NCBI GenBank assembly: GCA_034408725.1 | Contig: JAWXCN010000153.1 | Span: 1 to 40,443, forward strand | Reading direction: 5' to 3' | DNA length: 40,443 nucleotides | From: Candidatus Hydrogenedentota bacterium | GTDB taxonomy: Bacteria > Hydrogenedentota > Hydrogenedentia > Hydrogenedentales > SLHB01 | Part shown: positions 1 to 40,443 of the stretch, piece after piece | Layout of the letters: every line of letters begins with the position of its first letter | Numbering within the stretch: position 1 is the first letter of the stretch | Program-made: the position numbers and the translations under genes | Notes under the pieces: model-generated | Database searches by the model: none | What the model saw: the letters and a program-made list of their open reading frames with translations, nothing else | What the model was told of the DNA's origin: nothing

Positions 1-956
1 AAGCATTTCTTACCGCGCGCAACGTGGGCTTTGATCTCGCCACCGTGTTACTCGGCTGGGGGTGGACCGAAGCAAATGGCGGAAAAATCAAAACCGAAGA
101 CATTGAGACCACCTTCGGCATCGAAAAATTGCGTGCGCATGGATTTAAGCTGAAATCGCACGGCGCAGTTTGGTTGCAGGATTACGGCATCCTTCCCGCC
201 CACGCCAAGGCCATGCCATCGGCGGAACTTCAAACCGCCATGCTCGCGCAGCAAGCCGCATTGCTCGAAACCTACGCTGATACGTTTTCCGTCTGGGAAG
301 CAATGAACGAACCCAACGTAACGAATGTCGTGGGTTTGCCGCGCGAATCTGTCCTCAATGCACTTGAGGAATCAGCCGCGCTCATCAAAGAAACTCCCGC
401 GTTGACATCGCTCGTGAACGGAGCGCATGAAGGCGATTTCGGCCGACGCTTCGCAGTTTACACCCTCGACAACACGTCGCTGTCGGATTGGAACCGCACG
501 TACTTCACGTATCTCTCCGAAGCGAAATCCGCAAATGCGCTGGACAACATCGACGTGATAGGACTTCAATACTATCCCGGCTTTCATTTCAACAGATCGT
601 TCGGCGGACTCCAGGGTCCCGCGACAACTCCCTCGTGGTTCATTGATACCCTCGAACGCTACGCCAAACTCGGCAAACCGCTGCACATTACCGAATGCTC
701 GCTGCCGTCGTCCTATGACAAAACATGGATCTCGGGCTATTGGCGCGAACCGTGGACTCCACAGACGCAAGCTGATTACGCGGAAATGATCTTCACGCTC
801 GCATACGCAAACCCAGATGTACATTCCATTTCATGGTGGGACGTGCTCGACACGAAATCTTCCGTGACTACTGGCGGGCTGTGCGATGCGCAGGGGAATC
901 CCAAGCCCGTGCTCGAACGATTGGCTGCGCTCATCGCTTCTTGGAAAAAGAAGTGA
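1..956 (+). CDS. GH10-like (clan GH-A) glycoside hydrolase, probably 5'-truncated by the window edge
   Basis: ORF 24..956 with the frame open upstream; acid/base motif WEAMNEP, nucleophile motif LHITE, plus HGAVW and IDVIGLQ, typical of GH10 TIM barrels. Confidence 0.75.
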   Translation, partial: AFLTARNVGFDLATVLLGWGWTEANGGKIKTEDIETTFGIEKLRAHGFKLKSHGAVWLQDYGILPAHAKAMPSAELQTAMLAQQAALLETYADTFSVWEAMNEPNVTNVVGLPRESVLNALEESAALIKETPALTSLVNGAHEGDFGRRFAVYTLDNTSLSDWNRTYFTYLSEAKSANALDNIDVIGLQYYPGFHFNRSFGGLQGPATTPSWFIDTLERYAKLGKPLHITECSLPSSYDKTWISGYWREPWTPQTQADYAEMIFTLAYANPDVHSISWWDVLDTKSSVTTGGLCDAQGNPKPVLERLAALIASWKKK

Positions 957-2119
957 AACCGCGCAACGTCCTCTTTCTCATTCGCAGTTGGGCCTTCGGT
1001 GGCTCTCACACGATTCTGCTCTCGCTCATGAAACACTTGCCGCGAGACCGCTACAACATTGTTTGCGTGCCCTACGATAGCTTCTCCGGCTCGGATGAAA
1101 TCTTCATTGAACAGGCCCGCAAACGAGGACTCCCTCCCGCGGACGAGCGCATCCCCTGGAAATCGCGCGGCAACTGGTGGAAAGCGCGTGAAACCGTTTT
1201 TGGCCTCATCAAAAAATATAACATCGATCTCATTCATACGCACGACCCGCAATCGAACACGATGATCGGACTCGGCCGTAAAAAGTTTCCCTGCGCAACC
1301 GTGGCGAGCGCCTACGGTTGGTGGGACGGCTTTCGCCCCATTCGCCGGTTCGTCTACCAATGGATCGAGCGGGACTTCGCATTGCGCAATTTCGATCGCG
1401 TCATCACCGTGTCGAACCACATGCGCGCGCGCATCCGCAAAGGCCCGACGCCTGAATCAAACATCCGCGTCATTTACACCGGCCTCGAACCTCTCCCGGA
1501 AGCCGCGAACACCGGGGCGTTGCGCGAACGAAATGGCATTCCTTCGGACGCTGTAGTCATCGGCGCCGTCAGCCGCGTGTCGGCCGAAAAAGGCCACACC
1601 CATCTCATCGACGCCATCGCGCAACTGGCGCCCAATTACCCAAACATCCGCGCGCTCATCGTCGGCAACGGTCCCGCAAAAACGGAACTCGAGGAAAAGA
1701 CCGTAAGTCTCGGTCTCTCGAATGTTGTGAAATTCGCAGGATTCTGTGACGATCTGCCGGAAGCGCTTGCCGCAATGAACCTCTTTGCGCAGCCTTCCGT
1801 GCAACAAGAGGGATTGCCGACGTCAATTTTGGAAGCACAGTCAGCCGGTCTTCCCGTGATTGCATCGGACATCGGCGGTGTCAATGAAACTTTGCAGAAC
1901 AACGTAACGGGGTTACTCGTTCCGCCCGGCGACGCAACCGCGCTTGCAAACGCGATTGTTTCGCTGGCGAACGATGCAGAACGCCGCCGCGCCATGGGCG
2001 AAGCCGGACGCAGCCGCGCCGCGACCGAGTTCGCGTTGAACCGCATGGTCCAGCAAGTCGCGCAAACGTATGAAGAGGCCATTGAGCAGTATGCCACGCG
2101 CAAAACGCACCGCACTTGA
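953..2119 (+). CDS. GT4-family glycosyltransferase
   Basis: GTG start overlapping the upstream TGA (GTGA at 953-956); motifs SAEKGH and EGLPTSILEAQSAGLPVIASDIGG. Confidence 0.9.
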   Translation: MKPRNVLFLIRSWAFGGSHTILLSLMKHLPRDRYNIVCVPYDSFSGSDEIFIEQARKRGLPPADERIPWKSRGNWWKARETVFGLIKKYNIDLIHTHDPQSNTMIGLGRKKFPCATVASAYGWWDGFRPIRRFVYQWIERDFALRNFDRVITVSNHMRARIRKGPTPESNIRVIYTGLEPLPEAANTGALRERNGIPSDAVVIGAVSRVSAEKGHTHLIDAIAQLAPNYPNIRALIVGNGPAKTELEEKTVSLGLSNVVKFAGFCDDLPEALAAMNLFAQPSVQQEGLPTSILEAQSAGLPVIASDIGGVNETLQNNVTGLLVPPGDATALANAIVSLANDAERRRAMGEAGRSRAATEFALNRMVQQVAQTYEEAIEQYATRKTHRT

Positions 2120-3218
2120 ACATACGCGCATCGGAATCGATGCGCACGCCATAGGCGCCCGCGCGGGCGGCAACGAAACTTATATGCGCGAACTCTTGTT
2201 CGCATTGCGCGAGAATGCGCCGAATCACGACATCGTCGTGTACGCGCAACGCGGCATTTCGCAAAACGCGCTCGCGGGCTGGCCGATTATCCCGCTCCCG
2301 CGCACCTCGTCCTACCTGCGCGTCCCCATCACGCTGCCGCGCGCGGTGCAACGCAGCAAGGCAAAGCTACTGCACGTGCAATACAGCGCGCCGCCCGTCA
2401 GTCCCTGCCCCTTTGTCGTTAGTCTGCACGACGTCGGCTGGCTCACGTTTCCTGAATTGTTCACCGCGGGAATGCGCAGCCGCCTCAACCTCTTGACCCC
2501 CGGCACACTTCGCCGCGCGCGCCGCGTCTTCGCGCTCACCCACGCGATGGCAAAAGAAATCAACGAGCACTATGGCACGCCGCTTGATCGCATTGATATC
2601 GTGTCGCCCGGCGTGGATCCGCTGTTCCGCGCCCACGCCCCGTCCGCGGCTCTCGACGCCGCACTGCGCCGCTATCACGTGGAAAAGCCCTACGTCCTGT
2701 ACACCGGAGCATTGCAACCTCGAAAGAATCTCACGCGGCTCGCCACCACCTTCGCGCGCCTCGCGTCGAAAGGCTTGCCGCACACCCTCGTCATCGCCGG
2801 ACGCCGCGCATGGTTGCACAAGGAAATGCTCGCGCAGATCGCGCGCCTCAACCTCGGCAATCGCATCCACTTCACCGGCTACGTCGAACAACCCGACTTG
2901 CCCTACCTCTACGCCGGGGCGTCGGCATTTGCATACGTTTCAATCTATGAAGGTTTCGGCTTGCCCGTCCTCGAAGCTATGGCCTGCGGCACCCCCGTGC
3001 TGGCATCCGCCATTCCCGCGATAAAAGAAGTCGCCGCCGACGCGGTCGCCTATTGTTCGCCATTCGACATCGAAGACATGCAAGCCGCGCTAGAAAGCAT
3101 TCTCACCAACGAAGACCTGCAAAGCCACCTCCGCGCCGCAGGCCCCGTCCGCGCGGCCAACTACACCCGAAAGGCCATGGCCGAAGCCGCACTCGCGGGC
3201 TACCAAAAAGCGATTTGA
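2091..3218 (+). CDS. GT4-family glycosyltransferase (MtfB-like)
   Basis: Motifs RIGIDA, QPRKNL and YEGFGLPVLEAMACGTPV; ATG at 2091 chosen as the start (2070 is the alternative). Confidence 0.9.
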   Translation: MPRAKRTALEHTRIGIDAHAIGARAGGNETYMRELLFALRENAPNHDIVVYAQRGISQNALAGWPIIPLPRTSSYLRVPITLPRAVQRSKAKLLHVQYSAPPVSPCPFVVSLHDVGWLTFPELFTAGMRSRLNLLTPGTLRRARRVFALTHAMAKEINEHYGTPLDRIDIVSPGVDPLFRAHAPSAALDAALRRYHVEKPYVLYTGALQPRKNLTRLATTFARLASKGLPHTLVIAGRRAWLHKEMLAQIARLNLGNRIHFTGYVEQPDLPYLYAGASAFAYVSIYEGFGLPVLEAMACGTPVLASAIPAIKEVAADAVAYCSPFDIEDMQAALESILTNEDLQSHLRAAGPVRAANYTRKAMAEAALAGYQKAI

Positions 3219-3223
3219 AGAAT

Positions 3224-3378
3224 TGTGTCCACAGATTGCGCAGATTCACACAGATTGAAAACAAAGAAACGGTTCCTGAAAAGACGTTTAACAAAAAGTC
3301 TTGTCAAATTTTGAACTTGAATTCATATTGAATTGTATGGATTTGAATCTGTGTTAATCTGCGCAATCTGTGGACACA
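3224..3378. repeat. 33-bp inverted repeat built from CAGATT/AATCTG units, flanking an AT-rich spacer between convergent genes
   Basis: 3224-3256 TGTGTCCACAGATTGCGCAGATTCACACAGATT is the reverse complement of 3346-3378 with one mismatch. Confidence 0.85.
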
Positions 3379-3386
3379 CGTCTTAA

Positions 3387-4889
3387 TTAAAACGGCACGT
3401 CCTCGTCCCCGCCGATTTCTTCATGATCAAATCGCGGCTCTTCACCGCCACCGCCGCCGGGAACATACGGTGGCGCCTCGGCCCTGCCTGCGGCCGGATC
3501 CTGAAAGCGTTGCGTATTCCGATCGAAGTACAACTCAAGTTTCCCCGTCGGCCCATTGCGCTGCTTCGCGATATTCACGTGAATTAAATTCTCATGTCCG
3601 CCGCCGCCACCGCTGTCATCGTCATCATCGCCACCACCACCACCACCCTGTCGCTTAAACGCTGGCGGACGCGACAGCATGATCACTACGTCGGCGTCCT
3701 GTTCGATCGCCCCCGACTCGCGCAGGTGAGACAGCTTTGGCGTGCCGGCGTCGTCTTTTTCGGCTTCCCGGCTGAGCTGTGACAACGCCATCACCGGACA
3801 CCGCAATTCGCGCGCGATACCCTTGATCGACCGCGAAATTTCCGCGATCTCCGTCTGCCTGCTCTCGGTTCGGCCAGGCGCGCGCATGAGCTGCAAATAG
3901 TCAATCACGATCAGGTCCACGCTGTGCTGCGCCGCGTGACGCCGCGCCTTGGAACGCAATTCCAAAATACTGATGTTCGGCGTGTCATCAATAAAGATAG
4001 GCGCATTGCTCAATTTGTTCGCGCCAAGCTGCACCTTTGGAAACTCGTTGCGCGCGAGATATCCCGAACGCAACCGTTGCGAATCGATTCCGCCCGCCAT
4101 GCACAACAGGCGCTGCACCAACTGTTCCTTCGACATTTCCAAACTGAACACCAACACGCTCTTTTTCTCATGGATGGCAACAAACGACGCAATGTTCAAA
4201 GAAAACGCCGTCTTTCCCACCGATGGCCGCGCAGCCAGCACGACCATGTCCGATGGCTGGAATCCGGAAAGCATTTGGTCCAATTGATGAAACCCGGACG
4301 GCACGCCCGTGTATCCCTTGTGCGAACGGATAATTGCTTCGATGCGATCGATCGCGTCCGGCACCAGATCGCCGACCGAAAATATTGGGCTGAGCTGTCG
4401 CGTTTCCGCGATCGAAAACATCGCCGACTCGGCCTTGTCCAGCAGCGTATTGACATCGCCCGGCGATTCATACGCTTCACCCACCAGCGTCGTGCAAGCG
4501 AAGATCAGCCGGCGCAACACTGCCGCGTCTTGCACAATGCGCGCGTAATACTCGATGTTTGCCGACGTCGGCACCGCCCCCGCGAGTTCCGCGATGAAAC
4601 TGACGCCGCCTGCTTTCTCAATCGTACCGTCGCGCCCAAGCTGTTCCATCAGCGTCACCACGTCCACCGGCGTCGCGCTCCGGTACAGCTTCAATATGCC
4701 GTCATAAATAAGCTGATGCGGCTCAGCGTAAAACACGCTGGCCGCATCATCCTTCAATACTTCTATCGCGGTGCCCACCGCTTCGGGGTTCAACAGCATT
4801 GCACCGAGCACGGACCGCTCCGCGTCGATGCTCTGCGGCGGAACGCGGTCGAATACCGGCGTAGGCTTGCGCTGCTGAAACTTTGCCAC
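3387..4889 (-). CDS. dnaB: Replicative DNA helicase DnaB
   Basis: N-terminal PPQSIDAERSVLG; Walker A AARPSVGKT; IDYLQL, LSQLSR, LRESGAIEQDAD and KQRNGPTG; GTG start at 4889 just after the rplI stop. Confidence 0.97.
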   Translation of the reverse strand: MAKFQQRKPTPVFDRVPPQSIDAERSVLGAMLLNPEAVGTAIEVLKDDAASVFYAEPHQLIYDGILKLYRSATPVDVVTLMEQLGRDGTIEKAGGVSFIAELAGAVPTSANIEYYARIVQDAAVLRRLIFACTTLVGEAYESPGDVNTLLDKAESAMFSIAETRQLSPIFSVGDLVPDAIDRIEAIIRSHKGYTGVPSGFHQLDQMLSGFQPSDMVVLAARPSVGKTAFSLNIASFVAIHEKKSVLVFSLEMSKEQLVQRLLCMAGGIDSQRLRSGYLARNEFPKVQLGANKLSNAPIFIDDTPNISILELRSKARRHAAQHSVDLIVIDYLQLMRAPGRTESRQTEIAEISRSIKGIARELRCPVMALSQLSREAEKDDAGTPKLSHLRESGAIEQDADVVIMLSRPPAFKRQGGGGGGDDDDDSGGGGGHENLIHVNIAKQRNGPTGKLELYFDRNTQRFQDPAAGRAEAPPYVPGGGGGEEPRFDHEEIGGDEDVPF

Positions 4890-4890
4890 G

Positions 4891-5469
4891 TTACTCCGTG
4901 GCCTCATCCGATACGGATTCCTCCTCACTCACAACTTCTTCAACCTCGGCAGACGCTTCTTCCGCGGGCGCGTCCTTTGCGGGCGCGCCGGCCGCAGGAG
5001 CTTCGGACACTACCGGAATGTCTTCCTGATCTTTGACGACGACCACATTGACCTTCGCCTCAATGCCCTTCATCAGCTTCACCGAGACAACATGCGTGCC
5101 CAGCGTGCGGATCGGTTCGTCGACATGGATGCTCCGCTTATCAACGGCATAGCCCAGCGGCTTCAACGCTTCCGCGATCTGCACCGTCGTCACAGAACCA
5201 AAAATGCGGTCTTCGCCGCCGCCCTTCGCCTTGATCTCGATGGTTAGCGACTGCAGCTTCTTCGCTTCATCCGCGAGTTGCACCCGCACCTTTTCCTCGC
5301 GCCGCTTGATATTGCGCAGCTCATGCTCGATCTGTTTCGCGCTCCCCGATTCCGCCGGCACCGCCAGCTTGCGCGGCAACAAAAAATTGCGCGCATACCC
5401 CGGCGCAACCTTGACAGTCGTGCCCATTTCACCCAGGTTCGGGACATTCTCGCAAAGAATAACTTTCAT
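4891..5469 (-). CDS. rplI: 50S ribosomal protein L9 with an acidic C-terminal extension
   Basis: MKVILCENVPNLG...VAPGYARNFLLP and FGSVT; operon context. Confidence 0.97.
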   Translation of the reverse strand: MKVILCENVPNLGEMGTTVKVAPGYARNFLLPRKLAVPAESGSAKQIEHELRNIKRREEKVRVQLADEAKKLQSLTIEIKAKGGGEDRIFGSVTTVQIAEALKPLGYAVDKRSIHVDEPIRTLGTHVVSVKLMKGIEAKVNVVVVKDQEDIPVVSEAPAAGAPAKDAPAEEASAEVEEVVSEEESVSDEATE

Positions 5470-5594
5470 CCATCTTCTCCCATTGCGCCATGCACTTCGC
5501 ACGACGCCTAGCCTTGGGGCATTTGCCGCAACACCGCGACAACTTTTAAAGGTTTACCCCATCCAACAACATCGTTATTACTCGACGATCACAA

Positions 5595-5701
5595 CTCGTA
5601 ATCGTAACCCGTCCTTCGCAGCCCTGCCGCTTAGGAGGGCGTAGGAGGATCGTAATCGATCTCCTCACCCCTCTTCTTAAAGTCCCCCTTTGAAGGGGGA
5701 T
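5595..5701 (-). repeat. Composite interspersed repeat, copy 1 (copy 2 at 21170-21278)
   Basis: 5595-5648 is the reverse complement of 21225-21278 (51/54 identical); hairpin AGTCCCCCTTTGAAGGGGGAT at 5681-5701 recurs near 21170 and 35169. Confidence 0.85.
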
Positions 5702-5709
5702 GTATATCC

Positions 5710-6732
5710 CTAAGTCAATCCATCTCCCGATTTCGCATTCCGGATTGCTTCCGCCAACCGATCAATCCGCTGACGAAACCCGGCCCAGGTATCAAACAAT
5801 CCAATCATGCTCAACACCGGGACCAACCCGAAATTAATCAACAAGAACACAATCAACGCCATCAAAAAGAATCCCGGCGCCAACGTGTTCACGCCATACA
5901 GAAAAATCGCGAACCCGTTCAACGTATACAAGGCGAGAAGGCCCACCGCCATGTTCCACGAAACAAACCGCAGACCCTGACTGCCATAGCGGTAATCGAT
6001 CAGCCACATCACCGCGGTCACAATCGTAGCCCATACCAGCCAATCCGGCGGACGCATGTCGCGAAACGATCCAATCGGACCCGGGTCCGCGTACCAGCGC
6101 CGCAATGCCGTCGCCGTGAACGACACGAAAAAACAGGTAGTCATCAGTATGGCTGCAAACTGGAATCCAACAACCAGACCACTCTTTTCGGATTTCCAGT
6201 AAGTCAACGCTTCAAGTTGTTCGTCCGTCGCCGTTACCGCGCCCGTCGCCGCCGTCGATTGGACTGACTCAACGAAGTAATCAAACAGCGCGTCAAGCTG
6301 GGTATTCATCTCCTCCCAGTTCAACACCATGTAGATGCTCACTGCGGCGAACATCGCGCCAGCGGTCATCGTCACAATCCTGCCATACGTCCAGCCGCGC
6401 CCGATCCCGAAGCCAATCGCAATGCCCGATGCCGCGAGCAACGTGTAATTGAACACCGTGCGCGCCGCGATTTCGATCATTTGGCCCGCCGTGAGCGTCT
6501 GCATCGCGGGAACGCCTACCAGCTTCGCCAGCGCCCCAAACATGCTGATGCCAACTGCACCCGACAATGCGGCGCACACAAGCAGCCCCAGCGCCGCTCG
6601 CCATGATCTGCGTGCAGTTAACACGCCTAGTGGGACAGGAAATATCAGGATGGATAATACATTCGGACCGAGCACGCACGTCGCGCCCGCGCTGAATACG
6701 AACAACCCCAGCCAAAGACCTGCATAATGCAT
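5710..6732 (-). CDS. DUF2232/YybS-family membrane protein
   Basis: Multiple hydrophobic segments, C-terminal IGLFDTWAGFR motif, and the conserved position between rpsR and rplI. Confidence 0.85.
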   Translation of the reverse strand: MHYAGLWLGLFVFSAGATCVLGPNVLSILIFPVPLGVLTARRSWRAALGLLVCAALSGAVGISMFGALAKLVGVPAMQTLTAGQMIEIAARTVFNYTLLAASGIAIGFGIGRGWTYGRIVTMTAGAMFAAVSIYMVLNWEEMNTQLDALFDYFVESVQSTAATGAVTATDEQLEALTYWKSEKSGLVVGFQFAAILMTTCFFVSFTATALRRWYADPGPIGSFRDMRPPDWLVWATIVTAVMWLIDYRYGSQGLRFVSWNMAVGLLALYTLNGFAIFLYGVNTLAPGFFLMALIVFLLINFGLVPVLSMIGLFDTWAGFRQRIDRLAEAIRNAKSGDGLT

Positions 6733-6759
6733 GGCCCGCCCTCGGGGGTTCCGATCTGC

Positions 6760-7026
6760 TTAATCAGCCACGTACGGCAACATCGCGATCTGACGCGCCA
6801 ACTTGATGGCCTTCGTCAACATCCGCTGATGCCGTGCCGTCGCCCCCGTGATGCGCCGCGGAATGATCTTCCCGCGCTCCGTCACGTAATGCTTCAGCAG
6901 GCCAATGTCCTTGTAATCGATATAACATACCCGGTCCACCGTCAACCGGCAGACCTTGTTGCGCGACATCGACTTCTTTTTTTTCTTCTTGGCGCGCGCT
7001 TTCGCCTTCACTGCAAAACGAGCCAT
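6760..7026 (-). CDS. rpsR: 30S ribosomal protein S18
   Basis: IDYKD...[12 protein letters not shown]...HQR...[13 protein letters not shown]. Confidence 0.97.
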
Positions 7027-7054
7027 TATCCGGAATTCTCCTGGTTCCTAACCG

Positions 7055-7513
7055 TTAAAATGGGATGTCCTCTTCGGCAACCGGCATTGGTTCCTCGATC
7101 GTGCGCGGGGCGGGCTTCGACCCACTGCCGCCGCTTTCGCCGCCCGCGCCGCCGCCTCCGGAGCGATCGCCCCAGTCAAGCTGCTGCACGCGTTCAGCGG
7201 TCACTTCGATGACGGTGCGCTTCTGTCCGGTTTTGTCTTCGAAATCGTTGCTGCGCAAATTCCCCTCAACCATCACAGGGCGGCCTTTCCGCAAATATTC
7301 ATTGACGAATTCCGCGGTCTTGCCCCAAGTCGTGACATTGATGAACATCGTCTCCTCGCGCTTCTCGCCGTCCTTGCTCTTATAGAACCTTGAAACGGCA
7401 AGCCCGAGTTTGCACACAGCCATACCCGAAGGTATATACCGAAGTTCCGGATCGCGCGTCAGGCGCCCCGCGAGGAACACCTTGTTTACATCCGGCATGC
7501 GAAAGTCCGACAT
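7055..7513 (-). CDS. ssb: Single-stranded DNA-binding protein
   Basis: NKVFLAGRLTRDPELRY, Gly-rich linker and C-terminal EEDIPF. Confidence 0.97.
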   Translation of the reverse strand: MSDFRMPDVNKVFLAGRLTRDPELRYIPSGMAVCKLGLAVSRFYKSKDGEKREETMFINVTTWGKTAEFVNEYLRKGRPVMVEGNLRSNDFEDKTGQKRTVIEVTAERVQQLDWGDRSGGGGAGGESGGSGSKPAPRTIEEPMPVAEEDIPF

Positions 7514-7541
7514 ACGACCGATCCTCCCCTACGCTTGTCGA

Positions 7542-7982
7542 TTAATCGCCGTCGTCGTCTTCGTCACGGCGACGCCCACGGGGCGGACGCCGATCATCAT
7601 CATCGTCGTCGTCGTCGCGATCCGTAGTGCGCGCCGCATTCGCACGAAGTTCTGCCTCCGTGCGCTGCTTCTGCTCTTCCTCGAGCCGCAACGTCTTGTC
7701 GTCGAACTTCACAATCAGGTCCCGGATAACGCTCTCGGTGAGCCGGAAATGGTTCGCGAGTTTGCCTACAAACGCCGCGGGACTTTCGAACCGCAACAAC
7801 ACGTACACACCTTCAGTGTACCGATCAACTTCATAGGCCATCTTTCGCTTTCCCCAGGTCTCCGAGCGCACGATAGCTCCGCCACTGGACGTCACCAGGG
7901 TCTCGACGTCCGATGCTACCGTCTGGATCTCATCGTCTTTCAAGTCAGGCTTGACGATGTAGAGCGCTTCGTAAGTGGTCAA
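7542..7982 (-). CDS. rpsF: 30S ribosomal protein S6
   Basis: YEALYIVKPDL...WGKRKMAYEV with an acidic tail; TTG start with a GAGGAGG RBS. Confidence 0.96.
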   Translation of the reverse strand: MTTYEALYIVKPDLKDDEIQTVASDVETLVTSSGGAIVRSETWGKRKMAYEVDRYTEGVYVLLRFESPAAFVGKLANHFRLTESVIRDLIVKFDDKTLRLEEEQKQRTEAELRANAARTTDRDDDDDDDDRRPPRGRRRDEDDDGD

Positions 7983-8080
7983 GACAGTTCACCTCCTCTA
8001 AACACAGTTCTCCCCTACCGGCGGGGTGTTGCGCAAACCGGAAGCTTATCAAACACACACACCCTGACTCAAACTGCGAG

Positions 8081-8360
8081 CGGGTTCCGGGGATCGAGGA
8101 TCGGGTTCCGGGTTCCGGGTATCTGGTATCGGGTATCGGGTGTATCGGGTATCGGGTATCGGGTGTCGGGGTGCAGGGTGTCGAGTGCTGACATGAATGT
8201 GCGAAGTGTTAACGCGTGGGGAGACCATCGGTCGCGGTGGTGGCGCGGTCGGAGACCGGCCACAGCGCGCTGACCCAATACTAATTACTTAATACCCAAT
8301 ACCCAATACCCAATACCCAATACCCAATACACCCGATACCCGGAACCCGATACCCGATTC
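8081..8360. repeat. Inverted pair of heptamer tandem arrays, (CGGGTAT)n ... (ATACCCA/G)n, enclosing a REP-like palindrome
   Basis: Degenerate CGGGTAT/CGGGTTC units at 8081-8185, AATACCC/GATACCC units at about 8272-8360, and a REP-like copy at 8220-8265. Confidence 0.85.
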
Positions 8361-8412
8361 CCTCTCCCCGCCCCCATCTGCTATCCTCCTGTTTTCACGG
8401 AGTTCCGCAATC

Positions 8413-9129
8413 ATGGGCGCCCTCATCATCGTTCGACACGGCCAAGCCTCTTTCCACGAGGAAGACTACGACAAGCTCTCTCCACTCGGCGAAGAACAGG
8501 CCCGCCGCCTCGGGTCCTACTGGGTCGACCACCGCATGACGCTCCACCGCGCCATTTCCGGTCCCCTCCTGCGCCAACGGCGTTCCGCCGAGCTTGTCCG
8601 CGAAGAATTCATCAACGCCGGTTTACCCTTTCCCGAAATCGAAATCGCCGATGCCCTCGCAGAAATGCCTGTCGAGCGCCTCGCGAAACGTTTCATGCCC
8701 CAGCTTTGCGCCGAGGACGAGGAATGCCTCTCGCTTGTCCAACAGTTCATGGCCAGCACCGACAAGCCCGAAAAAGAGCGCCTGTTCCAAAAGCCCTTTG
8801 AAAAACTTATGCTCAAATGGGCCGCAAAAGACTATCACGACGAAGAAATCGAGGCGTTTGACGCATTTGTAGATCGCGTAAAAACCACCATCGATTCCAT
8901 CATGTCCAACCGATCAAATGGCCAGCGCGTCGCGGCATTCACCTCTGGTGGCCCGACGGCCGTCGCCATGCAACTCGCGCTCGGCACCACCTTCGAAACC
9001 ACCCTCGAACTCGTCTGGCAAGTCCGCAATGCCTCACTCACCGAATTCATGTTCACCAACGGCCGCTTTACGCTAAGCACGTTCAATAGCGTAGCCCACC
9101 TCCACCCCGACCATTGGACCTACCGGTAA
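8413..9129 (+). CDS. Histidine phosphatase (phosphoglycerate mutase superfamily)
   Basis: IVRHGQASF...YDKLSPLG, FTSGG and NASLTEF. Confidence 0.9.
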   Translation: MGALIIVRHGQASFHEEDYDKLSPLGEEQARRLGSYWVDHRMTLHRAISGPLLRQRRSAELVREEFINAGLPFPEIEIADALAEMPVERLAKRFMPQLCAEDEECLSLVQQFMASTDKPEKERLFQKPFEKLMLKWAAKDYHDEEIEAFDAFVDRVKTTIDSIMSNRSNGQRVAAFTSGGPTAVAMQLALGTTFETTLELVWQVRNASLTEFMFTNGRFTLSTFNSVAHLHPDHWTYR

Positions 9130-9272
9130 TCCCCTCGCCGCTTATTCGTATTGCTCGACCCGTAATCGTCCTCGTAATCCGATTTTTCGAACTTTTCGAT
9201 TACGAGGACGATTACGATTACGAACGAAAGCGTTGTGCCCGGTTCCCCGACCGCGCCAGCCTCACATTATGT

Positions 9273-9320
9273 GTTGTGGCCGGTCTCCCGACCGCGCCAC
9301 ACCCGAGACCGCAGGTCTCC
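9273..9320 (+). repeat. REP-like 48-bp palindromic element (other copies at 8220-8265 and 28008-28055, opposite strand)
   Basis: GTTGTGGCCGGTCTCCCGACCGCGCCAC...GACCGCAGGTCTCC is nearly identical to the reverse complement of 28008-28055. Confidence 0.85.
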
Positions 9321-9464
9321 GGCGCGACAACTTCCTGATTTTCTCCCTCCCACACTCACACTTCCAAATCGTCTCCCAAAATGCGCATACTCTACCTATA
9401 TGAGGCATGCCCCTCCGCATGCACCCAATTCCCATCGAAGTCGACCACGCAGGAGTGCCTTGCC

Positions 9465-9881
9465 ATGAATCCGAAAGAAATCATCATCACCGAGACTGAC
9501 CTGACCCGCATCAAAGCCAGTCTCGAACACATGGATGCCGGCGAACGCCGCGAACAAAAACACCTCGCCGAACTCGAAGCTGAACTCAACCGCGCAACCG
9601 TTGTCGCCGCGGGTGAAGTGCCCGACGACGTAATCACCATGAATTCCAGCGTCCGGCTGCTCGATCTCGATTCCAAGAAGAAATTGAAATATTCCGTCGT
9701 GTACCCGCCCGAAGCCGACGCCGCCGAAGGCCGTATCTCCGTTCTCGCGCCAATCGGCACCGCCCTGTTAGGCTACCGCGTCGGCGACGAAATAGAATGG
9801 ACAGTTCCCTCCGGCGTTCGCCGGTTCCGCGTAGAGAAAATATTGTTCCAACCTGAAGCAGAAGGAAAATTTGAGCTTTAA
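9465..9881 (+). CDS. rnk: Regulator of nucleoside diphosphate kinase (GreA/GreB family)
   Basis: ELNRATVV...VPDDVITMNSSV...VYPPEAD...ISVLAPIGTALLG...FQPEAEG; AGGAG RBS before ATG 9465. Confidence 0.9.
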   Translation: MNPKEIIITETDLTRIKASLEHMDAGERREQKHLAELEAELNRATVVAAGEVPDDVITMNSSVRLLDLDSKKKLKYSVVYPPEADAAEGRISVLAPIGTALLGYRVGDEIEWTVPSGVRRFRVEKILFQPEAEGKFEL

Positions 9882-9988
9882 TCGAGAAAACGAAAAACTA
9901 AACTCAATAGCGTAGCTGTCATAGTTCCCATAGGTCTTATAAGTCCCATAGGTCCCATACATCCCTTGCTTAACCAACAGGTGCATAC

Positions 9989-11206
9989 ATGGACTTCTCA
10001 CTAGCTCTGGAAATGCAAGACTTTCTCGCCCAGGTGCGGGAGTTTGTCAACACCCAGATCATCCCGCTCGAAAAAACCGTCCATGAAAACGGTTTCCGCG
10101 CGTCTCTTCCCGCGCTGAACCGTGTTCGCGATGAAGTGCGCAAACGCGGATGGTGGACGCCACAGATGCACAAAGAGCATGGCGGGATGGGCCTCAGCCT
10201 CGTCCATCACGGACTTCTCAGCACCGAACTCGGCCGCTCACAGCTCGGCCACTACTGCTTCAACTGCCAGGCCCCTGATGCCGGCAACATGGAAATCCTC
10301 GCGCAGTTCGGCGCCGATGAACAGAAAAAAACTTTTCTCGCTCCCCTCATGCGCGGCGAAATCCGCTCGTGCTTCGCCATGACCGAACCGGAACACGCGG
10401 GCTCGAACCCCGTCTGGATGAGCACGCGCGCCGTCAAAGACGGCAATGATTACGTCATCAACGGCCACAAATGGTTTACCTCTTCGGCCGACGGCGCGGC
10501 CTTCACCATCGTCATGACCGTCACCGATCCCGATCAGCAACCGCACTTCCGCGCGAGCATGATCATGGTGCCGCTCGATAATCCCGGCTACACCCGCGTG
10601 CGCAATATCTCCGTCATGGGCGATGAAGGCGACGATTGGGCGAGCCACTCCGAAGTGCGCTTCACCAACTGTCGCGTGCCACAATCGAATCTGCTCGGTG
10701 CGGAAGGCATGGGATTCGCAATCGCTCAGGAACGCCTTGGCCCCGGCCGAATCCACCATTGCATGCGCTGGCTCGGCATCTGCGAGCGCAGTTTCGAGAT
10801 CATGTGTACCCACGCCGCCACCCGCGAAATCGCGCCGGGCACACCCCTCGGCACGCGGCAGATGGTGCAACAATGGATCGCCGAAAGCCGCGCCGAGATT
10901 GACGCGTCAAAATGGATGGTCCTGCACGCGGCATGGTGCATAGAAAAATTCGGACAAAAAGAAGCGCGCGACGAAATCTCGTGCATCAAATTCTTCGTCG
11001 CCGGCGTGCTCCAGCGCGTCGTAGACAGAGCAGTCCAAGCCCTCGGCGGCCTCGGCATCTCCGACGACACGCCCCTCTCGCACTATTACCGCCACGAACG
11101 CGCAGCCCGCGTCTACGACGGACCCGATGAAGTCCACAAGCAATCCGTTGCAAAACGCATCCTAAAACAATATGGCATGGCGTCGGGTATCGGGTCTCGG
11201 GTCTAG
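9989..11206 (+). CDS. Acyl-CoA dehydrogenase (ACAD10/11 / FadE2-like)
   Basis: NCQAPDAGNMEIL, FAMTEP, INGHKWFTS, RLGPGRIHHCMR and YDGPDEVH. Confidence 0.93.
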   Translation: MDFSLALEMQDFLAQVREFVNTQIIPLEKTVHENGFRASLPALNRVRDEVRKRGWWTPQMHKEHGGMGLSLVHHGLLSTELGRSQLGHYCFNCQAPDAGNMEILAQFGADEQKKTFLAPLMRGEIRSCFAMTEPEHAGSNPVWMSTRAVKDGNDYVINGHKWFTSSADGAAFTIVMTVTDPDQQPHFRASMIMVPLDNPGYTRVRNISVMGDEGDDWASHSEVRFTNCRVPQSNLLGAEGMGFAIAQERLGPGRIHHCMRWLGICERSFEIMCTHAATREIAPGTPLGTRQMVQQWIAESRAEIDASKWMVLHAAWCIEKFGQKEARDEISCIKFFVAGVLQRVVDRAVQALGGLGISDDTPLSHYYRHERAARVYDGPDEVHKQSVAKRILKQYGMASGIGSRV

Positions 11207-11294
11207 GGTTTCGGGGCTCGGGTTTTAAGTATCCATTTTGGGCATAGGGTATCAGCATCGAGAGTGCGTTCGAACAGCGCAGCCGCCACATGTT

Positions 11295-11605
11295 ACAGCC
11301 AGAACGTTGTCTGCGTTACCCGCTTCGCCACCGCAGTCCCAATAGTCCTCATTCCAAACACCAAGTTTTAGTAGGATGCCTATTGGGACTGCGGCGGCCC
11401 CCAAGGCGCCGCTTTGGCTGTTTATCACGGATGGTCAAACCCGCGCTGTGCGGAACCGAAGTCGTCGAATACGAACAGCCAAAGCGGTGTCTGCGCTGCC
11501 CGCTTCGCCACCGCAGTCCAAATGGTCTGTCTTCCAAAACGACTTTTCAACAAGAAGCCTATTTGGACTGCGGCGGCCCCAAAGGCGCCGCTTTGGCTGT
11601 TTATC
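11295..11605. repeat. BIME-like tandem duplication (period about 180 bp) of a palindromic REP pair
   Basis: Units 11295-11426 and 11475-11605, each containing CCGCAGTCC(C/A)AAT and its inverted partner ATT(G/T)GGACTGCGGCGG...GGCGCCGCTTTGGCTGTTTATC. Confidence 0.85.
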
Positions 11606-11725
11606 GCAGAGGGCCTACCCTTACTGTGCGTGCATGAGGTCTTCGCCCCCTGAATCAAACCCCCATACCCTTTAAACCCAATCCCACTCGATGCTACCCT
11701 CCACGCACGAGAGGGGGTGAATTCA

Positions 11726-12790
11726 ATGACCGCGCAGATCGACACTACCGCCGCCATTCGCACGGGTGAAGAACTCGACATCCCTGCACTCGAACGCTAC
11801 CTGAAAGAAAACATCGAAGGCGCGTCCGGCCCGCTCTCCATCGAACAATTTCCCAGTGGCCATTCAAACCTCACATATTTATTGCGACTCGGTGATCGCG
11901 AACTCGTCCTACGGCGCCCGCCGTTCGGCAGCAAAGTTAAATCCGCGCACGACATGGGCCGCGAGTACACTGTATTGTCCCGGTTGAACCCCGTTTATCC
12001 ACCCGCGCCGCGCCCACTCGCATACTGCGAAGATGATTCGATCATCGGCGCGAAGTTTTACGTCATGGAACGGATCAAAGGCGTCATCCTCCGGCAAAAA
12101 AAGCCGAAGGACCTCGTTACTTCTCCAGAAATCGTCGCTGGATGCTGCACGTCTCTAATCAAAAATCTTGCCGCGCTACATGCCATCGACTATAAATCCA
12201 TCGGCCTTGATCACCTTTACAAGGGTCCGAACTACGTCGAGCGCCAGGTCAACGGTTGGGCCGACCGCTACACCGGATCCAAGACCGATGACATCCCCGA
12301 AATTGATCAGGTTATCTCGTGGCTCAGGCAACGCATTCCCGCCGATACCGGCGCCGCACTCGTACACAACGATTGCAAGTTCGACAACATCGTGCTCGAT
12401 CCAAACGATCTCACGCGCATCATTGGCGTACTCGATTGGGAAATGGCCACCATCGGCGATCCCCTCGCGGATTTAGGCACTTCCCTCGGCTACTGGATCG
12501 AACCCACCGACGACGCCGTGAACGTCGTCCAATGTTTTATGACGACCGAACCCGGCGCTCTTACGCGAATGCAACTCGCCGAAATCTACGCCGCACGCAC
12601 GGGCCGCGATATTTCCAACATTCTCTACTACTACGTGCTCGCGCTCATGAAGCTCGCCGTAATCGTCCAACAAATCTACTACCGCTACAAGCAGGGCCTC
12701 ACGAAGGACGAGCGCTTCGCCCCCCTCATCTACATGGTCGCAATCCTCAGCCGCAAAGCTATTGGAAGCATCGAATCAGAAAAACTCTGA
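11726..12790 (+). CDS. Aminoglycoside-phosphotransferase-family kinase (ACAD10/11 N-terminal-like)
   Basis: QFPSGHSNLTY, VLRRPP, AHDMGRE, LVHNDCKFDN and VLDWEMATIGDPLADLG; start at 11717 (GTG) or 11726 (ATG). Confidence 0.9.
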   Translation: MTAQIDTTAAIRTGEELDIPALERYLKENIEGASGPLSIEQFPSGHSNLTYLLRLGDRELVLRRPPFGSKVKSAHDMGREYTVLSRLNPVYPPAPRPLAYCEDDSIIGAKFYVMERIKGVILRQKKPKDLVTSPEIVAGCCTSLIKNLAALHAIDYKSIGLDHLYKGPNYVERQVNGWADRYTGSKTDDIPEIDQVISWLRQRIPADTGAALVHNDCKFDNIVLDPNDLTRIIGVLDWEMATIGDPLADLGTSLGYWIEPTDDAVNVVQCFMTTEPGALTRMQLAEIYAARTGRDISNILYYYVLALMKLAVIVQQIYYRYKQGLTKDERFAPLIYMVAILSRKAIGSIESEKL

Positions 12791-12948
12791 CGCGCGTCCG
12801 GTTCCGCGGATTCCGTAGCGCCGAGTTCCGATTCGGCGTTCGGGTAATGCGAAAACAACTGACAAAAAGGTGTTCCCAATATTCCCGCCAAGTATCGGAA
12901 TGCACCCTCCCTTTGTTTTTGCACGACGGCACGCGTTGAACTTTCATA

Positions 12949-13076
12949 GCCTTGGAGTGCGGTAGCGGGGAGCTACCGCTTTCTATTCGGAGACTTTCAG
13001 CGCTTCGTACCGCGTGGACAGGGCAAGGATCGCTGCTTTCCCAAAGCGGTAGCTCCCCGCTACCGCACTCCAAGGC
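12949..13076. repeat. Perfect 34-bp inverted repeat (REP doublet) with a 60-bp spacer
   Basis: GCCTTGGAGTGCGGTAGCGGGGAGCTACCGCTTT (12949-12982) and its exact reverse complement at 13043-13076. Confidence 0.9.
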
Positions 13077-13500
13077 GTCGCTTTGGCTATTGGTGTACCC
13101 TTGCTTCTAGCGGCCAAGCAACAGCCTGCTTTTGTTCCGGAACGAGATCATCGAACAACGCCGCGATCACGAACCCCACCACCCCGAACTAAATTAATCC
13201 ACCGTGCCGTTCTTGACTAACCTTTTCTAATCAAGTATTGTAAAAAGGTTTAGAACTTTCGAGTATTTGTCGGAAGATCGCCCGGTTTTGTATGGCCGGG
13301 GCGGCGGCTGTTGGCACGATTGGTGAATCGTCGGCGGCGCCCAGGACCAGGCCACGGAATATTTTTCTAAGTGGTTCGTCGAACGGCGCTTGCGTGGGAA
13401 CTATCCTTCGACGTGATAGCCGCTGTCGCGCTACTCCGCGCACGCGCTACTCGAAGCAAACACGCCCCGCGCGTGATTAGAGTCCGGAGTCAAAGTTCGC

Positions 13501-15348
13501 ATGAGCCAAGCAGTCGCCGGCGCGGCGCCGGGTAGCGCCTCGCCGGAGCAAGCGCAACAAGTCAACGATATTGTTATCCGGATTGCCACCCCGAACGGAT
13601 CGGGAAGCCAGTCGGCCAACAATATTTTGATGCGCTCCATCTTCACGATGGGTATCCCCGTAAACAGCAAAAACCTGTTCCCCTCGAACATTCAGGGATT
13701 GCCCACCTGGTTCACCATCCGGGCCAATGAAAACGGCTGGCAGAGCGCGCGCAACCGCACCGATCTCTGCATCGCCATGAACCCGCAGACAGCCGCGGAA
13801 GACATTGCCGAGCTGCATCCCGGCGCGATGCTCATCGTGCGCGAAGCGTTGAAGCACCTCGTCACGCGTGATGACCTCACTGTATTCATTGTGCCGTTTA
13901 ACAAAATTGTAAACACCGTCTGCGAAGAAACACGCCTGCGTAAGATGGTGATCAATATGATCTACGTCGGCGTTGTCGCCTACCTCCTTGGCATCGAAAT
14001 GGAGGAAGTGGACCGCGCCGTCGCGTGGCAGTTCTCCAAAAAGGCCAAGGCCGCCGAACTCAACACGCGCGCCGCGCTCGCGGGTTACGAATACGCCATC
14101 GAAAACCTGCCGCGCCAAAACGCTTTCGCGTTGAAACGCAGCGACCGCGCCAACGGTAAAATTCTCATTGAAGGCAACCAGGCTGCCGCGCTCGGCATGG
14201 TCTTCGGCGGTATCACCGTCGCCGCGTGGTACCCCATCACGCCGAGCAGCAGCGTCTGTGAATACCTCACCGGCTTTCTCGACAAATACCGCCGCGACGA
14301 AAATGGCAAGAACACGTTCGCAGTCGTGCAGGCGGAAGACGAACTCGCCGCGCTGGGCATGGTCCTCGGCGCGGGCTGGGCTGGCGCGCGCGCATTTACA
14401 GCAACTTCTGGCCCCGGCCTTTCGCTCATGGCGGAGATGGCCGGCCTTTCCTATTTCGCCGAAATTCCCGCGGTTGTCGTGGACGTGCAGCGCATGGGGC
14501 CCAGTACCGGCTTGCCCACGCGCACCTGCCAGGGCGATGTCGCAAAGGCCTACGCGCTTTCCCACGGCGACTGCAAACACATCCTCCTGATTCCCGGCAG
14601 CGTCCGCGAATGCTACGAATTCGCAATCGCCGCGCTCGACCTCGCGGAAAAATTTCAGACCATGGTCTTCCTTATGTCAGACCTCGATCTCGGCATGAAC
14701 AAATGGATGTCCGATGCCTTTGATCCTCCCTCCACACCGATGGACCGCGGCAAGGTGTTGAACGCAGAAGCCCTCTCGCGGAACGGCGCCTTCGCGCGTT
14801 ACCGCGACGTCGATGGCGATGGCATCCCGTACCGGACCGTTCCCGGAACGGACCACCCGAACGCAGGCTTTTTTACGCGGGGCACTGGGCATACCGAAAC
14901 CGCCGGCTATTCGGAAAAAGCCGACGTCTGGCAGCGCAACATTGATCGGCTCACGCGAAAGTTTGATACCGCGCGCGACGCTGTGCCCGCGCCAGCCGTT
15001 CAACACGTTGACGGCGCAAAATTCGCATTCATCGCCTACGGTTCGAGTGATGCCGCCGTCGAAGAGGCCCGTCATCTGCTGGAACACGAGCATGGTGTTA
15101 CAACCGCCTACCTTCGTATCCGCGCGCTTCCCGCTTCCAACGCGGTGAAGGCGTTTTGCGAAACCTATCCAACAGTCTTGGTCGTCGAACAAAACCGCGA
15201 CGCGCAAGTCGCTGGAATTCTTCGCGCCGAGTTCCCGGACGTCGCGCCCAAGTTCAAAAGCATCCTGCATTACAATGGTTTGCCGATTGACGCCGATTCC
15301 GTCGTGCAGCAAACGCTGTCGCACGCCGCAATCAAGGAGACAAGGTAA
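13501..15348 (+). CDS. 2-oxoacid:ferredoxin oxidoreductase alpha subunit (gamma-alpha fusion)
   Basis: NGSGSQSAN, WYPITPSS, QAEDELAA, TATSGPGLSLM and QRMGPSTGLPT. Confidence 0.95.
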   Translation: MSQAVAGAAPGSASPEQAQQVNDIVIRIATPNGSGSQSANNILMRSIFTMGIPVNSKNLFPSNIQGLPTWFTIRANENGWQSARNRTDLCIAMNPQTAAEDIAELHPGAMLIVREALKHLVTRDDLTVFIVPFNKIVNTVCEETRLRKMVINMIYVGVVAYLLGIEMEEVDRAVAWQFSKKAKAAELNTRAALAGYEYAIENLPRQNAFALKRSDRANGKILIEGNQAAALGMVFGGITVAAWYPITPSSSVCEYLTGFLDKYRRDENGKNTFAVVQAEDELAALGMVLGAGWAGARAFTATSGPGLSLMAEMAGLSYFAEIPAVVVDVQRMGPSTGLPTRTCQGDVAKAYALSHGDCKHILLIPGSVRECYEFAIAALDLAEKFQTMVFLMSDLDLGMNKWMSDAFDPPSTPMDRGKVLNAEALSRNGAFARYRDVDGDGIPYRTVPGTDHPNAGFFTRGTGHTETAGYSEKADVWQRNIDRLTRKFDTARDAVPAPAVQHVDGAKFAFIAYGSSDAAVEEARHLLEHEHGVTTAYLRIRALPASNAVKAFCETYPTVLVVEQNRDAQVAGILRAEFPDVAPKFKSILHYNGLPIDADSVVQQTLSHAAIKETR

Positions 15349-16400
15349 TGAGCAGCCCCGTCGCAAGCCCCGCGGCCAAGGCCCCGAAAACCAATCGCAT
15401 CGGCCTAGTCCAAAAGGATTACCAGGGCGCGGAATCTACATTGTGCGCGGGTTGCGGCCACGACGCCATCACCAGCTCGATCATCAAGGCTTTCTACGAA
15501 CTGGGCATCCAACCGCACATGGTCGCGAAACTCAGTGGCATCGGTTGCTCGAGCAAAACCACCAACTACTTCCTGAACCAGTCGCACGGGTTTAACTCGG
15601 TGCATGGGCGCATGGCCACCATCGCAACCGGCGCGAGCATTGCCAACCGCCAGCTCGTCAACATCGGCATTTCCGGTGACGGTGATACTGCGTCAATTGG
15701 TCTCGGCCACTTCTGTCACATGGTCCGCCGCAACATAAAACTGGTCTACGTCATCGAAAACAATGGTTGCTACGGCCTCACCAAAGGCCAGGCATCCGCC
15801 ACCGCAGACCAGGGAACGGTCATGAAGAGCGGCATCACCATCCAGAGCCAACCCGTCGATCTTTGCGCGCTCGCCGTTGAAATGGGTTGTGGGTTTGTCG
15901 CCCGTTCATTTTCCGGCGACACCCAGCAGGTCCGCACGCTCATAAAGGCCGCATTCGCGCACAACGGAACCGCCGTGCTCGATATCGTCTCCCCCTGCGT
16001 GACTTTCAACAACCACGAAGGCTCCACCAAAAGCCAGACTTACGCCCGCGACCACGAAGAACCTTTGCACGAAATGGATTTCATCCCCCACTACGAAAAC
16101 ATCGCAGTTGAATACGAACCTGGCACGACCAAAGTCGTCACCATGCACGATGGTTCCCGTGTGACACTCAAAAAACTCGCGATCGACTACGGCGCAAACG
16201 ACCGCACAAAAGCCATCGAACTACTCGGCCACGCCCGCGAACACCACACGTTCTACACTGGCCTCATTTATCACAACCCGAATATCGTTCCATTCAACGA
16301 TCACATCAACATCGTCGAGCAACCCCTCGCCCAACTTCCCGATTCCCGCACCCGCCCATCGAACGAAATCTTTGCAAAAATTATGCAGAGTTTCGCATAA
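15348..16400 (+). CDS. 2-oxoacid:ferredoxin oxidoreductase beta subunit
   Basis: LCAGCGHD, SGIGCSSK, TPP-binding GDGD...ENNGCYGLTKGQ and SPCVTFN; TAATG overlap with the alpha subunit gene. Confidence 0.95.
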   Translation: MSSPVASPAAKAPKTNRIGLVQKDYQGAESTLCAGCGHDAITSSIIKAFYELGIQPHMVAKLSGIGCSSKTTNYFLNQSHGFNSVHGRMATIATGASIANRQLVNIGISGDGDTASIGLGHFCHMVRRNIKLVYVIENNGCYGLTKGQASATADQGTVMKSGITIQSQPVDLCALAVEMGCGFVARSFSGDTQQVRTLIKAAFAHNGTAVLDIVSPCVTFNNHEGSTKSQTYARDHEEPLHEMDFIPHYENIAVEYEPGTTKVVTMHDGSRVTLKKLAIDYGANDRTKAIELLGHAREHHTFYTGLIYHNPNIVPFNDHINIVEQPLAQLPDSRTRPSNEIFAKIMQSFA

Positions 16401-16476
16401 CCAAAAACTTACCAATTCAAGTGTCAGCAATTGCGGAACGGAATCGAGAAGCTTAAAACGAAGGGGAGCGGTAACG

Positions 16477-18054
16477 TTAGCCCACGGAGCTAACGATTAG
16501 TTGCAGGTCAGAGACTTCGACTCTACCGTTTCCATCGACATCGCAGGTGGCATCGTTGAGATTCGTTAACAGTGCCGACACCGCTCGCTGAATATCCACG
16601 GAATTGGTTTTGCCATCGCCGTTGACGTCGGTTTTAAGTGGGAGTGGTCTTAATTTTGCGTTGATGGTCACGGCGCTGCCCGCGCTTACCACCACATCCT
16701 TGATTCTTTTTTGTTTATAGCCCGGGGCAGAAATTTTTATCGTGTAGGTTCCGGGCAGGAGCAGGCGGTGATAATCACCCTTGTCGGGGTCGGTGAACAC
16801 GGGCTGGGGATTGTCTTTCACGAGAATCTGGGCATACAGCGGTCCATTTGTATTGCGGTCCTTCACGATGCCTTTGATGCCGATGTGAACCGCTTCGGCA
16901 TAGGCGAGCATAGATTCTTCGTTGTCCAGCCATAGATCGTCGAGCTGGTTTTCATTTGGAATTTTGTTCGGCGACAACTCGATGGTGAGATCGTTGCAGC
17001 CGAGAAAGCGGTAGTTCCAGTCCTGCATGCCGCCGGTGATTTCGTACCAAAACGAGCCGTTGATAATGCCGCCGGGTGACGGCGGCAACGAGTCCGTGAA
17101 CATCGGTGTATTCGATGCTGAGTAGCGCAACGCCAAATCGCGGAATAGCGTGTCGTCCGGTGCGGGTGCTTCGACGCCAGAGCCTTTGCCGTCGTCGTCG
17201 TAGGGATAGTTGACGATGAGCGCGCCGGCGTGGAAGTTTGCGGACAGGACAAAGCTATTGTCCGCGCTCCATTCCATGACGCGTTGGGTTTCCGGCGCGC
17301 GGCCCTCGGTGTCGAGGGTACCGCCGTCGAAAATAGTGCCGTCGAATCCGGCGGGCCACGCGGGAAAATTCCGGTTCAAGTCGAGTCCCTCGTCATTGAA
17401 TCGCGAGTTGGCTTCCAGTCCATCCGGGTTCATGAGCGGGACTATCCATATTTCGGTTTTGTTCACAAGACTGGTGATGCGCGAGTCGGCGCCATAGTCA
17501 TTCAACAGCCGGTCGATAAAGTACAGACACATCTCGGTGCCGACTGGTTCGTCACCGTGCATGGTCGAAACGTATTTGAATTCCGGCTCGAATTCTTCCT
17601 TGTTCGGCTTGTCGGTGATTTTCATGGCCCATATCTCGCGACCCAGCACGGACTGGCCGATGCTTTCGAGCGTACAGATGGAGGGGTGTGCGAGCGCGTA
17701 TTCCTGGAGATCGGAGGTCAGGGTCGCGTATGAATGATAGACGCCGAGTCCTTTTCCGCCGCGTTTTGCCGCTGGCGCGGGTACGGGATCGGCGTGGGTG
17801 ATGTCATAGCCGTCGGCGCCGAGCCATAAGAGTTCTTCGGCGGTGGCCATGAGGGTGGCGACGTTGCCGTCCACCGAGGTGATGTTATAACCGCTGGCGG
17901 TCAGGCTATCGAGGTCGGCGCGCGGGTCTTCGAGGACAATCGAAAGATTGTAGAGCGGGCCAGAGCGCGGGCCTGCGGCGTCGCGTTTCGCGGTGGGTTG
18001 GGCCAGCGTGTTGGTCGTGAAAATTATGATGAGCAAACCGAGCCGGGTATACAT
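16477..18054 (-). CDS. Secreted M14 zinc carboxypeptidase (N/E-like) with a regulatory beta-domain and a C-terminal dockerin-like domain
   Basis: Signal peptide; MHGDE, DLNRNFP, ANFHAG and GGMQDWNY; duplicated DVNGDG/DVDGNG Ca-binding repeats. Confidence 0.9.
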   Translation of the reverse strand: MYTRLGLLIIIFTTNTLAQPTAKRDAAGPRSGPLYNLSIVLEDPRADLDSLTASGYNITSVDGNVATLMATAEELLWLGADGYDITHADPVPAPAAKRGGKGLGVYHSYATLTSDLQEYALAHPSICTLESIGQSVLGREIWAMKITDKPNKEEFEPEFKYVSTMHGDEPVGTEMCLYFIDRLLNDYGADSRITSLVNKTEIWIVPLMNPDGLEANSRFNDEGLDLNRNFPAWPAGFDGTIFDGGTLDTEGRAPETQRVMEWSADNSFVLSANFHAGALIVNYPYDDDGKGSGVEAPAPDDTLFRDLALRYSASNTPMFTDSLPPSPGGIINGSFWYEITGGMQDWNYRFLGCNDLTIELSPNKIPNENQLDDLWLDNEESMLAYAEAVHIGIKGIVKDRNTNGPLYAQILVKDNPQPVFTDPDKGDYHRLLLPGTYTIKISAPGYKQKRIKDVVVSAGSAVTINAKLRPLPLKTDVNGDGKTNSVDIQRAVSALLTNLNDATCDVDGNGRVEVSDLQLIVSSVG

Positions 18055-18167
18055 GGGCTAATTGTACCGCAAGATGGGGAATGGGACCTATGGGACGGGT
18101 GGGAGGTTATGGGAAAAACGCTATAAGTGCTTGGTACACAATAGAGAAGCGGCTGGTGGACAGCGTC

Positions 18168-18638
18168 TTAGCGGTTTGCGCACCAGGTGAAGAGGGCTTG
18201 CCATTCCCGGCGCTGCAGGTCAACTAACGGCTGGGGCGATGCCCCGTTCGCGGCTTCGACTTCGTCAATAAAACTGTGGGGTTCGTAGCCGGGCACGGTG
18301 ATCATCGCGGGGTGTTTTCCGACGCGGGTCATCCAGTAATGGCTGTTGCCGAAGTCGCCTTCGCGGCGGTGCATGATGCCGTGCCAGAAGGAGCCTGTTG
18401 CGCCGTTGATTGATTGGCTGATTTCGTGGCTGAGATCGAGTTCGTCGACGTATAGCCAAAGCGCGGCGGACAGCGCCGGGCGAGTGGCGATATTTGGGGA
18501 TTCGACAATTTCCTTTACCAGCGCGCAATGGGCGGGGTCTGTGCGGTGTTTTACGACAAGCTGCGCCATCGCGGTATCCAGCGGGAGCGCGTCCAGCAGT
18601 GGCTGGACGCGCTCCGCGATGTTTTCAGGAAGCTTCAC
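18168..18638 (-). CDS. Conserved hypothetical protein
   Basis: Protein-like motif LWLYVDELDLSHEISQ...SFWHGIMHRREGDFGNSHYW; GTG start at 18638 just downstream of the pqaA-like stop. Confidence 0.75.
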   Translation of the reverse strand: MKLPENIAERVQPLLDALPLDTAMAQLVVKHRTDPAHCALVKEIVESPNIATRPALSAALWLYVDELDLSHEISQSINGATGSFWHGIMHRREGDFGNSHYWMTRVGKHPAMITVPGYEPHSFIDEVEAANGASPQPLVDLQRREWQALFTWCANR

Positions 18639-18648
18639 GCCGTACGGC

Positions 18649-20133
18649 CTAGTTGGAGGCCTGCTTCGATCTGATGTAGCCCTTTGGCGGATTCGCGGGC
18701 GACGTGTACGTGAACGGATAAACATCGGGGATTACGCGCACGGGGGTAGTAAATTTGAACGGGGCCGAGGTGGTCGAGGGGAACGTCAATTCGACCATAA
18801 AGGCGGTGTAGCCCTTTTCCGGTTCTGGAACGCTGCCGGTGTAGACGTTTTTACTGTTCACCTCGAGATCGGTGCTGGTCCAGTTTTTACCGAAGGTCTC
18901 GACGCGGAAGTCGCGGGCGCCGGGATTGGTTGCCTGCCACAATTTTACGCTCGAAGGCGTAACGTCGCAGGTGACCCTGATGTCGCCGTTTCGCTTCATT
19001 TTCCACGAATACTGCGGCCGCGGTGATTTGGTCAAAAGCGAATTATAGAACGCCATCATGGATGGCTGCGCGTCCGAATCGCGGAGCGAATGGTCCGTGT
19101 TCGGGACATAGCGCAGATACTTTTCGCCGGGCAGTTGATCGAAATAAAACTGCGACGAATCGGGAATGAAGAACTGATCACCGCACGCGTTAACGATGTA
19201 CTTGGGCATTGTATAGCGGTCGCGGTAGCTGAAGGGTTCTTCGATACGCAACAACGCTTTATATTCGGGTGTGTCGTTCCACTCCATGATGTTTTCCGCC
19301 TGGTAGTCGCCGACGGCGGGGGCCCAGAACCCGTAGACCTGCCAGTGATGGTGGAACGACGGGACGACGTTGAGCAGGTCTATGACGAAGGGTGTGATCG
19401 CGACGACCCGCTTGTCTACGGCGGCGGTAGTCCAGGTGGTCCAGCCGCGTTTCGAGCCGCCAGCGACCATGAAAGTGTCCACTTTAGTATTCCCGCCTTC
19501 GGGGGACGCGCAGACTGCGGTGATGGTGTCCATCGCGCGGACTGCGCCTTTGGTCATGGGGAGTCGTAGCGGCCATTTCTCTTCGCCGGTCCGCATAAAC
19601 TTGTCCCAGGTATACGCGATGATCTCGTCTTCACTGCGTTTGTTGCCGGGGTCATCGGTGAAGATAAGAGGTTGATTCGGGATGTTGCGCAGTTCGGTGC
19701 AGACGGATTGCGTGGCAACGGCGATGGCCGCCATGCCGCGGTTTACGTTATCGGGCGCGGGGTTGTCGTTGCTGCCGCCGCCGACGTAGAGCAGGCCGGT
19801 GGAATGCTTCACCGTATCGGGTTTGACGATGGTGAGGTAATGTTTCCAGATGGGTTTGTCGACTTCTTTTTCAGTGAGGTATTGCTGGGACGTCATTTCG
19901 ACGATGTAGCCGGTGTAGCCTTCGCCCTTGACCGTGTTCACGATGGAATAACTGTAATTGGAATCCGGCGCGGCGACGTAGTTGTCGAGCGCAGTTTTTT
20001 CGCCGAGGGGCACGCGGGGCGGTTTGTACCCTGCGAGACCGGCGGGTTGCGTGGTCGCGCAGCCGGAAATCATTGCAATCGCGGCCAGAAGGGCCAGGGA
20101 GGCGTAACACCGCCGTAACGTCGAAATCGTCAT
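18649..20133 (-). CDS. PqaA-family (PhoPQ-activated pathogenicity-related) alpha/beta-hydrolase lipoprotein
   Basis: Lipobox ISGC; GGSKRGWTTW, IPNQPL, EDEIIAYTW and DQFFIPDS; AAGGAG RBS before ATG 20133. Confidence 0.88.
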   Translation of the reverse strand: MTISTLRRCYASLALLAAIAMISGCATTQPAGLAGYKPPRVPLGEKTALDNYVAAPDSNYSYSIVNTVKGEGYTGYIVEMTSQQYLTEKEVDKPIWKHYLTIVKPDTVKHSTGLLYVGGGSNDNPAPDNVNRGMAAIAVATQSVCTELRNIPNQPLIFTDDPGNKRSEDEIIAYTWDKFMRTGEEKWPLRLPMTKGAVRAMDTITAVCASPEGGNTKVDTFMVAGGSKRGWTTWTTAAVDKRVVAITPFVIDLLNVVPSFHHHWQVYGFWAPAVGDYQAENIMEWNDTPEYKALLRIEEPFSYRDRYTMPKYIVNACGDQFFIPDSSQFYFDQLPGEKYLRYVPNTDHSLRDSDAQPSMMAFYNSLLTKSPRPQYSWKMKRNGDIRVTCDVTPSSVKLWQATNPGARDFRVETFGKNWTSTDLEVNSKNVYTGSVPEPEKGYTAFMVELTFPSTTSAPFKFTTPVRVIPDVYPFTYTSPANPPKGYIRSKQASN

Positions 20134-20267
20134 TGAACGTGCTCCTTCGCGTTGTGTGTGCCCGTGAGAGAACAACACCGTGGCACGTTATGGCCCGCTT
20201 TTTCAAGCATTTTGCTTGATATTATAATGGTGGACGCGCCGAAAAACGCTCATGCGAGGAGACGCCG

Positions 20268-20933
20268 ATGCGGCTTAGTTGGGTTATAGCAGGCTGGTGT
20301 GTGGTGGCGTGCGCAACGGGCGCAAGAGAGTACACCGTCGATCATGACAAATCCGTGTTTGCGGTGGTGACGCATAAGGAGGGCGTTGCGTCGAAGCTGG
20401 CGCACGATCACCTTGTGTATCCCTCATCCCTTAAGACGACACTTGAGATTCCTGAAGATGGGTTCGAGAAGGCAGCGTTCTCGTTGTCGTTCAATGTCAC
20501 CGACCTTGTCGCGGATGAACCCGAGGCGCAGCGAAAATGGTTTCCGCTGATCGCTGAAGCGAAAGTGCTGAGTGAGCCTTTCAAGGCGGTGGGAGCGAAG
20601 GACCGCGAAACGGTTCGCGAACATATGCTCGCGCGGAATCAGTTGGACGCGGCGGCGCACCCGAAAATTTCGGCGAAGTTGTTATCGGTGCGCAAGGCTG
20701 AGCCGGACGAGAAAGTCTACAAATTTGTCGCGCGGGTAGCACTGACGGTGAAGGGGAAAACGGTCGAGCGCGATTGCCGGGCGTCATATGCAATCGAAGC
20801 TGCGCAGACTGTAATCGAAGTGCACGGCAAATTTAAGTTCACGGAATTTGGGATCAAGCCGTACAGCGCGTTTCTCGGCGCGGTAAAGAACACTGACGAG
20901 TTTGACGTTGTGGCGCATATTGCTGCGAACTGA
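20268..20933 (+). CDS. YceI-family lipid/polyisoprenoid-binding protein
   Basis: Signal peptide; LAHDH, QLDAAAHPKI and TEFGIKPYSAFLGAVK. Confidence 0.8.
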   Translation: MRLSWVIAGWCVVACATGAREYTVDHDKSVFAVVTHKEGVASKLAHDHLVYPSSLKTTLEIPEDGFEKAAFSLSFNVTDLVADEPEAQRKWFPLIAEAKVLSEPFKAVGAKDRETVREHMLARNQLDAAAHPKISAKLLSVRKAEPDEKVYKFVARVALTVKGKTVERDCRASYAIEAAQTVIEVHGKFKFTEFGIKPYSAFLGAVKNTDEFDVVAHIAAN

Positions 20934-21278
20934 GGGGACTGTCACCGGCAGCGCGTTTTGGCTGCCGGTGGCTGTCCCCGGACGATTGCCCTTTGCAATG
21001 ACATTCGTAGCGCGTAGGTCGCCAGACCGCGGCGCAAGCCGGAGCGATCGGACGGGTTCACTTCACGAATCGTTGTTGGGATTTGTGACTCCGCCATACG
21101 CCGAATCGGAATTCAGCGCTACATTGGCGCGGCGCTACGAAGGTACGAGCCAAAACACATCCCCCTAAATCCCCCTTCAAAAGGGGGACTTTCGAAGAGC
21201 GCGAATACGATTGTGACGACGGTTCCTCCAACGCCCTCCGAAGCGGCAGGGCTGCGGAGGACGGGTTACGATTACGAG
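20934..21278. repeat. Mosaic cluster of several REP-like families
   Basis: Hairpin 20934-20979 (related to 29126-29170); 21099-21122 matches the reverse complement of 12815-12838; 21158-21191 CCCCCTT/AAGGGGG element; 21225-21278 matches 5595-5648. Confidence 0.8.
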
Positions 21279-21279
21279 C

Positions 21280-21384
21280 GTTGTCGTATACCCACCTTTT
21301 GGGCGCCTAGAGTGCCTTGCCCCCTGGAACCCAAACATGCGCCGAGTTGTCGTATACCCACCTTTTAGCCTCGTAGAGTGCAAC
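21280..21384 (+). promoter_or_regulatory. Perfect 21-bp direct repeat pair plus GAGTGCAAC box upstream of the terminase operon
   Basis: GTTGTCGTATACCCACCTTTT at 21280-21300 and 21346-21366, each followed by TAGAGTGC; AGTGCAAC at 21377-21384. Confidence 0.55.
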
Positions 21385-21415
21385 ATCCCCGCCGTTATTT
21401 ACAGGAGGATGGTAA

Positions 21416-21925
21416 ATGGCGAGGCGAAGCAGGATTACCCGCAAGGAAATCGAAAAATGGGTTAAGGAACATCCCGCGTTTCAGGTGTTGACCGACGAGG
21501 AGCGGCAGCGGGTGATGTTTCTGATCGAGCGTATGGCGGGACCATTGGCGCGACAGGGAGAGCGGGCCGTTTTCTTTTTCTCCCGGCTGGATGATGCGTG
21601 GATTTCGCAGATGCTCACCGCGCGAGCGGATGAATTACTGCTCGGCAAATTGACAAAGGAGAACCTCGATATGGCACAAAAACTACGGGATCGCGAAAGG
21701 AAGAGTGCGGCCGGTTTGACTGAACTGGCGGAACCGGCGCCGCGCAAAGCGCAAACAGGCGGGTTGGCGAGCAGGTACCGTGCACTGATGAAAAAGACGG
21801 AAGGTGTCGAGGAAGTGGCAATCGCGGACACGGAACGCCGTCGGGCCATGCGGGAAACGGCGTCAGAGATAAGCAACGGTGGTGCATTGGAAGATGATGC
21901 CGTCGATGAAAACCGTGGAGAATAA
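21416..21925 (+). CDS. Hypothetical helical protein, candidate terminase small subunit
   Basis: Strong AGGAGG RBS; 169 aa, charged and helical; lies immediately upstream of terL. The TerS call is positional only. Confidence 0.55.
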   Translation: MARRSRITRKEIEKWVKEHPAFQVLTDEERQRVMFLIERMAGPLARQGERAVFFFSRLDDAWISQMLTARADELLLGKLTKENLDMAQKLRDRERKSAAGLTELAEPAPRKAQTGGLASRYRALMKKTEGVEEVAIADTERRRAMRETASEISNGGALEDDAVDENRGE

Positions 21926-21928
21926 GGA

Positions 21929-23395
21929 TTGGTGTTTCCATGGGACTCCGAAGGCTTGGCCAATGCGCTGCGCAGCAGGAAATGTTCAAAGCAAGAGGCA
22001 GCGCGGTTTGAGAAAGTAGCGCGGCGCGCCGAGTTCGCTCGTAATCACATTCTCGACGCCGACGGCAACGGCTGGGCGGCGCGCGATTACCAATCGAAAT
22101 CGCTTGAATCGCGCGCGTTGCGGAAAGTGCATTGCGATGGCCGCGACGTCGGCAAGACCGCGGAGATCGAGATCATCGCGGTGTGGGCAATGGTGACGCG
22201 GCCCGATACTGAAATGTTGATTGCGACGCAATGTGACAACCATTTGTTCCCCCTCATGAATCGTTTGATTCGCAGATTCGAGACGACGCCTGAATTTGCC
22301 GGAGACCTTGTGGAAGTGAAGCGGTCGCCGTCGTGGTACATGCGGTTCAGCAACGGGTTTGTGTTGTGGGGACGCATCGCGGGTCCGCACGGTATGAATT
22401 TCCAGGGTCTGCATGTGGATTGGCAGATTGTCGATGAAGCGCAGGAGATGACAGAGAGCGCGTGGGGTGAGTTGTACCAGGCGCTCAACGGCGGCGGCAG
22501 ACGCTGGGTGTACGGCGTGCCGAATGGGTTGCGCAACACGTTTTATCGCATGACGCAACAGCAGGGAGCGGAACAGTACCGATGGCCCTCGACGCTGAAT
22601 CCAGAGTTCGACGCGGCAAAAGACGCGGAGCTGGCGCTACTGTACGGCGGCAAGCGTTCGCCGGGGTACCTGCACCGCGTGCTGGGCGAACACGGTGCGC
22701 CCGCGCATGGTGTGTTCGATTTGAACGATTATCTTGCGTGCGTGGACGAGTCGCTCGACTTTCACGATATTGCGCTGAACGAAGGCGATACGTTCGAGGC
22801 GCCGGGCGTTGCGGACGGGGCGTATTACCTCGGCTGCGATTTGGGGTATGCGCGCGATCCGTCGGAATTTGTGGTGTATCGCAGCGAGCCGCCGCATTTG
22901 GTGAATGTGTTGCGCGTGCATCTCGAGGGCGTGAACTACGCGCGCCAACAGCAGGTGATTATCGAGCTTGACCGCGCGTACAGGTTTCGCATGATTGGAA
23001 TTGACGCGGGAAATAGCGGCCGGGCCATCGCGCACAACTTGATGGCCCAGGTGGAAGATTTTTGCGACAGGATGCGGTGCATCGAATTCGGCGGAATGGT
23101 TGAACTTGAACCGTTGCCGGACGGTTCGCCGGACCGGCGTCCTGCGAAGTCGTTCATGACGGAATTGATTCAACGCGAGATGATGCAGCGGACGATTGTG
23201 TTTCCGCGATTGCCGGACCGGGAAGCGCAGTATGCGTCGCACACGTATTCAATCGGCATGACCGGGCAGATTATTTTTGACAAGGGCGGCGACCATCTAA
23301 TTGACGCGGATCGATGCGCGCTGTTGGCATGGCACTATGATACGCGGAGGTGCGAGCGTGGTCCGATGCTCGGGGTGGATGTCAGACGGTTTTAG
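21929..23395 (+). CDS. terL: Phage-type terminase large subunit
   Basis: Q-motif RDYQ, Walker A GRDVGKT, Walker B WQIVDEAQ, motif III-like YGVPNG; RNase H-like nuclease acidic motifs YLGCDLG...D, GIDAG and DHLIDA. Confidence 0.9.
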   Translation: MVFPWDSEGLANALRSRKCSKQEAARFEKVARRAEFARNHILDADGNGWAARDYQSKSLESRALRKVHCDGRDVGKTAEIEIIAVWAMVTRPDTEMLIATQCDNHLFPLMNRLIRRFETTPEFAGDLVEVKRSPSWYMRFSNGFVLWGRIAGPHGMNFQGLHVDWQIVDEAQEMTESAWGELYQALNGGGRRWVYGVPNGLRNTFYRMTQQQGAEQYRWPSTLNPEFDAAKDAELALLYGGKRSPGYLHRVLGEHGAPAHGVFDLNDYLACVDESLDFHDIALNEGDTFEAPGVADGAYYLGCDLGYARDPSEFVVYRSEPPHLVNVLRVHLEGVNYARQQQVIIELDRAYRFRMIGIDAGNSGRAIAHNLMAQVEDFCDRMRCIEFGGMVELEPLPDGSPDRRPAKSFMTELIQREMMQRTIVFPRLPDREAQYASHTYSIGMTGQIIFDKGGDHLIDADRCALLAWHYDTRRCERGPMLGVDVRRF

Positions 23396-23413
23396 GGGCG
23401 AATTGGCGGCGCT

Positions 23414-23626
23414 TTAGCGGATGATTGGGCGCGCTACGGGCACTACGCGAATATCCGTGGTGTGGTAGCGGCTTATACCGACTAATACTTGCGGCGCCGC
23501 GGAGATGGATGGAGCGGACGAACTGTTTCCCAGCATGGCTACGGCGCCCAACACGACCAGCGTGCCCATGAGCGCGCTCATGGCGAGGGTGGCTACCGGT
23601 TTCATCTCATTCAGAATTGCGGTCAT
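23414..23626 (-). CDS. Small hypothetical membrane or secreted protein
   Basis: 70-aa ORF with a hydrophobic N-terminal segment and a purine-rich sequence upstream. Confidence 0.4.
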   Translation of the reverse strand: MTAILNEMKPVATLAMSALMGTLVVLGAVAMLGNSSSAPSISAAPQVLVGISRYHTTDIRVVPVARPIIR

Positions 23627-23925
23627 TGCTCGTATCCCTTTGGCCTCTATGGCCGTACCCGAAAAGAATCATACCACATCCGGGTGAAAAATTCCTGGCG
23701 GCCGTGGTTGCCGTACTTAATTGGACGCAGAAGCGGCGGGGGTATTCATGGATGGGGAAATGGGACTTATAGGACCTATATGGGACTTATGAGATAAACA
23801 AAAACTATTTACTGGGGAGCCGATTCGATGGTGCAGGCTGTCACTCACTGGGTGTCTCCGGACATGGGCGGCGCTTTTGCATTGCGGGTGGAGGAAAGTT
23901 AGGCTTGCTGGTTGGAGGGTAGGGC

Positions 23926-25518
23926 ATGTTTCGATGGTCATTTTGGCGGAAGGTGTTGATTGGGTTCGTGGTGTTGATCGTGCTGCTCGCGGGTTTTTTG
24001 GCGTACCGGATGAAGGGGCCGGACCGGGGGTATCGCGTTGATTTGGCGCTCCCGGTGGCGGGTTCAGGTCCTGTGCCGGGGGTGCTCGAGGTGGGCGTGG
24101 CGATGCGCGATATCACGCCAGATTTGAGCAGGTACGATTCGTGGACCGACGCCAACGATGACGGAAAGTTTTCAGAAGGCGACGGCGATTCCTGGCAGGA
24201 CTCGAACGGCAACGGCAAACGCGATCTGGTGTGGATGGCGGGGTTTTCCGATAACCGTCCGGCAAAGGGTGTTCACGACAAGCTGTGGGCGCGGGCAATC
24301 GCGTTCCGCAACAACGGCGTGACGGTCGCGATGGTGACCATCGACAGCATCGGCATTCTGCACGAGAAATTCATCACGGTGCGCAAGAACATCGATCCGT
24401 CGTTGAAGATCGATCATGTGATGTTTTCTACGCTGCACAATCACGAGTCCCCGGATACGATGGGGATATGGAGCAACATCGACGGCGTGGGCGCAATCCT
24501 ATGGAAAGCGAACTTCGACTATGGATACATGGCGTTGGTGCAGGACGCGTGCAAGCAGGCCGTGGAAGAGGCCGTGCGCGCGTTGCAACCCGCGGACATG
24601 ACCATTGCCGAGGATACGATTGAACCCGACGGGTTTGTGGACGACAGCCGCCTGCCGCTGGTTTACGATTTAAGGATATGCTCCGCGCGATTTGTGAAAC
24701 ATGGCACGGACGAAACGATAGCTACGATGGTGTCGTGGGGAAACCATGTCGAAACGCTGGGCAGCACCAACTCATTGCTTACAAGCGATTTCGCGCACTA
24801 CCTGCGCGAGGGAATGGAAAAGGGCGTGGGCGAACCGAACGGCGTGGAAGGGTTCGGCGGCATGAGCCTGTATTTTCAAGGCATGGTCGGCGGACTAATG
24901 ACGCAATTGCACACCACCGTGCCGCACCGGGACGGGGTACAAAAATTCGAGCACGGAACGTTTGAGAAGGCGCAGGCGCTGGGCGAGAACGTGGCAATTG
25001 TGGCGGCGAAATCGTTGCGCGGCGACGCGGTAACGACAAGCGAGAACTCGAAAGTGGCAGTGGCCGCGCAGACGATCTTTGCGCCGGTGAGCGGCATGTA
25101 CGGTTATGCGATTGCCCTGGGCTTGATTCACCCCGGGTGGTACTGGGGCAAGGCGCGCACCGAGGTGAACGCATTCTGTATCGGTGATTTGGAAATTCTG
25201 ACGATACCGGGCGAGTTGTATCCCGAGATTGGCGAAGGCGGCGTCGAAGCGCCCGAGGGAGGAGATTTCCCCGGAGAGCCAATCGAGGTTCCGCCGTTGC
25301 GCAAGCAAATGCGCGGCAAGGTGAACATGGTCATCGGGCTCGCCAACGACGAGATCGGGTACATCATTCCGAAGACGCAATGGGACGTCGATCCGCCGTT
25401 CGCGTATGGACGCGACAAGGATCAATATGGGGAAGAAAATTCCGGCGGCCCGGATGTCGCGCCGGTGATTCATAAGGAGGCGTTGGCGGTGCTGGAGCGG
25501 TTGCATGGGTTGTTGTAG
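23926..25518 (+). CDS. Neutral/alkaline ceramidase-like membrane-anchored hydrolase
   Basis: N-terminal TM segment; GVHDKLWARA, STLHNHESPDT, GNHVE, TIPGELYPE and GLANDEIGYI. Confidence 0.75.
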   Translation: MFRWSFWRKVLIGFVVLIVLLAGFLAYRMKGPDRGYRVDLALPVAGSGPVPGVLEVGVAMRDITPDLSRYDSWTDANDDGKFSEGDGDSWQDSNGNGKRDLVWMAGFSDNRPAKGVHDKLWARAIAFRNNGVTVAMVTIDSIGILHEKFITVRKNIDPSLKIDHVMFSTLHNHESPDTMGIWSNIDGVGAILWKANFDYGYMALVQDACKQAVEEAVRALQPADMTIAEDTIEPDGFVDDSRLPLVYDLRICSARFVKHGTDETIATMVSWGNHVETLGSTNSLLTSDFAHYLREGMEKGVGEPNGVEGFGGMSLYFQGMVGGLMTQLHTTVPHRDGVQKFEHGTFEKAQALGENVAIVAAKSLRGDAVTTSENSKVAVAAQTIFAPVSGMYGYAIALGLIHPGWYWGKARTEVNAFCIGDLEILTIPGELYPEIGEGGVEAPEGGDFPGEPIEVPPLRKQMRGKVNMVIGLANDEIGYIIPKTQWDVDPPFAYGRDKDQYGEENSGGPDVAPVIHKEALAVLERLHGLL

Positions 25519-25951
25519 CGGTTATATACCCATATCAACGGGCACCATATGAGCATCAACGCCAAGATTGAAAGATTCAACGCCGTGAATATGGCTAACG
25601 GGTATAATGCGATTGAAATCCGTAGTCCATTGGAGATTGATTTTGGAGACCAAGTCTAAAACTTTTGATTGCGTCGACTTGAAGAACCGTATTCAGTCGG
25701 AACGCTTTGCCGAGTACCTTGAGCACTAGGAAGAATTTGATTCTTACGCGACCTTTATCGCGGCTCGCACGGAAAAGTCTGCTTGGGTTCGTGACATGCT
25801 TCGACGATTTCGGCCGGAAGTGAATACCGGCGATTAGCACGTCCGTTTGGCCACGTGCTTGTCGCGTTTCTCTTGACCCGGCTACGAAGCGCTCTCTTGT
25901 GCGCCGTGCTGTTCGATTACGTGAAACCAGGAACGAGGGGGCTCCAAATCC

Positions 25952-26869
25952 ATGAGATTTTCGCTTTTAATCATATGCTTTGCGCTATCGGTATCCGCGC
26001 AATCCAAAATCACCATCGCGCACCGGGGCGCGAGCGGGTATGTGCCGGAGCATACGCTCGAAGCGTATGCGATGGCGCATGCGATGGGCGCAGATTATAT
26101 CGAACCGGACGTGGTGCTGACGAAGGACAAGGTGTTTATTTGTCTGCACGACATTCATCTTGAGTCGACGACAGACGTTGAACAGAAATTTCCCGATCGA
26201 AAGCGCGCGGACGGGAAATGGTACGCGGCGGATTTTACACTCAGCGAGATCAAGCAGCTTCGCGCGCATGAGCGCCTTACCAACCGTTTTCCGCAAGACA
26301 AGTCGTCATTTGAAGTGCCGGCATTCACCGAGATGATCGAACTGGTGCAGGGTTTGAACGAGACGACGGGTCGCGAGACGGGCATTTACCCGGAACTCAA
26401 ACAGCCCGCTTGGCATCGGGAAAATGGTTTACCGATGGAGGAGGCGTTTCTTGCGGTGATGACGCAACATGGTTATACGGGCAGGGAGGCGAACGTGTTT
26501 GTGCAATGTTTCGAGCCGGATGCCTTGAAGCGGATGCGGTTAGAACTTAATTCCGAATTGCCACAGGTGCAGGTGATGGGCACGGACAAAGCCGATTTGG
26601 CGATGTTGACGAAGGAAGGCATCGCGGCGATTGCGTTGTATGCGAACGGGATAGGGCCGAACAAGGCGAGCGTGGAAGCGAACCCGGACTTGGTCAAATG
26701 GGCGCACGCGAGCGGACTGGTCGTGCATCCGTACACATTCCGCGCGGACACGTTGCCGTCGAAATACAAAACTTGCGATTTAGAACTCAAGCAGTTCTAT
26801 GATGTATACGGTGTCGACGGCATGTTCACGGATCATCCCGACAAGACGGTGGCATTCGTGAAACGTTAA
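25952..26869 (+). CDS. glpQ: Glycerophosphodiester phosphodiesterase, secreted
   Basis: IAHRGASGYVPEHT, DYIEPDVVLTKD, LHD, YPELK and GVDGMFTDHP. Confidence 0.93.
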   Translation: MRFSLLIICFALSVSAQSKITIAHRGASGYVPEHTLEAYAMAHAMGADYIEPDVVLTKDKVFICLHDIHLESTTDVEQKFPDRKRADGKWYAADFTLSEIKQLRAHERLTNRFPQDKSSFEVPAFTEMIELVQGLNETTGRETGIYPELKQPAWHRENGLPMEEAFLAVMTQHGYTGREANVFVQCFEPDALKRMRLELNSELPQVQVMGTDKADLAMLTKEGIAAIALYANGIGPNKASVEANPDLVKWAHASGLVVHPYTFRADTLPSKYKTCDLELKQFYDVYGVDGMFTDHPDKTVAFVKR

Positions 26870-26896
26870 AAAGCGTAAAAATTTATCCATTCGGTA

Positions 26897-27946
26897 ATGC
26901 GGGGGTGCGGTATGGCGATGGCGTCGCGGTTTTGGACGGCCATGTACGGAAAATGGCGAAGCGCGAAGGTTGCGCGCGCGCCGGGTTATTCGATTCTGAT
27001 GATGGTGCCCGGCGATTTGCCGGTGTTTTTAGATTTGGCGTTGGACGTGTGCGGCGCGCAGGACCTGACCCATTGCGCGGAGATTCTGGTCATTCCTGAT
27101 CGGCCACTGCCCGAGTTTCGCAAACGATTCGCGGCGTGCGCGGAAGAGCGGCCAAACCTTCCGCTACGTTTCGTGAAGCTGCCTTTGATCGATCGGATGG
27201 TCACGAAGCGCATGAACCATCCCCATCACAATTATTTTCTCCAGGTGAAAAACGGGATCGACGCGTCGCGCACCTCGCACGTGTTGTTGCACGACGCGGA
27301 CCTGTTCATCGTCGAACCCCATTTCTTGAAGACACATTACGAACTGTGCGTCGAAGGGAAATTCGCGTGTATGGGCCTAAGCCCGGTTTGGGACCAATGG
27401 TTCCGGGACAACGGTTATCCGTGGGTGACAGCGACGTGGGAACTGCTCATCGACGTGGCGTGGGCGCAGCAGTTTCCGCCGCACAAGCATCACGGCCACC
27501 GGGACGTGTTGAATGGCGTCGCGCACGATTTTGATGCGACGTTGTTGCCGCAGTGTCTGACCCCACCCGAGCGGATTGGCCGGCACCAGGAGGATTGGGG
27601 GTTTGTCCATTTTAATTATGTAATTAGCACCTACCGGTGGTTTCAGCGTAGTGGACGGCGGTTCGAGGACACGAACTTTCGCGTGTTGCTGGTGCGATTG
27701 CTAATTGACGCATGTGATCGATCCGGGTGGGAGTATGAGGCGCCGCCGATTGGAGACCTGGTGAAAGGACTTCGTGATCCGTCGCGCAGGGTGACATTCA
27801 CGAAACAGGAGACGCGCAAGAACTATCCCGAGTTTCGCGCGAAGTTGGGGGAGTTGCTCGAGAAAGGCCGGTTATCCGCGGCGCAGTGCGAAAGTATTCG
27901 GCGTGGGATTGAGCCGTTTGACAAGGCGTTTGATTGGCGGCATTGA
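26897..27946 (+). CDS. Putative GT-A fold glycosyltransferase
   Basis: DxD motif LLHDADLF after a Rossmann-like N-terminus; neighbouring cell-envelope genes. Confidence 0.55.
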   Translation: MRGCGMAMASRFWTAMYGKWRSAKVARAPGYSILMMVPGDLPVFLDLALDVCGAQDLTHCAEILVIPDRPLPEFRKRFAACAEERPNLPLRFVKLPLIDRMVTKRMNHPHHNYFLQVKNGIDASRTSHVLLHDADLFIVEPHFLKTHYELCVEGKFACMGLSPVWDQWFRDNGYPWVTATWELLIDVAWAQQFPPHKHHGHRDVLNGVAHDFDATLLPQCLTPPERIGRHQEDWGFVHFNYVISTYRWFQRSGRRFEDTNFRVLLVRLLIDACDRSGWEYEAPPIGDLVKGLRDPSRRVTFTKQETRKNYPEFRAKLGELLEKGRLSAAQCESIRRGIEPFDKAFDWRH

Positions 27947-28118
27947 CGATTTTAGATTTTGGATTAAAGAAAAACGAGGAGAATGGGTTGCCGACCCGAA
28001 GCAGGGTGGAGACCTGCGGTCGGGGTGGTGGCGCGGTCGGGAGACCGGCCACAACGCAACTGCCACAACGCAGGTACCATAACGCAGCTACCACAGCGCA
28101 GCTGTTTTTTCGGTCCTT

Positions 28119-29123
28119 TTAGTTCTTTAGGTCCTTTCGGTAGGTGATGACCGAATCGTGGATGACGCAGCCAATATTCTGCACGCTGCGTTGCAGGGAG
28201 TGGTTCAGGATATTGGTTGCGATGGCGCCGCGTAGGGCGCCGGCGTCGCGGAGATGGGCGAGCACGCTTGAGGTCATGCGGCGGAACACACCTTGGTTCC
28301 AGTAGCGCGAATCTACTGCGCCAAGCTGGTTCAACTCGCAATTCACGCCCGTAATCGCTTCGAGTTCCGGGCGATGTTTCCAGAATGTAATGCCCGCAAC
28401 CTGACCTTCGTAACGCGCGACCCACACCAAATCCGAGTAACCGTGAAACGCGTTTCTTCCCCATTCCCAATAGAACTGCGGGACCTTGTCGCGCGGAATC
28501 AGCGGGTCGATATTGAAACGGTCCATGAGCGCGTAGTTGGTGCTGGTGAGCCGCGCGACGGCTTCTTCCTCATCGGGACGCGCGGGGCCATATTCGTATC
28601 CGTCATGCGGAGTGAAGTGAGATGCGACGGTCGCGGCGTCAGCGAGATAATCGAGATGGACCGACAGCATTTCAAAACCGGCGTGGCCCATCGCCGCGAT
28701 TACTCCGAGGTTCGCGGGGGATGCTTTGTGGAGCGCCATGTCGTGGCCTTCTTCCCGCCAAAGATCGCACACGGTTTCCAACACATCCAGCGCGGCGGCG
28801 GGCCCGGCGGATTCGGAGAACATGAAATGCTCGATCGACATGGAAGAAATACCGAGTACCGTGGCGTCCCACGCGAGATAGCGCGCGATGATGAGGCAGG
28901 GTACTTGCGGCGCAAAAAACGTCATGCTGTGTTCGTTCGCGTGCAACTCGCAGATTTCGTGGATGTGGTAGCCGGCCCAGCGCGATTCTTCCATGCCGGG
29001 CAATGTGCGCAGGGGCAGACTTTTCCGTTCGGCGATCCATGCGCGCAAAAGTGTTTCGGGGATCGCGTCGCGCAGGGGCGTTTCGCGTGGGATTAGATCG
29101 ATCACGTTGATGCTTTCGTACAT
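28119..29123 (-). CDS. GNAT acetyltransferase, WecD (TDP-fucosamine acetyltransferase)-like
   Basis: YLAWDATVLG, DRFNIDPLI...FYWEW and acetyl-CoA motif AVDSRYWNQGV. Confidence 0.7.
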   Translation of the reverse strand: MYESINVIDLIPRETPLRDAIPETLLRAWIAERKSLPLRTLPGMEESRWAGYHIHEICELHANEHSMTFFAPQVPCLIIARYLAWDATVLGISSMSIEHFMFSESAGPAAALDVLETVCDLWREEGHDMALHKASPANLGVIAAMGHAGFEMLSVHLDYLADAATVASHFTPHDGYEYGPARPDEEEAVARLTSTNYALMDRFNIDPLIPRDKVPQFYWEWGRNAFHGYSDLVWVARYEGQVAGITFWKHRPELEAITGVNCELNQLGAVDSRYWNQGVFRRMTSSVLAHLRDAGALRGAIATNILNHSLQRSVQNIGCVIHDSVITYRKDLKN

Positions 29124-29125
29124 TT

Positions 29126-29170
29126 CGGGACAACCACCGCGCGCGTTGGGCGCGCGCGGTGGTTGTCCCG
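29126..29170. repeat. Perfect 20-bp hairpin filling the whole intergenic gap
   Basis: CGGGACAACCACCGCGCGCG-ttggg-CGCGCGCGGTGGTTGTCCCG. Confidence 0.9.
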
Positions 29171-29171
29171 G

Positions 29172-30119
29172 TTATTCGATGATTTCTTTGACCACGTAGT
29201 AGGGGCGGTTCTGCACTTCGATGTAGATGCGGCTGATGTATTCACACATGAGGCCAGTGGCGATGAGTTGCACGCCGGAGAGAATGAAGAACAGGGCGAC
29301 GACGGTCCCGAGTTGGCGGTCGTCGCCTTGAAACACGCGAACATACGCGACGCGCATGGCCATGAAAAAACCGATGCCGGCGAAAACCCAGCCGAGCGCG
29401 CCAAGTATTTGTAGTGGCGCGGCAGTGACGCTGGTGACGAGGTCGAAGCCCGTGCGAAGCAGCTTGCGCAACCCGTATTTGCTCGTGCCGGCAGAGCGCT
29501 CGACGTGATCGACGGGAACTTCCGCGGTCGAAACACCGAGCCACGCGACGTCTACAGAAAGATAGCGCGAGTGATGGGTGAAGCGGAGCAGCATTTCAAT
29601 GACGTTGCGGCGGAACGCTTTCAGCGCGCAACCGGCGTCGTTAAATTGCGCGTTGGTGGTTTTCTTGATCAGATAGTTCAGGAAGCGGGAGGGCAGGGTG
29701 CGCGCGACGGAATCGTTGCGACCTTGCCGCCAGCCGTTGACGAAGTCGTAGCCTTCATCGAGCTTGTGGATTAGTTTGGCCAATTCCTCCGGCGGATTCT
29801 GCAGATCGGCGTCGAGCATGACAATGATCTCGCCGCGAACGTGGGCGAATCCGGCGTAGAGCGCGGGGCTTTGGCCAAAATTGCGCGCGAGACGGACGAT
29901 GCGCAGGCGCGAGTCTTCTTCTCGAATTGCTTTCAGTAATTCGACACTGCCATCGGTACTGCCGTCATCCACGACGATGATTTCGAACGAGCGTCCCAGG
30001 CCTTCCATGGTCTCGGTAAGGCGGCGGTGCAGTTCGCGAATATTGGGTTCCTCGTTGAATACGGGCACGACGACGGAGACTTCCGGTGGGGTAGAAGTCG
30101 ATGCGAATTCGGTGGACAT
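29172..30119 (-). CDS. GT2 polyprenol-phosphate glycosyltransferase (ArnC/GtrB-like)
   Basis: VSVVVPVFNEE, VDDGSTD, RNFGQ, DADLQNPPE, two C-terminal TM helices and EVQNRPYYVV. Confidence 0.9.
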   Translation of the reverse strand: MSTEFASTSTPPEVSVVVPVFNEEPNIRELHRRLTETMEGLGRSFEIIVVDDGSTDGSVELLKAIREEDSRLRIVRLARNFGQSPALYAGFAHVRGEIIVMLDADLQNPPEELAKLIHKLDEGYDFVNGWRQGRNDSVARTLPSRFLNYLIKKTTNAQFNDAGCALKAFRRNVIEMLLRFTHHSRYLSVDVAWLGVSTAEVPVDHVERSAGTSKYGLRKLLRTGFDLVTSVTAAPLQILGALGWVFAGIGFFMAMRVAYVRVFQGDDRQLGTVVALFFILSGVQLIATGLMCEYISRIYIEVQNRPYYVVKEIIE

Positions 30120-30229
30120 AGTGCGCGCACGATACTATGGGTTCGGATGCCGGGTCAAAAGTTGGCGGGCGCGTGGCGGTATTTATATGGACTGCGGTAG
30201 TCGCTATCGCAATCCATATGGATCGCCTC

Positions 30230-30643
30230 CTACTCGCCCATGACCTTTACCACGACGCGCTTTTTCCGCTGTCCGTCGAATTCGGCGTAGTAGATTTGTT
30301 GCCAGGGTCCGAAATCGAGTTTGCCTTCGGTGACGGGCACAATGACCTGGTGGTGCATGATCAGGTTCTTGAGATGGGCGTCGCCGTTGGTTTCGCCCGT
30401 GAGGTGGTGCTGATAGTCGGGGTTGAACGGTGCGAGGTTCTCCAGCCATTGATCGATATCCGCTATGAGCCCGGAGTCCGCGTCGTTCACGTATACCGCA
30501 GCGGTGATGTGCATGGCGGAGACGAGCACCATACCTTCCTGTACGCCGCTTTTCGACACGATGTCTTGCACGGTGTCCGTGATGTTGATGTATTCGCGGT
30601 GTTTTTTCGTGTTGAACCAGAGATACTCTGTCGCGAATGTCAT
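30230..30643 (-). CDS. yjbQ: YjbQ/UPF0047 family protein
   Basis: [21 protein letters not shown] and [21 protein letters not shown] at 30643. Confidence 0.9.
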
Positions 30644-30716
30644 GATTCGTGCCCCCTGCAAATGCTTTGGTATGATTGCGCCATCGGGATTATACGAAGG
30701 CGCACGCACGTAATCT

Positions 30717-31580
30717 ATGAGGCCGCACCGCACGATATGGCTCCTGGCGGGTTCGCTCGTCGCGCTCGCGGCGACGATTCTTGCCGTGCGCGACGTGCGC
30801 GCGCCAGCGGCGGACCACGGCGCGCGGGCGATGGCGGAGGTGACGCGGCACCTCTCGGAGGCGCAAATCCAGATTCCCGTCGACGCGATGAAGGCGTGCC
30901 TCGAAAAGGACCCGCAGGCGCGTCGCGCCAATACTCGGGCGCTGGTCGAGGGCGTAGCGGCGCTGGCGGAATCCGGGCGCGTGGAATCGGCGGACACGTT
31001 CTATGCGCTCGGCGTATTCCGCAGCACGGAACGTGATTACCGTGGCGCGGAAGAGGCGTTTCGCAAGGCGATTGGCATGCGGCCCGACTGGAAATGGGGC
31101 TACAACCAGTTGGGCATCGTGTTGCACTCGATTGGGCGCGCGAAGGAATCGGAGGAGATGTTTCGCAAGGCGATCGCGCTCGATCCCGAATGGGGACGTC
31201 CGCACAACGACCTCGCCATTCTGCTGCGATTGCTTGGACGTTTGGACGAGGCCGAACAGGAGGCGTTGCGCGCGCTGGAACTCGATCCCTCGAGTGTGGC
31301 GGGGTACAACAATTACGGCAATCTGCTGGTCGCGTTGGGCCGGTATGCCGAGGCGGAAGCGGCGTATCGCAAGGCAATCGCGCTCGAGCCCGACCATCCC
31401 GCGCCGTATTACAATCTTGCGTGCGTGGCGAGTTTGCAGGAACATCACGACGAAGTGGTGCCGTTGTTATTGTGCGCGATCGAGTTTGATTCGTCGTACC
31501 GGGAAGAAGCCCGGCACGACGACGACTTCGAACCGGTGCGCGGCGACAAGGCCTTCCAGATGTTGGTGGGGGCGGAATAA
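30717..31580 (+). CDS. Tetratricopeptide repeat protein with an N-terminal membrane anchor
   Basis: Repeated 34-aa units (AEEAFRKAI...[19 protein letters not shown]). Confidence 0.88.
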
Positions 31581-31671
31581 GTAGCGCGCACCGGCCCGGC
31601 ACGGGCGAACACGGTCCGCTCGACATTACCCCATGCGCAGCCGCGCGATTCCCTCCTATCCACACTTCACG

Positions 31672-31700
31672 AGTGCAACGCCATGGGCGAATTCATTGAA
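31672..31700 (+). promoter_or_regulatory. Conserved upstream motif of the portal operon
   Basis: AGTGCAACGCCATGGGC...TTGAA, 16/17 identical to 38842-38858. Confidence 0.6.
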
Positions 31701-31728
31701 GGCGATTGGCGCTCATGGAGGACGCAGC

Positions 31729-33006
31729 ATGACGAATTGGTTGGAGTGGATGCGCGGGCGGCGGCGGCGCGAGAAAACAGTGGCGCGGCTTCCGGCAGTC
31801 GCGGCAACTTTTGGGGAACGGGAAACGCGGGGCCGCCTATCGAGTCTGTCGATTCCGGAAGACAGGCATGGCTGGGAAGCTTCGGGCACGTTCATTGGGC
31901 TTCCAAACGACACGCCGTTCCACATGTTGTCCGTATACCGGTTTCTGCGCGACGCGATACCGGACGTGTCCGACGCGGTGTGGACATGGAAGCGGCTATG
32001 CCAGACGGGGTACGACGTCGAGATTCTCCGAGCGTCGTCCGGCACGGCAAAAGAACGCGCGGCGCGGCTGATCCACGAACTCGATACGCGCGTGAATACG
32101 GGCGATCGCGGGATGGATGGCCTCCTCGATATTTTCTATACCTCGCTTTTCACCTATGGCGCGGCGGCGTTCGAGATTGTGTTGTCGCAAAGCCGCGAAA
32201 CGATTCATGACGTTGTGCCGGTTGACGTGTGGACGGTGCGGTTTCGACGCGAGAACGGTGAGCTGCAACCCTATCAGGTGCGCGACGGCAAGGAAATCCA
32301 GTTGCCTCGCGAGCGGTTTGTTTACGTCGGCTTGGACCGCGACGGCACCAATCCCTACGGACGTTCGATGCTGCGGTCGCTGCCGTTCGTGCTGAAAATT
32401 CAGCAACGGTTGATCGAAGACATGGCGAAGGCGACGCACAACGCGGGTTGGTCGAAACTGCACGTGCGATACACGCCGGAGGAACGCCAGCGCGGGGAAT
32501 CCGTCGAAGCGTACGAGCAGCGGGTGAAAGGAAATTTTGATCAACTGCGTGACAAACTTTCGGGCATCGAGGCGGACCAAAACCTGGTTACGTATGACAA
32601 CGTAAGCATTTCGTTGTTGCGCGGCGACCAACACGCCCAGATTTTCTACGACAACCACAAGGCCATCGAAGAACAGGTGATTACCGGCATGCACCTGATG
32701 CCGATCCTGCTTGGGCGGAACTACGGCACTACGGAAACCTATGGCACCGCGCAATTCGAGATCATTAACCGGCAGGTCGAAGCCGTGAACCGGAGCGTCA
32801 AGCGGATTCTGGAACGCCTCTACAACTTTGAACTGGCGCTGATGTGGGGCGAGGCGTCCGCGCGGGTGGACATGCGCACGAACCGCACTACGGATGTATT
32901 GCGCGAGGCACAGGCGCGGGCGCGGGAAATTGCGAATGCAGTGCAGCTTCGCGACGAAGGTTTCCTGACGCAGGAAGAAGCCGCGAAGTCATTGGGAATG
33001 ACTTAA
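31729..33006 (+). CDS. Phage portal protein
   Basis: 425 aa; YRFLRDAIPDVSDAV, YGAAAFEIV, NPYGRSMLRSL, PILLG...TTETYGT and DEGFLTQEEA; located directly before the protease; GGAGG RBS before ATG 31729. Confidence 0.8.
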   Translation: MTNWLEWMRGRRRREKTVARLPAVAATFGERETRGRLSSLSIPEDRHGWEASGTFIGLPNDTPFHMLSVYRFLRDAIPDVSDAVWTWKRLCQTGYDVEILRASSGTAKERAARLIHELDTRVNTGDRGMDGLLDIFYTSLFTYGAAAFEIVLSQSRETIHDVVPVDVWTVRFRRENGELQPYQVRDGKEIQLPRERFVYVGLDRDGTNPYGRSMLRSLPFVLKIQQRLIEDMAKATHNAGWSKLHVRYTPEERQRGESVEAYEQRVKGNFDQLRDKLSGIEADQNLVTYDNVSISLLRGDQHAQIFYDNHKAIEEQVITGMHLMPILLGRNYGTTETYGTAQFEIINRQVEAVNRSVKRILERLYNFELALMWGEASARVDMRTNRTTDVLREAQARAREIANAVQLRDEGFLTQEEAAKSLGMT

Positions 33007-33054
33007 GAATAGCCGCAAAACAACGCAAGAAACACAAAAAGGGACAAACAAAAA

Positions 33055-33750
33055 ATGGAACTGGAGCCGTTTGTTTTTAGACGCGAAGGCGCCCTGGTGG
33101 CAATGCGGCGCAGGGCCGAGGAAAATAACCTGACCGCGGATGTAAACGCGTTTGCGCTGCGCCCGCTCGCGGCGGAGGAATTCGCGGTGTTCACGCTCGA
33201 TTTGTGTCACAACCAGGTGGACCGCCATTTCAGCCGTTTTCCGGATGATGAACTCGACTCGATCAGCGCGATGACACCGGGGCGTCCGTTGATGGAGCGG
33301 CATGATCTGCGCGGCTCGCTGCCGCGTGGGACTTTTTTCCGTTCGACGGTGCATCGGGAATCGGACAAAGCAACGGTGCGACCGGATGTGTATGTGCTGC
33401 GCACGCGGGAGAACGAAGATTTCATTTTGAACATAGAAGGTGGTGTTTACCGCGAGACTTCGATTGGGTTTTCGTTCGAGCTGCCTGAATGTTCGATCTG
33501 CGGCAAAGACCTGCGTACGTGCGACCACGTGCCGGGGCGCACGTACGCCGATGCGCAGTGTCACTACATCATGCGAAACGTGTTGGAGGTGATCGAGGGG
33601 TCGGTGGTGCCGAGCGGTTCGCAGGGGACTGGTTTTATGTCGTTGCAGCGTGGAACTTCGGAACTTGACCAGTTGAAACCGCTGCGCGACGCCCTGAACG
33701 CTGGGCGCAAAACAGTCCACCGGCCAATCGAAGTGTGGTCGCGTGAATAA
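33055..33750 (+). CDS. Phage prohead (maturation) protease with a Cys/His zinc-finger-like insert
   Basis: NQVDRHFSRF, putative catalytic His (LMERHD) and Ser (ETSIGF), IEGSVV; insert CSICG...CDHVPG...C. Confidence 0.8.
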   Translation: MELEPFVFRREGALVAMRRRAEENNLTADVNAFALRPLAAEEFAVFTLDLCHNQVDRHFSRFPDDELDSISAMTPGRPLMERHDLRGSLPRGTFFRSTVHRESDKATVRPDVYVLRTRENEDFILNIEGGVYRETSIGFSFELPECSICGKDLRTCDHVPGRTYADAQCHYIMRNVLEVIEGSVVPSGSQGTGFMSLQRGTSELDQLKPLRDALNAGRKTVHRPIEVWSRE

Positions 33751-33798
33751 GGAAATCTTTTACCAAGAAGACACGAAGAACACGAAGAAAGAAAAGAG

Positions 33799-33990
33799 AT
33801 GGATACGAAGGAACGCTGCGCATGCGCGTATGTGCAGGACATCAAACTGGCGAACCTCGCGGATGATCTGCGGGAATTGAAGGAGCGGGTGCAGCGGCTG
33901 GAATCCACACTCGCGCGTGGCGTGATGTTGCTGCTTGCGAATCTGGCGGCGGTCGTGGTGACGTTGTTGCAACAGATTGTGCGCCCGTGA
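33799..33990 (+). CDS. Small coiled-coil plus C-terminal TM protein (XhlA/holin-like)
   Basis: 63 aa; heptad segment LADDLRELKERVQRLE followed by one hydrophobic helix; inside the head operon. Confidence 0.55.
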   Translation: MDTKERCACAYVQDIKLANLADDLRELKERVQRLESTLARGVMLLLANLAAVVVTLLQQIVRP

Positions 33991-34019
33991 CTAAAAGCCG
34001 ATTAGAGAATTAAGAAAGA

Positions 34020-34045
34020 CGCCCGGCGTGGAAGCCGGGCGCTAC
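34020..34045 (-). repeat. GTAG-type REP hairpin
   Basis: Minus strand reads GTAG-CGCCCGGC-TTCCAC-GCCGGGCG. Confidence 0.65.
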
Positions 34046-34059
34046 GGAAGGATTAGATT

Positions 34060-34761
34060 ATGTTTTGGAAACTGAGTGGCCAGAGAGACGAATCCGGTGA
34101 GGAGCAGAGCCCGCTCGCCAATGCGAAACGGTTTGTGTTGCAGCGTCATGCCGACGTTCATGGGCCGCATCTGGATTTGCGGTTGGAACAGGACGGGTAT
34201 CTGGTTGGGTTTCGCATTGATGGGTTGTGTGTCGAAGGCGAGACATGGGCGACGGAGAAGGCGCCGCACCCGGTTGATTGGCTCGACAGCGACGGCGAGA
34301 CAGTGCGGGAGGATGCGGGATTCTATGCGCTTGAGCGTGTGAACGCAGGAGAACTGCGATTGAAGCTGTACGGCGCGCGTCAGATGTTCGCCATTCATGC
34401 GGTACATGAGCCGGGGCTTTCTCCGATTGCCGTGCGCGATATTAGCGCAACGCTTCGTGCGCACTCGTTGGCGGCATCCGATGCAGCCAAACTGATCGCG
34501 GATGGATTGACCGCGCGGAGACGTGCGGTCGAGCGCTATTGCGGACTCGCGCGTGAACTGGATTCCGCGGCGTTTGACGAAGGGGTGTGCAAGCGGGCGC
34601 TCGCGGTGCTGAGCCTTGAAGAAATCCACACCCAACTTCGCGCGTACGAAGTGCGGTTCGACACAAAATATCCGCCAGCCCCTGTGTCGCAGCCGGAATC
34701 GGTTCGCCATCCCAACTTCACCGGTGCTGAAACCGCACTGGCGATCGTTCGCGAAGTGTGA
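34060..34761 (+). CDS. LigD 3'-phosphoesterase-like domain fused to a helical, scaffold-like C-terminal half
   Basis: RFVLQRH-x6-HLDLRLEQDG...HPVDW...DAG...GELRLKLYG parallels the LigD PE pattern; the C-terminal half is helical and ends in a Pro-rich segment. Confidence 0.6.
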   Translation: MFWKLSGQRDESGEEQSPLANAKRFVLQRHADVHGPHLDLRLEQDGYLVGFRIDGLCVEGETWATEKAPHPVDWLDSDGETVREDAGFYALERVNAGELRLKLYGARQMFAIHAVHEPGLSPIAVRDISATLRAHSLAASDAAKLIADGLTARRRAVERYCGLARELDSAAFDEGVCKRALAVLSLEEIHTQLRAYEVRFDTKYPPAPVSQPESVRHPNFTGAETALAIVREV

Positions 34762-34791
34762 TGGCGCTGGCGGTTAGGAATCGGTGATAAT

Positions 34792-34938
34792 GGCGAGGAC
34801 GTTGAATGTTGGCTTAGAATCCGCCAACCAGCGATGGATCGCGAATACGTGGTATCTCGTCTGGCACAACTATGCGAGTTGAAGGACGATACCGAAACGC
34901 TGAACCGCGCGCGAGCGATACTGTTGAAAACAGCATGA
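34792..34938 (+). pseudogene. Probable 3' remnant of a gene (possibly a nucleotidyltransferase-type TA partner)
   Basis: Open frame EDVE..RIRQPAMDREYVVSRLAQLCELKDDTETLNRARAILLKTA* with no convincing start or RBS; ends in an ATGA overlap with the next ORF. Confidence 0.35.
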
Positions 34939-35201
34939 AAATTCCGACACGTGAAGAACAACGCGAACTGGTCCGGTTGATGGAAGAGACCTACCAGCTT
35001 CTTGATGACATGAGGCGCGAATCCTTGCGTAATAAGCCGTATGACTGGGAAGAAGTCGATGCGTTGCCTGCGTTGGGCGATACCTATGACGGTCCGCCGC
35101 GACTCACGAGCGGATTGGTTGAGTTTCACGAGGTTTTGATGCGCGGGCGAGAGTTACATCCCCCTAAATCCCCCTTCAAAGGCGGACTTGAAGAAGGGTA
35201 G
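34935..35201 (+). CDS. Small hypothetical protein
   Basis: MKIPTREEQRELVRLMEE...PYDWEEVDAL...TSGLVEFH; ATGA-coupled start; C-terminus runs into a repeat element. Confidence 0.6.
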   Translation: MKIPTREEQRELVRLMEETYQLLDDMRRESLRNKPYDWEEVDALPALGDTYDGPPRLTSGLVEFHEVLMRGRELHPPKSPFKGGLEEG

Positions 35202-35356
35202 GGCGCGGCACGCTGTGGCGGACTTGAAGAAGTGAAGACGCGGCGCGCTGTGGCGGACTTGAAGAAGTGAAGACGCAGCACGCTGTGGGGACTTGAAGAA
35301 GGGTAGGGCGCGGCGCGCTGTGGCGGACTTGAAGAAGTGAGGACGCTGCGCGCTGC
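35181..35356 (+). repeat. Five-copy ~35-bp tandem repeat
   Basis: Units GGCGGACTTGAAGAAG(GGTAGGG/TGAAGA)CGCGGC(A/G)CGCTGT. Confidence 0.9.
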
Positions 35357-35366
35357 GCGACGGGTA

Positions 35367-36371
35367 CTATTTCAACGCGAACTTCTGAATACGGTGGTTG
35401 TACAGATCAACGACGTAGAGGCAACCCGTTGAGTCGAACGCGATACCGTGGGGTGCGAAGAATTTCGACGGTGTATCGCCCTGGCCTTCGACGACGCCTC
35501 GGATATAGGCGCCATCGTGGTTGAACTGCTGGATGCGGCCAGACACCGCGCTGACCCATAGGTTGTCCTGCGCGTCGAACTTCAGCGCGAGCGGACCTCG
35601 TAATTTTACTGGTGTGCCTTTGAACCCGGTGAACGTGCCGCCGAAGCTGCCCGGCGCATCCTTGTCATCACCCCAGCTCGCTAAATATTCTCCATCGCGC
35701 GAAAATTTCTGAATGCGGCAGTTCATGCCTTCGGTTGTCCATACATTACCTTCGGCGTCCAGCGCGACAAACTGCGGGCCGCCTGTGCGCGAATAATCGC
35801 GGTCTTTCCCGCCGAACTGTCCGGGTTCATTGCCGTACTCGCCCCATTTGAGCAGGAAATTTCCGTCGCAATCAAAGACTTGAACGCGATGATTGGTTTG
35901 ATCGGCGACATATACGCGGCCATCCTTGCTGAGCGCCAATCCTCCGGGACAGTTGAACTCGCCGTCGCCTGTGCCGCGCTTGCCCCATTGGCGCAACAAA
36001 GTGCCATCGGGCGAATACACGGAAACACAATCAATGGTGTCCTCCTTCTCGCGCGCTGCTGCGGCGAAATGGGAGATGTAGAGATTGCCGGCGGCGTCCA
36101 GCGCGAGACCGCCAGGGCCGGACAACACGGGAAACTGAGAAAGGAATTTTCCCCCAGTGTCGAATTTCTGAATGCGGTGGTTGTAATGTTCCGTGATAAA
36201 TATTTCGTCCGCGGGCGTGATGACGATATCGACCGGCGCATCGAGTTGGCCGGGTGCAGAACCTTGTCCACCCCATTCTTGGAGGAATTGAATCGTGCTT
36301 GACGCATCAGCCGCCGACGCTTGAATGGCAATCTGCAGTAGCAGGAAGACCAATGTGAACAGACGCGACAT
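35367..36371 (-). CDS. Secreted NHL-repeat beta-propeller protein
   Basis: Signal peptide; repeated WGxxGxGxGxFxxP...YVADxxNHRIQKF units. Confidence 0.9.
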   Translation of the reverse strand: MSRLFTLVFLLLQIAIQASAADASSTIQFLQEWGGQGSAPGQLDAPVDIVITPADEIFITEHYNHRIQKFDTGGKFLSQFPVLSGPGGLALDAAGNLYISHFAAAAREKEDTIDCVSVYSPDGTLLRQWGKRGTGDGEFNCPGGLALSKDGRVYVADQTNHRVQVFDCDGNFLLKWGEYGNEPGQFGGKDRDYSRTGGPQFVALDAEGNVWTTEGMNCRIQKFSRDGEYLASWGDDKDAPGSFGGTFTGFKGTPVKLRGPLALKFDAQDNLWVSAVSGRIQQFNHDGAYIRGVVEGQGDTPSKFFAPHGIAFDSTGCLYVVDLYNHRIQKFALK

Positions 36372-36477
36372 GAATATTCTGATCTCGATTGTAATACGCA
36401 TTTCCTACGCAGGTTTTATTATCGCGTCATGCGGCTAGCGCGATCAATAATATTACCAGCAATCCGGGAATTGACTT

Positions 36478-38184
36478 ATGCAAATACACGCCTGCGCCAG
36501 CCGAGGGGATATCGAACGCGTCGCGGAGCTATTGTCAAGCGGCGTCTCCACAGAATGTATTGATCCATACCACCAAACCACTCCCCTCATGGGCGCCGTA
36601 TCCAGTCCAAGGGCCGGCGTAGAAATGGCTCAATTTCTAATTGACCGGGGCGCAGACGTGAACGCGTCGTGTTGTGACTATCCCAAAACGGTTCTGGAGC
36701 ACGCTCTAAAATTTGGCGATCTTCCAAAGATAAAGCTTCTGCTCGATGCCGGCGCCAACATGGGCTGGAAACGCCCGAGCGGGTACGACGTAATGATGGC
36801 TTCGATGGAACGCGTGAACGGCGCATTCGACGAAAACCTCTTTCCTATCGTCCGACATTTAATCGATAGAGGAGTTCCCGCGAACCGAGTGACAATACAC
36901 GGTGAATCGGCGGTGCACTATGCATCGAGTGAGGGTAGATTTGACATTGTAAAATTGCTGCTTGCCGCGGGCGCGCCCGAAAGTGCGCTGAAGTGGACGG
37001 ACGTAATGCGGGGGATCGCTTTGGGGAGTCAAGAAGACGTGCAGAGTTTGCTCGTCCAAGGTGCGGACCAAACCGCGCGTGATTCCTGCGGGAGGACCCC
37101 GTGGCTGCTCTGCGCGCAGACTGGCGATGTAGCAAAAGCTAAACTGTTACTGGTGCACGGGGCAAATCCGGACGACCGTGATCGTTTGTCTTATAACGCA
37201 TTGTTTTACGCGATTATGAACGATCGGCCTGAAATGCTCTCGTGGTTGATTAACCAAGGCTTGGACGTGAACGAAGTGCTCAATTACCACCGTACGCCTT
37301 TGCGAGACGCAGCAGAAGCGGGCGCCTCGAGATGTGTACAGCGATTGATCGAGGCTGGCGCCGACATTTCGGAGCTTGATGATTTCGGCCATCCGCCGAT
37401 CGAACAGGCAGAAACCAAAGAAGTTGTAAAGCTACTTGTTGCCGCCGGCGCGGACCTTTGCGATATAAACGACGAGATGCGCGCGAGGTTGACTGGTTTC
37501 GAGGATGAAGGCTATCTAGATGTATCTAGAGATGATTATTTTCAAGGACGATATCCGCGTTTTGGAAATGCCAATGCTGAACTGATGAAAGTCGAATTCT
37601 GGAACGCGATGGTGCGAAGCGGAGTGACGGCGTATTGCGCGCGACAGGAATTCGAAGACACGGAGTCGTACGACGATCGTGCGGTTTGGTGCTTTAAACG
37701 GTTTGGCAAATCCATTACGGAGCTTCCGGATGGCCGTTTCATCGAGATCGGCGGCGAACATGAAGACCACTATGATGAGGATTTCTACATATACAATGAC
37801 GTTGTCGTTCATCATGGTAACGGAAGATTCGAAATATATGGATACCCCAAAGAGATGTTCCCTCCAACCGACTTTCATTCCGCCACGCTCGTCGGCGACT
37901 ACATTTACATCATCGGAGGACTCGGCTACCGCGGCGAAAGGCGGTTTGGCGAGACGCTCGTCTACAGGCTTCATTGTGACGGGTATACGATCGAACCAGT
38001 CGAGACATCCGCCGAAAATCCCGGTTGGATATGCCGGCACAAAGGAAAACTTGACGGAAACTCAATTGTAATCTCGGGTGGCAAAGTAAGTTCAATGGGT
38101 CCGGAGAAGGAAGAGTACGACGACAATTTCGGTCGTTATGCGTTGGATTTGTCGAGCATGAGATGGAGTCGAGTGACGGGATGA
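36478..38184 (+). CDS. Ankyrin-repeat protein with a C-terminal Kelch-like domain
   Basis: Repeated TPL..A / LL..GAD motifs; C-terminal IGGEHED, FHSATLVGDYIYIIGG and IVISGG. Confidence 0.85.
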   Translation: MQIHACASRGDIERVAELLSSGVSTECIDPYHQTTPLMGAVSSPRAGVEMAQFLIDRGADVNASCCDYPKTVLEHALKFGDLPKIKLLLDAGANMGWKRPSGYDVMMASMERVNGAFDENLFPIVRHLIDRGVPANRVTIHGESAVHYASSEGRFDIVKLLLAAGAPESALKWTDVMRGIALGSQEDVQSLLVQGADQTARDSCGRTPWLLCAQTGDVAKAKLLLVHGANPDDRDRLSYNALFYAIMNDRPEMLSWLINQGLDVNEVLNYHRTPLRDAAEAGASRCVQRLIEAGADISELDDFGHPPIEQAETKEVVKLLVAAGADLCDINDEMRARLTGFEDEGYLDVSRDDYFQGRYPRFGNANAELMKVEFWNAMVRSGVTAYCARQEFEDTESYDDRAVWCFKRFGKSITELPDGRFIEIGGEHEDHYDEDFYIYNDVVVHHGNGRFEIYGYPKEMFPPTDFHSATLVGDYIYIIGGLGYRGERRFGETLVYRLHCDGYTIEPVETSAENPGWICRHKGKLDGNSIVISGGKVSSMGPEKEEYDDNFGRYALDLSSMRWSRVTG

Positions 38185-38218
38185 TTGCAGAAAATGTGGA
38201 ACTGGCCACACGCGAGTT

Positions 38219-38452
38219 TTATTTTTTCTTTTTTGGCTTTACAGCAGTGATTACAGAGCGCAAAAAGGTATTCACCGATTCCGAAGTCTCAAAGACAGCA
38301 GCCACGTCCGGGTCCAGAACTATTGCGATCGTTCCCTGCTCCATCTTTCCGGCGAAGCGATTCGGTTTAGACTTTGCATAGTCAAAGCGGTACTCCTCTC
38401 GCATTTCATCGTTAGATGACCGGTTTTTTTTCGGAGCTTGTGAATTCTTCAT
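38219..38452 (-). CDS. Putative antitoxin (BrnA-like)
   Basis: DEMREEYRFDY...NRFA...VLDPDVAAVF...VNTFLR; overlaps the 3' end of the toxin gene. Confidence 0.75.
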   Translation of the reverse strand: MKNSQAPKKNRSSNDEMREEYRFDYAKSKPNRFAGKMEQGTIAIVLDPDVAAVFETSESVNTFLRSVITAVKPKKKK

Positions 38453-38732
38453 AATCCAGACGTTCCCTTCGTGTCGCGCGCCGAGCACTTATAATCCTAA
38501 CCCCGTCCTGCCGCGCAGTAAAGCTTACAACGAGTAAGCGGCGCTTATCCGAATGGCCGATGATGATCTCCCGATGTTCGTCCGCTGAATGGACTTCATC
38601 GTCATGAATTTTTGCCAATCGATCCAACATTACGGATCGGGCTTCTTCGAACATTATCCCATGTTTCGCGAAATTGGCGCCGGCCTTTTGGGGATCCCAT
38701 TCGACGTACAAGCCTGAATCCTCATAAGTCAA
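38412..38732 (-). CDS. brnT: BrnT-family (DUF497) ribonuclease toxin
   Basis: EWDPQKAGANFAKHGIMFEEA...RIISARRATRRE. Confidence 0.9.
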   Translation of the reverse strand: MTYEDSGLYVEWDPQKAGANFAKHGIMFEEARSVMLDRLAKIHDDEVHSADEHREIIIGHSDKRRLLVVSFTARQDGVRIISARRATRRERLDYEEFTSSEKKPVI

Positions 38733-38841
38733 CTGTTTTGCACCGCGAATTCGGACTATATCTCATATTATCCAATCTTTTATCCGTGCATCACAAGGCT
38801 TGCCTGGACGCAATTTCGGCGCCTCGCTTCCTCCTCCCCCC

Positions 38842-38869
38842 AGTGCAACGCCGTGGGCTATTGGTTGAA
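38842..38869 (+). promoter_or_regulatory. Conserved upstream motif of the capsid operon
   Basis: AGTGCAACGCCGTGGGC...TTGAA, matching 31672-31700. Confidence 0.6.
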
Positions 38870-38915
38870 ACGTAGCCGCGGGAATCGCGGCGCAACCCAT
38901 GAGGAGATACACGCA

Positions 38916-39296
38916 ATGGCGTATGGAGATGTTGGCGGCGCGGTGACCGAACTGGTCATCACGTGCAAGACCCCCGCAAGCGGGACGGTGAGTATTTTCG
39001 CGGGCGACGCGGTGAAGCTGACGGCGGCGTACACCGTGGACAACGCGACGGATGACGATGACGCGGTGTTTGGACAGGCGATGGCGGACGCGGACACAAA
39101 TGCCGTGGCAATTCCCGTGAAGGTCCGGGGCATTTGTGTTTTTGCATACGCAGGCACAGCGCCGACAGTGGACGGCGTCAAGGGCGTCACCGCGTCGGCC
39201 ACGAACGGCAAAGTGAAGACTCCGGCGTCGGGAAATGGCAGGGGCATCAACGTGAAAGTGGACGCGGCGTCGACGCTGGTCCACGTTTTGCTGTAA
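38916..39296 (+). CDS. Phage capsid cement/decoration protein (DUF2190-like)
   Basis: 126 aa, Ala/Gly/Thr-rich and beta-type (AGDAVKL, VFGQAMADA, ATNGKVK, VHVLL); GAGGAG RBS; directly upstream of the capsid gene. Confidence 0.7.
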   Translation: MAYGDVGGAVTELVITCKTPASGTVSIFAGDAVKLTAAYTVDNATDDDDAVFGQAMADADTNAVAIPVKVRGICVFAYAGTAPTVDGVKGVTASATNGKVKTPASGNGRGINVKVDAASTLVHVLL

Positions 39297-39318
39297 CGAG
39301 AAAGGAAAAGTACACGTC

Positions 39319-40368
39319 ATGATGTATGGCGATCACATGGTGAAAGAACGCGTCGCGTTTTTGAGCGACGACCCCGAGCGCTTGCGGACGGTGAAGGGCC
39401 GCGCGTTGTACGAAACGCTTGGCGGGCTTGGCCTCACGCACGCCCAGTATTTTCGCGCGCTGGGCACGAACGTGTCCGACTACTGCGCGCAGGAATTCGG
39501 AATCGATTTGCACCGCATCACGGTGGACCGCTTCTTCCAAAGCGATCCGAACGCCAAATGGCTGTTCCCCGACATGGTGCGCGAATCGGTCGTTGCGGGG
39601 TTGAAACGGCGTCCCGCGTATCCCGACCTGATCATTCGCGATGAGCCGATTTCGAGCACGGCGTTTGACGTGCCGTATGTCGAGGAAAATTCCGCGGAAG
39701 AAGAGCTGCGGACAGTTGCCGAAGGCGCGGCGATTCCGGAATCCGAAATTACCTACGGCGACCGTATCGTTCGGCTCGACAAGAAGGGCCGCGGCATTAT
39801 TGCGTCCTACGAGGTGATCCGGCGCATGTCCGTGGACATGCTGCGCGTACACCTGCAACGCATTGGCGAGCGCCTGGGCCGCGCCCTTGATGCGCGGCTC
39901 GCGACGGTGCTGGTCAGTGGCGATTCGTCCGGCGTGGCTACAGCCGCCACGACAGTGAACACCGCAACCGTGAACACGTGGACGTATGCGGACATCGTGA
40001 AGGGGTATATGACGCTCACCCTGGACCATTACTTCACGCCGACGCACATGCTTGCGAACTCCGCGCTCGCGCAGACCATCCTGAATCTTTCCGAGTTCAA
40101 GGACGCAGCGCTGTTCGACTTCGCGAAATCCGGCAACCCAATCACGCCGCTGGGCGTGAAGCTCGTGCCGATGGTCGATCAGCCCGCGAATAAGCTCACG
40201 ATTGTGGACGCGGGCTACGCCGTCGAAAAACTCACCGAGCAGGACGTGCTCGTCGAGAACGACAAACTCATCAATCAGCAATGGGACCGCACGTTCCTCA
40301 CGGTCGTGACTGACTTTGCCGTGATCTACCAGAAGGCGCGCGTGGTCGTCCAGAGTGACTGGACCTAA
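39319..40368 (+). CDS. HK97-fold major capsid protein
   Basis: 349 aa; LFPDMV, E-loop VAEGAAIPESEI, KKGRGIIASYEVIRR, spine helix LRVHLQRIGERLGRALDARL and C-terminal DFAVIYQKARVVV. Confidence 0.88.
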   Translation: MMYGDHMVKERVAFLSDDPERLRTVKGRALYETLGGLGLTHAQYFRALGTNVSDYCAQEFGIDLHRITVDRFFQSDPNAKWLFPDMVRESVVAGLKRRPAYPDLIIRDEPISSTAFDVPYVEENSAEEELRTVAEGAAIPESEITYGDRIVRLDKKGRGIIASYEVIRRMSVDMLRVHLQRIGERLGRALDARLATVLVSGDSSGVATAATTVNTATVNTWTYADIVKGYMTLTLDHYFTPTHMLANSALAQTILNLSEFKDAALFDFAKSGNPITPLGVKLVPMVDQPANKLTIVDAGYAVEKLTEQDVLVENDKLINQQWDRTFLTVVTDFAVIYQKARVVVQSDWT

Positions 40369-40376
40369 GCGCGCCG

Positions 40377-40408
40377 CGCGGCGGGGGTACGCCCTCGCCC
40401 CCGCCGCG
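40377..40408 (+). terminator. GC-rich 11-bp hairpin after the capsid gene (possible attenuator or mRNA stabiliser)
   Basis: CGCGGCGGGGG-N10-CCCCCGCCGCG followed by a pyrimidine/AT tract; a new GGGAG RBS and ATG at 40438 follow. Confidence 0.5.
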
Positions 40409-40443
40409 TCCCCCTTATTACTTATTGGGAGAATTCGATGCCC

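Follow-up and report, generated by a model that had tools for sequence, protein, structure and literature searches.

Scattered phage-derived genes suggest a host-owned, gene-transfer-agent-like particle system in Candidatus Hydrogenedentota

Introduction

Gene-transfer agents are not alone among phage-derived particles in carrying DNA; PBSX-type particles package DNA too. From phage head genes dispersed in a genome of Candidatus Hydrogenedentota, a domesticated gene-transfer-agent-like system had been predicted as one new to its lineage, and the literature we searched yielded no description of such a system in Candidatus Hydrogenedentota. Here we analyze the stretch of DNA concerned (the window, 40,443 nt), which takes up the whole of contig JAWXCN010000153.1 (C153) in a MAG of 280 contigs; the metagenome runs behind this genome carry the label "microbial mat metagenome". 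On balance, we favor the reading that the genes encode a phage-derived particle system owned by the host (a viriform), gene-transfer-agent-like and vertically inherited in the phylum since before its families split.

Results

Intact head genes lie in three islands

Intact plus-strand ORFs for TerL, portal, a protease-like protein, a cement-like protein and an HK97-type capsid protein are found where they had been placed, in three islands (blocks A to C) among cellular genes (Table 1). The spacing between islands, given earlier as about 8 and 4 kb, measures 8.3 kb (23395 to 31729) and 4.2 kb (34761 to 38916). Among the intervening cellular genes, GDPD, GT2, NHL, ankyrin plus Kelch, TPR and BrnT kept their annotation. 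The ceramidase-like ORF (26.1 bits versus a Pfam cut-off of 32.1) and the GNAT ORF fell below Pfam cut-offs, and yjbQ was not confirmed, because its candidate ORF (30137–31036) has no Pfam match. DnaB is encoded in the window, as claimed (3387–4928). The window was also said to lack an integrase and phage replication genes; accordingly, tyrosine integrase PF00589 was not found on the contig, and a scan of about 40 window ORFs turned up no genes for replication or lysogeny.

Table 1. Positions of module genes, motifs and repeats in the window
Feature	Position	Strand	Evidence or remark
Dispersed host intergenic repeats	21157..21278	.	Left edge of block A; D10, I2, I10
Promoter-like motif AGTGCAAC-N17-CAGGA	21377..21406	+	10 nt before orf169 start
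orf169, fast-evolving helical protein	21416..21925	+	Directly upstream of TerL
Large terminase TerL-A, packaging ATPase and nuclease	21929..23395	+	phrog_2 E 1.8e-20
Dispersed host repeat	28008..28058	.	Between blocks A and B; I4, D8
Promoter-like motif AGTGCAAC-N17-TGAAG	31672..31701	+	28 nt before portal start
Portal, Mu-type family	31729..33006	+	Portal_Mu PF06074 E 1.1e-8; phrog_3753 E 2.8e-51
Prohead protease-like protein	33055..33750	+	phrog_16951 "unknown function" E 1.2e-33
Small conserved protein, 63 aa, hydrophobic C-terminal stretch	33799..33990	+	Translation
LigD-type 3'-phosphoesterase domain (residues ~17-107) and C-terminal domain of ~125 aa	34060..34761	+	Profile versus PDB
Dispersed host repeat and local 35/70-nt tandem repeat	35156..35355	.	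Precedes inserted NHL, ankyrin and BrnT genes; D2, D10, I8
Promoter-like motif AGTGCAAC-N16-TGAAA	38842..38870	+	46 nt before cement-gene start
Cement/decoration-like head protein, 126 aa	38916..39296	+	phrog_4588 virion structural protein E 1.6e-8
HK97-type major capsid protein	39319..40368	+	Phage_capsid_4 PF25209 E 7.3e-16; phrog_3922 E 2.1e-53

In block A, orf169 is a candidate small terminase by its position only. It has no match in Pfam, PHROG or PDB; in an alignment of 10 genomes, TerL is preceded by a member of its family (19–34% identity to the window protein), and the G035 homolog aligns with an hhalign probability of 99.6% (E 3.3e-24). TerL-A has no Pfam match; its Walker A-like DGRDVGKT, its Walker B-like IVDEA and its three nuclease motifs with Asp residues are all invariant across 24 sequences. 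Within the genus, TerL-A identity is only 70–73%, versus 73–88% for its cellular neighbors, and identity of its small partner (the orf169 family) is only 27–34%; fast evolution or replacement could account for these values. The TerL tree is star-like. A second paralog of TerL is encoded in this genome on contig C79.

The portal gene in block B probably starts at 31729 within an ORF of 31633–33006, since relatives align from about residue 23–33. The next protein has no Pfam match, and its AlphaFold model is poor (pLDDT 54); a protease is plausible from third-party annotation, as tblastn matches in 17 phage records include some annotated "protease/scaffold" or "major head and protease protein". 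Mean column identity of this protein is 68% over 19 genomes. The 63-aa protein has no PHROG match; it is 58% identical to its positional counterpart in G030 and is conserved in the loci of six relatives. For the phosphoesterase, the profile hits 3p43 (E 1.6e-8) and 3p4h (E 4.3e-7), the H..H.D.R.E and HPL signatures align, and the signature columns are invariant in 19 genomes. Its gene occupies the place in the head operon where phages keep the scaffold gene.

In block C, the Atlas neighbors of the first protein (DUF2190, Phage_cement_2; score 0.96) provide a lead toward a cement identity. The 19-genome alignment of this protein begins at M22 of a longer ORF.

The blocks are scattered at host repeats

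The three repeat sites listed in Table 1 bear out the earlier remark that host intergenic repeats occur in and around the islands, and two are multi-copy: the unit at 21157–21199 has 83 blastn matches on 54 contigs of the genome, and that at 28008–28058 has 36 on 25 contigs. Every junction between phage-derived and cellular genes inside the pieces 21163–28057, 28029–35240 and 35311–40429 is bridged by contigs from four public runs (Logan). This answers the earlier concern about mis-assembly at the island junctions, piece order excepted: the Logan contigs all end at repeats (~21.16, 28.03–28.06 and 35.24–35.31 kb), so the order of the three pieces has no independent confirmation.

Part of the scattering could thus be an assembly artifact, the three pieces having been wrongly joined at repeats of the MAG. 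The common stopping points of the contigs, the copy number of the repeats and the division of the genome into 280 contigs all speak for such an artifact, which we nonetheless consider quite improbable. Single contigs span phage-derived and cellular genes inside each piece; the same blocks with the same cellular neighbors occur, differently combined, in four other species of the genus; and in G001, a 50-contig assembly, the blocks sit on contigs of 25.7, 350 and 266 kb. Because the junctions are bridged within pieces and the blocks recur in those four species, the scattering is real even if the order here is wrong.

Layout differs from genome to genome, in keeping with the expectation that intervening genes would vary among relatives. 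The module is compact in G035, G021 and G004 and spread over three contigs in G001, and in G039 and G014 a distance of 1–1.5 Mb separates TerL from the head genes. Most module genes make up one operon in other families of the phylum; in this genus, the module has been split at host repeats into blocks that lie among cellular genes. A joint set of 11 structural genes persists in 26 genomes, with gene order conserved wherever the set is compact.

A promoter-like motif is shared by the blocks

At the start of each block we find AGTGCAAC, 16–17 bases and a purine-rich hexamer, although the "-10" half before orf169 is doubtful, as it overlaps the ribosome-binding site. The motif was found post hoc from the three upstream regions; it has 3 matches in the window versus 0.08 expected (0/100 shuffles reach 3), all on the plus strand and at the three block starts. 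The 16-mer GTGCAACGCC[AG]TGGGC has just two sites in the genome, one before the cement gene and one before the portal gene. Among relatives, 13 of 25 genomes (three families) have GTGCAAC upstream of portal, at a constant N16-17 from a purine-rich hexamer, and 0 of 26 have it upstream of DnaB; 8 of 23 TerL loci also carry it immediately before the small ORF. The motif precedes the cement gene in G000–G003 and G020 and is missing in G004, where the insert between orf233 (the phosphoesterase gene) and the cement gene is absent and the latter directly follows orf233. Capsid-centered loci (L020–L088) hold 26 matches in 19 of 69 loci, 24 of them on the capsid strand, and among 6 loci retrieved with a fiber-like gene, 4 have the motif directly before it. 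Over the whole genome, 27 sites fit the bipartite pattern versus 15 for a reversed control, and some motif sites lie in or before unrelated genes (uvrB, rpsD, a FabG-like gene).

These observations bear on whether the genes still act together. It is conceivable that no particle is made now, and that TerL, capsid, hub nuclease and phosphoesterase were separately co-opted for cellular roles. Consistent with this, G028 (97% complete) keeps TerL with no portal, capsid or hub found, G125 keeps portal with no capsid or hub detected, and a lone TerL paralog adjoins murC-ftsQ-ftsZ. Separate co-option would preserve neither the joint retention of the 11 structural genes, nor their order in compact sets, nor one motif common to scattered blocks, and we therefore hold it to be very unlikely.

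The module continues with a nuclease-bearing tail tip

The sequence beyond 40443, which had been named as a place to look for tail genes, was inspected on contig C264 and holds a tail tip only, then cellular genes. The module resumes at base 2 of that contig (G000:C264); the C153–C264 join is inferred from synteny alone, the contig ends being without overlap. C264 encodes a small adaptor-like protein, Dit (distal tail protein), a hub, a baseplate-like protein and the product of a further small gene. A fiber-like protein is encoded on a fourth contig, C263; in G030 and other genomes its gene sits inside the operon. The hub is of the gp27/Mu gp44 type with a staphylococcal-nuclease (SNase) domain (model pLDDT 86.5; the Foldseek match to the diffocin baseplate has E 1e-12, and Mu gp44, T4 gp27 and VgrG match too). 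Residues aligned to the SNase motifs DGDT, R..D.(P)E and GR are kept and vary little across 17 genomes. A tblastn search of 50,697 phage records gave no match to the hub, so its fusion to a nuclease looks like a host-side invention. In five genomes scanned with three Pfam models, sheath (PF04984) and tube (PF04630) had no match in any, and tape measure (PF10145) had none in four.

A domesticated particle could have a job other than gene transfer, either as a PBSX-like killer or bacteriocin-like particle delivering the hub nuclease to competitors, or by using that nuclease to cut extracellular DNA in mats or biofilms. The preserved SNase residues, the apparently host-made fusion, the failure of those models to find a tube or tape measure (the usual conduit for DNA) and the microbial-mat label of the source runs all fit such a role. 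Against it, every TerL ATPase and nuclease motif is kept under purifying selection and few of the proteins compared are as conserved as portal and capsid, which is hard to explain if packaged DNA is irrelevant, though PBSX-type particles likewise hold DNA; a DNA-end-healing enzyme in the head operon also fits DNA delivery better than killing. We regard a non-transfer role as doubtful.

The module is inherited vertically and is remote from known phages

As predicted, orthologs are nearly universal and single-copy. The capsid gene is present as a single, full, stop-free copy in 108 of the 126 genomes of the phylum (with no match in 18) and in 36 of 41 relatives; portal is found in 39 and TerL in 37 of the 41. 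Congruence with the species tree, also anticipated, is seen in a quick capsid tree that follows GTDB families: its 75 rows carry 13 family labels, which can be placed with 13 changes (minimum 12; shuffled mean 35.7; 0/200 shuffles as low). On this tree, families f1, f5 and f11 need 3, 3 and 2 changes, of which starred branches force only 1, 2 and 1, and one genome of another order nests within an f1/f3 polytomy. Distances for capsid and DnaB show only a moderate correlation (Mantel r = 0.53; 0/2000 permutations reach it), as do those for portal and DnaB (r 0.41); cement protein (r 0.07, Spearman -0.21) and hub (Spearman 0.07) show no correlation with DnaB.

Purifying selection is evident in dN/dS values of 0.06–0.26 for the module versus 0.07 for DnaB, which are rough because dS is near saturation (about 1–1.6). 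Individual values (NG86, within genus), read with the same caution, are 0.064 for capsid versus 0.070 for DnaB and 0.11 for portal, 0.10–0.20 for TerL-A, 0.09 for the protease-like protein, 0.13 for both cement-like protein and hub, and 0.25 for the phosphoesterase. Capsid is more conserved than DnaB, with identities to the window protein of 85–93% in the genus, 71–85% in the family and 57–77% in the order, compared to 80–87%, 59–74% and 45–66% for DnaB. Codon usage of the long module genes lies within the host bulk.

The nearest phage capsids are ≤34% identical (12 records). A search of 1.84 billion cluster representatives yielded fragments and a single full-length cluster, at 77%, the next full-length relatives being ≤36% identical; identities pass straight from ≥55% to ≤36%, with nothing between. 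A single IMG/VR contig matched, with a capsid 59% identical. In the well-assembled G035, G039 and G014, no PF00589 integrase was found closer than 100 kb to the module, and the module-bearing contigs of G021 and G000 have none either.

Alternatively, these might be temperate phages or prophage remnants that co-diverged with their hosts and are not host-owned. All parts have phage homologs, the IMG/VR contig can be counted on this side, and an "induced" provirus, possibly of this kind, is reported from a Hydrogenedentes MAG (PMC9377139). We disfavor this explanation and give it hardly any credence, given one copy per genome, no integrase within 100 kb in the three well-assembled genomes, no replication or lysogeny genes among the window ORFs scanned, genes split across loci up to 1.5 Mb apart, a capsid evolving more slowly than DnaB, family labels nearly monophyletic on the capsid tree and the gap in identity. 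A genuine prophage remnant, in G035, looks different: there, fragmentary TerL carrying a stop codon lies next to an integrase.

Discussion

The original prediction of a domesticated gene-transfer-agent-like system stands as regards vertical inheritance and domestication; gene transfer itself we infer, as we do particle formation, DNA content and an effect on a recipient. In the host-owned particle system that we favor, a host signal, read through the shared motif, would lead the cell to build the capsid, and TerL would fill it with DNA via the portal. The C-terminal domain of the phosphoesterase may bring this enzyme into the capsid. Adaptor, Dit and nuclease-bearing hub would form a stub that lacks a tail tube, closes the portal and serves in attachment and delivery. 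Filled and delivering in this way, the particle would be gene-transfer-agent-like, and Candidatus Hydrogenedentota likely carries a new kind of such particle.

Head genes in the window

The original prediction named five full-length phage head genes, encoding the large terminase subunit (TerL), portal, prohead protease, cement protein and capsid, and all five proved to be open and to lie on the + strand. The contig that carries them, C153, is the entire window and belongs to a MAG of 280 contigs that is 92% complete; the lineage, Candidatus Hydrogenedentota, is named in the record titles of related contigs. Coordinates and the matches that identify each product are collected in the table, together with two further conserved members of the module, as we term the set of phage-derived genes. 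For the protease-like protein, a profile search of the PDB returned nothing significant, the AlphaFold model (pLDDT 54) was too poor for a structure search, and the matches listed in a further profile search (120 of 569) were only unnamed or 'hypothetical' Hydrogenedentes proteins, of no help in classifying it. The best match of the cement protein in a PDB profile search was not significant (E 0.11).

Features of the window and of related loci on other contigs (contig named where it is not the window)
Feature	Position	Strand	Evidence or description
DnaB	3387-4928
7-nt arrays	8075-8376, 11183-11230		GGGTATC-like unit
D3/D4 repeats	11295-11620		two direct repeats of ~150 nt, 80-83% identical, 179-180 nt apart
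GC skew switch	16000-17500		negative to positive
M14 zinc carboxypeptidase	16477-18054	-	C-terminal dockerin domain
36-nt direct repeat	21280-21381		89% identical, 66 nt apart
Host repeats	21.16, 28.03, 35.16-35.36 kb		multi-copy
TerL (TerL-A)	21929-23395	+	phrog_2, E 1.8e-20
Portal	probable start 31729	+	Portal_Mu (PF06074), E 1.1e-8; phrog_3753, E 2.8e-51
Protease-like gene	33055-33750	+	phrog_16951, E 1.2e-33; phage homologs annotated 'protease/scaffold'
63-aa protein	33799-33990		conserved module member between protease and cement
LigD-type 3'-phosphoesterase	34060-34761		conserved module member between protease and cement
BrnT toxin and small overlapping partner ORF	38219-38732	-	BrnT Pfam E 1.3e-24
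Cement-like gene	38916-39296	+	phrog_4588; Atlas neighbours DUF2190, Phage_cement_2
Capsid	39319-40368	+	Phage_capsid_4 (PF25209), E 7.3e-16; phrog_3922, E 2.1e-53
TerL-B, second TerL paralog	G000:C79:37045-38316		intact, alone, at contig end
L166 family	G000:C51:37467-38186		copies on C35, C83, C111, C235
TerL fragments of a relative	G035:C1:3620255-3625944		31-40% identical to window TerL

The genes that separate the islands are cellular (GDPD, GT2, TPR, NHL, ankyrin-Kelch and BrnT), and the repeats around the islands are host repeats, both as the original prediction had it; these repeats are multi-copy. Codon usage of the TerL, portal, capsid and hub genes falls between the 13th and 74th percentile of the long ORFs of the host, with DnaB at the 85th; short genes were set aside as not comparable with this long-ORF reference. 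GC3 is 0.79 for the capsid gene and 0.76 for the cement gene (38916-40368), the 100th and 98th percentile of the long ORFs of the genome, and may reflect codon tuning for high expression. The BrnT toxin gene and its partner lie immediately upstream of cement, and BrnT-like and partner ORFs occupy the equivalent position in the related genome G001.

Distribution, phylogeny and selection

Vertical inheritance had been proposed for the system. Capsid orthologs were found in 36 of the 41 genomes sampled from the order and, across the phylum, in 108 of the 126 genomes that are at least 80% complete. Wherever found, the gene is one full copy without stops, second matches being fragments at contig ends. 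Portal and TerL were recovered from 39 and 37 of the 41 genomes, respectively, and across 26 genomes the full set of eleven module proteins was obtained. Two relatives show gaps: G028 (97% complete, 40 contigs) has TerL, and portal, capsid and hub were not found in it; G125 (92% complete, 10 contigs) has the portal, and capsid and hub were not found. These may be lineage-specific losses.

Capsid identity to the window protein drops with taxonomic distance, from 85-93% through 71-85% to 57-77%; DnaB identities at the matching levels (80-87%, 59-74%, 45-66%) are below those of the capsid at every level. In a maximum-likelihood tree of 75 capsid proteins, the 13 GTDB family labels require 13 changes, against a minimum of 12 and a mean of 35.7 when labels are shuffled (none of 200 shuffles was as low), in agreement with the expectation that the capsid follows the species tree. 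The genus of the window forms a starred clade. This tree comes from a quick search and has many open forks, and families f1, f5 and f11 need 3, 3 and 2 changes. Pairwise distances correlate moderately with those of DnaB for the capsid (r 0.53) and portal (0.41), values reached by 0 and 1 of 2000 Mantel permutations; the distances of the cement protein and hub showed no correlation to DnaB. Purifying selection, also anticipated, is seen within the genus, where Nei-Gojobori dN/dS is 0.064 for the capsid, 0.070 for DnaB, 0.10-0.20 for TerL and 0.09-0.26 for other members, with dS near saturation.

Relation to phages and prophages

In 50,697 phage records, no capsid exceeds 34% identity to that of the window. 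A search of 1.84 billion cluster representatives gave one full-length capsid cluster at 77% and fragments at 55% or above; the remaining matches do not exceed 36%. The original prediction noted no integrase, repressor or phage replication gene; a Pfam scan of ~40 window ORFs likewise detected no integrase, replication or lysogeny families and left several small ORFs without assignment. Nor was a tyrosine integrase (PF00589) seen near the module in relatives: the distances are 330, 760 and 122 kb in G035, G039 and G014, and the module contigs of G021 and of the window's own genome had no match.

An intact or decaying prophage would be a contiguous element with integrase, att sites and replication and lysogeny genes, patchy in distribution and decaying when inactive; the module is instead widespread and intact, with no PF00589 integrase close by. 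Decay of a true prophage can be seen in G035, where TerL fragments, one with a TGA stop, adjoin a tyrosine integrase, in contrast to the intact domesticated set.

Scattering of the blocks

In G035 and G021, the genes run in the order TerL, ~2 kb, portal, protease, small protein, phosphoesterase, cement, capsid, d1, Dit, hub and further genes. Elsewhere TerL is far from the head genes (1.5 Mb in G039, 1 Mb in G014). In the window's genus the module falls into three blocks: A (orf169-TerL-ceramidase-like-GDPD-GT), B (GNAT-GT2-small ORF-portal-protease-phosphoesterase) and C (BrnT pair-cement-capsid-tail tip), where orf169 is a small ORF directly upstream of TerL. The window has A, B, an insert and C on one contig; G002 has A and C together and B elsewhere; G001 has the blocks on three contigs; and in G004 portal to capsid is contiguous.

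Mis-assembly at the island junctions was a concern raised at the outset. All junctions between phage and cellular genes inside the three pieces of the window are bridged by contigs of four public runs, and the repeats that separate the pieces are where those contigs end. It follows that the blocks are real, while their order in the window rests on the MAG assembly. Module genes occupy at least 4 contigs in the window's genome and are separated by as much as 1.5 Mb in G039 and G014, so that a single capsid could not hold them all.

Two terminases and a fast-evolving partner

Three acidic nuclease motifs and two others, which we take to be Walker A-like and Walker B-like (the names of all five being our assignment), are invariant in 24 TerL sequences. 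Within the genus, identity is 70-73% for the window's TerL (TerL-A), 27-34% for orf169 and 73-88% for cellular neighbours; judged by these identities, TerL-A and its partner orf169 evolve fast. The orf169 family spans the order and stays linked to TerL, and a PDB profile search gave no match to a known fold. By position, orf169 is a candidate small terminase. In G035, an ORF of 173 aa that precedes TerL had been considered as an ECF sigma factor; it had no sigma match in the PDB and belongs to the orf169 family.

TerL-B, the second paralog, forms a clade of 100% support within the family and adjoins ferritin, enoyl-CoA hydratase and murC-ftsQ-ftsZ. A separate family, L166, is multi-copy and patchy (13 of 41 genomes, at most 8 matches per genome), with weak hits to small-terminase PHROGs (E 0.003-0.004). 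Its members are often found within a few kb of TerL-B and near the AGTGCAAC motif described below. L166 is unrelated to orf169 and may represent a mobile element or a second partner in packaging.

A predicted tail tip with a nuclease-domain hub, and a phosphoesterase domain

C153 ends 75 bases past the capsid gene. Five conserved genes (d1 to d5) come after capsid in six relatives, and in the window's genome the equivalent five begin at base 2 of another contig, C264, whose start shares no overlapping sequence with the end of C153. The first, d1, encodes a small protein that is adaptor-like by position alone. Like the tip of siphophages (Dit plus Tal hub), the set includes in d2 an SPP1 Dit C-terminal domain (E 6.8e-7). 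The 579-aa product of d3 has a hub fold; d4 encodes a 173-aa protein with hits to baseplate and virion-protein PHROGs (E 4.5e-6); and d5 is one further small gene. PDB profile searches with d1 and d4 gave no significant match. Beyond the five genes on C264 come cellular genes for a glycosyltransferase, a flippase-like protein and a lipase.

The predicted structure of d3 is confident (pLDDT 86.5), and it resembles baseplate hubs of the gp27/Mu gp44/VgrG fold in Foldseek: first diffocin (E 1e-12), then Mu gp44, T4 gp27, VgrG and the tips of T5 and lambda, with E values of 1e-12 to 1e-9 for diffocin, Mu gp44, T5 and VgrG. It also matches phage 'tail' proteins in BFVD. A tblastn search of the 50,697 phage records with the hub gave no match. 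Its middle part is a staphylococcal-nuclease domain (profile E 2.5e-8), in which residues aligned to the DGDT, R..D.(P)E and GR motifs, presumably catalytic by the numbering of staphylococcal nuclease, are kept and are largely invariant across 17 genomes. Phage Tal proteins often carry cell-wall hydrolases; the module hub differs in having the nuclease domain inserted in the hydrolase's usual place.

Unlike in a siphophage, no tape measure or tube was found for this tip to build on. Searches with the tape measure model PF10145 gave no match in four of five genomes, and those with sheath (PF04984) and tube (PF04630) models none in all five. As far as these three models see, the 'tail' of the module would be a tip without a tube.

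The phosphoesterase ORF of block B carries, in its first ~100 residues, a LigD-type 3'-phosphoesterase domain matching 3p43 (E 1.6e-8), 3p4h and 3n9b; the His, Asp, Arg and Glu columns of the signature, aligned to 3p43, are invariant. It shares this signature and profile match with the LigD 3'-phosphoesterases of bacterial and archaeal NHEJ but differs from LigD in lying in a phage head operon, in being fused to an unassigned C-terminal domain, and in having no ligase or polymerase domains. Cleavage by micrococcal-type nucleases leaves 3'-phosphates, the groups that LigD phosphoesterases remove. On this chemistry the two predicted activities are complementary, and hub nuclease and head-operon phosphoesterase may form a cut-and-heal pair. 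Such a pair leaves room for a role other than transfer, as a killer particle or in digestion of extracellular DNA.

A promoter-like motif at block starts

The motif AGTGCAACRYC, first spotted by eye in three regions, has three copies in the window against 0.08 expected (none of 100 shuffles reached three). All copies are on the + strand and begin 39 nt ahead of orf169, 57 nt ahead of portal and 74 nt ahead of the cement gene. Requiring a purine-rich hexamer 16-17 nt downstream leaves 3 matches where 0.38 would be expected; of the window sites, only the one before portal fits the strict '-10' form TRRRRG, and the looser YRRRR was chosen post hoc.

We scanned ~250 nt upstream of each gene in relatives for the core GTGCAAC. 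It precedes the portal in 13 of 25 genomes, in three families and at constant spacing, and the cement gene in 5 of 26 (G000-G003 and G020; G004 lacks it). It lies just upstream of an orf169-type ORF at 8 of 23 TerL loci, the background being 0.086 per kb per strand. Counts for other genes are lower: protease and phosphoesterase 2/25 each (both within coding sequence), capsid 1/26, d1 0/22, hub 1/22, d4 0/18 and DnaB 0/26. The bipartite pattern gave 26 matches in 19 of 69 capsid-centred loci, 24 of them on the capsid strand. Genome-wide there are 27 sites, compared to 15 for a reversed control, and some sites are clearly unrelated to the module. One just 3' of the TerL-B gene, considered as a module signal, precedes a FabG-like reductase and is probably unrelated. 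Taken together, these data suggest that a shared promoter-like motif stands at block starts.

Just upstream of orf169 lies the 36-nt direct repeat listed in the table, which is unique in the genome. Its second copy runs into the AGTGCAAC motif and its first ends in a similar AGAGTGC, so that the pair resembles a promoter region that has been duplicated.

A further member came to light through the motif: a 340-aa ORF on contig C263, which the motif precedes. No Pfam or PHROG hit was obtained for its product, a Gly-, Thr- and Ser-rich protein with a hydrophobic N-terminal stretch. The ORF is homologous (E 1e-31, ends conserved, middle variable) to a gene that lies between protease and small protein in the G030 operon. 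In eight other genomes, homologs of this fibre-like gene are found at the module or next to it, and the motif directly precedes the gene at four of the six loci fetched.

Other features of the window

The cumulative GC skew has its minimum at ~17 kb, 12 kb from DnaB, and the switch there may mark a replication origin or terminus. The 7-nt arrays form a long imperfect palindrome with 77-nt arms 129 nt apart, and a further copy is found 3 kb off. Each of the repeats D3 and D4, between acyl-CoA dehydrogenase and phosphotransferase genes, contains an internal inverted repeat. A dockerin domain ends the M14 carboxypeptidase; PMC9377139 reports many dockerin genes from Hydrogenedentes MAGs.

Comparison with known particle systems

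Very probably the module encodes a particle system of phage origin that the host has domesticated. With packaging motor, portal, capsid and tail tip all retained, it points to a DNA-filled particle that would be made under host control. An encapsulin nanocompartment would be an HK97-fold shell without portal or terminase, and here both are present and conserved. A tailocin of R- or F-type would be a tail without a capsid, with a sheath and/or a tube and tape measure; the module has capsid, portal and TerL, and gave no sheath or tube match in any of five genomes and no tape-measure match in four of them. PBSX of Bacillus is a chromosomally fixed phage-derived particle that packages DNA and is not a virus. 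The genes of the module are likewise chromosomally fixed and phage-derived. PBSX, however, has a contractile tail and is a prophage-like block, whereas for the module no sheath or tube match was found in five genomes and its genes are scattered.

The RcGTA of Rhodobacter capsulatus (Alphaproteobacteria) consists of host-owned phage-derived head and tail genes, vertical over a large clade and under purifying selection, without integrase or replication genes, and its fibres, spikes and regulators lie at other loci and are co-expressed. At the level of genes, the Hydrogenedentota module is similar: it is host-owned, vertical and under purifying selection, has no PF00589 integrase near it, and has some parts at other loci. 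It differs in its Mu-type portal (PF06074) and PF25209 capsid, in that no tape measure or tube was found, in the nuclease domain of its hub and the LigD-type phosphoesterase of its head operon, in a TerL that is duplicated and often megabases away, and in its unrelated phylum. The RcGTA family is defined by a homologous head-tail cluster with portal, protease, capsid, tube, tape measure and hub families of its own; with different portal and capsid families, and with no match to a tube in five genomes or to a tape measure in four of them, the module is not a member of it.

A gene-transfer agent is marked by host-encoded, phage-derived structural genes that are inherited vertically, and such genes are what we find (108 of 126 genomes; 13 changes on the tree versus 12; dN/dS 0.06-0.26). 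A GTA would also have no replication, integration or lysogeny functions with which to transmit itself, be made under host regulation, carry fragments of host DNA too short for the full gene set and pass them to recipients. Overall we lean towards a gene-transfer-agent-like reading. A less likely alternative is a novel class of host-owned particle, distinct from classical GTAs, in which a DNA-filled capsid would be closed by a tube-less tail tip with an active-nuclease hub, an enzyme in the head would remove 3'-phosphates, the particle would have its own 'cut and heal' chemistry for DNA delivered or met, and the whole set would be one regulon via one promoter type following each block.

No description of a comparable system in this phylum was found in the literature searched, which lies largely outside subscription journals, and nothing was found there for Hydrogenedentota and capsid. 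For Hydrogenedentes and gene transfer agents, the matching text covered alphaproteobacterial GTAs only, and among the matches listed for GTAs and domestication in general none concerned this phylum. An induced provirus in a Hydrogenedentes MAG is mentioned in PMC9377139.

Only a few lineages are known to have GTAs, which bear on how viruses turn into host organelles. The system described here is phylum-wide and very old, and constraint on its capsid matches that on a core replication protein. It is unusually built: no tail tube was found, a predicted nuclease is on the tip and a predicted DNA-end-healing enzyme is in the head operon. One genus displays the operon at different stages of break-up, its fragments each retaining a common putative control signal. 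Virus-prediction tools will call these loci proviruses in bacteria that are abundant in mats, sediments and digesters. The motif offers a handle for finding the regulator and more parts, and the two assayable enzymes and the short parts list offer others for assay and expression.
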